Part shown: positions 1 to 64,000 of the stretch, piece after piece
How positions within the stretch are numbered: the first letter of the stretch is position 1
Layout: each line of letters starts with the position of its first letter
Virus record (IMG/VR): IMGVR_UViG_3300033146_000447
Location: 1,450-65,449 of that record
Reading direction: 5' to 3' (one strand)
Source: a virus
Taxonomy: Duplodnaviria > Caudoviricetes
DNA: 64,000 nucleotides
Notes under the pieces: model-generated
The model's input: only the letters and a program-made list of their open reading frames with translations
Told to the model about the DNA's origin: nothing
The model's database searches: none
Position numbers and translations under genes: made by a program

Positions 1-451
1 TAAGAATAATATTACAGATGCTCAGCGTGATAGCTTTATGTCTCATTTAGAATCATTAACAGTTGGTAGTTTAAAAGTATATACTAATGTTCAGAAGATG
101 ATTGATAGTGAGGGTAACTTAATATCTAACTTCAACCCTGCTGGCAGTAGACCTATGCAAGTTAGATTAGATACTAAGACTATTGAAAGTTCTAGTTCTA
201 AAACCGATAAGGTAGAGATTGTTACAACTGATGAGGATTTAGCGGCTGAATTAGAAGCATATGAAGATTCATTACAAGAGGAAGGTGATACTAATGATAG
301 TAATCTATCTGCCGAAGAAGCTGATTTACTTAATGATATTATGGGGGATGATGACTTCTCTCATAAGAGTGATAAAGCTAGTCTAAAAGAAGATGCAGTT
401 AAGCATAATATAAAAGAATTAAACACAGATATACAAATAAGTAAATGTTAA
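1..451 (+). CDS. 3' end of a large virion cargo/ejection protein (partial, runs off window start)
   Basis: Frame is open from base 2 through the ATG at 38 to TAA at 451; acidic linker, ends ...SKC; directly upstream of the virion RNAP as in crAss-like phages. Confidence 0.7.
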   Translation, partial: KNNITDAQRDSFMSHLESLTVGSLKVYTNVQKMIDSEGNLISNFNPAGSRPMQVRLDTKTIESSSSKTDKVEIVTTDEDLAAELEAYEDSLQEEGDTNDSNLSAEEADLLNDIMGDDDFSHKSDKASLKEDAVKHNIKELNTDIQISKC

Positions 452-454
452 AAT

Positions 455-3400
455 ATGGATTGTTTACAAGTAAGTAGTAATGATTTTGACACATCACTTG
501 AAGCCTTAACTAAGGCACTAACAGGAGTCAAAGTTTTAAATAAATTCAACAGAGAGATAACCCCTAGCCACGAATCGGCTAAGGGTATTGCTCTTTCTAG
601 ATTTAGAATGAATGAAGGTCAACCCATGCACCTAGATAGAAAGGGTAATCCATCTAAGCTGTTTGCTGAGATAATGGATATAGTTGATAATTCGTATATT
701 GATGCTACTGCTCTAATATCTGAATTACATACTCCTAACTTTAATGATTGGTATGGTCGGTTTGAGGAAGAACCTTCATATACGCGTAAAGGTAATGAGA
801 TTATAATAAAGCATAGAACAGGCGTTATAGAGAATAATGGTGCAACCTTTGTATTAGCTCCTCATATGCAGGAGAAATCATTACTTGACAATAATGGTAA
901 GTTTGCTAAGGGTAGAGATAAGTATCAATCCGTAGCATTACCTGTACCTACAAGAGATGCTCAAACACAAGCTCAGGCTGATAGAACTATAGCTAGATTA
1001 CTAAACGTTGATAAGTTAAGTGACGGGGCAGTATTAAACAATAGTTTTATTAATAATATAATAGCTAATAGTAATACTACTAATTCATCTCTACTTAATA
1101 TATTAAAACCATTCTTTAATACAGGTAGTATTAAGGGTTGGGAGAGAACTAAAGGATTAACTGTACGTATTGAAGAACATCCTGAGAAAGATTCTACATT
1201 AGATAAAGGTCTAGTAGTAGAAGGTCAGTATAGTAAACGTAATCATAGTATTACATTATATACTAGTTCTCTAAACGGTATCAGTACTACTGAGGTAGCT
1301 AATGAGTTAGCACGTGTATTAACACATGAGGTTATACATAGCTTTACGGCTTCTACTATAGCTTTAGCACAAAGAGGTTTATATAGTATAACTATTGCTA
1401 TGGCTGAGGAGTCAGAAGCAGGTAAGCGTCATACTGCTAGATTTAACGAGTTAACTCTTAAGCAACAGAAAGAGGAATTAACTAAGGAAGAAGTTAATGA
1501 ATATAAAGTATTACAGTTAGCGACTAAGAACAGTAAAGATAAAACATCAGTACGGGTAGCTAAAGCTAAAGAGAGATACTACGCAGCTATTAATAGTTTG
1601 TATGCTAGTGCTAAGCGTAATAAGCCTGACCATATAGCCTATAGTAGTCTTAGTGAGTTTGCTGCTTACGGTATAACTGACGCAGGTATAATGGAAGACT
1701 TATCCAATATGAAGTCTGCTAGAGATAAAGAGACTGGCTTATTTGCTAAGTTTGTTAAACTTGTTAGTGAGTTATTTGATAGTATCTTATCTACATTTAA
1801 CAATAAGTATAGTATTGAAGGTAGTAAGTTAGAAGATTTATTAACTACTACCTTAACATTCGCTAATCATCAGACTCCTACACATCGTAGGCTAACTAAA
1901 GAATCATTAAAGAAGATTCAGACACAAAGACTTAGTTCTCATGATTCACTTTCAAGAGAAGCTAAACTTAATGCTTTAAAAACATTCTATGGTAATATCA
2001 CACGAGACTTAGAAGGTCTTAGAAATGAGATACTAGATGCTAAGTTAGCTGAATCTGTTAGAGGTGCTAATCCTAATGCTAATGATAAAAAGATAAATTC
2101 TCTAATTAAGCAAGAAATAGATAACTTTGTTAAAGGTAAGGTTATAGGTGAGCTTAATACTTATAGTCATGCTTTAACTAAAGAGATAGAAAGTAAGCAA
2201 AAGGTTAAAGCTATATCTTTAAAGAAAGGTAGATTCAGTAAGCAGAAACTAGAGATATTAGATGGTGAAATACTAAGAGTAGAATCTTATAAGTCATTTG
2301 TAGATAATATAGTATTAGAGTTAAATAATACTAATACCCTATGGTCTATGTTTATGAATCATATGACTATCAATAATGAGGATATTATTAAGCTTAATAC
2401 TAAGTTAGATAATGAAGCTCTGAATGGTAATGAATATGATAGTTTATTATCAATGCTTATAGATAAGACTAACTCTAGGAGTATAAAAGAATCAACTTTA
2501 AATGTAGTAGCTGAGACACTTAAAGGTTTAAGTAAGCATCATTTCAACATTATGACTAATTCTACAGAACAGGTAATAAACCCGTTTACAGGATTGAATG
2601 AGTTAATAAATGTTAATGATACACTTATGGACTTATACTCATCATTAGCTAACATTACATCTATGGAGCATATGATGGATAAGTTACATGAGCGTATTGA
2701 GATTAACCCTAGTCTAGCTGCATTAGAGCAAATACTAATAGATGATGCTAATCTTAGGTCTGCGTTTTACGCTAACTTTAATAAAGCTTTACTTCCTACT
2801 TCTTATCAGTTATATCAAAGGATTACTGTACAAGATGAAGACGGTAAGAGTCATACTAGACTAAAGATGTCTACTTATAATAGTATCAAATCATTTAATG
2901 AAAAGAAGAGATTTGAGATACTTAATAGACAATTAATAGGTTTAGATAATAATCTATATAACTTTGATAAGGTTAGTGAGATTATAAAAGAATTAATAGC
3001 TGACAACTCTACTAGGATAATGAATATTAATAATCCTACTAAGAGTAAGAAACTATCAGCTAAACAAATCAATACTAAGATAGGTAAGTTGGATGAAGTG
3101 TTCAATCACTTAGATGTTAACATACCTAGACAAGCAATAGAGGTGGTAATGAATAACTACTATCGTGATAAAGCAGGTAACTATGAGAATGTGGGTATTA
3201 TCCTATCTAAGGTTAAGGATATGATAGAAACCATGAGTTCGGATAGCTCCCCCGTCATAGAAGCAGGAGAGATTAACAAATCCAGCCAACGACATCTTAT
3301 CAATAATTTACGTGATATAGTTGGTCACTTTGATAGTTATATCTTTGATGTGATAGAGCATAGTTATCTTAATACTGAGGGTAATGTAGAGAATGATTTA

Positions 3401-6400
3401 CTACATGCTAGTTTCTTAACTGATTGGATTAGTAAGGCACATGCAGGTAATAAGGATACTGTTGAATACATAGATGAACTTATGCAGACTGCATGGTTTA
3501 ACAACTCTAATTGGTTTATAACTGTAAGCGATACCTATAATAATATTGACAAAAGCGATGAAGCAGAAGTAACTAGAGTTAAAGAGTTAATCGTTAAACA
3601 GATGAAGAAACTAATACTACATAAAGATGGTGGTATTAAGTATGAGGTTACTAAGAAGGGTATTAAGCCTGCTAGTATTGATAATGTTGAGTTCTTAAAT
3701 ACTCAGATATATAAATACATGTCACATCTACATAGGACTAGTAAGAACTCATTAGTTGAGAATGATGAAGGTGAGTATAGAATGGATTATACCCACTTTG
3801 GTTATACTAGTATATTACCTATAATGCAACTATCAGATGCACCTGCTCAGTATAGTATAGAACATACAGTATTTCCGGTTAGAGCTAAAAAGAAGAAAGG
3901 CGTTAATGTAGGTCATGCTATAAGACGAAGTGATAGTATATTCAGAGCTTATAGTAGAGCTGTTATGCAAGAGCGTTCTAGAATGAAAGCTACTTTAGAG
4001 TTAATGATGCAAGCTGATGATAAGGGTAATTATATAACTGACGATAAAGGTAACTATGTTATACAGGAACAATATCTTAATAGTGATGGTTCATTTAACG
4101 TTGACGGCTTAGTTCCTAATAGAGATTATAAGTTAGTAAAGCAGGAAGATGGGTCTAAGAAACCTATGATATATACAATGGATGATAGAGGGTTCATGAA
4201 CATGGAGGGTAATGTATTTACATATTACTCTATACCTAGTTTAAATGAAGAAACTTCTCTATTTAATAATGGAGCTATTAACTTAGTTAATAAGGCTAAT
4301 AGTAGTGACATCATAATGAATCATATAGAACAGTTCTTTGATACAACACTAAAGGATGCTGGTAATCTAAACTTGATGTTATCTAATGAGTTGTTAACTG
4401 ATTTAAAAGAATCAAATGAAGCTATAGCGGATAGACTTATAACATTAGAATATCTATTGAATAGTCATCTTAGTTATATAGAACAACAGAACTTTATATT
4501 CGGAACTGAGAGTGAGTTTCCTTACATGTTAGATACTACTAAGAGAGCTAAAGGTCCGAGTAGTTCTGGATTAGGATTAGCGTTAATAGGAGGTAAGAAG
4601 CAATACAAGTTAGCAGTTGGTAATGAGATACAAGCTAAGAGTCTTAGTGAGGAGTTCATGCAACAATTAGATGATAAGATTGAGAATAAGAAACACTTTA
4701 AGATTATTAAGGATTTCTATAATGGTTCTTTAACTGATATTGCTGATGCTCAGGGATGGGCAACTGTTCAACGTTACGGAGAGATAATGCGTAGTCAAGG
4801 GTTGTTTGATAAGATTAGTTCTATCATGTACGCTGAACTTGTAGATGGGGCTTATGTATATTCTATGAAAGAAGGTATTGCCGTTAATGATATTGTTAAT
4901 GCTTTACAAGTGCTTAAGCCTTTCTTATATGATAGAGTTTATAATAAAGCTACTAATGATTTCCATAGTGTAATGGTTAAGTATTCATTAGTTCCTTTAA
5001 TTCCTGAATTAGTACAAGGTACAGTTTTAGCAGATATGACTAAAGCTATGGAAGAGCAAGGGATAGACGAGTTCATAATGCCTACCGCTATGAAATTAGG
5101 ACAAACAGTAGTTAATGATATATTCAACGGTAGTGAGGTAAATGAGAAAGGATTCGATAACTTGAAAGTGATTAATCTTAATAACTCTGCTTATCGTATT
5201 CAGTTAGAAGTTCCTGACCATATTCGTGATACAGAGAATAAAGCAGGTATTCAGTTAATGAAACTAATACTTACTAATCTTCATCCTGATATTAAATACT
5301 ATGATGGACTTAACGGTAAAGAGGTATTCGATAAGTTTAACGAAAGCGTGGTTAAGTTAATAAACATAACTGGTGAGGAAGTTTCTAAAGATTTAGATAA
5401 TGGTGATTATAAAACATTACTAGAGAGATTAAAACAAGGAGCTACTGATTTGAATCTATCTCCTAATCAGATGAGATATCTAGAAGATGTTGTACCTTCA
5501 ATTACAGGAGTTAAAACTAAAGTACCTGTTACATTCAGTGCTAATTATAGTAAGAACCAAAGTATATTAACAGGTATTCCTAGAAATAATATAACTAATC
5601 TTAAGCTTCCGGGTTTACACGCTGTATTACTTAGTAATGCTATGACTGGTAACAGTATGCAGTTTGAAGAAGCTAAAGGCTCTACTGAATTAAAAGAATA
5701 CTTCAATGATGAAGGTGAGTTAGTATATGAGATACTATTGCCTTATTGGACTAAAGACTTAGTAGTTAATGGTAATGTTGTAGATATTAATCAGCTTACT
5801 GATGCAGCTAAGATGTTATCAGGTTATAGGATTCCTACATCAGGAAAGCATAGTGCTATGAGACTAGAAGTTAAAGGTTTCTTAGATGAAAAACTAGGTA
5901 GTACTGTTATGTTACCTGATTCGGTAATAGACAAGACTGGTAGTGACTTTGATATTGATAGTTTCTATGTTAATACTTTTAATCTTATTCAACGTAATGA
6001 AGAAGGTAGAGTTAAGATAGATGTATTAAAGGAAAGTGATAGAACAGAGGATGATGCATTATTTGATAAGAAGATTACTCAGAATGAAGTAGCTTATATA
6101 TTAGCTAAAGTATTATCTAGCCCTGCATTAGTAGATGAGGTTATGTCTCCTGCTTACTTCGAGTCATTAAAACAAGATAGTGAAGATATAAGGTCTATAC
6201 TAGATAGTAAGACTAATTATAGTGCAGCTAACCCTTTTCAGCAACTAGCGTTTAGGAATGATGCTAATAATGGTAAACGTGTATTAGCTGCGGGTGCGAA
6301 TACTAATATAGGACTTGCAACATTGCAGGGTTTGAAGGCTGCCTTCTCTTACACGGGGAATCTAGTGTCCATCCCATATTCTAAAGCGACTATCGTTGAG

Positions 6401-8623
6401 TTATACGGTAAAGATTGGAAAGCTAAGTTAGAGCGTAAGTACGGTAAAGATAATGTAAAAGTTATATCTAAGGTTGTCGCTCCTACCGATACTGCTGTTA
6501 TTATAACAAGTAAGACTATTGGTTATACTCATAATAATTCATTTACAAATGTATATGGGGATAATATATTAGAATCATTTGCTCAGATAATTGACCAAGC
6601 AGCTGATGCTGTTAAAGCACCACTAGTACCTAACTTAACTATAGAGAGTTTTGGTGTATGGTCAGGATTAGCATACAGTGGGGATACCAAGTTTGCTAAC
6701 TACATGATGGGTCAAGAGGTTATGGCTATGACTTTAGAATCAATGCAAGAATCTAAACGATTGATAGAGCAAGGTAATGGTATTAATGTATTTGGTCAGA
6801 CTAAGATAAAATTAATGAATCGTGTATTCAAAGACTTAACAGTAGATGAATATACTAGACTACTTAAAGCTAAAGGTGTTAAACCTGAGGATAAGTCAGC
6901 AGAGGATATGTTAAAAGTCTATGAAGCAGTTAAGAAGAAAGTAGCTAATTCATATTACAAGAGTATAACTACTAAACAATTCGCTGAGTTAGGATTAGAT
7001 AAGGTGTATGAAGCATCTGATGACTTTACTATGAATACTGAACAACTTAGAGCTAACATTGTAAACTATGCTAATTATAGTGAGCTTAGTACTAGCAAGA
7101 AGTTTAAATATGATAAGAATCAATTCATAATACTTAATAGACTTAAAGATGCTGAACAGATAGGTAAAGACTTAAGAAGTGTTATTGATACATTAAATTT
7201 TGATAAGAAAGGTTTAGGTGCAACGATTGATGAAAATAATAGTATATTAGATAACATTGTAGAGTATAGTAATAATTCAACTAAGGCTATAACTACTAGA
7301 GGTGGTAGTGATTTAATGCAGGCTGTATATCCTAACTTCTTTAAACATTATGTTAATGGTTACGATATAGATTTAACTAAAGGTAAGGTTGAACAGACTT
7401 TAACATCTAGTTACCCTTTATTAGAGACATATCTAATCGAAGGTGTAATGCGATATAAAGAACTATACAAAGACTTTCTACCTTATAGTAGAGATAATAG
7501 AATGTATGCTGAGATATTCGATACTGTTTCTAAAATGTATGGAACTCCTGTTAATGAATATGGAGCTTTAAGCAATCAAATAGTATCTGTTATTAATAAC
7601 TTCGCTATTAGATTTAATTCTCCTAAAGATGCTCTAAATCTATCTAAAGGGGATGAGCATAGACTATTAGGAATAAATAAAGTGTTTAATTTTGATAAAT
7701 CACTTGAATTTAGTAAATTCAGAGAACTGAGTGTAGGTCAACAGTTGGAGTATGTTAAGAAGACTAATAGTAATATAATTAATGATAGTAACCTTCTGTA
7801 TTATCTTATACCTGAAACGGATGCTAATAGAGTAGCTATGAGGGGTTATCATCATATTAACTTTACACTAGTTAGTAAGAATGAATTACAAGAACAAGTG
7901 TTACAAGAAAGCTTTATGTCTATGTTTCAAAGTGAAGACTTATACATTAGAGAGCTTATGATTAACTTAGTTAAGCATAACTTTATAACTGTTAACTTTA
8001 GTAATGCTTATAACTCATTCAATAGAATAATACCTTATGATGTATTAATAGGGGAAACCTTTGAGATACAACATGGTCTATATCAAGTTGAGGATATGTT
8101 TAAAGAAGATGGTAGCGTTCATATGAATGCAGGTATATTAAAGAATTATGTATCTCAGCAGTTATCTGAGAATGCTGCTATTCTACCTGATGCTCCTAGC
8201 TTAGCGATAGGGGAAGAGTATATGTTAAACGCTACTAAGTCTAATGGTTCAAATAGATTCTCACATCGTATTATGAGGTCAGAAGTAGTAAAGGTTGAGG
8301 ATGCTGACGGTAAGTATATGTTCTATAGAACTACTGAGGTTAATAGAAGATATATCGGACCGGATAAGGATGGTATTGGAGACCCAACGTTATACGTAGA
8401 TGACGAAAGAGGTAATCCTCATTTACTACTACAACGATTAGATGTTAGTAATACTACAGCTAGTCTTAATAAACATAATGATGTACAACTAGCGAATATT
8501 AAAGAAGCTATGACGCTTAAGCAAGAAGTTATAATAAGCCCTAAGCCTGTAGATATGGCACGTATAAATGATATATTAAAATCAGAGAAGATAAGTACTA
8601 ATAATATAAGCAATAAATGTTAA
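455..8623 (+). CDS. Virion-packaged two-barrel RNA polymerase (phi14:2 gp66-like) with N-terminal zincin-like domain
   Basis: 2722 aa; GYRIPT...TGSDFDIDS catalytic motif (DFDID at 5945-5959); HEVIH at 1325-1339; sits among giant genes. Confidence 0.9.
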   Translation: MDCLQVSSNDFDTSLEALTKALTGVKVLNKFNREITPSHESAKGIALSRFRMNEGQPMHLDRKGNPSKLFAEIMDIVDNSYIDATALISELHTPNFNDWYGRFEEEPSYTRKGNEIIIKHRTGVIENNGATFVLAPHMQEKSLLDNNGKFAKGRDKYQSVALPVPTRDAQTQAQADRTIARLLNVDKLSDGAVLNNSFINNIIANSNTTNSSLLNILKPFFNTGSIKGWERTKGLTVRIEEHPEKDSTLDKGLVVEGQYSKRNHSITLYTSSLNGISTTEVANELARVLTHEVIHSFTASTIALAQRGLYSITIAMAEESEAGKRHTARFNELTLKQQKEELTKEEVNEYKVLQLATKNSKDKTSVRVAKAKERYYAAINSLYASAKRNKPDHIAYSSLSEFAAYGITDAGIMEDLSNMKSARDKETGLFAKFVKLVSELFDSILSTFNNKYSIEGSKLEDLLTTTLTFANHQTPTHRRLTKESLKKIQTQRLSSHDSLSREAKLNALKTFYGNITRDLEGLRNEILDAKLAESVRGANPNANDKKINSLIKQEIDNFVKGKVIGELNTYSHALTKEIESKQKVKAISLKKGRFSKQKLEILDGEILRVESYKSFVDNIVLELNNTNTLWSMFMNHMTINNEDIIKLNTKLDNEALNGNEYDSLLSMLIDKTNSRSIKESTLNVVAETLKGLSKHHFNIMTNSTEQVINPFTGLNELINVNDTLMDLYSSLANITSMEHMMDKLHERIEINPSLAALEQILIDDANLRSAFYANFNKALLPTSYQLYQRITVQDEDGKSHTRLKMSTYNSIKSFNEKKRFEILNRQLIGLDNNLYNFDKVSEIIKELIADNSTRIMNINNPTKSKKLSAKQINTKIGKLDEVFNHLDVNIPRQAIEVVMNNYYRDKAGNYENVGIILSKVKDMIETMSSDSSPVIEAGEINKSSQRHLINNLRDIVGHFDSYIFDVIEHSYLNTEGNVENDLLHASFLTDWISKAHAGNKDTVEYIDELMQTAWFNNSNWFITVSDTYNNIDKSDEAEVTRVKELIVKQMKKLILHKDGGIKYEVTKKGIKPASIDNVEFLNTQIYKYMSHLHRTSKNSLVENDEGEYRMDYTHFGYTSILPIMQLSDAPAQYSIEHTVFPVRAKKKKGVNVGHAIRRSDSIFRAYSRAVMQERSRMKATLELMMQADDKGNYITDDKGNYVIQEQYLNSDGSFNVDGLVPNRDYKLVKQEDGSKKPMIYTMDDRGFMNMEGNVFTYYSIPSLNEETSLFNNGAINLVNKANSSDIIMNHIEQFFDTTLKDAGNLNLMLSNELLTDLKESNEAIADRLITLEYLLNSHLSYIEQQNFIFGTESEFPYMLDTTKRAKGPSSSGLGLALIGGKKQYKLAVGNEIQAKSLSEEFMQQLDDKIENKKHFKIIKDFYNGSLTDIADAQGWATVQRYGEIMRSQGLFDKISSIMYAELVDGAYVYSMKEGIAVNDIVNALQVLKPFLYDRVYNKATNDFHSVMVKYSLVPLIPELVQGTVLADMTKAMEEQGIDEFIMPTAMKLGQTVVNDIFNGSEVNEKGFDNLKVINLNNSAYRIQLEVPDHIRDTENKAGIQLMKLILTNLHPDIKYYDGLNGKEVFDKFNESVVKLINITGEEVSKDLDNGDYKTLLERLKQGATDLNLSPNQMRYLEDVVPSITGVKTKVPVTFSANYSKNQSILTGIPRNNITNLKLPGLHAVLLSNAMTGNSMQFEEAKGSTELKEYFNDEGELVYEILLPYWTKDLVVNGNVVDINQLTDAAKMLSGYRIPTSGKHSAMRLEVKGFLDEKLGSTVMLPDSVIDKTGSDFDIDSFYVNTFNLIQRNEEGRVKIDVLKESDRTEDDALFDKKITQNEVAYILAKVLSSPALVDEVMSPAYFESLKQDSEDIRSILDSKTNYSAANPFQQLAFRNDANNGKRVLAAGANTNIGLATLQGLKAAFSYTGNLVSIPYSKATIVELYGKDWKAKLERKYGKDNVKVISKVVAPTDTAVIITSKTIGYTHNNSFTNVYGDNILESFAQIIDQAADAVKAPLVPNLTIESFGVWSGLAYSGDTKFANYMMGQEVMAMTLESMQESKRLIEQGNGINVFGQTKIKLMNRVFKDLTVDEYTRLLKAKGVKPEDKSAEDMLKVYEAVKKKVANSYYKSITTKQFAELGLDKVYEASDDFTMNTEQLRANIVNYANYSELSTSKKFKYDKNQFIILNRLKDAEQIGKDLRSVIDTLNFDKKGLGATIDENNSILDNIVEYSNNSTKAITTRGGSDLMQAVYPNFFKHYVNGYDIDLTKGKVEQTLTSSYPLLETYLIEGVMRYKELYKDFLPYSRDNRMYAEIFDTVSKMYGTPVNEYGALSNQIVSVINNFAIRFNSPKDALNLSKGDEHRLLGINKVFNFDKSLEFSKFRELSVGQQLEYVKKTNSNIINDSNLLYYLIPETDANRVAMRGYHHINFTLVSKNELQEQVLQESFMSMFQSEDLYIRELMINLVKHNFITVNFSNAYNSFNRIIPYDVLIGETFEIQHGLYQVEDMFKEDGSVHMNAGILKNYVSQQLSENAAILPDAPSLAIGEEYMLNATKSNGSNRFSHRIMRSEVVKVEDADGKYMFYRTTEVNRRYIGPDKDGIGDPTLYVDDERGNPHLLLQRLDVSNTTASLNKHNDVQLANIKEAMTLKQEVIISPKPVDMARINDILKSEKISTNNISNKC
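3244..3263 (+). repeat. Dispersed GC-rich motif copy (inside vRNAP gene)
   Basis: TAGCTCCCCCGTCATAGAAG. Confidence 0.8.
6346..6364 (-). repeat. Dispersed motif copy, degenerate (inside vRNAP gene)
   Basis: CTCTTACACGGGGAATCTA on + strand. Confidence 0.6.
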
Positions 8624-8629
8624 CAAACT

Positions 8630-11600
8630 ATGATTTGTAAAAGTTCAGTAAAGAATGGAAATGATAAACCTAGCAATCTCTTTAAGAGGTTGTCTAGGAT
8701 TTATGATGAAAAGACAGCACTAGACACATACTATGCTGTTAAAGATAATACATTCAGTGCCGCGTTTGGTAATTGGATGTATAACGCTAAGCATGGTAAT
8801 AACTCTAAAGCCGTAGACGAACAAGGTGAACCTATCCCATTTTGGATAAGTGATTCAGTAGTAGGTCATGTAGGTATTGTAAGACTTAGCACAGAACCTA
8901 CTGAGGATACTGATTCACAAGTAGTGTTCTTATACGATAAAGAATTCGATAATACTAATATTCAAGAAAGTTATGAAGTAGATAGTAATGATTTAGTTTA
9001 TGCTGATTATCTAGCTCCTAATAGTTTAGTATTAAATGAAGAAGGTGAAGTAGTAGAAGTAGCTAACGAGGAAGGTGTTAAGTATAAGCGTCCCGCTCCT
9101 AGTAAAACTGCTAGAAATACTCAATTCTTAGAGCGAAACTTCTCTAAACATCTATCAGAGGTATTAGATAAACATCCTTCTAAACTACCTTTTGTGGTAG
9201 ACACTACTGGTAACTCTCCTTTCACTATTAAGGAAGGAACTGTTATTATAAATCCTGCTTACATACTAAGAGATGATACATTAACTAAGTATGGTACAGG
9301 TATAATAGATTTACTAAGAGAGGTGCATACTTCTGATGAGTTTGAAGATATATTAACTACGGGTGTAGAAGCATTGTTTACTTCTTCTTTCTTCAGACGT
9401 GTGTTTAATAACATTAAAACTAGCAACAAACAAGAGATGCTAGAAGAGTTATTATCTATAGCTATTAATAATACTAAGACTAAGTTACTATTCGATAGTG
9501 ATGTAGATTATAATGCATTTGCTGCATGGAAGAACTTAACTATTAATAGGTTATACAAGTCTATTAACAAAGTAGGTAGAGGTAATGACGTATCATTGAT
9601 TAAGATATTTGAAGATGAAGCTGCTATTAAGACTTTAAAACTTAAGTTAGCGGCACATGAAGAAGGTATTGATACACAAGTTTCAGCTAGAGCTACTAAT
9701 AGTACAGTTGATTATCTTACAGATAAGAGAACTAAGTTACAAGCATTAATTAACGAGTATGATGATTCTAGTAAAGCTAGTGTATTTACAGCAGCTACTA
9801 AAAAGACATATAAAGCATTAACTAAGTTATTACGTGAGTATGAGATAAGTAAAGATAAGTCTAATCTATTTGAAGCATTAATGCTAACTGCTGAATCAGA
9901 TGCTAGTACTATTGAGCAAATGAATAGACTAATGCTTGACTTACAGACTAAGTTTCTACATACTCCTAATAATGAGTTTACTGATGACATGAAGCGTGAA
10001 TTAGCAGACCAATTAAATAACATTAGATTGTTTATTGCTAGTTATGATAATGTTGAAATGCTTACTGATTATAGTAAGACTCTTAATAATAAGGATGAAA
10101 ATGATAAGAAGATACTAAGCCTTATAAAAGAGATAAAAGAGATGAAGGCTAAGGCGTTACAGATACAATCATCGTATGACGCATTAGAGACTAAGTGGAT
10201 AGATACTGTATTAGAAGTGTTACGTAAGAGAGGTGTTGTTATACCTCAGGCTAAGCAATTCCTAGATGAAATGGTAGATATTAATTGGTCTATGGCTACC
10301 TTTGATGGTCTTATGGATAGTGATAATGCATTCGCTAGTCTTATTAAGCAGAACTCTGATACTCGACTTAGAGAGGTTAACTATAAGAAGGGTAGATTAA
10401 TGGTAGGTTTCAATGATGCTATTGCTAAAGCTCTTGGTGCTAATTATAGTAATGATGCTAGTATTGCTTTACATAAAGCAATAACTGATGATAAAGGTAG
10501 GTTATTGCAACGTTACAATCAAGATTACGTAGATGAGTATAACACATGGTTATCATTAATACATTTGTCTAGAGATAACGCTGAGGTTAAGGCTAAGACT
10601 ATGGATGAGTTCGAGCAATGGAAGATAGATAACTTAGAGTTAGAATATACACCTGAGTATTATGCTATATTCAACGCATTGAAGCCTGAATTGAAAGATA
10701 AGGTAAGTGAGCTATCTGCTAGAACTAAAGAGATAACTAAATATAAAGGAGCTACATATAATAATATAGACTTAACTGATAAGGAGAAAGCTACTATAGA
10801 GACTATTCGTAAGGAACGTAAGCAACTTATGGATAAGTATCCTGAGGTAGCTGAATATTATAAGAATGTTTCAAATACATTTAAGCAGAATACATCATCT
10901 AGTTTTTGGTTAGCATATGATAAAGCTAAGGAGCAAGGTATTGAAAGTGAGAATGAGTTCTTAGTTAGAAATAGTGAGATAAGTGATGTATTACAAGATG
11001 AACTTAATAAAGCGTATAAGGTATTAGGAACATCTATGTTTAGACGTTCTATCAAAGGTGAAATGAAACGTAGATTTGGTCACATGACTGATGCTACAGG
11101 TGTATTTAAAGCTAATGAGTTATCTAAGGCTGAGATAGCAGAGATAGGTAGATGGGAGCAAGCATCTCAATTATACTTAGATGAAGAGACATCTGCTATG
11201 GTTACAGAAGCTAGCACCTTTAATGAGCAACTAGCGATAATAGAAGCTCATGGTACTAGTACTGCTACAGGTTCTGTTCCTTATCATATCACTAAAGCAT
11301 TAGCTGTAATTGAGGATAATACTAAGACTATCGAATCTGATTATTATACTGAGCGTTACAAAGAGGAAGAAGCTAAAGGCGAAGATAACTTTAGGGAATG
11401 GTTTGAAGCTAATCATTATATAACACGCGATGGTAAGAAACAAGCATTGCCTATATGGACTACTCAAGTAGCTAAAACTATAAATCATTCAACTACTAAA
11501 GGTAAGTTAAATTATCAGGTTAATCTAGAGGTTAATCCTAAGTTTGTTAATAAGTCATATAAAGGAGAGGATATAAATAATATACCTTATCCTAAAGACG

Positions 11601-13870
11601 GTTTACATGATAGTGATAAGTTTCAGAAACTAGATGACACTAAGAAAGAATACTTAGCATATCTATTAGACTTGTATGATAACTTAACAGAGCATCTTAA
11701 TGACCCATTTACTAATTTATACTATATGCCTGGCGTATCTACTCAATCTATAATAGGTAAAGAAGATAAGACTAAGCGTATAGGTAGAGATGTATCAGGA
11801 CAGCAAGTATTTGATTTAATGTTAAAGAATGCTAGAAAGATAGAGCAAAAACCATTAATACGATTGTTAGATAAATTAGATAGTGAAACTACTGTTCAAT
11901 ATGAAGAACGTATGAGAGAACATGTTGCTACTGCCTATGAGGTTACTATCGAAGGTGATTTAATGAAAGGTATTATCGCTCATAATAACGAACTACGTAA
12001 AGAGAATGATTCACATCATGCTGATTTAGTTAGTTACGATGGTGCTAAGACTATACCTGCATTTATTAAGAATACTCTAGAGCATCAAGCTAGGGTAGAA
12101 TCACAAGGAGAGGTTAGATTACTACTTGCTACTATAGGTAGACATACTATGCAACGTGAGCTTAGTAGATATGATAAACTTAAAAGTAGTGTATCTAAAA
12201 ACTTACAAGGTGAAGCATTAAACGATAAAATAAAAGGTATAGAATCTAGACTATACAAACGTATCCTTAAGGATTATGAAATGGTCTTAGGTGAGATGTT
12301 CTTAGATGAACGAGAGTATGACCATTTACTGCGTGGTATTCGTACTTATACATCACTTAAAGGAATTGGATTTAACGTGTTTAGTGCTGTAAAGAACGTT
12401 GCATATGGTAGCATTATGACAGCTATTGAAGCAGGAGGTAGACAGTTCTTCGATGTTAAGTATCTACGTAGAAGTAATGTAAAGTATGGTAATAACATAT
12501 CTAACTTCGTAAAGGATAGTAAACGAACAGATGGTAAAGCCGACACATTAATATCTGCTTTTGTTAATGTAGCAGATGTGGTTAATGTAGGTGATGAATT
12601 GGGAACTGATAACGTTGAACTTAATGATTACTTTGAAGGCGATGATATAGCTAAATCTAAGTTTATGTATAATAGATATATGCGTAAAGCTGTAACTATT
12701 GGATACATTGGTCAGCATATGGGAGAACACATGATGCAGAATAAGACATTATTGGCTATGAGTTTATCACATACTATAGTTGATGGGATGCTAATGTCTG
12801 AAAGTGACTTTATAGAAGGTAGAAAAGAGAAAGCTAAAGGAGTTTACAGTAAGGATAAGAAAGGTATAGCTACGCTTAAAGAGGTTAATACTAATAATAA
12901 GCGAATAGTAAAAGAAGCTAGAGCTGAGTTTCAAGACTTACCTAAAATTCAAGATATGCTTGAGCTAGAAGATGGGTATCTTAAAATTAAAGAGGATAGT
13001 CCATTAACATCTAATCTATTGGCTAGGTTCTTCGGTAAGGTTCAAGGTGTTAATCATAAGATACATGGTATCTATAACCCTTCGGATAAAGGTGCTGTTG
13101 AGAATAGCATGTTCGGTCAATTAGTAATGCAGTTTAGACACTGGGCTAGACCGGGTTGGGTTAAGCGTTTCGGTACTAGAGGGGGTTGGAATACTAAAGA
13201 GTTCTACAATGTTAGACGTGATGAGTATGATAAAGGAGATTACAAAGTAACTAGAGACTTCTTATTCAGTGCTATGAGTAAAGATGCTATTAAGCAGAAA
13301 TTGGATAAAGAGAGTTATGAATGGAAAGAAGCTATCGAAGCTGTATTAAGTAACTATGCTGATTACTTTAATAACGCAGGTGCTCATTGGTCTAACTTAA
13401 GTGAGCAAGATAAGGCATCGGTCATACGAGTATCAGGCGAGTTCTTATCTATAGCCTTAGCATTATTCTTACTCGCAGGTCTAAAGAAGCTAGGGGATGA
13501 TGATGATGAATTAAAGGATAATATATTTTATAACTTTATGATATATGAGGTAGATGCCGTAAGAAGTGAATTGATGGCGTATACACCTGTAGTTGGATGG
13601 CTTAATGAAGGGGCTAAAGTTATGGCTAATCCTTCTGCTACTTATGGTACTATTCAAGGCGGTGTCAAGCTAGGTACTGAGTTGGTAATGTATGTATTGA
13701 ATGAGGTTACGGGTAATTCAGAAGCTAATTACTTTAAAGGTGGCGGTTATAATAAACAGCTTAAACTAGGTGTTAGAATGCAACAGATGACCCCTGCTGC
13801 TAATCAATACTTTAGATGGGCAAATCTTAATGATAATAATAGATACTACAAGCTCTACAGTGTTAACTAG
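8630..13870 (+). CDS. Giant virion cargo/ejection protein
   Basis: 1746 aa, largely helical, with hydrophobic C-terminal segments (FLSIALALFLLAGL); follows the vRNAP as in crAss-like phages. Confidence 0.75.
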   Translation: MICKSSVKNGNDKPSNLFKRLSRIYDEKTALDTYYAVKDNTFSAAFGNWMYNAKHGNNSKAVDEQGEPIPFWISDSVVGHVGIVRLSTEPTEDTDSQVVFLYDKEFDNTNIQESYEVDSNDLVYADYLAPNSLVLNEEGEVVEVANEEGVKYKRPAPSKTARNTQFLERNFSKHLSEVLDKHPSKLPFVVDTTGNSPFTIKEGTVIINPAYILRDDTLTKYGTGIIDLLREVHTSDEFEDILTTGVEALFTSSFFRRVFNNIKTSNKQEMLEELLSIAINNTKTKLLFDSDVDYNAFAAWKNLTINRLYKSINKVGRGNDVSLIKIFEDEAAIKTLKLKLAAHEEGIDTQVSARATNSTVDYLTDKRTKLQALINEYDDSSKASVFTAATKKTYKALTKLLREYEISKDKSNLFEALMLTAESDASTIEQMNRLMLDLQTKFLHTPNNEFTDDMKRELADQLNNIRLFIASYDNVEMLTDYSKTLNNKDENDKKILSLIKEIKEMKAKALQIQSSYDALETKWIDTVLEVLRKRGVVIPQAKQFLDEMVDINWSMATFDGLMDSDNAFASLIKQNSDTRLREVNYKKGRLMVGFNDAIAKALGANYSNDASIALHKAITDDKGRLLQRYNQDYVDEYNTWLSLIHLSRDNAEVKAKTMDEFEQWKIDNLELEYTPEYYAIFNALKPELKDKVSELSARTKEITKYKGATYNNIDLTDKEKATIETIRKERKQLMDKYPEVAEYYKNVSNTFKQNTSSSFWLAYDKAKEQGIESENEFLVRNSEISDVLQDELNKAYKVLGTSMFRRSIKGEMKRRFGHMTDATGVFKANELSKAEIAEIGRWEQASQLYLDEETSAMVTEASTFNEQLAIIEAHGTSTATGSVPYHITKALAVIEDNTKTIESDYYTERYKEEEAKGEDNFREWFEANHYITRDGKKQALPIWTTQVAKTINHSTTKGKLNYQVNLEVNPKFVNKSYKGEDINNIPYPKDGLHDSDKFQKLDDTKKEYLAYLLDLYDNLTEHLNDPFTNLYYMPGVSTQSIIGKEDKTKRIGRDVSGQQVFDLMLKNARKIEQKPLIRLLDKLDSETTVQYEERMREHVATAYEVTIEGDLMKGIIAHNNELRKENDSHHADLVSYDGAKTIPAFIKNTLEHQARVESQGEVRLLLATIGRHTMQRELSRYDKLKSSVSKNLQGEALNDKIKGIESRLYKRILKDYEMVLGEMFLDEREYDHLLRGIRTYTSLKGIGFNVFSAVKNVAYGSIMTAIEAGGRQFFDVKYLRRSNVKYGNNISNFVKDSKRTDGKADTLISAFVNVADVVNVGDELGTDNVELNDYFEGDDIAKSKFMYNRYMRKAVTIGYIGQHMGEHMMQNKTLLAMSLSHTIVDGMLMSESDFIEGRKEKAKGVYSKDKKGIATLKEVNTNNKRIVKEARAEFQDLPKIQDMLELEDGYLKIKEDSPLTSNLLARFFGKVQGVNHKIHGIYNPSDKGAVENSMFGQLVMQFRHWARPGWVKRFGTRGGWNTKEFYNVRRDEYDKGDYKVTRDFLFSAMSKDAIKQKLDKESYEWKEAIEAVLSNYADYFNNAGAHWSNLSEQDKASVIRVSGEFLSIALALFLLAGLKKLGDDDDELKDNIFYNFMIYEVDAVRSELMAYTPVVGWLNEGAKVMANPSATYGTIQGGVKLGTELVMYVLNEVTGNSEANYFKGGGYNKQLKLGVRMQQMTPAANQYFRWANLNDNNRYYKLYSVN

Positions 13871-13887
13871 GGGTTGTGTTTAACGAT

Positions 13888-13930
13888 AAAAAAGAGACTA
13901 GAGCAATTACTTGTTCTAGTCTTCTTATTT
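13888..13930. terminator. Bidirectional intrinsic terminator at the convergent junction
   Basis: Stem AGACTAGAGCAA/TTGTTCTAGTCT flanked by an A-run on the left and a T-rich tail on the right. Confidence 0.7.
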
Positions 13931-13950
13931 GTGTATTTGAATGATTGCAT

Positions 13951-14027
13951 CTCTTCTGACGGGGAAGCTAGAGCCTATCAGACTTACTATAATTCTATTT
14001 GAATAGTCTAGCTTCCCCGTCATAGAG
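13951..14027. repeat. Inverted pair of the dispersed motif
   Basis: CTCTTCTGACGGGGAAGCTAGA (13951-13972) and TCTAGCTTCCCCGTCATAGAG (14007-14027); 16-bp perfect arms. Confidence 0.9.
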
Positions 14028-14075
14028 ATTCGATTATATTAGCTCTCAGCCACTTAGAGGTCATACGTATCAAAC

Positions 14076-14345
14076 TTATCGTGAAACACTACAATAAGCA
14101 TCACCTACTTTATCGGCTATATACGTATGTAAATCTCCTATGGTATCAAAATCAGGAGACCAACTCATATCCCCAAGTATAGGACTGTCTATATATGCTT
14201 TAAATATAACCTTATGCTCTTTAGTAGTACTATGTTTAGATAGATGTTCATCTAGTACTATATAATTATCAGGATATATCCTACATAATTCCTTAAATAC
14301 TCTAAACTTCGTTGGTTTATTAAACCATTTAACTCTTTTTCCCAT
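14076..14345 (-). CDS. Hypothetical protein
   Basis: 89-aa ORF, last gene of the minus-strand operon. Confidence 0.65.
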   Translation of the reverse strand: MGKRVKWFNKPTKFRVFKELCRIYPDNYIVLDEHLSKHSTTKEHKVIFKAYIDSPILGDMSWSPDFDTIGDLHTYIADKVGDAYCSVSR

Positions 14346-14348
14346 AAC

Positions 14349-15152
14349 CTACTTCTTATTTATTATACCTTCTTTAGTTAGTATTACTGCTAACTGGTCA
14401 GCTAAGTTATCAATACAGGCATTATTATGAATCACATACTTAAACTTATGATTATCTAAAGCAGTCTCAGAGATATGATTATCATGTTCACCCGCTTTAC
14501 GTTTAATACGAATTACAAAACCATCGGCTTTAGGTGTATCACCATCTGTAACTTCTGCCTCATTAGGGAACCTACAATCAGTTATAATCCAATTAGGGAG
14601 CGTTATCATACCGCCTCCGTATATACTACCAGTAGGTAGTGGTGCATTATCTACAATAGGTTTATAATCAATCATCAACCCATTTACCCAATAATCAGCA
14701 TGTACGATTCTACCTATATTAGTACCCACCATTTGCAGTAGTGTTCTAGGGGTATGCACCATCTTGTATGCAGTTTGCCGATTACTACGTTGCTCTTCTG
14801 CGTATTTCTCCTTAGAGCAGGTAGTGCTAACCATTAATCGCTCACCTTCTACATCTTCAAATCCTGTAGCATAGGCATATCTAGTCCACTTCTCACCTAA
14901 CTCTTTATTCTTAAACTCCTCATCTTCTAATAAGTCAGTACTGATATTGAGTATATCCGCAACATGTAGTTTAATCTTAGCGGCATATGATTTCTCTTCC
15001 CATCCCGTAAACCTTTCACGTCTAGCCTTATCATACGTTAGGAAAGTCTCTAATGAAACAGTACTTCCTCTATTTTTATGGATTAACCATTGGACTACCT
15101 TAGCAGCAGTATTCTTACCTGACTGCTTCTTACCCGACATTTGTATTATCAT
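14349..15152 (-). CDS. Deoxynucleoside monophosphate kinase (T4 gp1-like)
   Basis: P-loop SGKKQSGKNT, RTLLQMVGT, IITDCRFPNE, HISETALD. Confidence 0.85.
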   Translation of the reverse strand: MIIQMSGKKQSGKNTAAKVVQWLIHKNRGSTVSLETFLTYDKARRERFTGWEEKSYAAKIKLHVADILNISTDLLEDEEFKNKELGEKWTRYAYATGFEDVEGERLMVSTTCSKEKYAEEQRSNRQTAYKMVHTPRTLLQMVGTNIGRIVHADYWVNGLMIDYKPIVDNAPLPTGSIYGGGMITLPNWIITDCRFPNEAEVTDGDTPKADGFVIRIKRKAGEHDNHISETALDNHKFKYVIHNNACIDNLADQLAVILTKEGIINKK

Positions 15153-15154
15153 GA

Positions 15155-15322
15155 TTATTTATCTTTTTCTTTAAACATTTCAGTCTGAGAACTATCACAT
15201 GTAGCTGATTGCATTATCTTCTCAATCTTAGTTATAATCCTATCAGCCTTATTGTTACTTATACGTAGCTCATCCTTAAGCATTGCGTGTAACTCTACTC
15301 TTTCTGTGTATTCAATTTCCAT
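15155..15322 (-). CDS. Small hypothetical protein (55 aa, not in ORF track)
   Basis: ATG at 15322 reads MEIEYTERVELHAMLKDEL...EKDK to TAA at 15155; fills the operon gap. Confidence 0.6.
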   Translation of the reverse strand: MEIEYTERVELHAMLKDELRISNNKADRIITKIEKIMQSATCDSSQTEMFKEKDK

Positions 15323-15545
15323 GTTTCTTAGTTTTAGTTATTGATGTATCTTTAAGCATACCTTTTAATACCCCATCTGTATCACTTAAGAATACATCTG
15401 TGAGAATACCCTCTATATCATCAGCTAAGTTCATAGCTCCGTTAGTGAAAGTATCGTTAGTTAAAGGTCTAGGATTATCCATCACTAGTTCAACTCTAGT
15501 AGCTAACCACTCTTTTACGATTGTATTTATATCTTCTCTGTTCAT
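15312..15545 (-). CDS. Hypothetical protein
   Basis: 77-aa ORF in tight operon. Confidence 0.6.
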   Translation of the reverse strand: MNREDINTIVKEWLATRVELVMDNPRPLTNDTFTNGAMNLADDIEGILTDVFLSDTDGVLKGMLKDTSITKTKKHGN

Positions 15546-15577
15546 TACTTATCTTGGTTGTATCAAGCATAAAGAAA

Positions 15578-15952
15578 CTACTTGATGATTTTATCATTAT
15601 TATTAAACAAAGGAGTATCAAACAAAGGAGTATCAAACAAAGGGTCATGTATTAAACCAATAGATATCTCTCTAGGTATTTCTCTAGCATATTCACCCTT
15701 TCGTTTTAAATCAGCGATATATGAATCATTCGCTACATGTCTTCGTCTTACTTCCTCATCTATAGCCTGCTGGTCGGTCTCATCCACATTACCGAATGTA
15801 AACATTAGCCATGAATGGTCACCATTTACATCATTAGATACAGAACTATCCCCTTGTGAAGAACCTATCCATGCATGAACACCTAGTAAATCGGTGACTC
15901 CTAGTATTATAGGAATATCATACTTATAGGTCCGCATATCCTTATTACTCAT
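15578..15952 (-). CDS. Hypothetical protein
   Basis: 124 aa; overlapping start/stop with upstream gene; C-terminal PLFDT tandem repeat. Confidence 0.6.
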   Translation of the reverse strand: MSNKDMRTYKYDIPIILGVTDLLGVHAWIGSSQGDSSVSNDVNGDHSWLMFTFGNVDETDQQAIDEEVRRRHVANDSYIADLKRKGEYAREIPREISIGLIHDPLFDTPLFDTPLFNNNDKIIK

Positions 15953-16206
15953 ACCTCTTTACCTAAAAGTTCTTCTTCAAAGCTATCTATAACATCAGTG
16001 GCTAACTCTCTAGCTTTATCTTCATCGATGGTAATACCGTAAATACTATCATTGATTTCTAAGTAACCATCTACCTTACCTATTAAATCTTTTATATCAC
16101 CTTCTGTAGGTTCAACATCAGTCATTAGTAAATAGACTATTACTCTATACCCTTTCCATTGTATAAGGAACTCTCTCCCTCTTGTCATTATACTGAAATA
16201 ATTCAT
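15949..16206 (-). CDS. Hypothetical protein
   Basis: 85 aa, ATGA-coupled to neighbours. Confidence 0.65.
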   Translation of the reverse strand: MNYFSIMTRGREFLIQWKGYRVIVYLLMTDVEPTEGDIKDLIGKVDGYLEINDSIYGITIDEDKARELATDVIDSFEEELLGKEV

Positions 16207-16613
16207 TTTGTAATCTCTTTTAAAAGTTCTCCTTGTTTATCAAAATATCTAAAGGTTATAGTCAGTCCTATAATAGTTTGAACATCATCTTTATGCTTTC
16301 CTATATTGAACGTCATACCTTTACTGAAATATGACATCGCTGCCATCCTAGATACGTGAATATCTAATTCTATCTCACGTATTTCACCATTACTGAATTT
16401 AACATTAGCTGTCTTCTCTATGGTATTACCATACTTAGTACAACCACATCCTAAAATCTGTAATCCTGTTATGTTAGATGCTAGACCTTCCATAATGTTA
16501 CCGCAATGACACTTAAACTCGATACGTCTATTATGCTTATTATCGGTAGGTAAGTATCGGATAAACTCAAAGTCTAATCCGATACTTTCGCCTTTCTTAT
16601 ATCTGCGTGTCAT
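16203..16613 (-). CDS. Protein with N-terminal Zn-binding module like that of HNH/AP2 homing endonucleases
   Basis: FKCHCGN...GCGC; no HNH core visible. Confidence 0.5.
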   Translation of the reverse strand: MTRRYKKGESIGLDFEFIRYLPTDNKHNRRIEFKCHCGNIMEGLASNITGLQILGCGCTKYGNTIEKTANVKFSNGEIREIELDIHVSRMAAMSYFSKGMTFNIGKHKDDVQTIIGLTITFRYFDKQGELLKEITK

Positions 16614-17761
16614 TTCTTACCATAGTTATCTATAACCTGTTGCATGAAATTACCGCTAACATCTAGCAATTCTTTCTCACGCTCTAAAGGTTTAGATTGA
16701 GCTACTTTACTTATAGCCTGTGACATGTCATAAGCTGAATGATTACCTAATAATCCATCATCTTCCTTACCTCCTAATATAATAGCCATAACTTCTGCTA
16801 TCTCAGTATCTCTAACTTTGAACTTAGATAGTTGCTGTATATCACCATCATCTACTTTAATACTTGATAAGTCTGACATAGCTCGTATCTGAGTATCTAT
16901 ATTACCATCTGAGAATATAGTATCAGCAGCATCTAGTACATATCTAGTATTAACTTTAGCTTCTAAAGCTAGTGTCTCATTAGATAAGAAACCATAAGCA
17001 TTACTACGACCTGTTCTATGAATCTCACGCATTACGTGTTTAGTGGTCATACCATTACCGCATACTACTTTCATAGAGAACGGTCTTACATCTAAAGCGG
17101 CTAGTCCGAAACTACTGTTACGTATCTGTAAGCCAAACACCATGTTAACTAGTTTACCGTCTAAGTAGAAACTACGCATCTTATTACTAACTAACTCTAA
17201 GTATGAAGTTAAGCCGTTATATTGAGTGTTCAACATATAAGCTTTATCTTTATACTCAGTTAGTAAACCATGATACACATCTCCTGTAGAGTATCTATGA
17301 TAACTATCGGATACCATACCTCGAACTTCATCTCCTACGGCTCTTATTAAACCTTTATCACCTTTACGAGCATTCTTAGTGAATGAATTAAGAGTATAAG
17401 CTAATAGATTCTTAGCCCATTCAGAATTATCTCTTTGTAGTTTAGATATGAATCTACCATCTATTCCTAACTTAGCAGCACTTTGACTAATAGCATTCTT
17501 ATGCATACGTAATCCATCTTTATTAATAGATGAATTAATACTCATTTGCACTTCTTTACCTACATTAGTAAAACTTAATGAATCATATCTAGATATAAAA
17601 TCATTTAGATTATTTTCATCTTTCTCTAACGTAGCATATGCTAATGCGTTATTGTTACGTCTATTGCTTAAAGTATTAGTAAGTAGTTCTAAATCTCTAG
17701 ATACTAAATCACCATCTCCCGGATTCTGCAATACTATTGGTTGTGATTGAATGTTTATCAT
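16610..17761 (-). CDS. DUF932-like protein
   Basis: GLQIRNSSFG...KVVCGNGM...H motif. Confidence 0.6.
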   Translation of the reverse strand: MINIQSQPIVLQNPGDGDLVSRDLELLTNTLSNRRNNNALAYATLEKDENNLNDFISRYDSLSFTNVGKEVQMSINSSINKDGLRMHKNAISQSAAKLGIDGRFISKLQRDNSEWAKNLLAYTLNSFTKNARKGDKGLIRAVGDEVRGMVSDSYHRYSTGDVYHGLLTEYKDKAYMLNTQYNGLTSYLELVSNKMRSFYLDGKLVNMVFGLQIRNSSFGLAALDVRPFSMKVVCGNGMTTKHVMREIHRTGRSNAYGFLSNETLALEAKVNTRYVLDAADTIFSDGNIDTQIRAMSDLSSIKVDDGDIQQLSKFKVRDTEIAEVMAIILGGKEDDGLLGNHSAYDMSQAISKVAQSKPLEREKELLDVSGNFMQQVIDNYGKK

Positions 17762-18369
17762 TTCCTTAATACTTTAAGTCCCGTAGTTCTAATTACAACA
17801 GGACGATTAACAGTAAAATACTCAACAGATTCAATAGTATCAACTAGTGTCTGAGCATCATTAATTACAAATTGTAACTTAGCTACAATACTAGGTATAT
17901 CTAGTATAATCTTCTCATTACCTCCTATAATAGTTGGCACATCATCTACTAATATACTCTCTGATTCAGGTATAGCTTTAAGTTTAGTCTCTATTTCTTT
18001 ACGCATATCCTTAAACTTAGCAGTAACATTATTTAAGAAGTCCAATAAAGGATGATTACACTTAGTAAAATCATATGCTGTATGAACAGTAGCTTTACTT
18101 ATAGTAGAACCATCAATCTCTAACTTAGCTTGACTTAGTCTTGACGCTTCCTCATCAAATGCTTCTATTGCGAAGTTCTTATACTTTCCATCTTTCAACA
18201 CCTCAGCGAAAGCAGAACTTAACTTTACTAAACGTAAGTGTAAGTCTACTCTAACTGCTGTATCTTCAATAGAGGTTAAGTCTTCTACCATGTCGTTGAC
18301 TATATCCTTAGTCTTTATAACTTTAGATTCATCATTTTGTAACATTGGTAAATATTTAATTTGCTCCAT
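17758..18369 (-). CDS. Hypothetical protein
   Basis: 203-aa ORF coupled to neighbours. Confidence 0.7.
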   Translation of the reverse strand: MEQIKYLPMLQNDESKVIKTKDIVNDMVEDLTSIEDTAVRVDLHLRLVKLSSAFAEVLKDGKYKNFAIEAFDEEASRLSQAKLEIDGSTISKATVHTAYDFTKCNHPLLDFLNNVTAKFKDMRKEIETKLKAIPESESILVDDVPTIIGGNEKIILDIPSIVAKLQFVINDAQTLVDTIESVEYFTVNRPVVIRTTGLKVLRK

Positions 18370-18622
18370 TTCTCTCTTCTTTTAAATGATTTATTAATAA
18401 GGTTAATTGGTCTACTAGATACATTACATTTGTAGTAACTAGTCTATTAGAATCAATACCCATCTTAGTACATAGTCCACCGTCTATAGGTATGGTTAAT
18501 ATTAGCATTACAGTTGTACCGTCACTATTGACTTCTATGCTTTCTGTAAACTCTACAGGTTTCTCTAACATCTTATAGGTTTCAACCATTAAGGATGTTA
18601 ATTCTACCTTAGGATTATTCAT
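18356..18622 (-). CDS. Hypothetical protein
   Basis: Likely start at ATG 18622 (MNNPKV), overlapping the ligase stop. Confidence 0.6.
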   Translation of the reverse strand: MNNPKVELTSLMVETYKMLEKPVEFTESIEVNSDGTTVMLILTIPIDGGLCTKMGIDSNRLVTTNVMYLVDQLTLLINHLKEERNGAN

Positions 18623-19904
18623 AGTTCCTGAGCCACCCGTTAGCATGGAATGGTAGTTTGTTCTTAGTCTTCTCGTAATACTTAACTGTTACAGGATTAC
18701 CAATATGAGTATGCTTATTATCTAACATATCAGCTTTCTCGGTCTTATTATAACCTTTAGGGGTTACCTTAAATGTATTACCATCTTTAGTCTGACATAC
18801 AAATAAGCATGTAGGTCGCCCATCATCAGCTTTGTCTCTATCAGTAGGTATAACATCAACCAATTTATATTCTTCATCGAAAAACTTCTTTAATTTAAGC
18901 ATAGTCTTAGGTCTACTACCAAACTTATACTCAGCCTCATTATCTCTAATGATACCTCCTTCATAACCTTGTTCTAACCACATCTCTGTAAAAGTAGCAA
19001 AGTCTTTCTCAGTAGCATTAATCGTAATTAGATTATATATACCCGCCTTCTTATTAGGAGTTATATGAGGATTAACCTCTTCTCCTAATATAGTAAATCT
19101 CCTAAGATTACGTCTATGCTGATGTGAATCGGATATTGCTAAATCAAAGCATACAAACTCTAATCGTTCATGATTAGGATTCTTAGGATTCTTAGCAGCA
19201 CCTCCAATAGTAGTAACATGTTCATCTTTAATATAAATTTCACCATCGAATACAACATCTTTACAGCCAGTATCACCTTCAAATATAGCTTTAAACTGTT
19301 CTTCTAAATGAGATATTCTATAGATTAATCCTTCTTTAGATGATATTATTACTTGTTTACCATCATCAAACAATCCCCTATCAGATGTTACTCGATAGGA
19401 TATAAAAGCTCTAACTCCATTAATCTTAGGCTGACATGAACCATAAGGTATCTTATCAGATTTATATGGTTGAGCCTTCATAGGCTTACTAAAACCATTC
19501 TCATCTAATCTAACTTTAGGCAACAACACGTCTAATACAGCGTATAGACTAATATAACCTTCCGTATCATCCTTATAACTATACACTTCGATGTCACCTG
19601 TCTTATCTATTATTACGCCTAATGAATCTAATGATACATAACCCTCTTTTAGCTTATGTTTAGCTTTAGCTTTAGCTTCTTTAACGGCTTGACTATAAGC
19701 AGTAGTAGCATTACTCCTACCTATATTCTTACCTTCGCTTATAGTTGCTTTAATCTCTCTTTGTTTAGTATCAACACGCCCAAAATGGATAGTATTTATA
19801 CCTATTTGTCGCTCTCCTGATATATCAGCAGTTGACCTAATACACCACTGTACGATGTTTCCATGCATATCTCTAGCGTATAACTTATCACTTGTATAAC
19901 TCAT
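18615..19904 (-). CDS. ATP-dependent DNA ligase
   Basis: Motif I QPKINGVR, FDGEIY, FVCFDL, EGGIIR, LKLK; C-terminal OB-fold with VTVKY. Confidence 0.9.
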   Translation of the reverse strand: MSYTSDKLYARDMHGNIVQWCIRSTADISGERQIGINTIHFGRVDTKQREIKATISEGKNIGRSNATTAYSQAVKEAKAKAKHKLKEGYVSLDSLGVIIDKTGDIEVYSYKDDTEGYISLYAVLDVLLPKVRLDENGFSKPMKAQPYKSDKIPYGSCQPKINGVRAFISYRVTSDRGLFDDGKQVIISSKEGLIYRISHLEEQFKAIFEGDTGCKDVVFDGEIYIKDEHVTTIGGAAKNPKNPNHERLEFVCFDLAISDSHQHRRNLRRFTILGEEVNPHITPNKKAGIYNLITINATEKDFATFTEMWLEQGYEGGIIRDNEAEYKFGSRPKTMLKLKKFFDEEYKLVDVIPTDRDKADDGRPTCLFVCQTKDGNTFKVTPKGYNKTEKADMLDNKHTHIGNPVTVKYYEKTKNKLPFHANGWLRNYE

Positions 19905-19915
19905 ATAATTAGTTC

Positions 19916-19935
19916 TAGCTCCCCCGTCATAAGAG
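19916..19935 (+). repeat. Dispersed motif copy (intergenic)
   Basis: TAGCTCCCCCGTCATAAGAG. Confidence 0.9.
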
Positions 19936-19947
19936 AAGAATCATTCA

Positions 19948-20340
19948 TTACATCATATTAACCTGTTTACCCTTACTAGCTTCTTGCTTCTTCAACGCAC
20001 GCATAAACTCTGCTCGTTCTTCTTGCAATTCGTCATCTGTAGGTATATGATTAATATCTCTTTGCACCTTACCTTTACGGTTAGTTTTAGCTTTCTTGAC
20101 TACCGCTACGGGTTTTATGTCAAGTGATTCTATAGTAGTATTTAATGCTTCTATTTGAGCATTAGTAATACCTGTTATCTTTAATATCTCTAAATGATAA
20201 GTATAACCATACGAGCCTATAGCATACGTCCCTTTAGTTAACAGTTTTAAACAAAAGCTAATATAGTTATTCTTCTTAATATCATCTAGCTTATTAAACT
20301 TTGTTAGTATTATCTTCTTCTCTTTAGGACTTACTCTCAT
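19948..20340 (-). CDS. Hypothetical basic protein
   Basis: 130-aa ORF coupled to thyA. Confidence 0.65.
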   Translation of the reverse strand: MRVSPKEKKIILTKFNKLDDIKKNNYISFCLKLLTKGTYAIGSYGYTYHLEILKITGITNAQIEALNTTIESLDIKPVAVVKKAKTNRKGKVQRDINHIPTDDELQEERAEFMRALKKQEASKGKQVNMM

Positions 20341-21371
20341 ACTTCACACTTGTCGTCAAGTCCTACATTCAACTTACCTTTAACAAAGGCATGATGTTCA
20401 TAGTTATGTAACTTGACATGTTTGAAATCAAAGTTTAGCACATCTACATCGCCATCGAATGATATCTGTGGTAACTCAAATGAGTTACGTTCTAATATCT
20501 TCTCAACTTGTGGTATATGATTAACATAGATATGAGCATCTATAATATGATGATGTAAATGCTTAGGTATCATGTTAACTTTCCTAGCAACTAACTCTAA
20601 TAGCAGTGCATAAGAACTAATGTTAAAAGGTATCCCTAAGAATGAATCACCACTACGCTGAATCATAGTCATATCTAGATAGTACTTAGGTACATTATTG
20701 TTATCTAAGATAGAAACTATCTCACCCACTTCAATATCCTGAGATATATCTAAACCTGAATAAGTAATACGCTCACTAATAGACATAGGGAATGCATTAC
20801 ATGTAAACATCATATGACATGCACCTATAGCCTGTTCTTGTAAATCATCAGGATTCCATGCAGTTACTACATGATACCTAGAAAGAGGATTATCTTTAAG
20901 TCCTTCTATTAAGTTCTTAATTTGGTCAACCTTACCGTTAAAGCTACGCCATTGATGAGGATAAATCCTTCCTAATGAACCATAATCTTTCTTGATAAAG
21001 TCATCCTTCTCTAATAACTCAAAGAACAATTCTTGTGTCATTGTAGTATTATCAGGATAACCATTAAACTCTAACATACCGCGTCTTATAGTATCATTAG
21101 TTCTTTCTATGAACCAACGGTATAAGTCATCATTCCATATGTTAACATTATTCTCTAGTAACCAGTCTACTGATGGATTACCACTTAAAAACCATTGCAA
21201 TTCTTTTACTATAGAAGAGAAATAAGTCTTCTTTATAGTAACTATTGGAAAACCCTCACGTAAGTCATAACTACTTAAATGAGAGTGTACACCTATAACC
21301 TTACCTGTTCTAGTTTCTTTAACTCTACCTTTACTAAGTATAGTATGTAATAAGTGTTTATACTGTTTCAT
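20337..21371 (-). CDS. thyA: Thymidylate synthase
   Basis: RTG, ELQWFLSG, IWNDD, AWNP, ACH, QRSGDSFLGIPFN, DAHIYVNH. Confidence 0.95.
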   Translation of the reverse strand: MKQYKHLLHTILSKGRVKETRTGKVIGVHSHLSSYDLREGFPIVTIKKTYFSSIVKELQWFLSGNPSVDWLLENNVNIWNDDLYRWFIERTNDTIRRGMLEFNGYPDNTTMTQELFFELLEKDDFIKKDYGSLGRIYPHQWRSFNGKVDQIKNLIEGLKDNPLSRYHVVTAWNPDDLQEQAIGACHMMFTCNAFPMSISERITYSGLDISQDIEVGEIVSILDNNNVPKYYLDMTMIQRSGDSFLGIPFNISSYALLLELVARKVNMIPKHLHHHIIDAHIYVNHIPQVEKILERNSFELPQISFDGDVDVLNFDFKHVKLHNYEHHAFVKGKLNVGLDDKCEV

Positions 21372-22965
21372 AACTTAGCTCTTTATAAGTTTTGAATATA
21401 TCTTTAATTTGATTCATGTATTCAGTTCTTTTAATCTTAAAAACTAATACGTTTGGAGGATTCCCTATTTGCCCTATCTTGAATAAGAACAATTCGGTGA
21501 ATGTAGCAGGTTGAGTCATCATTACATTACTCACACCTTTATTATCTGTTTTAATTAAACCTGTATTATCGGTATAATCATATGAAGCATTAATCCAATC
21601 TTCATCTATACTCTCAATCCAATGTTTAACTTGTTTCTCGGTAACACTATCAGGCTTACCCTGTGCTAATGCTCTCGATGAATGAATATTAATTCCATTG
21701 ATGTTTATTATCTTATCTGACTTAAAACTATCTTTAACTAGCTGTAATGTATCAGTTGATAAATACGTCATTAATGTAACATAATCCCTATCCTTCTTCA
21801 ATAAGCTAAACTTTCTATAGATTAGCTTTCCCCTACTTGTTGTAAATGGGGTTATATGTTTATTCATGTTCTCCATTATCTTTTTTAATTTAGTAACTCC
21901 CACTCTGTCTAAATAATCTGTAAAATCCTTTGCATAGAAATTAACAGTATTGAATTTACCATTAGTAAGAAACAAAGGCTCAAAGCCATATCTCCTATAA
22001 TGATTAGCCGCTGTAATACCAGTCCTATCGAAATCCATAAGTGATATACATCTGTCATGCTGTCTAACTAAGTAGTCTAGTTTATCCTTAGATATGTACG
22101 TACTCTCACTAGCAGCTGCTAAACAATTAGTCTTATAATATAAGTTTCTAAAGTGTTTATACAAGAACTGCATTATAGCGATTACGTCTTTGTAAGACTT
22201 AGTTAATATTAGTGTATCAGCATGATGATGATAATTAATTAATCCCTTTATAACACTAGCATTAATCATAAAACGCATATCATGTCTAGACCTATCAGGG
22301 AAATACAATTCCCAATTAGTTATATCTAGTGCGTCTTTACCTAAATTATAAGCATAGGCTTTATCACCACGCTCATAAATGTACTTAGGTTCAGGTTGAC
22401 TATCTTCATCTACCCAAAATCTATTTATAGGTTGTACATTATATAGTATTAAGAACTCTATAGTTATATGATACTTATTCCAATAGTCTATATCGTCATC
22501 AGTCCAATCTCTAGCTTCTACTCTGAAAATGTGTTTATGATTCCGTATTAGTTCAGTGTTAATTTCAACATGTTCTTGCTCTGATTCTCCTGTCATTATG
22601 TTAATATTAAGTTCAGCTACTATATGTATTAATACATTATAAAAACCTCTCTTCTTATTAACATTCACGCCTATAGCATAACCGACTAAATCAAAACAAT
22701 CACCCCAAAAGTAACCTGCAAAGTCTTTAGCTCTTAGTTTACCTTTAGTAGAGTATCTGAAACCTAAGCTTGGATTCTTATCTACACGCAATGGACTCCT
22801 TATTCTAGTACCTGAGTCAGCCAACGAATCTATAATATCACTTGTCATAGTATTCGTAGGTATAAACTTATTTAGATAATGAGCAAAGATGTCTGCCTGT
22901 GATACACTATTAAGGATTAACCTTGTTGATAGTTTCTTTTTAATTCCTTTACTCATATTAATCAC
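21358..22965 (-). CDS. crAss-type DNA primase (TOPRIM) with C-terminal extension
   Basis: SPLRVDKNPS, KDFAG..GDCFD, LILTKSYKD, DFDRTG, KDFTD. Confidence 0.8.
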   Translation of the reverse strand: MINMSKGIKKKLSTRLILNSVSQADIFAHYLNKFIPTNTMTSDIIDSLADSGTRIRSPLRVDKNPSLGFRYSTKGKLRAKDFAGYFWGDCFDLVGYAIGVNVNKKRGFYNVLIHIVAELNINIMTGESEQEHVEINTELIRNHKHIFRVEARDWTDDDIDYWNKYHITIEFLILYNVQPINRFWVDEDSQPEPKYIYERGDKAYAYNLGKDALDITNWELYFPDRSRHDMRFMINASVIKGLINYHHHADTLILTKSYKDVIAIMQFLYKHFRNLYYKTNCLAAASESTYISKDKLDYLVRQHDRCISLMDFDRTGITAANHYRRYGFEPLFLTNGKFNTVNFYAKDFTDYLDRVGVTKLKKIMENMNKHITPFTTSRGKLIYRKFSLLKKDRDYVTLMTYLSTDTLQLVKDSFKSDKIININGINIHSSRALAQGKPDSVTEKQVKHWIESIDEDWINASYDYTDNTGLIKTDNKGVSNVMMTQPATFTELFLFKIGQIGNPPNVLVFKIKRTEYMNQIKDIFKTYKELSYETV

Positions 22966-22967
22966 AT

Positions 22968-22998
22968 AAAAAAGGAGTACCCATAATTGGATACTCCT
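22968..22998 (-). terminator. Intrinsic terminator
   Basis: AGGAGTA.CCA/TGGATACTCCT stem next to an A6 run (U-tract on minus strand). Confidence 0.7.
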
Positions 22999-23021
22999 CT
23001 ATATTAATAATACTATTAATG

Positions 23022-23792
23022 TTACTTCAATTCATCAGGGATATCATCATCCATGATAGGAGCACCTGCACCAGCAGTTCCTCCACCTCCCACAGGAGCA
23101 GTAGTAGCATCAACGACAGCCTTAGGTGTAATACTCTCACCTTTAGCAATGTTTATACTAATAGACGGTTTAACATCTTTCTTGTAAACTTCGAATACAC
23201 CATCACCCGGAAATAACTGTAATCCTGCATCACCTCTATTGATAGGTGAAACCTTACCTTTAATTACAGAATACAATAGTAACTTTAGATAAGCAGGAAT
23301 AAATGCATCTTTATCTGTCTTAAAGATAGCCTTACCTTCTGCACCCTTATTGAATACATTAGCAACACCATTAAAGAAAGATAAATACGCCTTTAGTGTC
23401 TCACTAGGCTTATCTTCTGTAGATACGTTTAACTCCAAAGACTTATAGTCATCATCAGTTAATACATATCCGAAACCTTGAATGAAGTGATTAATCATCT
23501 CAAACATAGCATCCTCGAATAAAGCTGTATTTTTCTTATCTTGCTCTAATGAATTGTAAGAGTGATAGTAGAATGCAGGATTCTCATTCTTAGTGAACTC
23601 CTTAAACACGAATGTTATTCTTGGAACTTCTTCCCCTCTAAAACTTTCTTGTTTAGAATCTTCCTCTGCTACTGCTTTAGTAACTTCAACTGAATCTAAG
23701 ATAACCAATGATAAACCATCATGTACATTCTCAGAAGGTTTAAACTTCTTGATATTACCAGCTCTAGTTTCTTTATTTATACCTCTAGCCAT
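23022..23792 (-). CDS. Putative single-stranded DNA-binding protein
   Basis: Gly/Ala linker and acidic tail (DDDIPDELK); located between primase and RecT-like genes. Confidence 0.5.
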   Translation of the reverse strand: MARGINKETRAGNIKKFKPSENVHDGLSLVILDSVEVTKAVAEEDSKQESFRGEEVPRITFVFKEFTKNENPAFYYHSYNSLEQDKKNTALFEDAMFEMINHFIQGFGYVLTDDDYKSLELNVSTEDKPSETLKAYLSFFNGVANVFNKGAEGKAIFKTDKDAFIPAYLKLLLYSVIKGKVSPINRGDAGLQLFPGDGVFEVYKKDVKPSISINIAKGESITPKAVVDATTAPVGGGGTAGAGAPIMDDDIPDELK

Positions 23793-23826
23793 AAAATTAT
23801 ATTTTAAATGTTTATAAAATTAGTGA

Positions 23827-23857
23827 TAAAAAAGGACGAGCTTAAATGCCCGTCCTA
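23827..23857 (-). terminator. Intrinsic terminator
   Basis: AGGACGAGC/GCCCGTCCT stem next to an A7 run. Confidence 0.7.
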
Positions 23858-23877
23858 TAGATTGATACTATTGGTGA

Positions 23878-24504
23878 TTACTCGTCACCCATACCTAACA
23901 TACCATCATTCTCTTCTGCTTCAACTTCTTCGATGATAGCTTCAGATTTCAATGCGTACATTGTTCTCTCCTCACCATCAATATTGTAGTCAAATCCAGT
24001 TAAGTCTAACTCGAATGATTTAGATTGACCTTTAACACCACCTAGTAATGCCCAGTTAGTAGTAGATGAACAACTTAATGTTCCATATCCCTTACGTCCC
24101 TTGTGAGAAGCCATCTTAGACCCAACAAAGCTCTCAACCATCTCAGCTACTTTACCATCTTTTCTCTCTTGTGGAGTTAAACGCTCTTTAACCATTACTA
24201 CTTCACCATCGTCATCAAGCTCTAACCAACCTTTAACTACCCAGAAACTACGTGGGAACTCTGCAACAGGCTTGTTGTTCTCTTCTGCCCATGCTAAGAT
24301 GTCTTCGTTCTTATCAGCAATAGCTTTTAGAACTGTGTCATCATTGTTTAAGAACAATACATGCTCTCCCATCTTAACGTCCATGAACTTAGAAGCCGCT
24401 TCATTGATACGTAATATCCCTGCTGTAGGAGTTACAATTACTTTAGGCTCTAAATCTTGATTTCTCTTTGTCACTGATACTGTAGGTACTGCAAATAAAT
24501 TCAT
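23878..24504 (-). CDS. Hypothetical replication-module protein with acidic tail
   Basis: 208 aa; own terminator; acidic C-terminus. Confidence 0.7.
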   Translation of the reverse strand: MNLFAVPTVSVTKRNQDLEPKVIVTPTAGILRINEAASKFMDVKMGEHVLFLNNDDTVLKAIADKNEDILAWAEENNKPVAEFPRSFWVVKGWLELDDDGEVVMVKERLTPQERKDGKVAEMVESFVGSKMASHKGRKGYGTLSCSSTTNWALLGGVKGQSKSFELDLTGFDYNIDGEERTMYALKSEAIIEEVEAEENDGMLGMGDE

Positions 24505-24576
24505 CTTACTTAATTTTAATTGTTTATTAAACTTTTTAACTCTTGCCTTTAATACTAGGCTCTTTCACTAACCAAA

Positions 24577-25500
24577 CTATTCACTTCTCTCTTCTGTGTC
24601 TCCTGATATGACTTTACCTTCTTTGTTTGTAAGAATTGTCTTACCTTCTTCTACCACTGTAGCGAAGTTCTTGTCATTATCTTTTATTATTTCAGAGAAC
24701 TCATATACACCTTGTAAATAGTCTGATGCAATTATTCTACCACCTAAGCTAATACACCTATTTCTAAGCATAGTAGCAGGATTCTCATTCCAATTCCCTT
24801 TACCGTTAACTTCTACACCAGTTATTGGGTGTTTACCCTTATACAATCCAGCTATGGTTGCCTGCTCTAAGTTATACGATATAGAGATAACGTTTTCTAA
24901 TCCGCTATTCAGTTTTCGTGTGAATCTAATGGTTGTTTGATATGTACTAGGGTTATTCCCAAGAGCAACTACTGTTTTGCCCTCAGAATCCCCACTTGTA
25001 CCGTTAATATGAAACTTCTCAGGTCTGCTGTTCACTAAGTCTATATCATATCGTTGCCCTTTAGCATCTATATATTTATATAGAGGAGTATAATCTTCTA
25101 GAATCTCTAGTTTAACTCCTGCCTTTACTAACTGACTACTAATTATATGAACACCTGTGACACTTACATCCCCATTACTAGTAGGTATTATGTGTATATT
25201 CTCTATCGCTGTGATAGGGTCTATACCCATTCCTCTACCTTTTATAACACTAAACACTTTGTTGGCATTTAACTTCTTACCTAACATTATAGCAGTCATA
25301 GGACTAATACCTATTTCGCGACCTATTATAATAGCGTTCATTACATCATCGACACTCTCTAGTTGCTTATTGTATGCTTTAGACTTCATTATAAGCTCTG
25401 CATACTTCTGTAAACTATCGAATCCTGCTACTAAATCATCGAATCCTGTAGTATCTGCACTACTTACGACTAACTTAGTATCCTTTTGTGTTTCATTCAT
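24577..25500 (-). CDS. RecT/Bet-like single-strand annealing protein
   Basis: GMGIDPITAIENIHII, AGL...NWNENPATMLRNRCISLGGR...DYLQGVY; likely start MNETQ at 25500. Confidence 0.65.
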   Translation of the reverse strand: MNETQKDTKLVVSSADTTGFDDLVAGFDSLQKYAELIMKSKAYNKQLESVDDVMNAIIIGREIGISPMTAIMLGKKLNANKVFSVIKGRGMGIDPITAIENIHIIPTSNGDVSVTGVHIISSQLVKAGVKLEILEDYTPLYKYIDAKGQRYDIDLVNSRPEKFHINGTSGDSEGKTVVALGNNPSTYQTTIRFTRKLNSGLENVISISYNLEQATIAGLYKGKHPITGVEVNGKGNWNENPATMLRNRCISLGGRIIASDYLQGVYEFSEIIKDNDKNFATVVEEGKTILTNKEGKVISGDTEERSE

Positions 25501-25555
25501 TGGTGTAAATATAAAAACATTTAACTTAAAAACAAACATTTCTATACTTTATTTA

Positions 25556-26887
25556 CTACTTTAGTGTAAAATCTTTCATTGTTTCCATTGTTACATAACT
25601 GCGAATTTTATAAAATAAACTATTATATTTCTTATCATCATTCGAGTATTTATTATACAAACAGATAACAGGAATTGATTTATTATATAGTTTTAAGCTT
25701 TCTGAATGGATGCTTTTTGCTAAAGGTTGTTTACTTCCTGCCAATATTATCATATCAGCATCAAGTTTAAAATCAACTCCTTTAGGGATTGCACCCGACA
25801 CAATTAGAACATTTATTGATTTATTTCTAAAATCCTCCAAATTCATACGTTTGATAATAGTGCTACCAATCATACGAATAGAGCCTTTATTAGTCCCTGA
25901 TTTAACTACTACGGGTTTACCGTCTTCGCCTATCATTGCTTGCTTCTTTAAGCTATTATGATAACCTTTAACCTTTATATCTAATACGCCTGTCTCAGCT
26001 CTATAGATAACAGCATTAGTTAACTCAGTAGAGTTAGTAAATATAAGTATTTGTTTGCCTTTATACGCGTATAGTATGTCTATTAACGCATTGACTTTTC
26101 CTGCATTATTAGTTAGCATGTTAGCTCTATTACTAAAGATACGCATTAGACCATCAGCTGCATCATAAATAGCACTAGGTTTAAAAGCTATATCTAACTC
26201 ATTGAATAAACGTATAGACTTATCTAAGTCTTTGTTCCATCCATGATACTTAGATATTATACTTATTATATCCTTGCTATCTACTTTGTGAAAGTTGCCA
26301 TTCTTATCCTTAGTAGTCCTACCTCTGAGTACGGCATTCATTAGCTCAAAGGTATTCTCAAACTTCATATTAGTCCCATCAAAGGCATCTACTGGGAACT
26401 TAACTAAAGCTATGTTTATTTCATCTGTCAATGCATTGTAATCTTTTTGCTCTTCTTCTGTGAAGACACACCCGTATTTGTTGAACGTGTATATAGTTTT
26501 AAACTCATTTAGTATTACAAACTCGCTATTATCCAATAAGTGTATCAACTTCCTAGAAATTAGTATTAGAACAAACACTGACTCCACCGCTTTCAATGAC
26601 GCTTCTGTGTGAGCTATGTTATCTGCTTCTAATATATCTATCACTAAATGCTTAGGTGATACTTCACCACCTACAACATCACTTATCTTAATATTCTTAA
26701 CATTAGTTGATTCAACACTAAATAGATTATTAGCAAACGTTAACATACGTATCACTTCTGTTCTATTCTTATTCTCAACTAATGTAGCGTACTTAGTAAC
26801 TAAAGTAGTTTTATCTTCGAGGTCATCATATACATAAATCCCTCTACCTTTATTATTTTTAAAATTATCTAAAACAGTATTATGCAT
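25556..26887 (-). CDS. Degenerate SF2 helicase-like protein
   Basis: C-terminal RecA2-like features (KQILIFTNS, YHNS, FRNKSINVLIVS..IPKGVDF); Walker A/B not intact. Confidence 0.55.
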   Translation of the reverse strand: MHNTVLDNFKNNKGRGIYVYDDLEDKTTLVTKYATLVENKNRTEVIRMLTFANNLFSVESTNVKNIKISDVVGGEVSPKHLVIDILEADNIAHTEASLKAVESVFVLILISRKLIHLLDNSEFVILNEFKTIYTFNKYGCVFTEEEQKDYNALTDEINIALVKFPVDAFDGTNMKFENTFELMNAVLRGRTTKDKNGNFHKVDSKDIISIISKYHGWNKDLDKSIRLFNELDIAFKPSAIYDAADGLMRIFSNRANMLTNNAGKVNALIDILYAYKGKQILIFTNSTELTNAVIYRAETGVLDIKVKGYHNSLKKQAMIGEDGKPVVVKSGTNKGSIRMIGSTIIKRMNLEDFRNKSINVLIVSGAIPKGVDFKLDADMIILAGSKQPLAKSIHSESLKLYNKSIPVICLYNKYSNDDKKYNSLFYKIRSYVTMETMKDFTLK

Positions 26888-26910
26888 AATTATAAGTTTA
26901 TTATTATTAA

Positions 26911-26938
26911 TGACTATCCTCTATACACGGGGTAGCTA
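26911..26938 (-). repeat. Dispersed motif copy (intergenic)
   Basis: TGACTATCCTCTATACACGGGGTAGCTA on + strand. Confidence 0.9.
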
Positions 26939-26948
26939 TCCGTATCAT

Positions 26949-29000
26949 CTAAAATGATACTCCTGCAAACAAGTCTCCTGTTACACCTTCAATGTCATGT
27001 ATGACTTTTCTAGCTTGTGATATGTAGTAAGGATAGTTTATATGATAGTCAGACATATCTTCATATCTTTCTATCTTATTCATTATCGTTACTAACTTAC
27101 CCTTCATTTGATTACTTGTAGTCCCATCTCCTCCCTTTGCTGGGTCAGAGTATTTCAATAGTGTTCCACCTTTCGTGGATACGTAGAATCGAAGGTTCTT
27201 CTGATATGTAGTCTTAACTAACTCATTATCTTTTAACACTTCAATTATATTAGTATATTTCCTAGCTGTGTTCTTTGTACGAAAGAACCTAGTTATATCT
27301 TTACTCTCCCTGATAGTCTCTTCAATAGGTATATTATTAACATAGTATTCCTCAATAGCCTCAGCTACTATAGTCATACTTACACCTCTACTTAGGTCTT
27401 CAAATTGTATATCTTTATTGAATGAACCTTTACGCTTAACATCTTTTACATACTTACCTTTAACATCCTCGTAAACAGTCTTACCGACATGTTTCTTCTC
27501 ATTGTATTCAATACGTTTTACAGTTAGATAATTATTAACATCTCTTCTAACATATAATAAGTAATCAGTATAGTCCATACCAATCCCCGTATTAATCACC
27601 CACTCATCACAAATGGCAGTATATATATCTTCTTTCTCTCTTGGTATCTTACACACAATACCATCTGTATTAGCTGATATTACTTCGATACCTGCTTCAT
27701 AAAACTGTTCAATTAGCATTAACAATAGTAGTTGACCATTGATAGTAACCTCTAATAGGCTCATTCTATCATACACCCACTTATACTCGCTAGACATTTT
27801 CCCAAATGTACCGTTAATTGTAATCTTAAGTCCATCTGACGTTACTTTGTCACCTGACTTCTTCGCTTCTAATCGTTGCTTTACTATTACCGCAAACACT
27901 TCTAAGAACTCTCTACCTAAATGTCTAGGAGATACACCTTTATTTAACATTAGACTAGGATAATAAGAGTCAGCATCAACATCTCTAATAATATGAGTAT
28001 CTGTAGTCTTAAACAGAGCAGGTTTATCAACACTATGTAGACCACCTGCACCAAACTCGAAACCCATCTTGTATATCAATGTCTGCTTTAACTCGGAATA
28101 TGATACGATTACTTTACCTCTCAACTCATCCATTAAGTTATTAAAGTAAGCAGTCTTAAAATATACCTTATCCCAAATAACATCTTTTATAGGTAATACC
28201 TTATGATGTGTCCTACTATCTCTAAACTCTGACAACTCCATGTTAGTAGCATCAGCATAATATTTGTTCAATAACACATCTCCTATATGACTTCTATCGG
28301 AATTAATTACATTAACTCTATACCTTTGTGATATTTGAAACCTTAATCGTATCTCAGGTAACTCATGTTTGTATATAGCTTTTGTTCCACCCACATCATT
28401 GAAGTTATAATCAATCATTGCAGGTATATGCTCTTTTAACACAAACCTATCAAAGTCAGGCATTGCATTAACATATTCTTTAGTCATATGAGGATATAGA
28501 GTTAACTCCTCATCTGTACAATCAGGCATCTCCCAATCTTGGATAAGATACCAATTAATATTGATAAGTGTCTGCTTTAATGATTTAAGCTTAGGTGGTT
28601 TATGTAAACCTAGTATTCTCATCATATCCATAGACTTAGCAGGCATAGAACTCCATTTAAGTCTATTAATTAAGTCACTAGTAACATAGTCTGTTTGACT
28701 ACTTATTATCTCTTTACTCAACTTATAAAGCTTATCTACTTTATTCTTTAACTTACGCTCATTGAACAACATGTTGATTATGAACTTCAATAGTAAATCA
28801 TCATAAGTAAAACTATTATACCCAACTAGATACAACTTCCTAGTTAAGAACTCAGCTATCTTTAATGAATCATCTATATGGTCTTCACCAATCATGTCAT
28901 GAAATAGTATAAACGTAAGTCTTTCGTCTGTAGTAGAATGTTCCAACGCTATAGAAAAGAAGTTAGGTACACACTCAACGTCATATATCCATACTTCCAT
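26949..29000 (-). CDS. Family B DNA polymerase with 3'-5' exonuclease domain
   Basis: YDVE and GYNSFTYD exonuclease motifs; DADSYYP, KITINGTFG, SANTDG. Confidence 0.92.
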   Translation of the reverse strand: MEVWIYDVECVPNFFSIALEHSTTDERLTFILFHDMIGEDHIDDSLKIAEFLTRKLYLVGYNSFTYDDLLLKFIINMLFNERKLKNKVDKLYKLSKEIISSQTDYVTSDLINRLKWSSMPAKSMDMMRILGLHKPPKLKSLKQTLININWYLIQDWEMPDCTDEELTLYPHMTKEYVNAMPDFDRFVLKEHIPAMIDYNFNDVGGTKAIYKHELPEIRLRFQISQRYRVNVINSDRSHIGDVLLNKYYADATNMELSEFRDSRTHHKVLPIKDVIWDKVYFKTAYFNNLMDELRGKVIVSYSELKQTLIYKMGFEFGAGGLHSVDKPALFKTTDTHIIRDVDADSYYPSLMLNKGVSPRHLGREFLEVFAVIVKQRLEAKKSGDKVTSDGLKITINGTFGKMSSEYKWVYDRMSLLEVTINGQLLLLMLIEQFYEAGIEVISANTDGIVCKIPREKEDIYTAICDEWVINTGIGMDYTDYLLYVRRDVNNYLTVKRIEYNEKKHVGKTVYEDVKGKYVKDVKRKGSFNKDIQFEDLSRGVSMTIVAEAIEEYYVNNIPIEETIRESKDITRFFRTKNTARKYTNIIEVLKDNELVKTTYQKNLRFYVSTKGGTLLKYSDPAKGGDGTTSNQMKGKLVTIMNKIERYEDMSDYHINYPYYISQARKVIHDIEGVTGDLFAGVSF

Positions 29001-29003
29001 AAT

Positions 29004-29240
29004 TTATTCTTTAATCGTATTCTTAACTATCTTTACAGTATATCCCTCAGGTGTAACCTTCTTAATACCTAATACAAAATCATGTATAGATTTATCAGTA
29101 TATACTATTATAGTTTTATCTTCATTAGTAGGATGTTGTAATTTGTAATCCTCTAATGCTTTATCTTTCACATTACTAATAACTGCTATTAATAGTATCA
29201 TCAATGCTAGGATTATTAATATCTTACTCGTATTGCTCAT
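29004..29240 (-). CDS. Small protein with N-terminal membrane anchor
   Basis: KILIILALMILLIAVI. Confidence 0.65.
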   Translation of the reverse strand: MSNTSKILIILALMILLIAVISNVKDKALEDYKLQHPTNEDKTIIVYTDKSIHDFVLGIKKVTPEGYTVKIVKNTIKE

Positions 29241-29251
29241 CTTGTTAATCT

Positions 29252-29270
29252 TAGCTACCCCGTCATAGAG
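29252..29270 (+). repeat. Dispersed motif copy (intergenic)
   Basis: TAGCTACCCCGTCATAGAG. Confidence 0.9.
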
Positions 29271-29276
29271 GGAGCA

Positions 29277-29801
29277 TTACAACAATGCTAATTCATATTC
29301 AAGTGTTATCTTATTAAGATACTCCTTAAACTTGTGTATGTTACTATCTGTAACCTTATAAGAATAGTCAGGTATCAATATACAATTATGTAATTTCCCA
29401 ACTGTGAAGAACTCTCCTTTTAAATCATCTACATGCTTAACGGCAAAGTTATTAGTCAAAGCTCTGAAAGCCTTAACTCCTAGAATCACATTAACCTTAG
29501 GTGGTATAGTTATATCGCTAGCTAGATTATTAGCCATGCATGTTGACACTTCTACTTTTGTAACCTTACCTCTAGCTCTACATTTAAGCACACTAGTGAT
29601 ATAAATAGAATCAACATCCAATTCATAATCTTGTAATATACTTAGAAACTTAACAGCTCTAGGATTAGACATCAATAGTCCATCTTTATCCTCTCTAATA
29701 GTAGGAGAGTAACGATAGAAGAATATATCAGCCGTAGGTGTGCCATAACCCTTTACTTGGTTATAGCGACCCACTGCTAATTTACATCTAGTGCAACTCA
29801 T
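29277..29801 (-). CDS. Family 4 uracil-DNA glycosylase-like Fe-S protein with altered catalytic motifs
   Basis: CTRCKL, GYGTPTADI, YITSVLKCR, C, PKVNVILG. Confidence 0.7.
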   Translation of the reverse strand: MSCTRCKLAVGRYNQVKGYGTPTADIFFYRYSPTIREDKDGLLMSNPRAVKFLSILQDYELDVDSIYITSVLKCRARGKVTKVEVSTCMANNLASDITIPPKVNVILGVKAFRALTNNFAVKHVDDLKGEFFTVGKLHNCILIPDYSYKVTDSNIHKFKEYLNKITLEYELALL

Positions 29802-29803
29802 TA

Positions 29804-30412
29804 CTACTTTAGTCTCTTAATAATCAAATCAATCTTAACTATTAATGAGCTACCGAATAACTTAATAGCCCACCATGTCTTTAGGTCGACTAATAACTTA
29901 GATATATCAAAGAGTAAAGACTGATGATTAGCTTCTACTACTTTAGCATCTGACTTTAGATTCTTAATTACAGCAGATGCAGCATCCCAACCCTTTAAGT
30001 TACTATTAGTAGACTTAATAGCTCTATCCCTAGCAGCTATAGTATCATCCAATAATCCGTTCTTATCAGTTACCAGCTTAGTTAATTCCTTAACTTTAAT
30101 ATTAGCAACATTAAGCTCTTTAAGTTTACGCTTTAGCTCATTATCTGCTGAGTTAAACTTAGTTCTCATCTCAACGAAACGGTCTTTAAGTTTATCATTC
30201 TCATTAGTAATTTCCATTACCTCATTAGCTCGTTCATTAGAATGACTTTCAGCTAGAGCTATACGCTTAATACTATTGCTAGCTTTAGCTGATTCTTTTT
30301 CTACTTCCTCTAAGAAAGCTTCTAATCTAGCAGTAATGTTACCTTTAGCAGGTGCTACTATTACCTTACCTCCAATCTCTAATTTGAGATTATTAATGTC
30401 TGTGTGATTCAT
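29804..30412 (-). CDS. Coiled-coil protein
   Basis: 202 aa, heptad-rich. Confidence 0.65.
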   Translation of the reverse strand: MNHTDINNLKLEIGGKVIVAPAKGNITARLEAFLEEVEKESAKASNSIKRIALAESHSNERANEVMEITNENDKLKDRFVEMRTKFNSADNELKRKLKELNVANIKVKELTKLVTDKNGLLDDTIAARDRAIKSTNSNLKGWDAASAVIKNLKSDAKVVEANHQSLLFDISKLLVDLKTWWAIKLFGSSLIVKIDLIIKRLK

Positions 30413-30423
30413 AATTTTCTGTA

Positions 30424-31884
30424 TTAAATTAAAATATGTGCTTCAATAGATGCTCTACTTAGAGCAACATAAATAAGTTTATTACGCAGTTTAATATTAC
30501 CAACAGGATTACCCCACTTGTCGTATAATACATTCCTAAGATTTAAGAATACACTCCTGTAGGTTGACCCCTGACTCTTGTGTATCGTTGACCCATAGAT
30601 AAAGTCTATAGTCTTGTTAGCTTTGATATTTGCCGTTAGTTCAATATCGCGTAATAGCATTATTCGTTCGGTATAAGCGTAGAATGACTTCCATGCTTTA
30701 TATCTAGATGAACCTTGCTTAGACTGTGCATCTATAAGAAGGTTGTAGTAGTTACGTTTAAATAGTTCAACGCTTGGTTTATCCTCATGGTCTAATACAA
30801 ACATAGCAGGACTTCTACCACCTGTATCTATATTCTTAAAACTAGTAAGATAACCCTTTAAGTTATTACCATCTTTATCTCTAAAGTCTAGCACATCATC
30901 AATAGGTTTGTAATATAACGAGTTTGTTATTATAGGATTCATATTCTCATCCAATACGGTTTTATAACCCATCATTACATCATCTAATGTCAATATGTTC
31001 TTAGACTTAATTAAACTCTTACGAACATAACTATTCCAATCAAGTATATTAGGATTGGTAAAAGCTAAGTATCGAGTATCGATAATATTATTACGAATAG
31101 TATCTACCAACTTAACACCAAACTCAGATACTGAATTAGCATAACTATAAGTAGCATAACCCATACCTTCATCGTTCATAAACTCTTTATCAAGATTACG
31201 AAATAGGTGCATGATTAAACTATTACCGTTAGTAGCTATATCATTTCTAGCCATACCTAATAACTCTAATAAGGGATGCCCTGCTTCTTGTCTAACAATC
31301 TCAGTTAACTCGAAATGTAAAGGTATATCAAATACTTTTGAATATGATTCCTTAACTGGTGGTAACTGTAGTCTATCACCTACAAAGATTATGATAGTGT
31401 TCTCATTCTTAGATTCATTATATAGAACCTTAAGCAGATTACGATTTATCATAGATGCTTCATCCACAATTACTATCTGTGTCTCACTTATAGTAGGTGT
31501 AGCTATTTGACTAAACTTAGGATTAGACGGGTCAAAGTCTTCGAGATTAACGTCAGGTCTTAAACCTAATAGCTTATGAAGTGTAGCCGTCTTAACCTTA
31601 ATACTTTTAGCTAATATACTAACAGCCTTATGAGTTGGAGCAGAACCTACTATAGAATAACCTTTAAGATAGTGAACTAGATACCTAAGTAATGTAGTCT
31701 TACCTGTTCCGGCACTACCTTCTAGTATCATTAGTAAACCACCTGTATCATAATCCTTAATAGCTTTTAACATTCCTCTTAAGACAGTATTCTGACCTAG
31801 TGTAAGCTTAAACTCTTCCTTTAGCTCTTTACCTTTAACCTTCTTAACAGGTCTAGTGTATTTGGGTTGATGTAGCTCTTCCAT
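30424..31884 (-). CDS. SF1 (Dda/RecD-like) DNA helicase
   Basis: GSAGTGKT, APTHKA, VDEASM, GDRLQLPPV, TIHKSQGST, YVALSRA. Confidence 0.93.
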   Translation of the reverse strand: MEELHQPKYTRPVKKVKGKELKEEFKLTLGQNTVLRGMLKAIKDYDTGGLLMILEGSAGTGKTTLLRYLVHYLKGYSIVGSAPTHKAVSILAKSIKVKTATLHKLLGLRPDVNLEDFDPSNPKFSQIATPTISETQIVIVDEASMINRNLLKVLYNESKNENTIIIFVGDRLQLPPVKESYSKVFDIPLHFELTEIVRQEAGHPLLELLGMARNDIATNGNSLIMHLFRNLDKEFMNDEGMGYATYSYANSVSEFGVKLVDTIRNNIIDTRYLAFTNPNILDWNSYVRKSLIKSKNILTLDDVMMGYKTVLDENMNPIITNSLYYKPIDDVLDFRDKDGNNLKGYLTSFKNIDTGGRSPAMFVLDHEDKPSVELFKRNYYNLLIDAQSKQGSSRYKAWKSFYAYTERIMLLRDIELTANIKANKTIDFIYGSTIHKSQGSTYRSVFLNLRNVLYDKWGNPVGNIKLRNKLIYVALSRASIEAHILI

Positions 31885-32252
31885 TAGAATGGGTCATTTA
31901 TAATATTTATGACATGTGAGAGCGTTTGGAACCTATAAGACCAAAAGGGAGAAGTTGGAGATACCGCAACAGTAGTCCTATCGTTAATATCGCTACCTAG
32001 TTTACCATTTCTACCATAGTTGGTATAATGACAAGCTATTGCCTTAGTTATATTATCTTGCATGATTATGAAATCTACTTGTAAATTATATATACCTTGC
32101 AAGTATTCTAATATAAACGGATAAAGCGATATTGACTTATTACCTAATATGTCCTTTAAGACTAAACCATGTGTTTTCTGTAACCATGATTTAAACTCAT
32201 CTAAGAACTTAGGTTTAGTAGCTATGAAACTTAAGAACTCAGGACTAGTCAT
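31884..32252 (-). CDS. Hypothetical protein
   Basis: 122-aa coupled ORF. Confidence 0.65.
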   Translation of the reverse strand: MTSPEFLSFIATKPKFLDEFKSWLQKTHGLVLKDILGNKSISLYPFILEYLQGIYNLQVDFIIMQDNITKAIACHYTNYGRNGKLGSDINDRTTVAVSPTSPFWSYRFQTLSHVINIINDPF

Positions 32253-32673
32253 CTTTAGTCATATTACCTGTGAAATGAGCTACCCCATACGTTAATACCT
32301 CAGTGGGTATAAAGTATTCTACCTCATCTATAGTCTTTAAGTAACCTTTTAATCTAACATTTTCATAGAATAGAGAATACCTATCCTTTGTAATATCAGT
32401 AAACGGCATAGTGGACATAGTATCTAATAATACTTGTTTCTCTATGTTCATGTAAAGCGTAACATTAGGATAGTTAGCAAAATTAAAATACTTCTCAGCT
32501 TTAGGTATTGAATATTCATTAACACCTTGTTTAACTATTACATCATTCCAATCATTATACCTAGAAACAATAACTTTAATAATCGTTCTATCTAATGTTT
32601 TAGCTTTCTCCTTCTCTGTCATGACTCTCGCTCTAGAGAATACAGGAACATTAATATTTAATTCATTGCTCAT
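32245..32673 (-). CDS. Hypothetical protein
   Basis: 142-aa coupled ORF. Confidence 0.65.
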   Translation of the reverse strand: MSNELNINVPVFSRARVMTEKEKAKTLDRTIIKVIVSRYNDWNDVIVKQGVNEYSIPKAEKYFNFANYPNVTLYMNIEKQVLLDTMSTMPFTDITKDRYSLFYENVRLKGYLKTIDEVEYFIPTEVLTYGVAHFTGNMTKDD

Positions 32674-32693
32674 ACTAAATTATTAAAATTAAT

Positions 32694-32724
32694 AAAAGCA
32701 ATCCTATCATTACAATAGGATTGC
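32694..32724 (-). terminator. Intrinsic terminator
   Basis: GCAATCCTAT/ATAGGATTGC stem next to an A run. Confidence 0.65.
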
Positions 32725-32733
32725 ATACTTAAA

Positions 32734-33198
32734 TTACTTCAACTCTTTATTAAAGTCAATAGTCTTTTGCAGAGACTTGATATACTTCTGCTCATCTTTA
32801 ATAGCAACATCAAACGCATCATCAGCATTCGTAGCGTTAGTCTTAAGACTAATATACTTAGCTTCTAATGTAGCAATAGTAGCTAAGTACTCACTCATAT
32901 ATACCTCAATGTTAGCATTAGAACCTAATCTCTCTATGTCGACATTAGTACGTGCGTTCATGATGTCATCCTTAGCATCTTCTAACTTGATTGCGTAATC
33001 CTCTTTCGTGTTCTTACGATTGATTTTGATTACCTCAATGTTAGTTCTAGCATGTTCAATCTTACGATTGCTAGACTTCTCAATTGCCTTGAAGAACTTA
33101 GTAACTCGTCCTGCATCATCTAATTTGAAGATTCTCATAACCTCCTTAACAATAGCATATTCCATTATACCATTGTTCTCTTTTGCTTGTTCAGCCAT
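32734..33198 (-). CDS. Hypothetical helical protein
   Basis: 154-aa ORF followed by a terminator. Confidence 0.7.
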   Translation of the reverse strand: MAEQAKENNGIMEYAIVKEVMRIFKLDDAGRVTKFFKAIEKSSNRKIEHARTNIEVIKINRKNTKEDYAIKLEDAKDDIMNARTNVDIERLGSNANIEVYMSEYLATIATLEAKYISLKTNATNADDAFDVAIKDEQKYIKSLQKTIDFNKELK

Positions 33199-33236
33199 AA
33201 TCTAATTGTTTAATATGTATTAATAAATGTATAATT

Positions 33237-34871
33237 CTATTTAAAAGGGATGTCCATTAATAGGTCATCTCTATTATTCTTACGCGGTTTAGGAGTAGCC
33301 TTAACCCCTCCCATAATATTCCAATGAAACTCAGGTGACTGTGTAGCAGCATGCATGTTAGCACCTAAGCTAGCTAACATATCAGCCATATTAGTAAGTA
33401 CATCAATACCCTGTTTATCAGGATTAACATTCCACGCTCTACGCATGGCTTCCTCCATCTCAAGGTTATCCTTAAGTGTAAGCAATGCAGGAGCTCCTGT
33501 ACCAAACCCTGATATCATACCTGTTTTAGTTATAGGCATATCATCAGTTATAGTCCCATTAAAGCTAAATGCTAAAACCTTACTTATCTCTACAGCACTA
33601 CTATACCTCATAATAGGGTTAGCTTTCATATATAACAGGTAAGGTTTAAGTAGATTAGCATCAGCTACGAAAAACCCATGTTTATACTCTACATCCTCAG
33701 CTATCCATATATGCTCACCATTAGTTATAAGCAATCCATTACCCATATCTTTCTCAGTTATAACATACCCTTTATCATAAGTATGTATAGTCTTACCGTT
33801 ATATGTTTCTGAATACTTCTTAAAAGCTAGCATAGCATTACGTTTAAATGATAAGTCATTAGAGGGACTAGCCTTAGCTTCTTTAACTTTAGCTTCTAAA
33901 TCACTATACAGTAATATGATAGTCTTACCGTCATCCTTGCATGCTTTAGCAAACTCAGCTAATATATCAACATTAACAACCTTATACTCATAAGCAGTAT
34001 TCCCACTTTTTATAAAACTCCAATCTATATCATTCATTCGCCATACCTTAAAACCATTAGTTATAACTAATCCGCTATTAGCATCAGCTTTAGTCAACGT
34101 ATAACCTTTCTCATATGTATGAAATATACCATTAGTTGTTACACAGATAGACTTCTCATTTGGGGGCAGTGGTTCTAATCTAGACTTATCATTAACCTTA
34201 TCTGCAACATCAGTAAATAAGTTTAAATTAGCTAATTCTACATGACCTATCGTATTTAAATCAACCCATACCTCATTACCATTACTATTTATATAAGCCA
34301 GTGGTAGTAAACTTCTATAATCGGCATGTTCTATCCTTATTACCTTTCTTGCTTTACCTTCATGTTTAATAAATGAACCTATCTTAATCTTACTTCTAAT
34401 AGCTTTGATATTATCTAACACTTTTAAATCTAAGTGTATTAATTCCTTAGATATTATATACGTCTTCATATCTCCATCACTATCAACTATAGCACAAACT
34501 ACATTATCCTTAGTAGGATTATAGTAATCTTTAGAGTTTACTAACATTGCACCTTTACTCATGTATAAGTTAATAAAATAAGGAGGTATTTTAGTCTTAG
34601 TTATACCTTTTAACCTTAACTTAACAGCTTTATCAAACAGTTTAGGTGCTGTTACTATTAATAAACTTGCAGGTAGTCTAATATTATAAGCGTCATTATC
34701 TGATTCACCTATCATTATTGTACCATTCGGCCCAGTAGTAACTTTTACCACCAATGAGCCATTATTAAACCTAGTTATAAACCTATCGCGAGGTCTAGCC
34801 GTAAATTTACTATTTAAAAAGGTTTTTATATCGTTTCTATTCTTATATGTAACTGTGTCTCCTATTACCAT
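33237..34871 (-). CDS. Hypothetical protein with internal duplicated module
   Basis: 544 aa; two copies of HTY(E/D)KGY...GL.ITNG..(V/I)W. Confidence 0.7.
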   Translation of the reverse strand: MVIGDTVTYKNRNDIKTFLNSKFTARPRDRFITRFNNGSLVVKVTTGPNGTIMIGESDNDAYNIRLPASLLIVTAPKLFDKAVKLRLKGITKTKIPPYFINLYMSKGAMLVNSKDYYNPTKDNVVCAIVDSDGDMKTYIISKELIHLDLKVLDNIKAIRSKIKIGSFIKHEGKARKVIRIEHADYRSLLPLAYINSNGNEVWVDLNTIGHVELANLNLFTDVADKVNDKSRLEPLPPNEKSICVTTNGIFHTYEKGYTLTKADANSGLVITNGFKVWRMNDIDWSFIKSGNTAYEYKVVNVDILAEFAKACKDDGKTIILLYSDLEAKVKEAKASPSNDLSFKRNAMLAFKKYSETYNGKTIHTYDKGYVITEKDMGNGLLITNGEHIWIAEDVEYKHGFFVADANLLKPYLLYMKANPIMRYSSAVEISKVLAFSFNGTITDDMPITKTGMISGFGTGAPALLTLKDNLEMEEAMRRAWNVNPDKQGIDVLTNMADMLASLGANMHAATQSPEFHWNIMGGVKATPKPRKNNRDDLLMDIPFK

Positions 34872-34902
34872 AATATTTATCTTTAATTAGTTATTGTTTT
34901 CG

Positions 34903-34922
34903 TAGCTCCCCCGTCAGTAGAG
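34903..34922 (+). repeat. Dispersed motif copy (intergenic)
   Basis: TAGCTCCCCCGTCAGTAGAG. Confidence 0.9.
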
Positions 34923-34984
34923 AAGACACATTCATCTAGTATAATACTGCAATCGAATGCATACAACTTAATGGTATTATTAAT

Positions 34985-35037
34985 AGAGTAAGGCTATTTA
35001 CATAGCTTAACCATTAGGCATCAAATAGCCTTACTCT
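34985..35037. repeat. 15-bp perfect inverted repeat (RNA hairpin)
   Basis: AGAGTAAGGCTATTT ... AAATAGCCTTACTCT. Confidence 0.8.
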
Positions 35038-35078
35038 CAATTATTATTTATTCAGTAGGCTTTACGAACCTACATTTA

Positions 35079-35279
35079 TTAACACAAAGCAGGACATAAC
35101 CCTGCTCTATGTTTATACACTGCGTATAACTCTATGAGCATACTCAGTGCTACTACTAGCTCTATAATCTTGAACTCTCTCGTATCCAGTAACGGTATAT
35201 CGAATAAGAACTTACCGTAGTTCATTATCCAATTGAATACGAGGTCTATTAAGAATATAAAATAGAAAGTTATCCACAT
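35079..35279 (-). CDS. Small membrane protein
   Basis: 66 aa, two hydrophobic segments. Confidence 0.5.
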   Translation of the reverse strand: MWITFYFIFLIDLVFNWIMNYGKFLFDIPLLDTREFKIIELVVALSMLIELYAVYKHRAGLCPALC

Positions 35280-35336
35280 ACATCAACTCTTTAAGATTAA
35301 TAATTTATTTATTATTCGCCTTTTTACGTAACTCAC

Positions 35337-35522
35337 TTACGTAAGAGTTGAGATTTTAATAACTACACTCCCTATCAGTAAGTTTAGTAGCCCTCTCTCT
35401 ATATTACGTATCACAGGTAACAGCAATACTTTATAACCCTCGTACGCTATATCTATAAGCGGAGTCTCTAGGTATATTGCTATTACTAGTAATAAGAAGT
35501 TGATTAGTATTATCATCGGCAT
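35337..35522 (-). CDS. Small membrane protein
   Basis: 61 aa, hydrophobic. Confidence 0.45.
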   Translation of the reverse strand: MPMIILINFLLLVIAIYLETPLIDIAYEGYKVLLLPVIRNIERGLLNLLIGSVVIKISTLT

Positions 35523-35569
35523 TTGTTCTTAAGTTTATATTAAATATTTATATGTCTATGCAACACTAG

Positions 35570-35794
35570 TCAAGGAATACTACCAAACGGTAGCGTCACC
35601 TCCTTAGGTATTAACGGATTAATACGTTCTACTACAAGCCATTCGACTAATGTAGTATACGAAATCTTATCATTCTTATGTTCAAGATGTATAGTTGCGA
35701 ATGTATAACATGATGCACTAGTAGCTATTCTAGCATACCAACTCCAACCTCGATGTGAATGATAATGTCTCGTTATATGTAGAGCCTTACTCAC
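35570..35794 (-). CDS. Hypothetical protein
   Basis: 74 aa, coupled to upstream ORF. Confidence 0.55.
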   Translation of the reverse strand: MSKALHITRHYHSHRGWSWYARIATSASCYTFATIHLEHKNDKISYTTLVEWLVVERINPLIPKEVTLPFGSIP

Positions 35795-36038
35795 TAATAG
35801 TAGTTAAGGAGCGTTTAACTATAACTTCTTGTTTTGGTTTACGCTTACCTATACTCTTACGTCTAGGTTTAATAGTAGTATTGCTAAAACCATTACGTAC
35901 GCCACCAGCTTTAATAGCATGGTCAGCTTTCTGTCCATTACCTGTTCCGCTCTTAGTAGAGTTAGTACCTTTATTCTGCACACCATCGTTTTGACGGATT
36001 GCTCTCCTGTTTGCTGATTGGGGTCTTGCCTTACTCAT
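35787..36038 (-). CDS. Small highly basic protein
   Basis: 83 aa, K/R-rich, coupled to neighbours. Confidence 0.6.
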   Translation of the reverse strand: MSKARPQSANRRAIRQNDGVQNKGTNSTKSGTGNGQKADHAIKAGGVRNGFSNTTIKPRRKSIGKRKPKQEVIVKRSLTTISE

Positions 36039-36363
36039 TATCTTGCTTCTTTTTAAGTTCCTTAATAACTCGAATTGCTTGTTCTCTCTTTTCTGTTACT
36101 TGCTTATCACTAAGCTTACTAAGTCTCAGTTTAGTAGCATTACGTCTACCCATAGGTTGACCTTTAATATTAAACTGCTCGCCTTTAATCCTAGTCGAGT
36201 TATTAGACCCACCTACAGTTGTATATTTAACACCAAAGACTTTTACTTTAGCTCTATTAGTGAATATATACTCACCATCAGGCATCTTACCTGCTTTGAT
36301 AGCCTTCTTAAGCTGTTTAGCATTACTGCTTACAACTTTACCATCTTTTGTAATTACATACAT
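36031..36363 (-). CDS. Basic hypothetical protein
   Basis: 110 aa, A-rich leader. Confidence 0.65.
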   Translation of the reverse strand: MYVITKDGKVVSSNAKQLKKAIKAGKMPDGEYIFTNRAKVKVFGVKYTTVGGSNNSTRIKGEQFNIKGQPMGRRNATKLRLSKLSDKQVTEKREQAIRVIKELKKKQDNE

Positions 36364-36565
36364 AATTCTATTGTTTTAATTATTATTAAAAGCCTATACT
36401 CAGTTAAGGTATAAGCAAAAGTTACATTATTATAAAGAGTTACCTCAACTCAACACGTTGATACATTGCATCTTACCAAAGCTTACCTTTCACGAGTTAT
36501 GTGAATAGTATATTAACTGTCGTATCATAAAAGAACTTCTATGAGTGTGAGGCAACTCTTATTTA

Positions 36566-36757
36566 TTATATTCCTAAGATGTCATTTTCATCATGGAATC
36601 CGAAATAATCAGAATCTATAGTCTCTTCGTTGTAGGTCTTATTTACAAACCATATATTAAAGACTAATATTAGTAGTATTAGAACCGATATGGATATAAC
36701 CCCTAATAAGCTAATAGTCATATCGTTTATTGGTGTATTTATACTAGTATCCCACAT
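36566..36757 (-). CDS. Small single-pass membrane protein
   Basis: 63 aa, long hydrophobic helix and acidic tail. Confidence 0.55.
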   Translation of the reverse strand: MWDTSINTPINDMTISLLGVISISVLILLILVFNIWFVNKTYNEETIDSDYFGFHDENDILGI

Positions 36758-36932
36758 AACTTTCAGTCATTACTCTGTTGTTAGGCATACTACCTACAAA
36801 TAGTTTAGGGTTAGCCAACATATGTTGTGTGGCTCTATAGTTCTTATTAATATCTTTATCAGATATAATGTCTTGTTTTGCACACCTTCGAGCTTCCTGC
36901 TCTTCTAGCGTTAAATTGTTTCTTAGCTTCAT
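36744..36932 (-). CDS. Hypothetical protein
   Basis: 62 aa, A-rich leader. Confidence 0.55.
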   Translation of the reverse strand: MKLRNNLTLEEQEARRCAKQDIISDKDINKNYRATQHMLANPKLFVGSMPNNRVMTESYVGY

Positions 36933-37043
36933 TGTTGTTATTATTATTTAGTTGTTATTATACTTATTAGGCATCATGTATTAAAAAGCATGATAACACT
37001 TCAACATGTAATATTAAAACGTTACATGTTGAAGTGTTATCAA

Positions 37044-37370
37044 CTATTGCTTTTTGTAATCTTCAATCATTTTCTGAAAGTCTTGTATATCTTTTTCTGT
37101 GGAATTATACCTAAGCGTGTCCGAAAAATATATTCCCTCATCTCTCCCTGCATGTTCAGTATTTTCAATTAGTAAATCTATAAATTTACTTTTAGTAGGC
37201 AACACGTTGCTAACAAACTGTATAGGTAAATTTACCTTGCTCGTATTCAACTTCGCAGCTTGTTCGCTTTTGATTCTGTGCCATTCCATTACTTTTTCTG
37301 ACTTAATTTCATCTTCTCTGATGAAATCATCTATTAGTCTATCTTCGGGGTTATCGCTCACTTTTGTCAT
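37044..37370 (-). CDS. Cassette ORF 1, hypothetical
   Basis: 108 aa; stop abuts the cassette boundary; contains VNLPIQFVSN encoded by the attC-like arm. Confidence 0.65.
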   Translation of the reverse strand: MTKVSDNPEDRLIDDFIREDEIKSEKVMEWHRIKSEQAAKLNTSKVNLPIQFVSNVLPTKSKFIDLLIENTEHAGRDEGIYFSDTLRYNSTEKDIQDFQKMIEDYKKQ

Positions 37371-37441
37371 TTTATCTTCGTTTTAAATTATTACGTTATT
37401 TATTGGATAAATCTACCCATACAGCCATTCATTATACCACA

Positions 37442-37657
37442 TTAAGGTATAATATAGTTGTTATCGCATTTACTGCAATACTTAAGGTCATTGCTATTAT
37501 CAATTCCTTTTGTTGCTAATATAGGCTTATGTTTACATACAGGGCAAACAAAATGTATGTTACAGCAATCTTTAAATTCTTCTAAATAACGTGGTATAAC
37601 ATTAGATATAGCCAAATTGCCGTTCTCTGTATTTACATTCTTTTCTTTATTCTCCAT
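37442..37657 (-). CDS. Cassette ORF 2, Zn-ribbon protein
   Basis: 71 aa; CPVC...CSKC; GNLAISNVIP encoded by the arm. Confidence 0.65.
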   Translation of the reverse strand: MENKEKNVNTENGNLAISNVIPRYLEEFKDCCNIHFVCPVCKHKPILATKGIDNSNDLKYCSKCDNNYIIP

Positions 37658-37723
37658 TGTATTTCAATTTAAGTTATTTACTAATTTTATAGGGCAATCA
37701 GCCCATATCTAAACCGTTAGCAA

Positions 37724-38038
37724 CTATAAATTGCTTAACAGTTCATCTGCTAATTTATCGTAGTCTCCAATTTCTAACATTGTTATTTGTGGTCGGTTCA
37801 TTTTCTCAAACACTGCAATTAACAGTTCCCTGCGGTTGCTAACAACAGGTATAGTTAAGTTTGCTTCGTTTGTATTGTCTTTCGTGGTTAGTTCGCTTAG
37901 TAATCTTTCAGCAACTTTAAATCCTTCAATGAAACCATCTTTTACACTATTATAGTCGTGTGGGAAGTCGCTTTTAAATTCACAAACATTTGCATATTTT
38001 CTTGCTAAGTCTGTTATAAATTCTATTTTTGTATTCAT
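37724..38038 (-). CDS. Cassette ORF 3, hypothetical
   Basis: 104 aa; ANLTIPVVSN encoded by the arm. Confidence 0.65.
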   Translation of the reverse strand: MNTKIEFITDLARKYANVCEFKSDFPHDYNSVKDGFIEGFKVAERLLSELTTKDNTNEANLTIPVVSNRRELLIAVFEKMNRPQITMLEIGDYDKLADELLSNL

Positions 38039-38117
38039 TACGCTCTCAATTTAAGTTTATATCTCGTATTATCTTCGTAGGTCAATCAAAGGCAAACCTA
38101 ACTATACCTGTGGCTCG

Positions 38118-38432
38118 TTAGCCTTCATTTCCCAAAGCCCTATTTATTGCATCAAGCATTTCATCCAATACGGGTTTTGTTAAGTAGTTTCTTTCTCCAC
38201 TGCATCTGTAAGCAGATTGTAAAGCATCTAATAATTTAGGTGCATTTGCTATTAAGTTAGCATCAGCACGTTTATTTAAGCTTTCACAAACAATATAACC
38301 ACCATAATATCTTTTTTCAGACTCATAATCTTTTTCATTGTATGTTGGTCTCAATGTCTTTTCATCAGTAACTATATTGCTAAAATGATTACCTATTTTC
38401 CAGTTCCCTTTTGTTCCTTTAAATTCCTGCAT
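38118..38432 (-). CDS. Cassette ORF 4, common small phage protein
   Basis: 104 aa; FKGTKGNW...ANLIANAPKLLDALQ; TAA stop coincides with the TTA of the boundary core. Confidence 0.7.
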   Translation of the reverse strand: MQEFKGTKGNWKIGNHFSNIVTDEKTLRPTYNEKDYESEKRYYGGYIVCESLNKRADANLIANAPKLLDALQSAYRCSGERNYLTKPVLDEMLDAINRALGNEG

Positions 38433-38684
38433 CTTTCTAAGGTTTAAAACGAAAGCCTAACACTAAGTATAGCAAATAAGCTTTCTAAGTTTGTATTAAA
38501 TTATTAAATTCTATCTATGGTTTACATTACCATATTATTGTCGTTATACTTTATTAGTCATGTTAAACCCTGTAGCACTAGCATTATTACGGCAGTGATA
38601 GGACTACTAGTGACTACAGGGTAATGAAAATAACAACCGAACTATGAAGCTCGGTTATTATCTGAAACCATTGATGATTTGAAA

Positions 38685-38712
38685 TGACTATCCTCTTATG
38701 ACGGGGTAGCTA
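38685..38712 (-). repeat. Dispersed motif copy (intergenic)
   Basis: TGACTATCCTCTTATGACGGGGTAGCTA on + strand. Confidence 0.9.
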
Positions 38713-38728
38713 TCTTGAACAATCTTGC

Positions 38729-38830
38729 GTGAGAGGGAGTATCGCTACTCATTAATATAAACCTTGACTCATTGTCAGGAAATCTATGTTCGGTCTAGCC
38801 TGAACTCAATAGTTTTATTATACCTCTCAC
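38729..38830. ncRNA. Candidate four-way-junction structured RNA
   Basis: Closing stem GTGAGAGG/CCTCTCAC enclosing three small hairpins; intergenic. Confidence 0.35.
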
Positions 38831-38883
38831 TAATAGATAAGTCATAATTTATATGTTTATCTGTTTATTTATTAAATTAGTTA

Positions 38884-39267
38884 CTATGCTAATCTCTCTT
38901 CTATTAGCTTCTTAATATTCTCTAAGAGTTTAACTCTATAGTCTATTTCGTATATAGTCTGTTGCTTAAAGCTAGCAGTAGTATATTCTAATGATGTAAT
39001 ATCTATATACGAAGGATTATCCATTACTTCAATACCTGTATGTATATCCTTATTACTTGAATGTAACTTTATGAATCTATACAATATAGGAAATAGTTTT
39101 AAAGCTACTATGCTATTAGTCATACCCATATCGGATGTATATTTCCAAAACGCATGACATATGTAGTATGATACCTTACTATTAGCCATCTTACTTTCAT
39201 TCATATCATAGTAAGCTAGTAACCGCTTAACTATTGATAGTTCTTCCTTTAATGTTCTTACTTTCAT
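38884..39267 (-). CDS. Hypothetical protein (paralog of 40472-40840)
   Basis: Likely start MKVRTL at 39267 after an A-rich leader; the longer track start overlaps the tRNA-like element. Confidence 0.65.
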   Translation of the reverse strand: MKVRTLKEELSIVKRLLAYYDMNESKMANSKVSYYICHAFWKYTSDMGMTNSIVALKLFPILYRFIKLHSSNKDIHTGIEVMDNPSYIDITSLEYTTASFKQQTIYEIDYRVKLLENIKKLIEERLA

Positions 39268-39294
39268 AGGATTGTTGTTATTTATTAATATTAG

Positions 39295-39385
39295 AGGTAA
39301 GAACAGGATTCGAACCTGTAACCATAGTTGTCGATAACTACCGCTCAGCCATATGTGTTTACCCACCTTCGAGACGTATCTTACC
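39295..39385 (-). ncRNA. tRNA-like element / atypical tRNA
   Basis: 7-bp acceptor stem GGTAAGA/TCTTACC and canonical T-arm ACAGG-TTCGAAT-CCTGT; D and anticodon arms non-canonical; no CCA. Confidence 0.6.
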
Positions 39386-39388
39386 TTA

Positions 39389-39772
39389 TTATTTATTATC
39401 ATACCTAGACAGTAACCGTCTAGTTCTAGGATTACGAGTAGCTATCCACTTATCTAACTCCTTAATAGCTTTCTCTTTCTCTTTAACGTTAGCTATACTA
39501 TATGCAGCACGTCTACTCCCTTCACCTAAACATCGCAATATATCATTACCACTAATACACTTATGTCTATCTATATATGTATCAACTATTTGACGATATA
39601 TATTAACAGCCATATAGTTATTAGCGTGTGCTTTCTTATTCATAGTAAAGAACATTAACATTAACCCAAAGCATAGATGTGTATGTATAGTCTCGTATGA
39701 TATAAACTTACCACTCCATTCAGTCTCTATGCATCGTAGCTTTCGCTTCTTTATCTTCTTTATCTTCTTCAT
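39389..39772 (-). CDS. Hypothetical basic protein
   Basis: 127-aa ORF. Confidence 0.6.
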   Translation of the reverse strand: MKKIKKIKKRKLRCIETEWSGKFISYETIHTHLCFGLMLMFFTMNKKAHANNYMAVNIYRQIVDTYIDRHKCISGNDILRCLGEGSRRAAYSIANVKEKEKAIKELDKWIATRNPRTRRLLSRYDNK

Positions 39773-39777
39773 GATTA

Positions 39778-39966
39778 TTAAATATTACACATAACACGTA
39801 TATACTCTACTGCTTCATTCACATCTGCCCATTCATTTATAACACATGGTTGTATCTTACCATCATTATCTTTAAATTCTAGACCTTGTGAGTTATGATT
39901 AAACTCTATCCCGTTTACATTCATGAATGCTACGAGTTCATCTATTACTGCCTGTTTCTTACTCAT
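39778..39966 (-). CDS. Hypothetical protein
   Basis: 62 aa, A-rich leader. Confidence 0.6.
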   Translation of the reverse strand: MSKKQAVIDELVAFMNVNGIEFNHNSQGLEFKDNDGKIQPCVINEWADVNEAVEYIRVMCNI

Positions 39967-40149
39967 TGTTATTGTCTTTAAATGATTAATATTAAAGACA
40001 AGGAGAGGATATAGAAGTGATGAAACGAACTTATCCTGTAGTCTCCTTGTCTTATCTAATAAGGTATCCCACCTCTTTCGCTATAACGCCATATCCTATA
40101 AGGGAGCTATTATATCATGTAGCTGTTCACAAACTAGCTTAATTAGCAT

Positions 40150-40467
40150 TTAATACTCTTCTATTGAATCAATACTACCTAATGTAGCCATATTACTATA
40201 TACATGCAGTGCAAAGTCATCACTTTCAAATGAATCCATATTCCTACATACATATGTTATCTTGTTATCGCTAATAAATTTAGACTTGAATACAGCTAAC
40301 TGTAAAGCCATAAACATATCTCTAGCAACTCTCACACCTGTAACCTTAGCTGTCTCATAAGGATAATAACCTATAGCTATTACCTTTAGTTCATCTATGT
40401 TTACAGGCGTATGGAACCGTTTAAACCCTTTAGTGGTCTTCTCTAGGTTATCTATAGTCTTAAGCAT
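40150..40467 (-). CDS. Hypothetical protein
   Basis: 105-aa ORF. Confidence 0.6.
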   Translation of the reverse strand: MLKTIDNLEKTTKGFKRFHTPVNIDELKVIAIGYYPYETAKVTGVRVARDMFMALQLAVFKSKFISDNKITYVCRNMDSFESDDFALHVYSNMATLGSIDSIEEY

Positions 40468-40471
40468 AGTT

Positions 40472-40840
40472 CTAACCTTTAAGACTCTTAGTTAAGTCCA
40501 TTAATACTTTAATACGATATCTATTGTTATAACATATCTTACTATCTTTAACCTTGTTATGCTTAAGATATGCTTGAGCTTTATCACTAGTTGATTCAAT
40601 AGCCATCCCATACCATCCTCCACATTTCTTATATATATCATTAGTGCTTTTAATATGTTCAATTATTGTATTATATAATTCAGGGAATACTACATGCATA
40701 CGAGGTGTGGCATATCCAAAGAATTGTTCATACATAGTACATATAAAATGTGTATGTTCTTTATCCCTAGCTAGCTTACGCATTACTACCAACATACTCA
40801 GCTTCTGAGTCTTAGTTAGTTCTCTGTTACTATCTTTCAT
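40472..40840 (-). CDS. Hypothetical protein (paralog of 38884-39267)
   Basis: Shares IC, FP.LY..I and YR.K.L motifs. Confidence 0.65.
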   Translation of the reverse strand: MKDSNRELTKTQKLSMLVVMRKLARDKEHTHFICTMYEQFFGYATPRMHVVFPELYNTIIEHIKSTNDIYKKCGGWYGMAIESTSDKAQAYLKHNKVKDSKICYNNRYRIKVLMDLTKSLKG

Positions 40841-42116
40841 AGTTCTATATCTTTAATGTTGTTAGTGATTAAATTATCTGTTGTTAAAATCGCTCAGGAA
40901 TCACATAGATTGGACTGAATGACTGATTATTAAAGCTTGATACTGTTAGATAGTATTAGATTAGAGTAGCTTAGATGTGATGTGGTAAGCTTAAATCTAA
41001 TGGTATTAAACTGATAGTAAATAGTGTGTTTTGGTATCAGATTGATAGTTACCTATGTTAAGTCTAATGTGCTGACTATTACTATTATGTAGTGTAATAA
41101 TAACTTAATATAGGCTAGTTGTATTGATGTGAGAAGTTTAAGTGATTAACTTATGATGATTAAGTAGTATATTATTGAAGGGAATTAGAAGGAAGAATGA
41201 AACTGGGACTGAGGATGGCATGCGTTGTAGGCGTTACCCTAGTCCCAGTCTTAATCATAATTCCTACCATTCACCTTAGATTTAACATTAACTGAGCAGT
41301 TATCTAAGCCACAGTTATCTAAAGCCTTTTACAGCATAATTACAATCAACACATTAACTAAGATACGTCTTACAACCTCATGTTTAACCATCCTAGTCCC
41401 AGTCTTAACCTTCACACCCTCATTTACCCTCATAATTCCTTAATATCCCTCTACTCGCAAGCCTCAGTTAAACATTACCTCTATTATAAGCTAGATTAAA
41501 CCATTCACCCTAAATTCCCATTAATACTACACTTTCCCTAAGCCACAGTTATCTAAAGCTATCTAAAACCATCAAATAACTTACCTATCAGTGACATAAT
41601 CAGTATTATTACTAACATCACAAATATAAATATACCTACTATATAATCTTCATACATTTCCATCACATTCCTCTTTTACTAAGTTTATACTCTATTCTTA
41701 TCTCTTTAATAATAAGTGTTGTTATCACTATCATAGCAATGAACATGCCTATTATTAATACTTTCTCATTAGTTGTGCATACTTGCCATATGTTTACCAT
41801 TATCTTCATAGTTTTCGCTTGTTTAGTTAAGACCGTTACCTAAGTCTTGGTTATTAATACTTATTATACTGTTGTTATTAGCTGTGTCTACTTGGCACAC
41901 ACTTTCACGAAGTTGCGAAGCATATACTATTTATTACATAAGCAAGTGATAGTTGCTAGTAGTAAGAGATAGTTGCTAGACGTATTCAACGAAGTTGCGA
42001 AGCTACACATTTGTTATAGTCATTAGTTATTGATAAATACATGTAATTATTAACAAAGTTAGAGCCTAACAAGAGTAATCGTCTTATCCGTTATTTCATT
42101 AGGCTCTAACATGTGT
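40841..42116. other. Long non-coding, repeat-rich region (candidate origin, terminus or early control region)
   Basis: No ORF of 60 aa or more; hairpin at 41181-41264; direct repeats of 15-22 bp; G/C skew flip. Confidence 0.55.
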
Positions 42117-42542
42117 TTATTCTATTGCTTGCTGAGGTGAATCATCAAACTCATCCTCTGATTCGAACTCATCCTCAACACTAGCACGAATGATAGCCTC
42201 TTTAGCTATATCCATCATAACCGCTTTAGACGATTTAGGTAACGTGATGTTCTCAATAGTAACTACGTTGTGGTCTTTAGTATATTTCAACTTCTTACCC
42301 TCAGCGTCAGTATACTCATCTCCTTTCTTACGAGACTCTACCTGAACATCAGCTCTAGCACCTTGAAGTAGTATCATTGAAGGAGCTAATGCCCCCTTAC
42401 TGATGCCTAAAGGTTCAACCATATTCGCGTATTGTTTCTTAGACATTACGATACGAACTGTGCCACCAACTTCTTCCTTGAATAATACTACAAACTTACC
42501 ATCTCTAGTTTTACTCACTTTACTAATTGCTATTACTTGCAT
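42117..42542 (-). CDS. Isolated first early gene, acidic C-terminus
   Basis: 141 aa; beta-strand-rich with EDEFESEDEFDD tail; followed by a 12-bp hairpin at 42058-42110. Confidence 0.75.
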   Translation of the reverse strand: MQVIAISKVSKTRDGKFVVLFKEEVGGTVRIVMSKKQYANMVEPLGISKGALAPSMILLQGARADVQVESRKKGDEYTDAEGKKLKYTKDHNVVTIENITLPKSSKAVMMDIAKEAIIRASVEDEFESEDEFDDSPQQAIE

Positions 42543-42739
42543 AATACATGTATTTACTGCTATCCAATACCTATTATTAGGACAGCGATTAGTTAAAATT
42601 AAGACTAGACTTGCATATAGGATACAAGTTTAGAATAGAAAAACAATTACACCCTATTGTCCTTTACGTATAAAGAGACAGGGGTATGTCAATCCAACTT
42701 TTAGTGCGGGGGGTTAGCGTTGGGTGCAGTACCAGTCCC

Positions 42740-42979
42740 CACATAATTATATTTTTTAAATTTATTAAATTTATTATATCCTAGTCCCAGTTAATTACTA
42801 AACTATTCCTCCTTACTACATAAACTATTCCCTCCTCATTACATATCTTAGCTACCGTAGCAGTTACATTTATATTTTTTAAATTTATTATATTTAATAT
42901 CAACCTTAGTTAAACTCTTACTTCTCTATACTATACTATCTTAACTACCCTCATACACATAATTATATTTTTTAAATTT
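42740..42979. repeat. Three AT-rich direct repeats
   Basis: TATATTTTTTAAATTT at 42748, 42871 and 42964; first and third extend to 24 bp. Confidence 0.8.
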
Positions 42980-43235
42980 TATTATTATTATTTCTAGCAC
43001 TAACCTTAGTCCAGTTAACCTTCTCCTCGCTATCTTAGCTATCTATTACAAGTATCCTATCTCCAACAAGTATTAATCTAATATAAGCTTTAGTGTTTAA
43101 ATATCATTAACTATTAGACGCAGCTAGAGTGGTTAAAGCTAGTATAGATGTTACGGTATAACAAGTATAACTTTAATATCTTTATTAGTATTACGGACTA
43201 TTAGTGTCTATTAGTCTATTTGAGTCTATGACCTT

Positions 43236-43253
43236 CTCTATACGGGGTAGCTA
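43236..43253 (-). repeat. Dispersed motif copy (divergent junction)
   Basis: CTCTATACGGGGTAGCTA on + strand. Confidence 0.85.
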
Positions 43254-43772
43254 GAATACACAAGTAACCTACAGCTATTATAAGTACCATTACAACCTAT
43301 AGTATAATAAGCTCACATACACTATAACTAGTATTAAAAACTTATTTCTACTAATACACAGGTTAGTACTAAGAATCATAGTTCTATTGATAGACAGGCA
43401 AGAAGTAGTATTAGTAATAGAGAGTAGTAAGTCTATATTTAAGTAGTATCTATATAGTACTGCAAGCAAGTGAATAGTCTAAGCAAAGTTGCTAGAGTTA
43501 ACTATAATTAGGAGATTGCTAGGTTTGTTAGACGTTTAGTAGTAGGCTATTCAGTTCCTTGCTAGGAGTGTCTCCGACACGTGAGTTTAGAAGGTGAAGT
43601 TACACGTTTTAAAGTTAGTATCCAATAGTAAATTATTATTAGCAGTAAATAGTTATTAACATTTGTTAGTAATAGGCTCTAAACTACTGATACTTAACTG
43701 ATAACAAATTATAATAAACTATGCTTAATTTATACCTATATATAAGGACTGATAACTAATTTTTCATAATTC

Positions 43773-43800
43773 TAGCTACCCCGTATATAGAGGATAGTCA
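43773..43800 (+). repeat. Dispersed motif copy (divergent junction)
   Basis: TAGCTACCCCGTATATAGAGGATAGTCA. Confidence 0.9.
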
Positions 43801-43946
43801 TCTCAAATGAGCTAATGCTTACTAATACTACTATGTAATTAATAATAAGTTTGATAATAGTCTTAGTATAAGTTGTTTTTAAGTTAAATTTTATATATAT
43901 TTACATCATTAAGTTAATCATAATACTAATACTAAAGTAAAGAGTA

Positions 43947-44465
43947 ATGAAGAAAGAAGAATTGATTGCTATCCGTAAAGAAGTCAGAACTAATATTAGA
44001 AAGACTCACGGTGGTACTACCAGTCTAAGTATGGCACCTGTTAATAACAATATCCTTATAGAAGTTAGAGGTAAGTTAAAAATCAGTGAGATTAAGCATG
44101 ATGATACTAATATGAATTTCATGGTAAATGGAACTATCATTGTTAGAGGTATGGGTCATATAGTTGAGGCTGTTGAGATAGGTGATGTTATTGAATTGAA
44201 TAACATTCAGAATATACAAGTTACTTATGATATAGATAGTCCTACTGAGTTAGGTGTTCTTAAGGCTAAGTATCTTAAAGAGGATAGTGCTTTAGCTAAG
44301 AGTATTAAACAGTCTAAGATTATTCAACCCAATAAGATTATCAGTGACGCTCAGGGTAATGATATTAAACCTAAGCATATTATAGCAGGTGAAGCTGAAC
44401 TAGTTGATGTTTCAGTATTTGCTTTCACAAGTATTTCAAATGTAGTCTCTACACACGTTATTTAA
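43947..44465 (+). CDS. Possible GroES-like co-chaperonin fold protein
   Basis: APVNNNILIEV...GTIIVRG.G...VEIGDVI resembles the GroES pattern. Confidence 0.45.
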   Translation: MKKEELIAIRKEVRTNIRKTHGGTTSLSMAPVNNNILIEVRGKLKISEIKHDDTNMNFMVNGTIIVRGMGHIVEAVEIGDVIELNNIQNIQVTYDIDSPTELGVLKAKYLKEDSALAKSIKQSKIIQPNKIISDAQGNDIKPKHIIAGEAELVDVSVFAFTSISNVVSTHVI

Positions 44466-44803
44466 TGCGTACACTTCCAGATAGAGAACTAGACCTAGCG
44501 AATGACATCATTAAAGATGTAAGTGAGCAGTTTGGACTTGATTTAAAAGTTAGCGATATACAAGCCGTATTAGGTGAGCAAGCTAAGTTTATAATGGGTT
44601 CAATGAGACTTCATCATGATATTCATTTGATAGGTTTAGGTAAGTTTGAGTTCAATGCTGTTAAACAAGAGCGTGTAATATTAAGAGCTAAGCTTATGAG
44701 AGATGGACTGAGTAAGGAAGATATAGAGAAACATATGGTTGAGCTAAGTAAGAGAGCTTATAAGCGTAAACAAGTAACATCTATGCAAATTGATATATTA
44801 TGA
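44465..44803 (+). CDS. HU/IHF-like DNA-binding protein
   Basis: Helical N-terminus followed by IHLIGLGKFEF. Confidence 0.65.
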   Translation: MRTLPDRELDLANDIIKDVSEQFGLDLKVSDIQAVLGEQAKFIMGSMRLHHDIHLIGLGKFEFNAVKQERVILRAKLMRDGLSKEDIEKHMVELSKRAYKRKQVTSMQIDIL

Positions 44804-45390
44804 GTTTTGAATTATTTAAAGTAACTAAGAAGGGATTAACTATTAATACACATGAAGTATTGATGCATCCTCCGTTCTTAACTATATATAAGCGTGATAC
44901 TAGTGCTACTAAAGGTATAGCATTAAAGGAGTTCTTCTATATATACATGACTATTAATATAAAGAGTTCATTAGTGAATAAAGGTTATAGTCCTAAAGTA
45001 TTATCAAAGAAGGCTATTAAACATATACATATGCCTGATGGTTGGCAACCTGATGATTCAATAGTTATAGCATCTAAGTTATATAGTTACTTAACTGAGG
45101 GTATGCAAGGGCGTAACTTTAAGTCTATATTAAGAACTTTTAATAACTCAGATGTTATTATAAATAAGATGAATGATACATTAGAAGAGTTCATACTTAA
45201 AGATGAGTTAACTAAGGTTGAAATAGCAGATGCTAGTCATACATTAAAAGACTTAATGACACTTGCCACAAGTATCCCTGCTACTATAGAGAAACTTAAT
45301 CAGTCTAAGAAGTTAGCATCAGATGAATCAGAAGATATAAGAACTGCTAGAGGTGGTGCAGATATCACAAGTAGTATGGAACCTAGATAA
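44800..45390 (+). CDS. Conserved crAss-like late protein (small terminase candidate)
   Basis: 196 aa, helical, ends ARGG; upstream of TerL; function is inference. Confidence 0.45.
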   Translation: MSFELFKVTKKGLTINTHEVLMHPPFLTIYKRDTSATKGIALKEFFYIYMTINIKSSLVNKGYSPKVLSKKAIKHIHMPDGWQPDDSIVIASKLYSYLTEGMQGRNFKSILRTFNNSDVIINKMNDTLEEFILKDELTKVEIADASHTLKDLMTLATSIPATIEKLNQSKKLASDESEDIRTARGGADITSSMEPR

Positions 45391-45396
45391 TAGATT

Positions 45397-46362
45397 ATGA
45401 CTCAGCCACAACTAAAGATATTCTTTAATGAAGAATTACATAAGTACACAGATGACTTAGGTAATACATACACGTCAGCTACTACAGTTATAGGTAAATA
45501 CGAAATACCTTTTGATACTGATGCTATGGCTAAGGCTTGTTCTAGAAAGTATTGGAATGTAACAGGACATAGGTATCATAGGATGACTGTTGCTCAAATC
45601 AAAGCCGATTGGGTTGATATAAACAAGACCGCTTGTGATAAAGGTAACATGAAGCATAACTATTTAGAAGATGCTATTAATGCGTCTAATGGTTATAAGA
45701 AGATTGCTAATAGTACATTCATTAACGATAGGATATATCTTATACCTGACATCATAGCTAATCATAACTACGGTCAAGTAGATGCTAGTAGTCCGTTAAT
45801 GTTAGCGTTACAAGAAAGGTATCCTATTATATTTAATACTATTGTTTATTATCTTAATAGAGGTTTCAAGTTCTATGCAGAGATAGGTGTATATGATATT
45901 CATAATAGACTTATATCAGGTTTAATTGACTTGTTACTTATTAATCATGACACTAAAGAGTTTAAAATAGTAGATTGGAAGACTAATAAGAATGAGTTAC
46001 ATTTCTCAGCAGGTTATTTCAAACGTGATAAGCAAGGTAATGATACTAGCGTTTGGGTAGCACAACCTCATAAGCGATTAAAGTATCCTCTACATGGTAT
46101 TCAGGATTGTCATGGTTCTATATACACATTACAGTTAAGTCTATACGCTCATCTTGTTGAACAGTTTGGTTATACCAATACAGGTATATATCTGTTTCAT
46201 ATACGTGAGCGTACTATAATAGGTATAGGTGGAGAAGAGGAAGTAGAAGAGTTTGTGAAACATCACGTAATAGACTTTTGGAAATATGATGTAGAACGTA
46301 TGATTCAACATCACTATGATAGTAATAAAGCAACTTTAAATACACAACGTAAATTATTCTAA
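45397..46362 (+). CDS. PD-(D/E)xK exonuclease
   Basis: FNEELHKY, GNMKH, GLIDLL...IVDWKT, QLSLYA. Confidence 0.8.
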   Translation: MTQPQLKIFFNEELHKYTDDLGNTYTSATTVIGKYEIPFDTDAMAKACSRKYWNVTGHRYHRMTVAQIKADWVDINKTACDKGNMKHNYLEDAINASNGYKKIANSTFINDRIYLIPDIIANHNYGQVDASSPLMLALQERYPIIFNTIVYYLNRGFKFYAEIGVYDIHNRLISGLIDLLLINHDTKEFKIVDWKTNKNELHFSAGYFKRDKQGNDTSVWVAQPHKRLKYPLHGIQDCHGSIYTLQLSLYAHLVEQFGYTNTGIYLFHIRERTIIGIGGEEEVEEFVKHHVIDFWKYDVERMIQHHYDSNKATLNTQRKLF

Positions 46363-47066
46363 TGGACTTAAAGAAGATTAAATTAACTTGTATAAAGCAA
46401 GTATTGGAGCGTAAAGGTTATAAGATATTCACAGGGAAGATGAATATGAATATAATCATGATTCGTAGTAATGATAGAAATGTAGATACCTTTAATGATG
46501 CAGTTGTATTGTTTTGGGAGAACAACAATGGTTTATGGGAGTACTTCATAACAGATGCTACTGTAGACCCATCGGGACACTATCTACTTAACTTCATGAA
46601 TAAGCAAGGTGCTGCTATAGTACTACCCGGTCAATATAAGGGTATTCTTAGACTTGGTTATCATAAAGGTTATAGAGCATTAGTGCAAGCTAAAGAGATT
46701 GAGGTACTAAGAGACTTTGACAAAGATGCTACTATTCATGAATTAGCTTATCTTACTAAAGAGCAAATAGAAACTTATTATAAGATATACATTGCTGGCA
46801 ATATTAGTTACATTCATAACAATGAGAATGATATAATAGCTAAGTTACATAAAGGTATGTTTGGTATAAACTTTCATAGAGCTAGTATGTATAGAGTTCT
46901 TAGACTAATAGGTTTATATGGGGCAGGTTGTACTGTTACTCCTGATATTAAGAAGTTCAGTAAGATGTTAAGTGTTATAGAGAGTTCAGCTCGCTTATAT
47001 GGTGATACTTTCACCGCTACTTATATTACAGAGAATGACATTGATAAAGTTTTAGATAATGAGTAA
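46362..47066 (+). CDS. Putative endolysin (His/Cys, L,D-transpeptidase-like motif)
   Basis: TVDP, PGQY, GYHKGY.AL.Q, GINFHRA...AGC; upstream of a TM-anchored spanin-like gene. Confidence 0.5.
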   Translation: MDLKKIKLTCIKQVLERKGYKIFTGKMNMNIIMIRSNDRNVDTFNDAVVLFWENNNGLWEYFITDATVDPSGHYLLNFMNKQGAAIVLPGQYKGILRLGYHKGYRALVQAKEIEVLRDFDKDATIHELAYLTKEQIETYYKIYIAGNISYIHNNENDIIAKLHKGMFGINFHRASMYRVLRLIGLYGAGCTVTPDIKKFSKMLSVIESSARLYGDTFTATYITENDIDKVLDNE

Positions 47067-47694
47067 GAGAATACAATTATTCGTAAAGTTCTTCATCCTA
47101 ATGGCTATTGTCATGGGTGGAGGATATGTGTATCATTCGTATCAATCAGATATAATACGTACACTTAGACATAACAATAAGATACTAGCCGATAGTGTTG
47201 ACATTGTTAAACTTAATAACGGTCAGTCTGTAACTACAGGGGGAACTGTTTATCTAACTAGAGATGATTTACGTAATAGTAATGATTCAGTTATACTTAA
47301 TATGTTAAATGAGTTTGACCTTAATGTTAATCGTGTTGAACATCTTATTAATGCTAAAGCTAGTATTAGGTATATATTTAAAACTATAGTTAAGTATGAT
47401 ACAGCTTTTGTATTTGGGACTGATACTGTATTAGTTGATAATTATGACACTTGGGATAATGGGTTTTTGGCATTAGAGCGTATAGTATATACGGATAGTC
47501 CTGATACTGCTCATTATAAATATAGTCATGACCTTGAAGTGGATGCAACTATTAGTACATACAAGGAGGGTAAATGGCGACTACGTAATATTATCTATTG
47601 GCGACCTAAGTTATATAAGACTAGTCTTACTGCTAATGATACTAATGTAGTGTTTACAGATATTAATTCTTTTTTCATAGGTAAAGTTAAATAG
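47059..47694 (+). CDS. Putative spanin-like membrane-anchored protein
   Basis: N-terminal TM helix followed by a short coiled coil; adjacent to the lysin candidate. Confidence 0.45.
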   Translation: MSKRIQLFVKFFILMAIVMGGGYVYHSYQSDIIRTLRHNNKILADSVDIVKLNNGQSVTTGGTVYLTRDDLRNSNDSVILNMLNEFDLNVNRVEHLINAKASIRYIFKTIVKYDTAFVFGTDTVLVDNYDTWDNGFLALERIVYTDSPDTAHYKYSHDLEVDATISTYKEGKWRLRNIIYWRPKLYKTSLTANDTNVVFTDINSFFIGKVK

Positions 47695-47696
47695 AT

Positions 47697-47918
47697 ATGA
47701 AGTGGATATGCAAGAATAAAGAGTGTTTATCATTCGATTTACCTATTAATGTACATCATGATAAGATTTCAATAGATGTTGAAGGTAATAAAAAACACAC
47801 TGCTAGTTACTGTAAGACATGCGGGAACGATAGTAGAGTTGAAATCAAAGATAAAGTTGATTACAGTAAGACTAATGGTGTTATATTAATATCAGATAAT
47901 ACTAGTAAAAATAAATAA
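47697..47918 (+). CDS. Small Zn-ribbon protein
   Basis: CKNKEC...CKTC. Confidence 0.6.
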   Translation: MKWICKNKECLSFDLPINVHHDKISIDVEGNKKHTASYCKTCGNDSRVEIKDKVDYSKTNGVILISDNTSKNK

Positions 47919-48059
47919 GTATCAGTTAAAGATTATGATAGAGTATCGTAGAGTTCTTGATTTAAAACTTGAAGGTAGTAATGAAGTATTATCTATGATG
48001 GATTACGAATAGTTAGAGCAGACTAATTTGCTCAGGATTCTTTGTGGGAATTGAGTCTT

Positions 48060-48085
48060 AACCCTATCAGTAATGGTAGGGTTTT
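48060..48085 (+). terminator. Intrinsic terminator-like hairpin upstream of terminase
   Basis: AACCCTATCA/TGGTAGGGTT followed by T residues. Confidence 0.55.
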
Positions 48086-48111
48086 ATTGGTGAATAGAAA
48101 TAAGTTATAAT

Positions 48112-50457
48112 ATGGATATATTTGAATACTTAGACATAGATGAGAGGGTTGCATTTCCTCAGACTGATGGAGATAATACGCATCCTTACATTGAATGGTA
48201 TAACGAAGATAAGAGTAGATATACTAAAGCAGGTGATACTATAAATCCTAAGACAGGACGTAAGTATGTAGATGCTGATGATGACTTTCTTATAGGCGAT
48301 AGCGGTGGATTCTTAATGAATGAGAACTTTGTGTTAGTTAATACGCAAGTGTTCAAGACTACAGGTAAAGTCTTTGAAGAGACAGGTAGTTATCTTTCAG
48401 CTAAGATTGATAGCCCTCGTTATCTTAAGTGGCTTGATGATGAAACTGAGAAGCGTAAGTATGGTGTAACATTCCCTTGTAAGTTATTAAAGAAGGATGT
48501 TAAAGCCTATAACGCATCACCTGTTGAAGAACGATATAAGTTCTTACATCCATTACATATTACAGGTGAGATGTATAACTTCCTTAACTTTGGACTTATG
48601 TCTAGAACTGAGGAGGATGCTACGGCTAATGACGATGCAGCTCATAAGGAGAAGAAGGATGGATTACCTCAATTCTTTGTTAGTCAATATTGGTGGACTA
48701 AGATAAAAGAGTTTGCTATGACTAATGGGCTTAACCTAGTTATGGGTAAGTCACGTAGAGCAGGTTGGAGTTATCAGGAAGCTATTGATAGTGCTAATGA
48801 TGCTAATCTATATCCTAATACAACTAATATATTTGCGGCGTATGACTTTAAGTATCTAACTAAAGGTAGAGCTATTGCTCGTATGGCGTTTGACCAACTT
48901 AACTTCTATGAGGAGTTTACCCCGTTTAATAGATGTGGTAGAAAACCTAGTGGTGAGCCTGTTGGTTTATATAAGAAGTCACTAGAGGATTTACAAGTTG
49001 CATATAGAAAGACTGATGGTACTCCTGCTGGCTATCAATCTAAACTTATTAGTGTATCGTTTGCTAATGATACGGATGCTGCGATTGGTAAGGATGCTCG
49101 TAAGATTAAGATAGAGGAGCTTTCTAATACTCCTAATCTATTTGAATTCCTAAACGTTACTGAGCCTACTACTAGAGCGGGTTCGTATAAGGTGGGTATG
49201 ATAATAGGTTTTGGAACAGGTGGTTCAAGCGAAGGTGATTGGGTTAAGTTTAAGACTTGGTTCTATAACCCTGCTGAGTATGATGCTATGGAGTTTGAGA
49301 ATGTATGGGATAGGAATGCTCGTAATACTACTTGCGGTTACTATAAGATGTATATTCAAAACCTAGAGGGTAAGACTGTTTCAGGTAAACTGGGAATTGA
49401 TATGTATGGTAATTGTGATTACATGTCATCATTAGAGATTTCAAATGCGGAGAGAGACATAGAGCAAAAGGTTAAGACACCTGCTGACTTTATCGTATAT
49501 AAAGGTCAATACTCTAATAGCCCTGATGAGAGTTTCGGAGTTAGTAATGATAATGATTTTGTTACACCTGCTCTATTAGACCATATATCTAGAGTTGAAC
49601 ATGACCCTGATATGAAGTTCTATATAGATGGATGGATTACTCGTAGTGCTAGAGGTCAAGCTATCTTCGAGACTAATAGTGATATACATCAGAAAGGTAG
49701 AGCTATTCATCAGTTTGTGCCACATAGATTATTTAGAAAGAGTGATGACTTACATGGATGTGTTCGTATGTTCTATCCTCCTGAGACAGATGATGCTGGT
49801 AATATACCTAATAATCTGTATAGAATTACATATGACCCTGTAGCTATAGACCAAGAGAAGAAACTAATTAGGAAAGATACATCGCTTAATTCATTTAAGG
49901 TTAGAATGGTTAAGACTAATATGAATGGAACTAGAGGTGATATTATAGTTGCTAGTTTTGCAGGACGACCTGAGCGTGTAGAAGTTGTACATAGGTTATT
50001 AGTTGATACTGCTGACTTGTATAACGCTAAGATTCTACCTGAGACTGATAGAGGTAACATAGTTGCTACGTTTCGTAAGTGGAAGCGATTAGACTTACTT
50101 ATTAAAGAACCTAGTCGTATATTCAATAAGAAGAATGTAGACCAAAAGGATACAGTTTATGGTATGAGTATTGGTAATCCGGGACGTAAAGCTGATGCTC
50201 TAGCTTACTTTAAAGATTGGTTATATGAGACTAGAGGTGTTAATGGTTTAGGAGAAATGCAATATAACTTTCACTACATATTTGACTTACCTTTCTTAGA
50301 AGAGATTAGGGACTGGAACGCAAAAGATAACTTTGATAGGGTTTCGGACTTCCTCTTGGCTATGTATGATAATAAAGAGTTAGAGCTTAGAAAAACAAAG
50401 AGGGATAATTCTAATAATAAAAATAAAAATAGTATATTTGCTAAAGCGTGGTTTTAG
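48112..50457 (+). CDS. terL: Terminase large subunit
   Basis: Walker A KSRRAGWS, Walker B IKIEE, motif C FGTGG, nuclease YDP and NFDRV; precedes portal. Confidence 0.92.
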   Translation: MDIFEYLDIDERVAFPQTDGDNTHPYIEWYNEDKSRYTKAGDTINPKTGRKYVDADDDFLIGDSGGFLMNENFVLVNTQVFKTTGKVFEETGSYLSAKIDSPRYLKWLDDETEKRKYGVTFPCKLLKKDVKAYNASPVEERYKFLHPLHITGEMYNFLNFGLMSRTEEDATANDDAAHKEKKDGLPQFFVSQYWWTKIKEFAMTNGLNLVMGKSRRAGWSYQEAIDSANDANLYPNTTNIFAAYDFKYLTKGRAIARMAFDQLNFYEEFTPFNRCGRKPSGEPVGLYKKSLEDLQVAYRKTDGTPAGYQSKLISVSFANDTDAAIGKDARKIKIEELSNTPNLFEFLNVTEPTTRAGSYKVGMIIGFGTGGSSEGDWVKFKTWFYNPAEYDAMEFENVWDRNARNTTCGYYKMYIQNLEGKTVSGKLGIDMYGNCDYMSSLEISNAERDIEQKVKTPADFIVYKGQYSNSPDESFGVSNDNDFVTPALLDHISRVEHDPDMKFYIDGWITRSARGQAIFETNSDIHQKGRAIHQFVPHRLFRKSDDLHGCVRMFYPPETDDAGNIPNNLYRITYDPVAIDQEKKLIRKDTSLNSFKVRMVKTNMNGTRGDIIVASFAGRPERVEVVHRLLVDTADLYNAKILPETDRGNIVATFRKWKRLDLLIKEPSRIFNKKNVDQKDTVYGMSIGNPGRKADALAYFKDWLYETRGVNGLGEMQYNFHYIFDLPFLEEIRDWNAKDNFDRVSDFLLAMYDNKELELRKTKRDNSNNKNKNSIFAKAWF

Positions 50458-50468
50458 TTTGTGTATTC

Positions 50469-50488
50469 CTTCTATGACGGGGTAGCTA
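50469..50488 (-). repeat. Dispersed motif copy (terminase-portal gap)
   Basis: CTTCTATGACGGGGTAGCTA on + strand. Confidence 0.9.
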
Positions 50489-50515
50489 GAACTATGTATA
50501 ACTTACATTTGACAT

Positions 50516-52876
50516 ATGGGTAAACAAGAGTATTTTGCAGAACAACGGGTTAGCGATACCGTTAAACATTCAGATGCTTATACACGTGAGGTTACAGATG
50601 ACCTTATCAAACGTGCTATATCGCTAGATACTAATAATAAGGATGAAGTAGCATCACTTATAGATGCAATGAATGGTATATTAGATACTAAAGAATACAG
50701 CTATGTATTAAATCCTTATCACTCTGATAATCCTGACTTAACTAGATTTCCTGCTAAGTTACGTAATTATAATATTATTACTCCTATATGGAATAAGTAT
50801 CTAGGCGAAATGATTAAAGCTCGTAAACCTATAAAAGTAGGTGTTAATAATCCTGATAGTATTAATAAGTTTAAGGAGGATTTACATGAGCGGGTTAAAG
50901 CAATAGTTCAGGATAAATTAGCTAGAAGCTTTAATAAGAATATGGGAACTGAGATACCTACTCAGGATAAAGATGTAGATTTAGAAGCATTGATTAATGA
51001 CTACACTGAGAATTGGAATGACCAACGAGCTATATTCGGACAAGAGGCTATTAACAAGTTAGAGAAGGAACTAGACTTAGAGTATAAGTTTTGGGAAGCA
51101 TATTTAGACTGGGCAGCATTAGGACAGTTCTATACAGTTAAAGATGTATATAAGGATGATGTTGTAGAAGACATTGTGAGTCCTTTAGAATACTATCCTA
51201 TAGGTAGTGCTGACTTCGTAGAAGATGATGATGCAGGTGTTAGAATTTATAGACTTAGTATTACTGAAATATTAACTAGGTTTGGTGATAGGCTTAGTAA
51301 GAAAGATTATAAAGAGTTAGAAGACTTAACTGTAGGTTCCGCTCACAATATACCTATTGCTGTACCGCAAGCTTTCAGAATGAATAAGGATGAGAGTATG
51401 GATGATATTACTCGTAACTCGGAGACTAGTGCATTTAGTAATAGTGACCATAGTGTTGAGATAGCTCATTGTGTATTCAAAGCTCCTTTTAGAATTAAGA
51501 TACTTACATATAGAGGTATATTAGGTGATATTAAGACTAAAGAGGTTAGTGATGATTATATTATAGATAGAGAGAATGGTGATTTAGAACTTGCTATAAC
51601 TTGGGTTAATAAGGTATATGAGAGTTATAGATTCGGACCAGAGGGTGGTGCTATCTACATTAATGTTAGTCAAATACTAGTGCAGCGTAGTGACCTTAAT
51701 AATACATCTAGCGTTAAACTACCTTACGGAGGTAAACGATTCATGTTTACTAATGTATATAATCATTCAATAGTTAAAGCTTTATTACCATACCAAATGT
51801 TGTATAATATTATACACAGGTATCGTGAAATGGCAATAGCTAAGAATAAAGGTAAGCTATTAGTTTTACCTAAAGGTATTATTGCTAATGATAATGAGAT
51901 TACTACCGAGAAGGCTTTATATATAATGAAGGCGGATGGTACTATGTTAGTGGATGAGACTGAGGATAACTTTGCTAATGCTATTAATGGTTTAAAGCAA
52001 GTTGATTTATCTGATAGTTCTTATATTGTTTCATTGGGAGGTATTCTCCAAGAGATTAAAGAGGAAGCATGGGATGAGGTTAGTATGAATAGACAACGTT
52101 TTGGTCAATCATATGCTAGTGATGGTAAAGCTACTACTGAGCAAGCTGTATTTAGAGCTAGTGTTGGTTCATTACCTATCAATGAGGTGTTTAATAAAGC
52201 TATGGAGAAAGAGTATGAAGCTCTACTAGACTTTAGTAAGATGGCATGGATAGATGAAGATGGAACTAAGAATAAAGGAGCATTCATAAACAGTGAGAAT
52301 AGATTAGCGTATTTTGCCGTTAATGGTAGACATCATCTAGAAACTAATTATGGTGTGTTTATATCTAATAGTTTTCAAGAAGCTAAGAAGTCTGAATTAT
52401 ATGAGCAACTTGTATTTGCAATAGGGCAACAAGGTAATATGGAGGTTGCATCACAAGGAATAGAAGCAGGTAATAATGCTCAGTTGCGTAAAATCATTAG
52501 GAATTGGCGTAAGGCTGAGGATGCTAAGATTGAAGCTCAACAGCAAGCCGAACAACAACAAGTACAAGCTCAACAACAAGCTGAGGAGATGAAGCAACAA
52601 CGAGAAGATGCTAAGTTCCAAGCTGAGATTGATACTAAGTTGGAGATAGAAGCTATGGGTAATGAGAATGCTATTATTCTTAAAGAGATGGAGCTATCAG
52701 GTAAGAGTGAAGACAATGCTAGTAGAGAGTCTATTGCCGATAGACGTGATGATACTGCTACTCAGGTGGCTGACATCAATGCTCAGGTGCAGAAGTTTGT
52801 TACTAAGTTATCTACAGATAGTAGTGAAAAAGTTGCACGTATGAATAAACAAGACAAATCTAAGGCTACAGAATAA
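50516..52876 (+). CDS. Portal protein
   Basis: 786 aa after TerL; FPAKLRNYNIITP, KLPY, PYQ.LYNI, RQRFGQ; Q-rich C-terminal coiled coil. Confidence 0.88.
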   Translation: MGKQEYFAEQRVSDTVKHSDAYTREVTDDLIKRAISLDTNNKDEVASLIDAMNGILDTKEYSYVLNPYHSDNPDLTRFPAKLRNYNIITPIWNKYLGEMIKARKPIKVGVNNPDSINKFKEDLHERVKAIVQDKLARSFNKNMGTEIPTQDKDVDLEALINDYTENWNDQRAIFGQEAINKLEKELDLEYKFWEAYLDWAALGQFYTVKDVYKDDVVEDIVSPLEYYPIGSADFVEDDDAGVRIYRLSITEILTRFGDRLSKKDYKELEDLTVGSAHNIPIAVPQAFRMNKDESMDDITRNSETSAFSNSDHSVEIAHCVFKAPFRIKILTYRGILGDIKTKEVSDDYIIDRENGDLELAITWVNKVYESYRFGPEGGAIYINVSQILVQRSDLNNTSSVKLPYGGKRFMFTNVYNHSIVKALLPYQMLYNIIHRYREMAIAKNKGKLLVLPKGIIANDNEITTEKALYIMKADGTMLVDETEDNFANAINGLKQVDLSDSSYIVSLGGILQEIKEEAWDEVSMNRQRFGQSYASDGKATTEQAVFRASVGSLPINEVFNKAMEKEYEALLDFSKMAWIDEDGTKNKGAFINSENRLAYFAVNGRHHLETNYGVFISNSFQEAKKSELYEQLVFAIGQQGNMEVASQGIEAGNNAQLRKIIRNWRKAEDAKIEAQQQAEQQQVQAQQQAEEMKQQREDAKFQAEIDTKLEIEAMGNENAIILKEMELSGKSEDNASRESIADRRDDTATQVADINAQVQKFVTKLSTDSSEKVARMNKQDKSKATE

Positions 52877-52900
52877 CGTTATCTTTAAGTACTATAAAAC

Positions 52901-52945
52901 AAGCTCATACGGTAGGTCTTTGGACTAAACCTTATGAGCTTTTTT
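52901..52945 (+). terminator. Intrinsic terminator
   Basis: AAGCTCATA...TATGAGCTT stem followed by a T run. Confidence 0.75.
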
Positions 52946-53025
52946 AGTATAGTATGCTTTCAATCTACCTACCTTATTGCTTATATTACATACTCATATA
53001 TAAATAATAGATAAATTATAAGATT

Positions 53026-54396
53026 ATGGATGGTTTAGAACAATTAACTACAGGGCTTGGTACGGAAGGTATCAGTAATAGTGCCGTAGTAGATGTTTTG
53101 TATAATGATTTTAAGGCTACGGGGTTGAAAGACGGTAATATCGTAGGTGCTGATGATGTAATTATAGCAAAACTTAGTGACTTAAGAGAAGCAGGTATAA
53201 TAGATGATGTTATTACCAAAGAGCAATTTACTAATGCCTTTAATGAGTTTCGTGAGGGTACAGAAGCTGGTGGCGAAGAAGGTGGCTCAGAAAGAGCAGA
53301 AGGAGCAGAAGGTAATAAAGACGCTATCGTTCTTAAAGAGGGTGACGAATTAGAAGTTAATGGTATAATGGTTACTATTGATGCTGAGGGTAACGCTATT
53401 GATAAGGATAATAAAGTTATCGCTACTCCTGAACAACTTAAAGAATTAGTTGACGAAGCAGAAGCGGGAGCAGGTGCCGAAGGTGATGACGATGAAGTTG
53501 ATTACATAGCTGACATTAGTAAGTTGGATGGATATGTGGTTAATGACGAAGAAGGTAATCCTCTTACTTTTGAGAACACATTAGAAGGTTTGGCTAAGCG
53601 TAATGCTTTCATAGTTAAAGAACAATCTCAACAAGCAGTTAATAATACGTTTGAGAAGTTCTTTACAGAGAATCCTGACCTAGAGGATATGTGGAATTAT
53701 AAGAACTCTAACAATGGCTCATTAGAAGGTTATAATAGAGATGTATCTTTATTAACATTAGAGATTAAAGATGACACAGATGAAAAGTCTTTAATGCGTA
53801 TTGTTAAGGATGCTGAGATTCGCAGAGGTAGAACAGCAGAAGCGGCTGACTCATTAGTAGAATACTTCAAGGCTGAGGATAAGTTAGGGGCAGAAGCTAA
53901 AGTAGCTCAGGCTTACCTAAAGGATATTAAAGCTAAAGAAGATACATTTCTAAGTGAGCAACAAGACCGAGTTCATGCTCAACAGGTTAAAGACCAAGAG
54001 AAGCATTGGAGTTCTGTAAAGACTATTATTGATAGTGGTAATTTAGCAGGTTTAGGTATTAAGATACCTGAGAGTTTACAAGTTAAAGGAACCGATGGTG
54101 TTATTAGAAATATAACACGTGAAGATTTATACAACTACAGTTCTAAGTCTGTAAATGCTAATGGTAACAGTCAAGCTCAATTAGATAGAGCTAACAGTGA
54201 GCATAACTTAGAGTATAAAGTCTTAATTGACTTATTACAATTAACAGGTGGTGATTTATCACAGTTGATTAAAGAGCAGGTTAGCGAAGCAGATGTATTG
54301 AAGCTTAGTAACCGTAAGAAGAACCTAAATACTAAAGGGGTTCGTAAGTTCACACTAGGTAAACGTAAGAGTGGTGTGGATAATATTAAAGTGTAA
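53026..54396 (+). CDS. Acidic scaffold-like protein
   Basis: 456 aa, very acidic, between portal and major capsid protein. Confidence 0.6.
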   Translation: MDGLEQLTTGLGTEGISNSAVVDVLYNDFKATGLKDGNIVGADDVIIAKLSDLREAGIIDDVITKEQFTNAFNEFREGTEAGGEEGGSERAEGAEGNKDAIVLKEGDELEVNGIMVTIDAEGNAIDKDNKVIATPEQLKELVDEAEAGAGAEGDDDEVDYIADISKLDGYVVNDEEGNPLTFENTLEGLAKRNAFIVKEQSQQAVNNTFEKFFTENPDLEDMWNYKNSNNGSLEGYNRDVSLLTLEIKDDTDEKSLMRIVKDAEIRRGRTAEAADSLVEYFKAEDKLGAEAKVAQAYLKDIKAKEDTFLSEQQDRVHAQQVKDQEKHWSSVKTIIDSGNLAGLGIKIPESLQVKGTDGVIRNITREDLYNYSSKSVNANGNSQAQLDRANSEHNLEYKVLIDLLQLTGGDLSQLIKEQVSEADVLKLSNRKKNLNTKGVRKFTLGKRKSGVDNIKV

Positions 54397-54425
54397 TTTT
54401 TTATTAATTAATTAAATATTTTTGT

Positions 54426-55916
54426 ATGGTTAGAGAACTATATAGTGCTAATTATGAAGCGAAGCAATTCACAGATGAAGATTCGTTGAATAAGTTAATG
54501 CTAAGAAGCCCTGATAAGATTAGCACAAAGCTAACTTATATGTGGGGCAACGGTCAATACGGGAACAAGTTTGGTTTCCTTATGATGACAGAAGGACAGG
54601 GCAACATTAAAGAAACAAATGACCGAGATTACTTTTGGGATACTATGGGTGAAATGCACCATACGTCAGAAGTAGTTGAGTATGATGTTGTTTCTAATCC
54701 AGCACCGGGTCTAGGACATAGTGTATTTGAGGTAACGTTTAGAGACTCGTGGTTAATCCCGCAGTATGGTCTTTTAGCACCTGATGGACAAACACACGCG
54801 TATATTCATGGAGAACCTGAGCAAGTAGAGAATGGGTTTAAGTACACACTAGAGTTAAAAACTGTAGATAACAATGCTTCTTGTGATATAGCAAATCTAT
54901 TGCCTGGCTCGTATTGGGTAATGACTGCTCCTAACGTATCTGAATCAGGTTCGTATGGTAATAGAAGTAATGTAATGGGACCGGGTCGTATGACTAACAT
55001 GGTTTCGTTTAAACGTTATAGTGAGCGTATTCAAGGTAATATGGCTAACAAAGTAGTTAACATCCAATTTAGCGGTAGCGATACTGAGGATGGTAAAGCT
55101 ACTAATTTATGGATGAATGAGCAACAACGTCAGTTCGAGGTTAATATACGTGAGTATAACAACCATGACTTATGGTTATCTAAGTATAACAAAGACGGTA
55201 ATGGTGTGATTCATCTTAGAGATAAGAAGACACAAAAGGTTATCCCTATCGGTGCAGGTATTGAGGAAGCGATTACAGAAGAAGGTAACGTTGATACATA
55301 CGGTTATAGCTTACCTTTACGTAAGTTGAAGAATATCTTATCTGAAATCTTTTGGGGTAAGTCTGATACAGGTAAAGAAGAAGTTGTGATTCATGCAGGT
55401 ATGGGTTTCATTGAAGATTTCGATGATGCTGTAAATAGAGACATTGCAAGTAAAGGGTCAGGATTCTTAACCGCAGTTGGTGACAAGTATGTTACTTCGG
55501 GTAAAGATGGTTTCTTATCATATGGTAATTCATTCCGTCAGTATAAGACTCCCGCAGGTCATATTGTTACAGTGAAACATGATGTAATGTTTGATTCAGG
55601 TCTATTAGGAGAGTTAGGTTCTAAGAATGGTAACTTACACCCTAGAACTAACTATGCTATGAGTTCGCATACAGGTGTTATTATGGACTACTCTACTTAC
55701 GATGGTCAACGTAATATCATGATTACTCAGATGAAAGGTCAAGCTAATATTGCAGGTGTTGTGAAAGGTGCTGCTCCGCTTCCTAAGTCTTGGGGTACTG
55801 TAGCTGATGCTTCATGGGCTACTGAGAAAGATGAAACAGCTTATCATATTAAGCAGTCTCGTTCAGTTAATATTTTAGATGCTACACGCTGCTACATTTT
55901 AAAGGCACAGTTGTAA
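54426..55916 (+). CDS. Major capsid protein
   Basis: 496 aa; conserved crAss position after portal and scaffold; IPIGAGIEE, YKTPAGHIVTVKH. Confidence 0.85.
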   Translation: MVRELYSANYEAKQFTDEDSLNKLMLRSPDKISTKLTYMWGNGQYGNKFGFLMMTEGQGNIKETNDRDYFWDTMGEMHHTSEVVEYDVVSNPAPGLGHSVFEVTFRDSWLIPQYGLLAPDGQTHAYIHGEPEQVENGFKYTLELKTVDNNASCDIANLLPGSYWVMTAPNVSESGSYGNRSNVMGPGRMTNMVSFKRYSERIQGNMANKVVNIQFSGSDTEDGKATNLWMNEQQRQFEVNIREYNNHDLWLSKYNKDGNGVIHLRDKKTQKVIPIGAGIEEAITEEGNVDTYGYSLPLRKLKNILSEIFWGKSDTGKEEVVIHAGMGFIEDFDDAVNRDIASKGSGFLTAVGDKYVTSGKDGFLSYGNSFRQYKTPAGHIVTVKHDVMFDSGLLGELGSKNGNLHPRTNYAMSSHTGVIMDYSTYDGQRNIMITQMKGQANIAGVVKGAAPLPKSWGTVADASWATEKDETAYHIKQSRSVNILDATRCYILKAQL

Positions 55917-55950
55917 TACATCATAGGCAAATAACTTAAATATAAAAGAA

Positions 55951-56952
55951 ATGTCATTATACATAAAGAAAGAAGTTAAACTTAAACATAGGGTAAGTAC
56001 TTCGGGTTATCATCTCAATAACCTTAAGAATAAAGAGATGAGAAGAAAGAAGCTTGGTTCGAGCATTAGTGCTGTTAATAGACTGTTAGGGTCTGCTAAC
56101 TTTAAGAAGGTTGTAATCGCAAAGATTATACGTAATTCAAGCGCTGATGTTAAGTTTGACCAACGTGTTGAAGATTACTTCGATGCTATTTCTATATCAG
56201 TTCCATTTGAAGGAAAGACATTAAACGTATCCTTAACGTATCCATCGGATGAAATTGCTGACAAGTATGAAGGTAAGGAAACAATTATCCGTAAGAAGTA
56301 TCATGATATGATGACTGCTACGGGTACAGGCTTGAAAGAGCAGCGTGACTTGTTCAAAGAGAGAACTGATAAGTTAATAGCCCTAGAGGAGGAAAAGTTA
56401 GGGGCAGGTGCTGAGCCTGTTAATCATGACCATTATTTAATATGGCGTTATAGTCTTATTAATAATGAGGTGGCTAATAGAGAGCTAGATGCAGGAACTT
56501 CTATAAATATTAGATTCTATCTATTAGATATAGCAGATAACGCATTAGCTAAGAGTGACAAAGAAGATAAGGTTGTTATTGCTCATACTATGTTTACGGA
56601 CATTATGGGCGATAAGAGTAAGGTTAATGATTTATACGAAGTGCTATTCCCTACAGGTAAGGATAAGAGTCTTCCTACTAAACAGGTTAAGTTAATGGAG
56701 TATATCTTACGTAATCCTAATCAGTTTATAACTCGCTTGAAAGACAAAGATATGACCATTAAAGCGGCTATTGAACGTCTAGTTAAAGCAGGTATTCTAA
56801 AGAGATTTCCTAGTTCTAGTTTAATTGTAGATACTATGACACAAGAGAAGATAGGACGTAATGTAGCAGGGGCAGTTGAGTGGTTTAATAATCCTGATAA
56901 TAAGGATGCTATAACTCAGCTAACTAATCGTTATAAGAATAAAATAAAATAA
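55951..56952 (+). CDS. Conserved crAss-like protein downstream of MCP
   Basis: 333 aa; synteny. Confidence 0.6.
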   Translation: MSLYIKKEVKLKHRVSTSGYHLNNLKNKEMRRKKLGSSISAVNRLLGSANFKKVVIAKIIRNSSADVKFDQRVEDYFDAISISVPFEGKTLNVSLTYPSDEIADKYEGKETIIRKKYHDMMTATGTGLKEQRDLFKERTDKLIALEEEKLGAGAEPVNHDHYLIWRYSLINNEVANRELDAGTSINIRFYLLDIADNALAKSDKEDKVVIAHTMFTDIMGDKSKVNDLYEVLFPTGKDKSLPTKQVKLMEYILRNPNQFITRLKDKDMTIKAAIERLVKAGILKRFPSSSLIVDTMTQEKIGRNVAGAVEWFNNPDNKDAITQLTNRYKNKIK

Positions 56953-56953
56953 C

Positions 56954-58018
56954 ATGTATAATACAGTAAAGGAATTACATATAGCACTTGACTTACAGTT
57001 GCAATATCTTAATAGTGATAAGGTTTCTAATATAGAACCCGAAGAGAAAGATTGGATTATCAATGAATCTATCTATGAGTTCGTAGAGACTTCTATAACC
57101 GATAAGGTAAAAGAGGGATTTGAAGAAACATTATTACGCTATGAGGATATTAAGGAGCTGAAAGCATCTAAAGCTTTAACAGTGTATTCGGAGAATGAAG
57201 ATTTACAATATGTAGTATTACCACAAAACTATTTAGTTAAACCTAAAGGTATTGTTAAACTATCTATTAAATGTCCTAATAATCCTACAGAGTTGAGCGA
57301 TAAAGAAGTAGGTATTTATGTAATTCCTTTTACTAGTATTATCTACAGTGGTAAGTATTATACCGCATTTGATATTAAGTTCCATAACACAGGTAATAGT
57401 AATGAACTTACTATCGAACATTATAATCAAGAGGGTTACAATGACCCTTCTAGTAAGTTTATTATTATTGCTGATATGATTAATCAGATTAATAAGCTTA
57501 ATGGATTTGAATTATATTGGGAACGATACGGAGATAGATATGAAGCTAACAGTTTTATTATAGTTGATTTACACAATGATGATACTTATAATATTGTTAC
57601 TTTAGATTATAATGGGTTTAATTATGTTAGGAGTAAAATCATAACTACTCTTCCTATTATGTCACTTGTTAATGAGAGTTCGCAAGTGCTATCAGGTATT
57701 CCATGTAGAACAATGTCTAGTAAGTATATACATGAGATTCTTAGAGACGAGTTCGCTACTACTAATCCTGCTAGTCCTTTAATTGAGGTTATCGGGAATA
57801 AGGCATTTATACATACTGATTCACGATTTATAATAGATGAACTGACACTTGATTATATTAAGAAGCCTGTGCTAGTTAACTATAAAGCTAATGTGATGAC
57901 CGATGTAAAGCGTCATAGTGTAGAAATTATAAGTATTGCCGTTCGTAAAATTAAGGCATTTATAGATGATAGCAATTATAAGTCTATTATCAATGAGAAT
58001 TTAATTACTAATTTATAA
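56954..58018 (+). CDS. Tail ring/adaptor protein
   Basis: EPEEKDWIINE, LPQNYL, LDYIKKP...EIISIAV; synteny with crAss ring proteins. Confidence 0.6.
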   Translation: MYNTVKELHIALDLQLQYLNSDKVSNIEPEEKDWIINESIYEFVETSITDKVKEGFEETLLRYEDIKELKASKALTVYSENEDLQYVVLPQNYLVKPKGIVKLSIKCPNNPTELSDKEVGIYVIPFTSIIYSGKYYTAFDIKFHNTGNSNELTIEHYNQEGYNDPSSKFIIIADMINQINKLNGFELYWERYGDRYEANSFIIVDLHNDDTYNIVTLDYNGFNYVRSKIITTLPIMSLVNESSQVLSGIPCRTMSSKYIHEILRDEFATTNPASPLIEVIGNKAFIHTDSRFIIDELTLDYIKKPVLVNYKANVMTDVKRHSVEIISIAVRKIKAFIDDSNYKSIINENLITNL

Positions 58019-58024
58019 ATAAAT

Positions 58025-58210
58025 ATGGCAAAGATTAAGAAAGGTACATATGTACAACAAATAGCCGTACAGCAAACTATCAATGAGGTATTAACTATCA
58101 TTGATTCTGAACCTAAAGACTTTAAAGAGTTAAAGGTTATGATTCATGAGAAGTTTGACATTAAACCTATTGAAGAATTTGATGCTGATGGTGACGAGAA
58201 AGCTAAATAA
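58025..58210 (+). CDS. Small hypothetical protein
   Basis: 61 aa in operon. Confidence 0.6.
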   Translation: MAKIKKGTYVQQIAVQQTINEVLTIIDSEPKDFKELKVMIHEKFDIKPIEEFDADGDEKAK

Positions 58211-58236
58211 AGTTTAATTATTAAAGTTATAAAATT

Positions 58237-59190
58237 ATGAAACAGTTTTTCGCAGCGTATAATGCTGCTGCTTCTACAGTCGCAAAGGTAGATGGCATTA
58301 ATGGTCTATTGGCTGGACAAATAGGCATATTCAATACAGATGGCACAAAAGTTGTAGGTGGTACAGCTTCTAGTGTTACTGGTGAGTATGTTACTATTGC
58401 GTTCATGAGCAAGGACGGAGAGTTATTCACGACTCAACCTATATTCAATAAGAGTATTCAGGTTAAATCTAAGGCGTATGAAGCGGCTACTAAGAAAGAA
58501 GCTTTTCTAGGTTTCGATGGTACGACCACAGCATATGACTTAAACTTCCCTACATTAGTAGAAGGTGATACAGCTTCAATTTGGGTTAAATCAGAAGGGG
58601 TTACTAAGGTAACTAACTCTAAAGATACTAAAGTATTTGATACTATAGTTGAGTTTGGAGATACTGAGACAACTATCATAAACAGATTGGTTGCTAAAGT
58701 TAATGCAAATCCTATTGTTGGAGTTGTCGCTAGTAACGTAAGTGCTGGTACTAACTACGGTATTAAGTTCGTAGCTAAGGATTTTGCTACTACCTTCAAA
58801 GTAGGGGCAGGTGAGATTCTTATTAACGCTGATGTTCTAGAATGTAAGTTAGTTAATAAAGTTTACACTGTTGGTTATACAGTTCCTAATGCATTAGTTA
58901 TCGGTAATGGTAATCTTTCTCAATTAGCTGATTACGAAAGTGATTACTTTGATGGGTTAGGTCGTCAGACTGAGAGACCTGTTCCGGGAATGTTCTCACA
59001 AGGTAGTTTCATTGACCAATCTATGTTGGATAATGATATTATTCTAGTTGAGAGTTCAGACCCTTCACCTAATGCTAATACTGAAATAGGTAAAGCCAGT
59101 AAAGGTGTTATTGTTATGTCTTTCGGTTCTGCTGCAGATACACAACAAGCTGATGTTCTTAGTATGCTAATGACAATAGCTACGGCATAA
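58237..59190 (+). CDS. Putative auxiliary capsid/structural protein
   Basis: 317 aa, Ala/Thr/Val-rich, followed by a terminator; synteny. Confidence 0.5.
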   Translation: MKQFFAAYNAAASTVAKVDGINGLLAGQIGIFNTDGTKVVGGTASSVTGEYVTIAFMSKDGELFTTQPIFNKSIQVKSKAYEAATKKEAFLGFDGTTTAYDLNFPTLVEGDTASIWVKSEGVTKVTNSKDTKVFDTIVEFGDTETTIINRLVAKVNANPIVGVVASNVSAGTNYGIKFVAKDFATTFKVGAGEILINADVLECKLVNKVYTVGYTVPNALVIGNGNLSQLADYESDYFDGLGRQTERPVPGMFSQGSFIDQSMLDNDIILVESSDPSPNANTEIGKASKGVIVMSFGSAADTQQADVLSMLMTIATA

Positions 59191-59219
59191 TAAACTTACA
59201 TATCATATTGCAATTTATG

Positions 59220-59251
59220 GGGAGTTATGCTACATGTATAACTCCCTTTTT
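59220..59251 (+). terminator. Intrinsic terminator
   Basis: GGGAGTTATGC/GTATAACTCCC followed by TTTTT. Confidence 0.75.
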
Positions 59252-59272
59252 AATAATTTAAAAACAATAATT

Positions 59273-61396
59273 ATGATATTTAGATTTAATATAGTCAAAG
59301 CTGAAACAGAGTTAACCTTTAGCAATAAGGAATATACTCCTGTAACTGTTGACTTTAGCATACGTAATAAGTCAATAGAGGTCTATAATTCAGACACAAG
59401 TGTTGGAACTACTTTCGATGTTATTGATAGTAATGATAATACTAAAGCTTGCGATATTTCTACTCATGTTTTTAATGATATACCTAACGGGGTAAGGCTT
59501 AGAACCATAACTGTTGATATTGAAGATGGTGAGGTATGGGACTTTGTAGATTTAGAAATAGCTATTAATGATGATGCATATACTCCTTATCTTAATAACT
59601 TTAGGATATTTGGATTTGATACAGGTAATAATAGGAATGATAATTATTTACTAGCACCTTTAGGGGACTTTCCTAATTATAATTCTGCCTTACCTATAGC
59701 TATAGCGGATGCTGAAGCTAATTACAGTTTCAATGCTGATGAGAATTGTGAGCGTATTCTTACCGGGCAGAATAAACCTGATGTTGTAGCTCATAATAAT
59801 GATTTCGTTATAGTTCTTTATAGTTTAGCTATAGCGTCCTTAACTGAGGTTATCATGCAGAATCCTAATATGGCTCTTCTTAATACTAGTATTATTAATC
59901 ATCCTAATGTTAAGATGACGGGTACTTGGTATTTACATGAGGTTACAGGTAATTATACATTAGTAGCTATTGAAAGTGATAACTTAGTAACTATAGGTGA
60001 TATAATAGATAGTGTTACCGAAGATGGCATTACTACGTATACGTTTGAAATACATACTAGCACTAGTGATAACCATATATATGATGGGTTTCAAATGCAA
60101 TTAAATGCTGATATACTAAGTGACTATATAACAGGTACGTTATTTGAAGTGTTACCTGTTATTGTTACTCCTCCGTTATCATCTAACGCTATATCATTTG
60201 TTACAACTCCGTTATTAGTTCAGAATGATTTAAGTTTAGGTGTCCATAGTGATTTTATTGCTTATAGACATCCTCTATTTAATGTTATATATCTGTTTAA
60301 TAATCAGGGGTATGTAGATACTAATCAAGTTAATGAATATAATGTAACGTCTCTACTGACGGGGGAGCTAGTGGAAACACTGGTTGCTAGTAATGGTCAC
60401 TTCTGTATTAAAGAAGATGTTTGTATCACTAGAACATGTAATGGTAAAACTAGTAAACGTATCGTTAAGGGTCAACTTACTTCGCTTAATCATTACATAG
60501 AGGTCGTATCCGATAGTGATTGTACTGAATCATGCTTAGTGCTTGAAACAGGTATAGCTTATGCTAATATGGATATTCCTAGTCTAAGTAAGTTCTGGAA
60601 GAGAGATGATATAGTTACGCTATTCTCAGACTTAGAGATTGAATGGAAGCTACAAGACTTTACAGGTAATGTTATAGAAACTCAAACATCTACATTCGCA
60701 TCACTTACATTTACAAGTGGACACTATGTGATTAACGAGTATGATAGAGAAGATTATAGATTTGATTTTACTATACCTGCGAAGGGTGATTACTTAGTAT
60801 CTTATACTATTAGAGCTACGGCTATGGTTAATGGTGTATTAACTACTATATTGGAATGTTCTGATAATAAGTTAATTCAAGGTGGTAATAAGTATTTATT
60901 CTTACAGAACTCATGTAATGAGGTAGTGATTAAGAATCTAACTGCTAGCCCTATGGATGTTGTTATATATACTCCTAATGCTCAGTATGAATTCGATGAT
61001 GCTGTAACTAGTATTATAGAACCATTGGATAACTTGATTAATGTATTTGCTACAGATGGTATTTACAAAGTAGTTATAGATGGTGATGAATATTACTATA
61101 TCGCTACTTGTAAAATGAATGCTTGTTTACTACAGGTTATTAAAGATAGTATATGTAACTGTAGTAATGATAAATGTGAAGAGAATATACATTATAAAGC
61201 TAATGCTATTATTATACAATATCAAACATACTTATCTTTAATTAGTCATAATAACCCTACATTTAATTTTAATACGGATAGTATTATACGAGATATAGAT
61301 TCTCTACAAGTATCCGATATAAGTCAAATAATGGAACGTATTTCTGATTATTGTACTATTTGTGATGATAAATTTACTAATTGTTCTAGCTGTTAA
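59273..61396 (+). CDS. Structural (tail hub/fibre attachment) protein, Cys-rich C-terminus
   Basis: Beta-rich; likely start MIFRF at 59273 downstream of the terminator. Confidence 0.55.
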   Translation: MIFRFNIVKAETELTFSNKEYTPVTVDFSIRNKSIEVYNSDTSVGTTFDVIDSNDNTKACDISTHVFNDIPNGVRLRTITVDIEDGEVWDFVDLEIAINDDAYTPYLNNFRIFGFDTGNNRNDNYLLAPLGDFPNYNSALPIAIADAEANYSFNADENCERILTGQNKPDVVAHNNDFVIVLYSLAIASLTEVIMQNPNMALLNTSIINHPNVKMTGTWYLHEVTGNYTLVAIESDNLVTIGDIIDSVTEDGITTYTFEIHTSTSDNHIYDGFQMQLNADILSDYITGTLFEVLPVIVTPPLSSNAISFVTTPLLVQNDLSLGVHSDFIAYRHPLFNVIYLFNNQGYVDTNQVNEYNVTSLLTGELVETLVASNGHFCIKEDVCITRTCNGKTSKRIVKGQLTSLNHYIEVVSDSDCTESCLVLETGIAYANMDIPSLSKFWKRDDIVTLFSDLEIEWKLQDFTGNVIETQTSTFASLTFTSGHYVINEYDREDYRFDFTIPAKGDYLVSYTIRATAMVNGVLTTILECSDNKLIQGGNKYLFLQNSCNEVVIKNLTASPMDVVIYTPNAQYEFDDAVTSIIEPLDNLINVFATDGIYKVVIDGDEYYYIATCKMNACLLQVIKDSICNCSNDKCEENIHYKANAIIIQYQTYLSLISHNNPTFNFNTDSIIRDIDSLQVSDISQIMERISDYCTICDDKFTNCSSC
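60351..60370 (-). repeat. Dispersed motif copy (inside structural gene)
   Basis: CTCTACTGACGGGGGAGCTA, exact reverse complement of 34903-34922. Confidence 0.9.
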
Positions 61397-61399
61397 GTT

Positions 61400-61990
61400 A
61401 TGATTTTAGGTAAAGGTATAGATATAAATACAACTATAGAGTATTGGTTAAAGAACTTCACTGTATTCAAAGATGATGTTCTTAGCCTTTATTCTCAGGT
61501 TGATAGCAATGAAAGATTAACAGGTTTTAGTAATAAGCATATGGCTATTAATAGAATCTATTTTCTTTCTCATATTCTAATCATTTATTTGATAGATAAT
61601 GCTGATAAATTCAAAGAGCTAGATACATTCTTAGCAGAGAATGATTTACTAGAAGCTATTGAAACTCTTAAATGTAAAGGTGTAGATATTAACAGACTGT
61701 TACATTTATATGAAGTAGAATTATCCGATATTGTATATGGTATAGAGTCCATAACTCATGGTGTTGAAACTAGTTTTGAGGTTGAGCCTACTACATTAAT
61801 TGATTATATTACTAATCTTATAACAGAATTAGATTTAGCTAATACGGGAGTTCCTGATATTAATATAGCTGAGTTAGCAGAAGTAGGTAGGCTGTGTATA
61901 TATAATATACAGGAGTGTTTAGTACCTCCTTTCTCATTTAATAATAGTAGTATCGTAGGTGAGTGTCACAATGTATGTTGTGCTAATTAA
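61400..61990 (+). CDS. Putative structural protein
   Basis: 196 aa, Cys-rich tail, in tail operon. Confidence 0.55.
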   Translation: MILGKGIDINTTIEYWLKNFTVFKDDVLSLYSQVDSNERLTGFSNKHMAINRIYFLSHILIIYLIDNADKFKELDTFLAENDLLEAIETLKCKGVDINRLLHLYEVELSDIVYGIESITHGVETSFEVEPTTLIDYITNLITELDLANTGVPDINIAELAEVGRLCIYNIQECLVPPFSFNNSSIVGECHNVCCAN

Positions 61991-62004
61991 AATAAATAAA
62001 TAAA

Positions 62005-63318
62005 ATGGATAAAGGTAAAAGTGTAACAATGTTTAAAGTAGCTAACATGTTACGTATGTTTAGAATACCTACAACTCTTAGAGAAGTGGGTATGATAATA
62101 ATGGTTGTTGATGGTAACAATGACAAGAATGAGCTTTATGAATTGATAGTCACTGATATTAATAAACGTCAGATGGATATTAATGATTTTAGGCTAATAA
62201 GTGGTAATACCACAGTATCTGGTTTTGAGAATATAGGTAGTTGGACTCCGGGAACAGGTAATGAATATCCTTCATTAACAGGTTTAGATAATGGTATATG
62301 GTCTATAGAAGGGTTAGTAACTAATGGTTACTTATTTACTACTGGTGACTTAGCAGGTACTACTATCTATAACGGTAATGGTATTGTGTGGAACGGCGTT
62401 AGTTGGAGTGTTATAGCAGATGTCGATACCGCCAGTAATGGTCTATGGGAAGAAGGAGATGGTGTAAATGCTATTAAGCCTATATCCCAAAACGTACAGG
62501 CTAGGGGTGAGAATGCCGTAGCTATGGGGGATACGACTATCGCAGGTGCTATTACTATAACTACTGCTACTTGGACGGGTGATTTTAAGAATATTACTAT
62601 TATAGATAATACATCCATACTAGTTAACATTTCAGATATACCTGTCGGGGCAAATCGTATTAGATTATATACTTATATTAAAACAAATTATATATTATAT
62701 GAACTATGTGATATAGCAAGCACTGTTGATAATGGTGATGGCACTTGTACAGTAACTATATGTAACCATACAGCTCATCCTTTAATGGCGGTAATGTTTG
62801 GTGAATATAGGGTTAATAGTACTAAAAATGATTTAGCTACGGGTACATATACTAGAGCGATAGGAGGTGCTAGTTTTACAGGAGGACTAGGGTCTATTAT
62901 TAAACCTGTCATCGCATCAGGTCATAACGCCTTTAACTTCTCTACGTCAGGGATAGGTACAGCACGTACCTTAGATAATGATGCTGCTGGTAATTATTCA
63001 GTTATACTAGGTGGGGAAGACCATAGTATATGTAGTAAATCATTTTATACGGTAATACTTGGCGGTATGTTAACTAGTATTACCGATTCAGCTAGGGCTG
63101 TAATACTAGGAGGTTATAATAATGTAATTGCTTCAGCCAATAATAGTGTTATACTAGGAGGAAGTAATCAAACGTTAAATGAAGCTAATACAGTTATGGT
63201 ACCTAAGTTAATTACGTCTGAGCCGGGTGAAGGTATTCAACTTACTAGTCCTGACGGTAGTGTTAAGGCTAAGATAACTATCGATAATGCTGGAGTATTA
63301 GTAGTAACTACAATTTAA
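62005..63318 (+). CDS. Tail fibre/spike-like protein
   Basis: Four VILGG repeats at 14-aa spacing; Gly/Thr-rich; C-terminal SPDGS motif. Confidence 0.65.
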   Translation: MDKGKSVTMFKVANMLRMFRIPTTLREVGMIIMVVDGNNDKNELYELIVTDINKRQMDINDFRLISGNTTVSGFENIGSWTPGTGNEYPSLTGLDNGIWSIEGLVTNGYLFTTGDLAGTTIYNGNGIVWNGVSWSVIADVDTASNGLWEEGDGVNAIKPISQNVQARGENAVAMGDTTIAGAITITTATWTGDFKNITIIDNTSILVNISDIPVGANRIRLYTYIKTNYILYELCDIASTVDNGDGTCTVTICNHTAHPLMAVMFGEYRVNSTKNDLATGTYTRAIGGASFTGGLGSIIKPVIASGHNAFNFSTSGIGTARTLDNDAAGNYSVILGGEDHSICSKSFYTVILGGMLTSITDSARAVILGGYNNVIASANNSVILGGSNQTLNEANTVMVPKLITSEPGEGIQLTSPDGSVKAKITIDNAGVLVVTTI

Positions 63319-63339
63319 TAATAATTAAAATAATAGATA

Positions 63340-63690
63340 ATGAATAATTTAAAAGAGTACACAAGAGTCTATACTAAAGCTATTTCAGGGCTTTTAAAGA
63401 ATAGAACTTTTATACTTAGTCAGTCTGGAAGTAGGGCTAAGTTACATAGCGTTGGTGAAATAGACATCGCTACACTCCGAGATGATGACTTAGAGAATCA
63501 TCTACGTGAGGGTGTATTACTATTTATGCATGCAGATGCTGATGATGATGCTATTGTCAAAGTTATGTATGCTGATGAAACGGTTAACGAAATAGCCGTA
63601 TGGAAGTTAAAGGCAAGTTGTACAGAAGTGATTAAAATCATAGATACAGGTACTACTGTTGATAATAGTTTAATGTTTTTATCGAAGTAA
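63340..63690 (+). CDS. Hypothetical protein
   Basis: 116 aa in tail operon. Confidence 0.6.
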   Translation: MNNLKEYTRVYTKAISGLLKNRTFILSQSGSRAKLHSVGEIDIATLRDDDLENHLREGVLLFMHADADDDAIVKVMYADETVNEIAVWKLKASCTEVIKIIDTGTTVDNSLMFLSK

Positions 63691-64000
63691 TGAGTTGTAT
63701 TAATATACATACAAGTTGTAGACAGTATCACCAATATCATAATGGTGATACTTTATGCTTCCCTAAAGTAGACTTATTACAGTTTAATAAGTATATTGAA
63801 AGTGGAGTATGGAAAGATGAAATAGGTAAGCACGATGGCTCACCTAATAAGGGTGGCATATATGTGTTTAATGGTATTGATGATTTTATTGATACTGAGA
63901 CTAAAGTTCAGGGGCAAACGCCTATTGAATTTGAGGTTAAATATAATTGTTCATCACTTAATGGAGATGATTACGTCTTGTATTATTGTGGAGGAGATGC
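63690..64000 (+). CDS. Partial structural protein, possible LamG/ConA-like domain
   Basis: ATG overlaps the previous TAA; frame open to window end; YVFNGIDDFIDT. Confidence 0.55.
   Translation, partial: MSCINIHTSCRQYHQYHNGDTLCFPKVDLLQFNKYIESGVWKDEIGKHDGSPNKGGIYVFNGIDDFIDTETKVQGQTPIEFEVKYNCSSLNGDDYVLYYCGGD

Follow-up and report, generated by a model that had tools for sequence, protein, structure and literature searches.

Known primases act at sites of 3 to 5 nt that occur at high density, and Chi sites, which are host signals, are 5 to 8 nt long. The promoters of T7-group phages consist of a word of about 23 nt followed by a purine-rich start, and the cluster A mycobacteriophages possess stoperators, 13-bp asymmetric repressor sites that are dispersed in the L5 genome. 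For phage nick sites, the accessible part of one study gives the motifs 5'-TACT/RTGMC-3' in tf, 5'-CGACxxxxxCCTA/CTCCGG-3' in phiKMV-like phages, and 5'-R/GCGCRGG-3' in T5, and describes an uneven distribution in tf, with 11 of the 14 sites in the left half (PMC3517423). In the accessible text on the T7 gp4 primase, the priming sites are 5'-(G/T)2GTC-3' together with flanking context (PMC12839067). Finally, the available portion of a study of phage phi14:2 describes a virion RNA polymerase, homologous to the product of ORF 455-8623 discussed below, that starts RNA de novo on single-stranded DNA and also transcribes single-stranded M13 DNA (10.1101/2020.03.07.982082).

The window analyzed here, a stretch of 64,000 nt, is a fragment of a crAss-like phage genome that encodes a virion RNA polymerase, a replication module, a terminase, a portal, and a capsid protein. 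ORF 455-8623 carries the DFDID motif of two-barrel RNA polymerases. The phage also encodes a DNA polymerase, an ATP-dependent ligase, helicases, and a primase, the last represented by ORF 21358-22965, which resembles PHROG 12622 "DNA primase" (E 4e-40) and has a weak Toprim match (E 0.0065 to 0.0076, under the curated cut-off). ORF 29277-29801 belongs to the uracil-DNA glycosylase family, ORF 29004-29240 sits directly upstream of the DNA polymerase gene, and an exonuclease (PHROG 298) and a weak RecT-like match were also found. Searches of the window for Rfam families and for tRNAs returned no match.

The motif TAGCTNCCCCGT is present in 13 copies in the window, 6 on the plus strand and 7 on the minus strand, against 0.32 expected by chance; the expectation comes from 100 dinucleotide shuffles, of which the richest contained 3 copies and none reached 13. 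These are the same dispersed sites as reported in the initial annotation, which gave, for the minus strand, the lowest coordinate of the extended motif. The pattern TAGCTHCCCCGT has 12 exact matches and one match with a single mismatch (6353-6364, minus strand). Extending the search to the full record of 65,449 b added no copy to these 13 (6 forward, 7 reverse), and the reversed control pattern does not occur in it. A relaxed scan gave 18 rows, of which we did not count five extras that have two mismatches each, one or both falling in the CCCCGT core. Each copy is made of a 12-nt word, a linker of 1 to 4 nt, whose length thus varies inside one genome, and a purine run of 5 to 10 nt, for a total of 20 to 25 nt. 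The run is preceded by TA in 12 of the 13 copies and keeps its purine character without fixed letters, and the base ahead of the C-run may be A, C, or T. The word is not palindromic, as previously stated. Additional similarity beyond it occurs on the downstream side only, AGAGGATAGTCAT being common to copies 26938-, 38712-, and 43773+, and its flanks show no conserved columns, terminal repeats, or duplications. The copies, designated by the position and strand of the 5' T of the word, and the one structured element are as follows.

Copy 1 (3244+): 3244..3263, plus strand; TAGCTCCCCCGT, linker cat, AGAAG; within the virion RNA polymerase ORF 455-8623, sense, read as SSPV.
Copy 2 (6364-): 6342..6364, minus strand; degenerate, TAGATTCCCCGT, linker gt, AAGAGAAGG; within ORF 455-8623, antisense.
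Copy 3 (13970-): 13950..13970, minus strand; N = T; intergenic, 88 nt past the ORF 8630-13870 stop; forms the left arm of an inverted pair.
Copy 4 (14009+): 14009..14028, plus strand; N = T; intergenic, 55 nt short of the end of ORF 14076-14345 (minus strand); forms the right arm of that pair.
Long hairpin: 13941..14037, no strand assigned; copies 3 and 4 back to back at a convergent-gene junction, -46.3 kcal/mol, z = -7.9.
Copy 5 (19916+): 19916..19940, plus strand; antisense, in a spacer of 43 nt that separates minus-strand genes, with the ligase ATG at 11 nt.
Copy 6 (26938-): 26917..26938, minus strand; N = A; in the spacer directly downstream of the DNA polymerase gene, sense.
Copy 7 (29252+): 29252..29274, plus strand; N = A; in the spacer between ORF 29277-29801 and ORF 29004-29240, antisense.
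Copy 8 (34903+): 34903..34926, plus strand; intergenic and antisense, with the ATG of ORF 33237-34871 at 31 nt.
Copy 9 (38712-): 38691..38712, minus strand; N = A; intergenic, sense relative to the minus-strand block.
Copy 10 (43253-): 43232..43253, minus strand; N = A; in a 1.4-kb ORF-free divergent region, pointing into the minus-strand block; core of a 59-nt arm, 43199-43257.
Copy 11 (43773+): 43773..43794, plus strand; N = A; 162 nt ahead of the first plus-strand gene, pointing into the plus-strand block; core of a 59-nt arm, 43769-43827.
Copy 12 (50488-): 50466..50488, minus strand; N = A; in the 58-nt terminase-portal spacer, antisense.
Copy 13 (60370-): 60350..60370, minus strand; within ORF 59234-61396 (720 aa), antisense, read as LTGEL.

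The arm of copy 11 is 75% complementary to that of copy 10, and this similarity reaches downstream of the word. Ten of the 13 copies are intergenic (P=4e-9); the other three, 3244+ and 6364- in ORF 455-8623 and 60370- in ORF 59234-61396, are those already placed in coding sequence by the initial annotation, which had also noted the identity of copies 34903+ and 60370-, confirmed here over 21 nt. With 5 copies sense and 8 antisense, the orientation does not follow gene direction, again as first described, and the largest gap between neighbors, 9.9 kb, agrees with the earlier limit of about 10 kb. Within each strand the word, of about 22 bases, recurs about every 8 to 9 kb: same-strand gaps have a median of 8.9 kb and a CV of 0.30, and none of the 11 is shorter than 3 kb, versus 3 of the 12 gaps among all copies (P <0.0002 against uniform placement and P = 0.009 after shuffling of strand labels). 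Opposite-strand copies can be as close as 39 to 520 bp. The initial annotation had missed this decisive regularity, an even spacing within each strand and not between strands. From 43773 to 64000, the final 20 kb of the window, the plus strand is devoid of copies, which, together with the lack of sense copies in the late-gene module of four relatives, indicates that the spacing rule is not absolute. The spacing pattern favors something working on or along one strand.

Related, cr271_1-like genomes that share only 21 to 41% protein identity with the window phage carry TAGCTCCCCCGTAGAAGAG 20 to 28 times each, and 45 of their 68 copies lie in ORFs. The intergenic share is consequently 23 of 68 in the relatives versus 10 of 13 in the window. 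Among the 45 coding copies, 34 are antisense (22 in a -TGEL frame, 11 read as YGGA, and 1 as LLRGS) and 11 are sense (10 read as SPVE), so that four frame and orientation classes are represented; the 34:11 proportion fits the 3:1 ratio of open frames. At the seven copy positions common to G001, G004, and G005, identity is 87% in the word versus 68% in the flanks, and by reading of the printed positions all 21 copies of G001 recur in G002, a near-identical genome, so that not every count taken from the relatives is independent. Compared with the window orthologues, the motif codons of the relatives coincide with small indels or low-complexity linkers. In the window, with 3 of 13 copies in ORFs, only the copy after the giant gene occupies the same position as in the relatives, which have a word and a partial inverted word at the place equivalent to 13941-14037. 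The median same-strand spacing is 5.8 to 7.8 kb in the relatives, and the regularity is clear in G001, G002, and G005 (strand-label shuffle P <=0.0034) and weaker in G004 (CV 0.65, P 0.12). Sense copies are missing from the late-gene module of four relatives, and from the sense intergenic copies it is 11 to 297 nt downstream to the next gene start on the same strand as the word. A single relative is close, L080 (76% capsid identity, 10 kb); it has no copy 12 in its terminase-portal spacer, although a copy on the same strand is present within its terminase gene at a distance of about 550 nt. The refutation proposed in the initial annotation, a lack of conservation in close relatives, thus has a mixed outcome, the word itself having persisted through far greater divergence.

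Cultured crAss002 and the prototype crAssphage, Carjivirus communis, have spellings of their own, TTCCCCCRTARAGGAG and ACYCCCCGTAGAGGA, respectively. The window, the relatives, crAss002, and crAssphage have in common a CCCCGT core followed by TA and purines, an abundance far above chance on both strands, an even same-strand spacing, and an independence of gene direction; AGAGGA is found in the window and in crAssphage. In crAss002, none of 27 same-strand gaps is shorter than 2 kb, versus 9 of 28 among all gaps, and copies are found in the sense direction inside late genes and just upstream of the annotated IHF-like gene. The window differs in its variable base before the C-run and in its linker of 1 to 4 nt, which is lacking in the relatives, in crAss002, and in the exact crAssphage matches, the pattern used for the latter two permitting no linker. 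In 596 Gb of prokaryote genomes the 19-mer of the relatives has two matches, both of them on MAG contigs, which led us to reject a host signal of the Chi or uptake sequence type. We found no description of a dispersed crAss word in the literature.

The writing of the word through genes in several frames and its conservation at the same gene positions, both seen in the relatives, point to selection on the DNA. These two features bear out the initial proposal of a genome-wide DNA signal, and we conclude that the motif is a selected signal, recognized as a DNA sequence and on a single strand at a time. What is read is neither a peptide nor an RNA structure. Only the inverted pair at 13941-14037 folds, and the 12 single copies that were folded show no clear structure (12 of 12, z -2.0 to +1.0 against shuffles). 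The lack of a stable hairpin in single copies likewise dismisses an intrinsic terminator, a structured RNA, or an N4-type hairpin promoter. The earlier view that the motif is not a simple promoter or terminator is upheld by this result and by an orientation that is independent of gene direction, 5 of 13 copies being sense in the window and 11 of 45 coding copies in the relatives. The wider list of functions in the initial annotation, which ran from nicks and ejection or packaging checkpoints to replication or recombination cues and a virion RNA polymerase site, is too broad for confirmation. Stoperators are comparable in being dozens of asymmetric, private sites dispersed in a phage genome, but they are oriented with transcription and located in spacers, whereas the window motif is independent of gene direction and the word of the relatives runs through coding sequence.

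Our working hypothesis, which we hold tentatively and rate below an even chance, is that the word is a fixed start site for strand synthesis. The preservation of the run as purines behind a variable linker and the confinement of further similarity to the downstream side point to initiation, as do the phage-encoded primase, DNA polymerase, ligase, and helicases, and the DFDID motif of ORF 455-8623 considered with the de novo starts of its phi14:2 homologue. Like the sites of T7 gp4, as the accessible text describes them, the word would combine a recognized but uncopied part with an adjoining copied stretch, the primer would begin with purines, and flanking context selects a subset of the T7 sites (PMC12839067). 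The T7 sites are however frequent and 5 nt long, and the window primase gives only a weak Toprim match. The phage does encode a primase, but words of 20 to 25 nt that occur once per ~8.6 kb per strand are unlike the short and frequent sites of known primases, which speaks against fixed starts. So do the transcription of M13 DNA, where the phi14:2 polymerase worked without evident sequence specificity, and the presence of the word on both strands, since simple bidirectional replication needs starts on one strand per arm only. The plus-strand gap, the weak regularity of G004, and the absence of copy 12 from L080 weigh in the same direction.

Nick sites and promoters are the main rivals of fixed start sites. 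As in T5, tf, and the phiKMV-like phages, a phage nickase could cut a single strand of mature or replicating DNA, either at the word or close to it, and the 3'-OH ends might start strand-displacement synthesis. The word resembles the nick motifs of these phages in being short, asymmetric, phage-private, read on one strand, and repeated about a dozen times per strand, the known motifs having about 5 to 14 copies in genes and spacers; the phiKMV motif is likewise long and two-part, and the phage has its own ligase. Yet, as far as the accessible part of the study goes, the nick sites of tf, T5, and phiKMV-like phages obey a one-strand rule and are unevenly spread (PMC3517423), whereas the window has evenly spaced sets on both strands. 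Opposite-strand nicks 39 bp apart (13970-/14009+) would make the duplex fragile, a conserved purine run at a variable distance would not be needed by an enzyme that cuts at a fixed one, and the Pfam and PHROG scans named no nickase, most window ORFs being unannotated. Nicking is in our opinion unlikely. Promoters for a phage-directed RNA polymerase, serving gene expression or regulatory RNAs with the word as upstream element and the purine run as initially transcribed region, seem quite unlikely, even though the word of about 12 nt with its purine-rich start may be likened to T7-group promoters, which also have a long private word, a purine-rich tract, and a dozen or more copies per genome. 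The sense intergenic copies 43253- and 43773+ head both divergent gene blocks with arms extending downstream, AGAGGATAGTCAT recurs at three copies, the sense intergenic copies of the relatives precede gene starts, and the absence of sense copies from the late module, in the window as in four relatives, would be expected if they fired late genes too early. However, T7-type promoters all point with the genes, whereas 8 of the 13 copies in the window, and 34 of the 45 coding copies in the relatives, point against them; an even spacing on the two strands serves no purpose in gene expression, crAss002 has sense copies within late genes, and the window polymerase is of the two-barrel DFDID type, no T7-like single-subunit enzyme having been seen in the window. 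In the accessible parts of two studies, the early transcripts made by the phi14:2 virion polymerase share no upstream motif and middle and late genes use the host polymerase (10.1101/2020.03.07.982082), and strand-specific RNA-seq of crAss001, a different phage, shows three modules that follow ORF orientation (PMC8375218).

The strand specificity of the signal would also suit a Chi-like self-tag, at which a phage or host helicase-nuclease or translocase tracking along one strand changes its behavior and thereby protects or marks phage DNA. Orientation matters here, the length of the word suffices for its absence from cellular genomes, evenly placed copies would limit how much DNA is lost from any one break, and the window has its exonuclease and RecT-like match, while Gam-like nuclease inhibitor, RecT, and PD-(D/E)XK exonuclease genes are annotated in crAss002. 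This idea is nonetheless very unlikely, given that known Chi sites are much shorter host signals, that the purine run and variable linker are unexplained by it, and that no candidate reader was identified. An architectural, packaging, or ejection protein that binds duplex DNA and organizes the genome, such as the crAss IHF-like protein, could use a long, dispersed site, and the crAss002 copies next to the IHF-like gene are in line with this. But even spacing within strands and not between them argues against an orientation-blind duplex binder or a packaging checkpoint: such a binder should space all copies evenly, and opposite-strand copies 39 to 520 bp apart, with the strand-label shuffles in the window and in G001, G002, and G005, locate the regularity within strands. 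The part of the genome covered by the window yielded no IHF-like gene, and we regard this role as very improbable. Least probable, indeed extremely so, is a selfish miniature element, a mobile GC cluster copying itself into spacers and permissive gene loops. The missing L080 spacer copy and the indels and low-complexity linkers at motif codons would fit mobility, but the same-strand spacing is even, the same gene positions are kept in G001, G004, and G005 and from G001 to G002, the flanks lack the marks of insertion listed above, and the core is conserved across families of phages.

According to the fixed-start hypothesis, the word would be bound by a phage enzyme, possibly the two-barrel RNA polymerase or the Toprim-type primase. 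With the pyrimidine-rich strand opposite the run as template, this enzyme would begin a primer rich in purines, and the new nucleic-acid strand would grow in the direction of the purine run. The primer would be extended by the phage DNA polymerase, and the pieces joined by the phage ATP-dependent ligase. Copies that head gene blocks, such as the divergent pair 43253-/43773+, are possibly transcript starts too. The sequence comparisons show the 13 copies to be the window phage's own spelling of a lineage-wide signal of crAss phages. Each strand would possess its own evenly spaced starts, about 8.6 kb apart here and 6 to 8 kb apart in the relatives, and no stretch of either strand would lie far from a start, whichever way the forks travel.

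The search pattern TAGCTHCCCCGT recovered, at no more than one mismatch, the same 13 dispersed sites that the initial annotation had listed in the window, against a chance expectation of 0.32 and a maximum of 3 in 100 dinucleotide shuffles. Extending the search to the full record of 65,449 b added no copy (6 of the 13 are forward and 7 reverse), and a control word made by reversing the pattern had no match there. A relaxed scan gave five additional rows, none of them a credible copy: each has two mismatches, at least one of them in the CCCCGT core. Each copy, named here by the position of its 5' T and its strand, begins with a word whose invariant positions are TAG.T.CCCCGT in the alignment of all 13, followed by 1-4 nt of linker (seven copies have 3 nt, four have 4 nt, and two have 2 nt) and a run of 5-10 purines, with TA before the run in 12 of the 13. 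Additional similarity between copies is confined to the downstream side of the word, and AGAGGATAGTCAT is common to 26938-, 38712-, and 43773+. The word is not palindromic, as had been noted, and the identity reported between 34903+ and 60370- in fact extends over 21 nt.

The window represents part of the genome of a crAss-like phage (estimated completeness of the underlying record, 69% by CheckV), the capsid protein of which is at most 41.6% identical to those of gut crAss-like phages. Its gene blocks and landmark genes are as follows.

Gene blocks and landmark genes of the window
455-13870, plus strand: block of two giant ORFs
14076-42542, minus strand: replication module (dNMP kinase, ATP-dependent ligase, thymidylate synthase, primase, DNA polymerase, UDG, and Dda-like helicase)
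From 43947, plus strand: block of morphogenesis genes
48112-50457: terminase (PHROG match)
50516-52876: portal (PHROG match)
54426-55916: major head protein (PHROG match)

The first giant ORF (455-8623; 2722 aa) carries at residue 1831 the sequence DFDID, described in a preprint as the catalytic motif of the crAss virion RNA polymerase (10.1101/2020.03.07.982082). Together with ORF 8630-13870, it matches, at 22-30% identity, parts of the single giant proteins of 4600-4760 aa found in the relatives discussed below, and the giant gene thus appears to be split differently in the window. The window primase had no meaningful match in a phmmer search of PDB sequences. Between the divergent gene blocks lies an ORF-free region of 1.4 kb (42540-43950), a candidate origin or control region. 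In it are AT-rich direct repeats of ~42 nt, three to four in number (at 42746, 42755, 42869, and 42969, about 100-114 nt apart), together with another repeat pair (42844/42937) and a patch rich in GC (42680-42745); its right-hand part is flanked by the motif copies 43253- and 43773+.

Ten of the 13 copies are intergenic, while non-ORF sequence makes up 8.5% of the window (P = 4e-9), and the three copies said to lie inside ORFs do so (3244+, 6364-, and 60370-). Two other early observations hold: gaps between neighboring copies are at most 9.9 kb throughout, and orientation is not tied to gene direction, with 5 copies running with the local genes and 8 against them. Within each strand the spacing is even (CV 0.30), none of the 11 gaps being shorter than 3 kb (10765, 5907, 9336, 5651, and 8870 nt on the plus strand; 7606, 12968, 11774, 4541, 7235, and 9882 nt on the minus strand), while copies on opposite strands come as near as 39 or 520 nt. 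This regularity was reached in 0 of 5000 trials of random placement and in 0.9% of trials in which strand labels were shuffled. The exception is the plus strand from 43773 to the window end, 20 kb that are free of copies.

Scanning IMG/VR with the word gave 50 stretches, many of them on contigs of ~87-95 kb. Five complete genomes (G001 to G005) carry 15-21 matches each at no more than one mismatch, with both strands represented and the control word absent; a weight matrix found 20-28 copies per genome versus 0.15-0.55 in shuffles. The relatives spell the word cTAGCTCCCCCGTAGAAGAG, without a linker, and motif positions agree between G005 and cr271_1 (Intestiviridae, Obtuvirinae). Their proteins are only 21-41% identical to those of the window; nonetheless, the 12-nt core is identical. 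At seven positions common to G001, G004, and G005, identity is 87% in the word versus 68% in the 45-nt flanks (21 word and 42 flank comparisons). One copy position only is common to the window and the relatives, after the giant-gene stop, where the relatives have the word and a partial inverted word forming a stem and the window has an inverted pair.

The regex finds 68 copies in G001, G002, G004, and G005, a count that is not fully independent, the first two genomes being nearly the same; 45 of the copies are within ORFs and the other 23 in spacers. The coding copies are antisense in 34 cases (-TGEL frame in 22, YGGA in 11, and LLRGS in 1) and sense in 11, of which 10 are read as SPVE; this split agrees with a 3:1 ratio of open frames, two of the three frames of the forward word being closed by TAG. 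The motif codons fall in linkers or at small indels relative to the window orthologues, and alignments indicate that the word entered the relatives' proteins at permissive parts. Examples of such indels or low-complexity linkers are found in a 440-aa protein (A2 columns 119-124) and in the primase (A3 columns 291-300). G001, G002, and G005 space their same-strand copies regularly (CV 0.41-0.48), G004 less so (CV 0.65). In the window and in four relatives, the late (capsid/tail) module is free of sense copies for 17-32 kb, with the antisense spacing kept.

Late stretches free of sense copies
Window: 43773-64000
G001: 6838-23884
G002: 63518-84401
G004: 42753-66470
G005: 1-31901

The presence of TAG in two of three frames of this clade's forward word may be the reason for these gaps; the late module of crAss002, by contrast, carries sense copies. 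In that cultured phage of Bacteroides xylanisolvens, the word is TTCCCCCRTARAGGAG, and the pattern CCCC[AG]TA[AG]5 has 29 copies versus 0.23 expected, 13 on the plus and 16 on the minus strand. Its same-strand gaps have a median of 5.8 kb and a CV of 0.42, and none of 27 is below 2 kb, versus 9 of the 28 gaps between all copies. The record of the crAssphage prototype, Carjivirus communis (BK010471.1), has 16 exact copies of CCCCGTAGAGGA versus 0.12 expected; it was examined for presence only, per-strand spacing being tested in the window, four relatives, and crAss002.

Nearer relatives proved scarce. The window DNA polymerase, used as a query against metagenome contigs and viral contigs, gave no match, nor did megablast of 20 kb of the window against a phage collection, and three IMG/VR contigs with a single linker-type match each (G006 to G008) were set aside as chance singletons. 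A search for sequencing runs, RNA or DNA, with window 34001-44000 listed none. The capsid query retrieved one contig, L080 (10 kb; 76% capsid identity), in which TAGCTNCCCCGT at up to two mismatches gave nothing beyond one chance-level match. On whether copies are kept in close relatives, this contig gives a divided answer: its terminase-portal spacer (window 50458-50515) lacks the window's copy, but its terminase gene contains a linker-less CCCCCCGTAGGTGAG (L080 1690-1790), ~550 nt away and on the same strand, and the window has no word at the matching site (49877-49977). Copies therefore seem to move while strand and rough position persist and spelling changes quickly, as far as this single locus goes.

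The word is under selection as DNA, read by strand, unstructured, private to the phage lineage, and independent of gene direction. A peptide motif, an RNA fold, and an ordinary promoter or terminator are excluded on these grounds, and an orientation-blind duplex binder is excluded because the even spacing holds only within a strand. The peptide STGEL was rejected since the same DNA is also read as YGGA, LLRGS, or SPVE. A leader peptide (MTGEL..., from ATG-ACG-GGG, the reverse complement of the "cat" linker) fails because that linker occurs in 7 of 13 copies and is absent from the relatives. Searches of the window found no tRNA and no match to an Rfam family, which disposes of an RNA element; the likeness of TAGCTC...TAGAG to a tRNA D-arm was dropped likewise, with no tRNA and no supporting fold. 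None of 12 single copies folded clearly more stably than shuffles (z -2.0 to +1.0), and a hairpin promoter or terminator was rejected except at the back-to-back pair 13970-/14009+. This pair, the only folding site, lies where the gene blocks converge beyond the giant genes and gives a long hairpin (-46.3 kcal/mol; z -7.9). Around the divergent pair 43253-/43773+ are inverted arms of 59 nt with 75% complementarity. A host signal was rejected because the relatives' 19-mer has only two matches in 596 Gb of prokaryote genomes, both on MAG contigs. One contig filed under a "Bacilli bacterium" MAG (JAFRAK010000011.1; 93,767 b) holds this exact 19-mer, matches a crAss genome in size, and is probably a phage contig binned into a bacterial MAG.

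Our favored reading, a tentative one, is that the word may be a fixed start for strand synthesis. From the conserved word, the flexible short linker, the run kept as purines, and the similarity found only downstream, we infer the layout of an initiation site, like that of T7-type promoters and primase sites, and even spacing per strand fits a need for every stretch of each strand to be near a start. A phage enzyme, either a Toprim primase or a two-barrel virion-type RNA polymerase, would make a purine-rich primer at each word, so that synthesis of both strands would begin at starts that are genetically hard-wired, one long private word per 6-9 kb per strand. Known primase sites are short and dense, which weakens the start-site reading, as do the occurrence of the word on both strands everywhere and the late module without sense copies. 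More doubtful is the wider proposal that crAss-like phages might replicate by a mode undescribed for any double-stranded DNA virus, with hard-wired primed starts and a replication code private to the phage, in which the word would be the cis half and would co-evolve with its reader across the whole order.

The nearest published analogue is a nick site, which we consider unlikely: the nick sites reported for tf, T5, and phiKMV-like phages (PMC3517423) are on one strand only, and the window word is on both. Promoter function would fit the copies at the heads of gene blocks and yet seems quite improbable, being at odds with the antisense majority of copies and with the transcription data presented for phi14:2 (preprint 10.1101/2020.03.07.982082) and crAss001 (PMC8375218); the middle-promoter motif that the preprint describes for phi14:2 is a different, sense-oriented one.

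Literature searches with motif strings and for crAss transcription starts, primase, nicks, and spaced motifs found no description of the word. A dispersed cis word private to phages is of a known kind; even spacing on two strands and overprinting on genes are not known for it. The window contributes a linker-bearing, mostly intergenic variant, in which the 1-4 nt between word and purine run limit how rigidly a reader can span both. In the human gut, crAss-like phages count among the most abundant viruses, and the spellings proper to cultured crAss002 and to the prototype crAssphage make the question open to bench testing now. A 12-nt core that persists at 21-41% protein identity, overprinted on essential genes in several frames and evenly spaced per strand, implies a conserved reader and a process that runs strand by strand.

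Follow-up and report, generated by a model that had tools for sequence, protein, structure and literature searches.

Four integron-type cassettes occupy positions 37037-38543 of the window in the reading that we favour, to which we give a probability of roughly 0.8. The window is the whole stretch of DNA that was analysed, 64,000 of the 65,449 bases of a virus record that is 69% complete. The nearest relatives of its terminase are crAss-like phages (35.5% identity, E 1e-128), and the order of the genome, with two giant ORFs, then a minus-strand replication block and then small ORFs, agrees with that assignment; the array thus lies in a distant, marine crAss-like phage. A complete integron has an adjoining integrase, whereas the phage record has none: a PF00589 search of all 65,449 bp and tblastn with a bacterial recombinase of the kind described below gave no match, in agreement with the earlier note on this DNA, which had seen no tyrosine recombinase. 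Because the record lacks an integrase, we class the array as a CALIN, a cluster of attC sites lacking an integrase. The insertions would have been made by a recombinase of the kind found with Bacteroidota arrays, supplied either by the host or by the third of the phage genome that lies outside the record. The integron-like cassette pattern had been recognized in the earlier note from the letters of the window, and it is now supported by arrays of a single polarity, by covariation, by a signature of cassette circles and by recombinases beside arrays in three loci.

The block is made of four units of 395, 285, 401 and 426 bp (cassettes 1 to 4), and each contains a single small ORF on the minus strand together with a single imperfect-palindrome site. 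The four sites and a terminal hairpin lie inside 1.56 kb, and all sites have minus-strand polarity, while the hairpin, being palindromic, reads on either strand. On the plus strand the junctions are G/TT at 37036/37037, 37716/37717 and 38117/38118 and A/TT at 37431/37432. They fall where the unit boundaries had been placed before (37037, 37432, 37717 and 38118), and our analysis adds a fifth at 38543/38544. The sequence signature described below shows that each cassette was joined to its neighbour by a crossover in the core, between G and TT on the plus strand, which is AA/C on the minus strand. The attC-like sites consist of inverted AAC/GTT cores, an asymmetric bulge, variable complementary arms and a variable loop. 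The terminal hairpin (36991-37042) is perfect, with 21-nt arms that are 100% complementary, a 10-nt loop and the cores GATAAC and GTTATC. It lies 3′ of ORF1, and a short T run comes after it when the minus strand is read; it probably terminates the array transcript. The first cassette probably entered at this hairpin, with its matching cores.

Cassette 1 (37037-37431, minus strand, as are all features that follow) carries ORF1 (37044-37370, 108 aa). Its site (site 1, 37209-37436, 228 nt) has TATAAT as 5′ core and GTTAGC as 3′ core; the arms, 37426-37406 with 37236-37216, pair over 21 bp including 3 G.U, and the start codon and first ~50 codons of ORF1 are inside the site. Cassette 2 (37432-37716) carries ORF2 (37442-37657, 71 aa, with CxxC...CxxC), whose start codon (37657) sits in the loop of site 2 (37595-37721, 127 nt; 5′ core GCTAAC, 3′ core GTTATA; stem of 37712-37693 with 37621-37602). 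Cassette 3 (37717-38117) carries ORF3 (37724-38038, 104 aa), which encodes a two-module protein; its start and the N-terminal module are inside site 3 (37838-38122, 285 nt; cores GCTAAC and GTTAGC), where arms of 24 nt (38115-38092 with 37864-37841) are set off from the cores by a bulge of 5 nt on the 5′ side and 1 nt on the 3′ side. Cassette 4 (38118-38543) begins with the TAA stop codon of ORF4 (38118-38432, 104 aa), which takes up its first three bases and lies in the core, and site 4 (38456-38548, 93 nt; cores TATAAC and GTTAGG), weak or decayed, is entirely upstream of that ORF. TAAC/GTTA is therefore present in sites 2, 3 and 4 and in the terminal hairpin, the 5′ core of site 1 being deviant.

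We searched the window with a covariance model, R1, built from 38 sites, none of them from the window. Its best three matches in the 64 kb, both strands included, fall on unit boundaries, and all three are on the minus strand. The first (37721-37595, 41.6 bits, E 7e-8) is full length (model positions 1-129) and corresponds to site 2. The second (38548-38456, 13.7 bits, E 0.33) is site 4, and a score of this size agrees with its earlier description as decayed. The third (38122-38004) covers the 5′ half of the long site 3, and the fourth match, elsewhere in the window, has an E value of 2. An attC covariance model had been suggested in the earlier note as a check, and a model made from outside sites does find those of the window, at best with the E value given above for site 2.

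Across the 38 outside sites AAC and GTT(A) are invariant, and 17 of the 22 predicted pairs show compensatory changes. Single-base bulges occur on either arm, in ~9 and ~10 of the 38 sequences when the alignment is read by eye. Site length is 120-139 nt in 27 of 46 non-redundant sites, and the family has longer sites too, of 189-242 nt in the bacterial and 203-222 nt in the viral loci. R1 matches at E <= 1e-5 are present in 72 of 151 sampled Bacteroidota genomes, while blastn with two family sites against 50,697 deposited phage records gave one partial match only. A second phage has the same kind of site: in a 42-kb virus contig, 94% complete, a row of small genes has it between almost all neighbours. 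This contig, too, gave no tyrosine recombinase, and it had no terminase or DNA polymerase in common with the window at E <= 0.01 in a search run without a positive control. A 20-letter pattern taken from the sites of the contig had matches in 13 viral and 59 genome stretches, against ~17 genome matches expected by chance in our own arithmetic, which takes an even base composition. The titles of 26 of these 59 name Bacteroidales, Bacteroidota or Bacteroidia, and a further 17 name taxa that we take to belong to Bacteroidota.

A cassette inserted by a crossover inside the core should have a 3′ core that pairs with the core at the far end of its unit. For a hairpin that arose where it stands, the expected partner of the 3′ core is the 5′ core of that same hairpin. 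We scored both pairings for the 3′ core and its flank over six positions. In 37 bacterial units the mean pairing was 2.32 of 6 with the own core and 5.24 with the far end, which won in 34 units, with none won by the own core and three ties. The 35 viral units, not all of them independent since some belong to a tandem repeat in L022, gave 2.31 and 4.34 (far end 30, own core 4, one tie). In the window the far end won in three of the four units, the own core in none and one was tied; own and far pairing were 0 versus 4 in unit 1, 0 versus 6 in unit 2, 3 versus 5 in unit 3 and 4 versus 4 in unit 4, and over nine positions unit 2 gave 1 versus 8. Random 6-mers reach five or more pairs in 0.85% of trials. 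The earlier note had stated that each unit contains an internal core complementary to its own left boundary; this holds for three of the units and fails to separate the two pairings in the fourth. Far-end pairing is the hallmark of integron cassettes, and as a sequence signature it shows a crossover in the core.

The bacterial members of the family stand in arrays in which the polarity is uniform and successive sites are one or two ORFs apart. On a Paludibacteraceae chromosome, an array of at least 14 model matches stops ~900 bp from a gene for a 444-aa tyrosine recombinase. This protein scores 221 bits on NF040815 (cut-off 220) and is the best TIGR02249 match of its genome, at a value under the TIGR02249 cut-off (204.6 versus 265); the bacterial recombinases score about equally high on Xer models. 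Homologues adjoin arrays in two further loci, L024 (42% identity, E 2e-101) and L017 (E 1e-57), so that arrays in three loci have an integron-integrase-like recombinase beside them. A second array on the same Paludibacteraceae chromosome, with at least 13 more model matches, has SIR2+HerA and a RelE/ParE toxin among its cargo. Judged by these arrangements, the site family behaves as integron attC sites in Bacteroidota chromosomes, a phylum in which integrons have been reported (10.1101/2022.02.06.479319). The phage is thereby tied to an attC family that matches about half of the sampled Bacteroidota genomes. Since the family is shared and the bacterial arrays hold defence and toxin-antitoxin cargo, the same recombination system may serve hosts and phages.

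Two metagenome runs, from marine sediment and from a hydrothermal vent, contained short contig pieces 80-99% alike to the block, in small shares and with no piece spanning it. In these short contigs likeness ends at 37036, 37434, 37712-37719 and 38113-38120, within ~4 nt of the predicted junctions, and one piece, with 5 mismatches to the window in 153 letters, ceases to match at 37036. Other end points of likeness are start codons and the inner core (37836-37853). Homology breakpoints away from the G/TT cores had been named in the earlier note as evidence against cassettes; those of the short contigs coincide with the junctions, so that this objection does not apply and the cassette reading gains weak support, and occur at these other places as well.

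Several of these observations would also be expected if regulatory stem-loops shuffled genes by homologous recombination between co-infecting phages, with no dedicated recombinase, as proposed for the PeSLs of T4-type phages. In the two metagenome runs no pieces are shared more widely than the half-sites, whose bins have the greatest summed depth (152 and 159, versus roughly 2 to 64 over covered ORF bins, uncovered bins carrying no weight), and the breakpoints, start codons included, are at the edges of shared pieces. Metagenome relatives of ORF3 have either the N-terminal or the C-terminal module in common with it, and the joint between the modules is at the inner half-site (arm and core). 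The block also resembles the PeSL regions (PMC2839356, PMC4122927), where conserved stem-loops stand between genes on either side of small ORFs that vary, in a plastic part of a lytic phage genome, and are linked to modular shuffling. However, the circle signature requires a crossover at one fixed core position, and the family adjoins integron-integrase-like genes in bacteria. PeSLs are thought, in the same sources, to act through the homology of similar copies, and have near-identical copies of promoter and stem-loop; here the four arms differ among the units and still pair, no long direct repeats link the units or the intergenic regions, and the crossover signature is that of a fixed point. 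We consider this explanation unlikely for the array as a whole, although homologous exchange may account for the half-gene mosaics.

Under the cassette reading, conserved half-sites inside the ORFs may themselves permit the exchange of half-genes. ORF1 and ORF3 are paralogous over the N-terminal half of ORF1 (E 6e-5), with an arm at the same position and compensating changes in it, and the longest direct repeat of the block lies in the coding stretch that they have in common. Relatives of the N-terminal module of ORF3 in three loci (L003, L007 and L008) are without the stem, which is thus not a trait of that protein family.

The orientation of the genes, on which the earlier note does not remark, differs between the viral and the bacterial loci. 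The strand whose 5′ arm bears AAC is gene-sense at 50 of the 55 viral sites, the others being 1 antisense, 3 mixed and 1 that has no ORF near it, and 26 of the 55 enclose a start codon. Of the 113 bacterial sites, 79 have this strand antisense to the genes, 12 have it sense, 16 are mixed and 6 lack a nearby ORF. The window follows the viral pattern, with its ORFs on the strand bearing AAC in the 5′ arm and a start codon enclosed by three of its four sites. According to the description of attC sites in PMC5027507, this is the bottom strand and the one that recombines, from which it follows that the phage ORFs lie on the bottom strand and that the site is at the 5′ end of each gene. The norm given there for integron cassettes is a top-strand ORF upstream of its attC. 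We found no description of inverted cassettes in phages in the portions of the literature covered here, and within that scope the inverted gene orientation, the start codons inside sites and the Bacteroidota site family shared with bacteria are new.

A tentative extension of these observations is that Bacteroidota phages hold an inverted cassette pool of their own, in which the ORF is on the recombining strand and the attC forms a 5′ leader that bears the start codon. Both cores would then serve to swap genes or half-genes, the recombinase and the site family would be shared with host arrays that stock defence genes, and the polarity would silence the cassettes of each side in the arrays of the other. 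Under the cassette reading itself, without this extension, the transcript would already carry the folded site as a leader. The early transcripts of one crAss-like phage are described, in the relevant part of 10.1101/2020.03.07.982082, as having no common upstream motif.

The same orientation raises the question of whether the stems are simply RNA leader hairpins, evolved in place between an upstream stop and the next start, that couple translation or guide the processing of a polycistronic mRNA with no site-specific recombination. The strand that folds best is gene-sense at nearly all viral sites and close to half of these include a start codon; moreover, 31 of the 38 sequences in the R1 alignment have G.U at one particular pair, the minimum-energy fold computed for the transcript strand, here the minus strand, recovers the stems of units 1 and 3, and the stop codon of ORF4 is within a core. 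But a leader would not have its 3′ core pairing with the core of the next site, which is what 30 of the 35 viral units and 34 of the 37 bacterial ones show, and the arrays adjoin recombinases. Furthermore, the placement of the bacterial members antisense to genes (79 of 113 sites) means that a function in mRNA cannot explain the conservation of the family. We therefore hold an origin as RNA leaders to be improbable, more so than shuffling by homology, but a leader role may have been added on top of a cassette origin. A sense-strand RNA hairpin or PeSL-like element had been a candidate for the main reading and was dropped after the bacterial arrays, the covariance family and the circle signature. 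Rfam at the gathering threshold returned nothing in the window and a single tRNA in ten loci, and a tRNA search of the window found none.

The arms of the cassette sites pair over long range, as had been claimed, with units 1 and 3 supported by stem rank and fold and unit 2 by the outside model. Among ungapped stems that span 30-450 nt, those of unit 3 (score 48) and unit 1 (score 42) rank first and second for the entire minus strand of the 64-kb window, and that of unit 3 is also first on the plus-strand list. The stem of unit 2 (score 32) is by itself at noise level. Read on the minus strand, every wobble pair of the window stems is G.U. The spacer next to the core differs in length between the two arms, 4-5 nt versus 1-2 nt. 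On a gapped, G.U-tolerant score the value of unit 3 was equalled by 0 of 191 random segments, and segments as high were found in 13 of 189 cases for unit 1, 19 of 189 for unit 2 and 120 of 191 for unit 4. An origin of the repeats by chance in A+T-rich DNA, or as the arms of invertible (phase-variable) segments, is very improbable: the lenient scores of units 1, 2 and 4 are not beyond those of random segments, but unit 3, the E value of site 2 with an outside model the fall of the two best minus-strand stems of the window within the block and the circle signature all speak against it, and the strand changes at none of the 10 listed contig joints, a count in which rare forms that escape contigs may be missed.

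Integrase-less arrays in virulent phages are already published, and the kind is known. Qi et al. 2023 (PMC9892861) describe phages, among them virulent ones, with a total of 17 attC clusters that lack an integrase, and report that IntI1 recombined five of six tested phage attC sites. Their arrays, like ours, are integrase-less rows of attC sites and small ORFs in phages of lytic type with a recombinase assumed to act in trans, and in phage TJE1 one array has beside it a terminator with inverted GTT cores, which matches the hairpin found here. According to the same source those arrays were found by general attC detectors in deposited phages and were tested at the bench, whereas the present case is argued from sequence; it differs further in being in a crAss-like phage, in belonging to a Bacteroidota site family and in having inverted ORFs that mostly start inside the site.

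Compared with chromosomal integrons as described in PMC5027507, the family has in common the AAC/GTT cores, an imperfect covarying hairpin, arrays of one polarity, a core crossover that would split the site of a circular cassette and, in the Bacteroidota loci, a neighbouring integrase-like gene. The length of attC sites is given there as 57-141 bp, a range that includes sites 2 and 4 (127 and 93 nt) and is exceeded by sites 1 and 3 (228 and 285 nt). The unpaired central spacer is given as 5-6 nt on each arm, and is unequal here (4-5 nt against 1-2 nt); the extra-helical bases, which that source places on the arm opposite the bottom-strand AAC, are found here on either arm, inconsistently.

Several features of the block count against a cassette array. 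The ORFs are inverted, sites 1 and 3 are long and hold half an ORF, site 4 is weak and the 5′ core of site 1 is deviant; to these are added the asymmetric spacer, the record without a recombinase, the Xer-like scores of the bacterial recombinases and the extra breakpoints of the contigs.

As a cassette array, the block would offer crAss-like phages a testable route to gain and swap small accessory genes, and the flip in orientation bears on how integron cassettes arise and are expressed. Model R1 can be used as a tool over viral and bacterial collections.

The cargo was searched by sequence against Pfam, PHROGs, PADLOC and the PDB, with a phrog_1273 match and a weak NrdC-like match as the only results. 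The former is ORF4 (E 2.9e-16), phrog_1273 being of unknown function, and the latter ORF2 (phrog_9774, E 0.002). Single-protein searches of viral contigs with ORF3, ORF4 and a 544-aa neighbour gave no relatives, and likewise none were found with an alignment of the C-terminal module. The 3.5 kb around the block had no blastn match in the 50,697 phage records, and tblastn with ORF3 had none. The foreign composition ascribed to the block in the earlier note is visible in one of two measures: its G+C is ordinary (0.316 versus a window mean of 0.331), but runs of four or more T occur at 15.9 per kb, five times the mean density of 3.1, a value reached by 0.4% of windows of equal size.

In L017, a 327-kb contig classed as viral, one gene (positions 4590-5318, minus strand) is homologous to the integrase-like 444-aa tyrosine recombinase found beside the bacterial array in the Paludibacteraceae chromosome (45% identity over 253 aa). 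It adjoins an array of sites of the family (L017:5661-7765, minus strand), the ORFs of which are in the viral (sense) orientation, that is, on the strand with AAC in the 5′ arm. The orientation of this gene relative to its sites is reversed from that of the two bacterial loci. In two other viral contigs, L015 and L022, a stretch of ~2.45 kb is repeated in tandem, and every copy contains several sites of the family.

Within the Paludibacteraceae array, SIR2-like and HerA-like genes form a single unit bounded by two sites (L084:12255-14989, plus strand), likely a defence system carried as a cassette. A 129-nt member of the site family recurs at ~95% identity in many Bacteroidota assemblies and in a few labelled as other phyla (L023, L037, L041, L047, L051, L062, L068, L077, L078 and L081, among others). 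On the 5′-core side its boundary is abrupt, and in some assemblies it is followed by ~300 nt of conserved flank, in which no convincing ORF was found. In L047 and L051 it is surrounded by restriction and other defence-type genes.

The relatives of ORF3 (window 37724-38038), P0002-P0026, have either residues ~1-50 or residues ~65-104 in common with it, fused to unrelated partners. Identity over the shared half reaches 91-95%. The two modules join in the part of ORF3 for which site 3's inner arm and core code, and the N-terminal module is also found as stand-alone proteins of 58-62 aa. Among deposited phages, ORF4 (window 38118-38432) has relatives only in those of Klebsiella, Salmonella and Escherichia, all of them hypothetical proteins (32-39% identity), a case of far-ranging movement of this gene between phage groups.

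Elsewhere in the window, directly past a 1746-aa ORF, a perfect G+C-rich hairpin of 16 bp with a 34-nt loop (13957-14022) ranks third among the minus-strand stems and looks like a terminator.

What the first reader, a model, noticed from the sequence alone, without database searches (positions are those of the whole stretch)
37206..38117. Cassette ORFs start inside the giant attC-like loop and translate through the recombination arm
Seen: the ORFs are antisense to the usual cassette orientation. The start codon and A-rich leader (AA(C/T)TTAAA...ATG) lie in the ~70-230-nt loop between the arms. All three ORFs cross the TAAC arm in the same frame, giving a shared peptide in otherwise unrelated proteins: NLPIQFVSN, NLAISNVIP, NLTIPVVSN, with Val encoded by the GTT core. 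Stop codons sit at or next to the opposite boundary core. Inference: the recombination site doubles as coding sequence. Crossover at the internal core would swap N- and C-terminal halves in frame, which would be a protein-domain shuffling system.
Basis: partly seen in the sequence, partly recalled or inferred. Interest (0 to 1): 0.8.

Follow-up and report, generated by a model that had tools for sequence, protein, structure and literature searches.

The report
Phage genes translated through recombination hairpins
Three small genes of a crAss-like phage each start inside an integron-type DNA hairpin and are read in one fixed frame through its far arm, and related viruses carry the same front and back protein halves in many other pairings.

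Summary
Three adjacent minus-strand genes (37044-38038) each have a 20-30 nt imperfect inverted repeat. One arm follows the previous gene's stop. The loop holds an A-rich leader, the ATG and 13-59 codons. The other arm is translated as x-L-x-I-x-x-V, with GTT read as Val. The six arms form one motif family, and I found no other copy in the 64 kb.

The hairpin family recurs in at least 15 IMG/VR phage loci and in Polaribacter phage P12002L. In Bacteroidota chromosomes it forms arrays of 11-12 repeats separating toxin-antitoxin cassettes, next to a Xer/IntI-like tyrosine recombinase. So these are attC-like sites of an integron-like system.

In other phages, 9 of 10 loop-started ORFs cross the arm in the same frame. 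Covariation supports the stem.

Of 29 database relatives of the three proteins, none keeps both halves: 14 share only the front and 15 only the back, at up to 97% identity.

Not shown: which enzyme makes the swap, and whether the cut falls at the in-frame GTT. No recombinase lies in this contig, which is 69% complete.

Phage attC clusters are published (Qi 2023). I found no paper on translated hairpins that re-pair protein halves. Earlier notes of this scan report the same layout on other genomes.

The parts
36991..37042 (-). Perfect 21-bp hairpin with a 10-nt loop directly after the ORF1 stop. It starts with an AAC box (sense GTTGATAAC) that matches the GTT box at the start of the ORF1 back half in 8 of 9 bases. 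It is probably the next, short attC-like site, and it may also terminate transcription.
   Evidence: (I1)
37044..37370 (-). ORF1, 108 aa. The front half (residues 1-41) is encoded in the loop, the arm peptide is NLPIQFV, and the back half starts at Ser-Asn.
37199..37241 (-). Unit 1 translated 3' arm, with GTT box 37206-37214 on the + strand
37371..37403 (-). Unit 1 A-rich leader in the loop, upstream of the ORF1 ATG
37404..37434 (-). Unit 1 5' arm with a degenerate AAC box (AAT). The box is complementary to the GTT-box flank of unit 2 in 9 of 10 bases.
37442..37657 (-). ORF2, 71 aa. It has a minimal 13-residue front, the arm peptide NLAISNV, and a zinc-ribbon-like back half with CxxC motifs.
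37587..37627 (-). Unit 2 translated 3' arm
   Evidence: (I11)
37658..37687 (-). Unit 2 leader in the loop
37688..37723 (-). Unit 2 5' arm. Its AAC box (sense GTTGCTAAC, 37716-37724) follows the ORF3 stop directly and is the exact 9-nt complement of the GTT box at the start of the ORF3 back half.
37724..38038 (-). ORF3, 104 aa. The front half is a two-helix module also found alone in other phages. The arm peptide NLTIPVV falls in a low-confidence linker. The back half is a two-helix module.
37833..37868 (-). Unit 3 translated 3' arm, with GTT box 37835-37843 on the + strand
   Evidence: (I3)
38039..38087 (-). Unit 3 leader in the loop
38088..38124 (-). Unit 3 5' arm. The ORF4 stop codon TAA lies inside its GCTAAC box.
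38118..38432 (-). ORF4, 104 aa, phrog_1273, function unknown. It is the upstream cassette-like gene. In some metagenome contigs it alone is skipped between conserved flanks.
38439..38495 (-). Conserved stretch upstream of ORF4 with a short local hairpin that ends in a GTT box (GTTAGGC). It had the highest summed contig depth in the two marine runs.

Best explanation
The three genes belong to a phage-borne row of integron-like cassettes.

The junctions between cassettes are attC-like hairpins. Each has an AAC box, a small asymmetric internal loop, a 16-20 bp stem with fixed G-T/G-U wobbles, a variable loop and a GTT box. This is the same family that forms cassette arrays beside a Xer/IntI-like tyrosine recombinase in Bacteroidota chromosomes.

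In the phage, the genes run on the strand that folds best. As a result:
- the 5' arm sits at the previous gene's stop;
- the loop carries the leader, the ATG and an N-terminal module of 13-59 codons;
- the 3' arm is translated in one fixed phase (x-L-x-I-x-x-Val, GTT = Val) as a floppy linker;
- the body after GTT is the C-terminal module, which ends at the next AAC box.

Every unit keeps the same phase, so any exchange at the GTT box gives an in-frame chimera. Database relatives show that such re-pairing has happened repeatedly for all three genes.

Shown: the hairpins and their covariation, the family link to recombinase-associated arrays, the fixed frame, the complementary cassette ends, and the re-pairing of halves.

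Inferred: that the loop ATGs are the real starts; that a recombinase of the host or of a co-infecting phage acts on these sites; and that the half-swaps are recombinase cuts at the inner box (my estimate about 0.4) rather than microhomology or homologous events at the same conserved box (about 0.35).
For: Hairpins in the window.

Family in other phages:
- The 5'-arm pattern hit 60 IMG/VR stretches.
- 15 loci, chosen from the ungapped screen, have a complementary 3' arm with duplex energies of -28 to -52 kcal/mol. The GTT was not part of the pattern but is present in 17 of 17 arms aligned.
- The family is also in phage P12002L.

Structure:
- Compensatory changes occur in 5 of 20 and 10 of 20 predicted pairs, and there are invariant G-U pairs.
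- The sense strand folds better than the antisense strand in 24 of 24 distinct units.

Frame: 12 of 13 loop-started ORFs of 60 aa or more read GTT in phase 0.

Bacterial arrays:
- L068 has 11-12 direct repeats, 435-1827 bp apart, separating HepT/MNT cassettes. L156 carries MazF and PIN cassettes.
- A 404-aa tyrosine recombinase has its best NCBIfam hits to 'tyrosine recombinase/integron integrase' and to integron integrase, both below cut-off.
- Its best homologue lies on the array contig in 4 of 5 genomes.
- One of 6 phage records has a 223-aa relative (40% identity) overlapping a hairpin-bearing ORF.

Cassette ends: the window's back halves are bracketed by inverted 9-10 nt boxes matching in 9/9, 9/10 and 8/9 bases. 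The same holds in L068 at 5 of 5 junctions read by eye.

Re-pairing of halves:
- 0 of 29 relatives keep both halves; 14 are N-only and 15 C-only.
- C-halves 92-97% identical follow unrelated arm peptides.
- Contigs of two marine runs skip exactly front half 3, front half 1 or ORF4 between conserved arms and leaders.

Linker: the arm peptide lies in a low-confidence coil between helical modules (weak model, pLDDT 63, pTM 0.28).
Against: - No tyrosine or serine recombinase is in the 65-kb record, which is 69% complete. Only 1 of 6 phage records examined has one.
- The array recombinase scores below the curated integron-integrase cut-offs (198 against 265 bits). Its match to IntI4 (2a3v) is split in two, and its best solved relative is XerA.
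- I saw no single-base extrahelical bulges in the long stem.
- Loops of up to about 240 nt are far beyond canonical attC sites.
- Published chemistry puts the cut at AA|C of the bottom strand. If the phage sense strand is that strand, the cut lies in the outer box, not the translated one.
- No read-level evidence of excision or swapping exists for this phage. Only two runs hold small pieces of the stretch, and only as contigs.
- Translation from the loop ATGs is inferred, not measured.
- The protein search works by shared words and by a length window, so whole-gene relatives could have been missed.
Confidence: 0.6

Rival explanations
1. The hairpins are conserved regulatory cassettes that act in the mRNA. 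They would display the leader and start codon in a loop closed by a stable stem, or stabilise or process the polycistronic early transcript. The shuffling would be a by-product of ordinary homologous or microhomology recombination between these repeated 30-100 nt scaffolds. This resembles the promoter/stem-loop cassettes reported for T4-type phages, a comparison I recall from memory and did not read here.
For: - The gene-sense strand, which is also the mRNA, folds better in 24 of 24 units, with G-U pairs at fixed places.
- The start codon sits 31-59 nt after the 5' arm.
- Leader, 5' arm and 3' arm are the pieces conserved in metagenome contigs, while the cargo between them differs.
- Hairpins are shared between loci whose flanks on both sides are unrelated.
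- Most phage records have no recombinase.
Against: - The same hairpins form arrays beside a recombinase in bacteria, where the genes run on the other strand. There an mRNA role in the sense orientation cannot explain their conservation.
- Complementary cassette-end boxes are a recombination-site signature.
- Near-identical back halves abut unrelated arms, which leaves at most about 9 nt of homology for a homologous event.
- 'Empty' hairpins with loops of 3-29 nt carry no start codon.
Confidence: 0.25
2. These are canonical-type cassettes read backwards. The recombinase cuts only at the outer AA|C box, so whole genes (hairpin, front half and back half together) are the mobile units. The front halves then reached the loops by separate, rare insertions, so the arm is not a dedicated shuffling point.
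For: - Gene orientation in bacterial arrays and recombinase synteny make the phage sense strand the bottom strand.
- The cut position comes from Nivina 2016 (PMC5027507, passages read).
- The stop codon TAA lies inside the outer box in 5 of 17 units that have an upstream ORF.
- Minimal fronts (MNTD../MENK..) look like one ancestral loop ORF into which larger modules were inserted.
Against: - None of 29 relatives keeps both halves, which is hard to square with whole-gene mobility as the main process.
- The junction is sharp at GTT.
- The extra unpaired bases lie on the 5' arm of the sense strand. By the published anatomy, where extrahelical bases lie near L'', this fits a top strand.
Confidence: 0.12
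3. It is chance or shared ancestry: three paralogous genes that kept a common peptide motif, with no hairpin function.
For: The front parts of ORF1 and ORF3 show weak similarity (39% over 51 aa, E 6e-5 for a single comparison).
Against: - An inverted copy of the motif lies upstream of each gene, in non-coding DNA.
- Arms differ between units but stay complementary within a unit, with compensatory changes.
- The family occurs in many unrelated genes, and as empty hairpins.
Confidence: 0.02

Closest known systems
Integron attC sites and cassette arrays, including attC clusters without an integrase (CALINs) in virulent phages (Qi et al. 2023, PMC9892861: abstract, section 3.4 and passages read)
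   Same: - Imperfect hairpin with an AAC box and a GTT box at its base, an unpaired spacer next to the boxes and a variable terminal loop.
- Direct arrays separating small cassettes.
- Complementary cassette ends.
- One strand folds better than the other.
- A tyrosine recombinase sits beside the arrays in bacteria.
- Qi et al. list a CALIN with two methyltransferase genes in Polaribacter phage P12002L. I find hairpins of this family around that phage's methyltransferase genes.
   Different: - The genes run on the opposite strand to the bacterial cassettes.
- The start codon and up to 59 codons lie in the hairpin loop, and one arm is translated in a fixed frame.
- Loops reach about 240 nt.
- I saw no clear extrahelical bases.
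- The associated recombinase is Xer-like and scores below the integron-integrase cut-offs.
- The coordinates of Qi's P12002L sites are in supplements that were closed, so I could not confirm they are the same hairpins.
Short ORFs in attC sites and fused cassettes in class 1 integrons (review PMC8876359, passages read)
   Same: Translation can start in, or run through, an attC region. Loss of an attC can fuse two cassette genes into one protein.
   Different: Those are single accidents or short reinitiation ORFs. Here an intact hairpin is part of the reading frame as a rule, with one phase across many phages.
Promoter/stem-loop cassettes (PeSLs) that flank shuffled ORFs in T4-type phages
   Same: Repeated regulatory stem-loop units in a phage early region that flank variable small ORFs and mark exchange points.
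   Different: As I recall them, PeSLs lie between genes and act through homologous recombination. The units here reach into the coding sequence and belong to a family linked to a recombinase.
Shufflons and other multiple-inversion systems (recalled from memory)
   Same: Site-specific recombination sites inside coding sequence that exchange protein ends.
   Different: Shufflons invert segments between inverted sites and swap C-termini of one gene. Here the translated boxes of successive genes are direct repeats, all modules point the same way, and inversion would give no product.

Membership tests
Integron attC site | Hairpin-forming imperfect inverted repeat with conserved AAC and GTT triplets at the base (R boxes) | tested here: met
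   AAC and GTT are invariant in two alignments (8 of 8 and 6 of 6 units). GTT is present in 17 of 17 3' arms although it was not in the search pattern. Window unit 1 has AAT in place of AAC.
Integron attC site | Unpaired central spacer between the R box and the L box | tested here: met
   An asymmetric internal loop of about 4-5 nt on the 5' side and 1 nt on the 3' side lies next to the AAC/GTT pairs.
Integron attC site | Extrahelical bases near L'' that set strand choice (Nivina 2016, PMC5027507, passages read) | tested here: inconclusive
   No single-base bulges appear in the 16-20 bp stem of most units. The only extra bases are in the spacer on the 5' arm of the sense strand.
Integron attC site | Variable terminal structure | tested here: met
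   Loops range from 3 to about 244 nt. These are longer than any canonical site I know of, a comparison I recall from memory.
Integron attC site | Cassette-end complementarity: the first bases of a cassette are complementary to the box before its own hairpin | tested here: met
   In the window the matches are 9/9, 9/10 and 8/9 bases. In bacterial locus L068, 5 of 5 consecutive junctions read by eye fit.
Integron (complete) | An integron integrase (IntI with its extra domain) adjacent to the array | tested here: not met
   The window's record has no PF00589 or PF00239 match. In bacterial relatives the adjacent recombinase scores 198.5 bits against TIGR02249 (cut-off 265) and 209 against NF040815 (cut-off 220). 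Its match to IntI4 is split, and XerA is its best solved relative.
Integron (complete) | Recombinase-catalysed exchange at AA|C of the folded bottom strand | not testable with these tools
   This needs an assay. Qi 2023 report IntI1 recombination of one P12002L site. That it is the same hairpin could not be confirmed, because the supplements were closed.
CALIN (attC cluster lacking an integrase) | Two or more attC-type sites close together with no integrase nearby | tested here: met
   Three long hairpins plus the 21-bp hairpin lie within 1.2 kb, and the record has no recombinase. I could not run IntegronFinder or HattCI.

The most novel reading that the evidence does not exclude
Bacteroidota phages keep a combinatorial library of tiny early proteins. 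An attC-like hairpin acts as an in-frame joint between a front module carried in the hairpin loop and a back module carried in the cassette body. A Xer-like recombinase, from the host or from a phage, cuts at the translated GTT box. Each event then makes a new, always in-frame two-module protein. This would be a DNA-level counterpart of exon shuffling with one intron phase, possibly used to diversify anti-defence proteins.
Probability: 0.3. Interest if true: 0.85.

Novelty: new variant of a known kind. Interest (0 to 1): 0.7.

Why it matters
Integrons are known as devices that move whole, promoterless genes.

Here the recombination-type hairpin is itself part of the reading frame. It supplies the start codon and a protein front half, and it keeps one codon phase across many phages. 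The sequence record shows front and back halves re-paired again and again.

If a recombinase does this, integron-type recombination would extend from gene shuffling to protein-module shuffling, and it would give phages a fast way to vary small early proteins.

It also ties crAss-like and other marine Bacteroidota phages to the cassette arrays of their hosts.

There is a practical point as well. Gene callers and attC finders will mis-annotate these loci unless they allow a gene to start inside a hairpin.

Tried and rejected
- Close relatives of the phage. Single-protein scans of IMG/VR with ORF3, ORF1, the 544-aa neighbour and the helicase found nothing. blastn against the phage collection found nothing. 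The tool notes that the window's own record, or near copies, may be left out.
- Profile scans. The back-half alignment A3 found no locus in IMG/VR or in metagenome contigs. The front-half alignment A4 found one IMG/VR locus and seven metagenome loci, one of them the same contig. Only L187 among the new loci carried hairpin units.
- Rfam. No family matches the hairpins in the window or in five bacterial loci. The miRNA-like hits are just the perfect 21-bp hairpin.
- Promoter reading. The sigma-70 scan was not above shuffles (83 found, 68 expected). The arms match the Bacteroidetes -7 motif (recalled from memory) only in some units, and covariation between arms argues against a plain protein-binding consensus.
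- Invertible segment or shufflon. I rejected this because empty units have loops of 3-29 nt and all modules point one way.
- RNase III. No phage-encoded enzyme was found. I could not test host processing.
- Sequencing runs. Only two DNA runs hold small shares of the stretch (0.08 and 0.05), both as contigs, and no RNA holder was listed. So there is no read-level test of excision, inversion or RNA ends.
- Linking hairpins to cargo. Comparing units whose hairpins are alike showed unrelated flanks on both sides, so this cannot tell which box is cut. Duplicated cassettes in L068 were equally ambiguous.
- Literature. My searches found no paper describing genes that start in attC loops or half-protein re-pairing at attC sites. 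These searches cover open-access text only, and supplements were closed.
- Pfam, PHROGs and the structure model gave no function for ORF1-3.
Full report
**What the window is.** The window is 64 kb of a 65,449-base IMG/VR virus record judged 69% complete. It encodes giant proteins of 2,722 and 1,746 aa, a DNA polymerase, primase, helicase, large terminase, portal and major head protein. GC content is about 32%, and the strands switch at about 14 kb and 44 kb. From this gene set I read it as crAss-like. The finding lies in a block of small minus-strand genes.

**The observation.** ORF1 (37044-37370), ORF2 (37442-37657) and ORF3 (37724-38038) contain NLPIQFVSN, NLAISNVIP and NLTIPVVSN.
- Each motif is encoded by one arm of an imperfect inverted repeat. 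The partner arm lies just upstream of the same gene's start codon.
- The six arms align to one motif. A profile of them finds only these six sites in the window, at E 3.4e-6 to 3.7e-3, with the next hit at E 3.1. This is partly circular, because the profile was built from them.
- Folding the sense strand pairs the arms, with z-scores of -3.2, -2.3 and -5.3.
- The loops (about 60, 160 and 220 nt) hold an A-rich leader, the ATG and 13, 46 and 59 codons.
- The stop of the gene upstream lies inside or just before the outer arm.

**The hairpin is a family.** A pattern taken from the outer arm hit 60 IMG/VR stretches.
- About half of them belong to two conserved, apparently coding families or are single chance hits.
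- In 15 loci that I picked from that screen, a complementary arm follows 3-244 nt downstream, with duplex energies of -28 to -52 kcal/mol.
- These 3' arms share ..CTATAC-4 nt-(T/G)GTT. The GTT is present in 17 of 17, although it was not searched for.
- Some units are 'empty', with loops of 3-29 nt and no start codon, so the hairpin is an element in its own right.
- Two alignments give a consensus stem with compensatory changes in 5 of 20 and 10 of 20 pairs, and with invariant G-U pairs at fixed positions.
- In 24 of 24 distinct units the gene-sense strand forms the more stable duplex, by 4.5 to about 20 kcal/mol.

- The six with a family-type 3' arm, plus one probable, are all Bacteroidota: four loci from three Bacteroidales MAGs, one Marinilabiliaceae MAG, Croceivirga and Eudoraea.
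- Locus L068 holds 11-12 direct copies of a roughly 230-nt version of the hairpin, 435-1827 bp apart. Between the repeats in L068 and in L095/L156 lie HepT/MNT, MazF, PIN/DUF6364 and SIMPL genes. These are typical cargo of chromosomal integrons.
- L095 encodes a 404-aa tyrosine recombinase. Its best NCBIfam hits are 'tyrosine recombinase/integron integrase' (209 bits, cut-off 220) and integron integrase (198.5 bits, cut-off 265).
- Its best homologue lies on the array contig in 4 of 5 genomes: 90% identical and 2.4 kb from L068; 44% identical and 2 kb from L171; a pseudogene 28 kb from L170.
- Its closest solved relatives are XerA and, as a split match, IntI4.
- Consecutive hairpins in L068 show cassette-end complementarity.

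I therefore call the system integron-like, and not a canonical integron.

**Link to published work.** Integrons are reported in Bacteroidota (PMC8618304, passage read). attC clusters without an integrase are reported in virulent phages, including Polaribacter phage P12002L (PMC9892861: abstract, section 3.4 and passages read). I find hairpins of this family around the methyltransferase genes of that phage. One of them has gp41 starting in its loop. I could not check that these are the published sites, because the coordinates are in closed supplements.

**Orientation.** In the bacterial arrays, 6 of 6 Pfam-supported genes lie on the strand opposite to the one reading AAC-box to GTT-box. In the phages the genes lie on that same strand.

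**Frame.** Among 18 phage units with loops of 50 nt or more:
- 12 have an ATG-started ORF that begins 31-59 nt after the 5' arm and reads GTT in phase 0;
- one uses another phase;
- five have no clear ORF or are cut off or mis-paired.

Leaving out the window's three units, that is 9 of 10. The consensus arm is open in two of the three frames, so this is not forced by stop codons.

**Cassette ends in the window.** Each back half is bracketed by inverted 9-10 nt boxes.
- The boxes around ORF3's back half match 9 of 9 bases.
- Those around ORF2's match 9 of 10, which explains why unit 1's outer box is degenerate.
- Those around ORF1's match 8 of 9, the second box being the start of the perfect 21-bp hairpin at 36991-37042.

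That hairpin is therefore probably the next short site of the row, as well as a terminator-like structure.

**The shuffling test.**
- ORF3's 25 database relatives fall into 13 that share only the front half (74-96% identity) and 12 that share only the back half (65-97%). None shares both.
- The other halves are mutually unrelated or absent.
- ORF1 has two relatives with its back half (82% and 95%) under other fronts, and one with its front (94%) on another back.
- ORF2's one relative has the same back half (84%) under a 47-residue longer front.

In total, 0 of 29 keep both halves. Identity starts or stops within a codon or two of Val-Ser, and near-identical back halves follow unrelated arm peptides. 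The junction is therefore sharper than homologous recombination within the arm would give.

Further points bear on this:
- The front module of ORF3 also exists alone or fused elsewhere.
- A weak AlphaFold model (pLDDT 63, pTM 0.28) puts the arm peptide in a low-confidence coil between two helical pairs. This fits a passive linker.
- Contigs from two marine runs share the arms and leaders at 85% identity or more, but skip exactly front half 3, front half 1 or ORF4. These are contigs of other organisms, not reads of this phage.

**Mechanism: what is and is not settled.** The window's record has no tyrosine or serine recombinase. One of the five other phage records does. It is a 223-aa enzyme overlapping a hairpin-bearing ORF, 40% identical to the bacterial array enzyme.

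Published work places the cut between A and C of AAC on the bottom strand, and places extrahelical bases near L'' (PMC5027507, passages read).
- Bacterial gene orientation, recombinase synteny and strand stability make the phage sense strand the bottom strand. The cut would then be in the outer box, often inside the previous stop codon (5 of 17 units), and whole genes would move.
- The extra unpaired bases on the 5' arm and the complete lack of front-back co-inheritance point the other way, to the translated GTT box.

I could not resolve this. I put about 0.4 on recombinase cuts at the inner box and about 0.35 on microhomology or homologous events there. The rest goes to insertion of fronts into loops or other routes. 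A role of the hairpin in the mRNA may coexist with any of these.

**Novelty and earlier notes.** My literature searches turned up phage CALINs, short ORFs in attC sites and fused cassettes (PMC8876359, passages read). They turned up nothing on intact, translated hairpins with a fixed phase, or on re-pairing of half-proteins.

After my own analysis I looked up earlier notes of this scan. They describe the same integron-like system, and the same loop-start and frame rule, on many other genomes. They agree with what I found here but are unchecked AI notes, and I do not count them as evidence.

**Verdict.** This is a new variant of a known kind.

Noticed in passing
window 39295-39368 (-): Weak tRNA-like match (Rfam tRNA-Sec, 24.1 bits against a gathering score of 47, E 0.11) between two small genes.
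   Followed up: no
window 38560-38615 (-): Strong local hairpin followed by TTTAAC, upstream of the ORF4 leader. It is possibly the terminator of the preceding transcription unit (fold).
   Followed up: partly
window 38439-38495: This stretch upstream of ORF4 has the highest summed contig depth (190-296) in a marine sediment run. It appears to be a very common conserved leader or short-hairpin module in that sample.
   Followed up: partly
L068 1-8000 (Bacteroidales MAG): A gene-less element of about 240-290 nt recurs five times between hairpins. It always starts after a GTT box followed by AGGG and ends in the matching box. It may be a non-coding cassette.
   Followed up: partly
L192 1453-2539 (-): In one phage, a 223-aa Xer-like recombinase gene overlaps by 11 bases the end of a 141-aa ORF. 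Residues 9-17 of that ORF (QLNIPVVGS) look like a translated hairpin arm.
   Followed up: partly
L021 and L062: Two identical empty hairpins with 100% identical flanks lie 2,453 bases apart in each locus, so there is a long direct duplication.
   Followed up: no
phage units, 13 nt before the AAC box: In 5 of 17 units the upstream gene stops at a TAA exactly 13 nt before the box. In another 5 the stop is the TAA inside the box. The recurrent -13 position is unexplained.
   Followed up: no
window 37724-38038 and L186, L189-L191: The front module of ORF3 (consensus ..EFIxDLARKYANxCEFKSDFPHD..DGFIEGFK..) is a widespread small two-helix domain of unknown function. It occurs alone (57-62 aa) or at the C-terminus of larger proteins.
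   Followed up: partly
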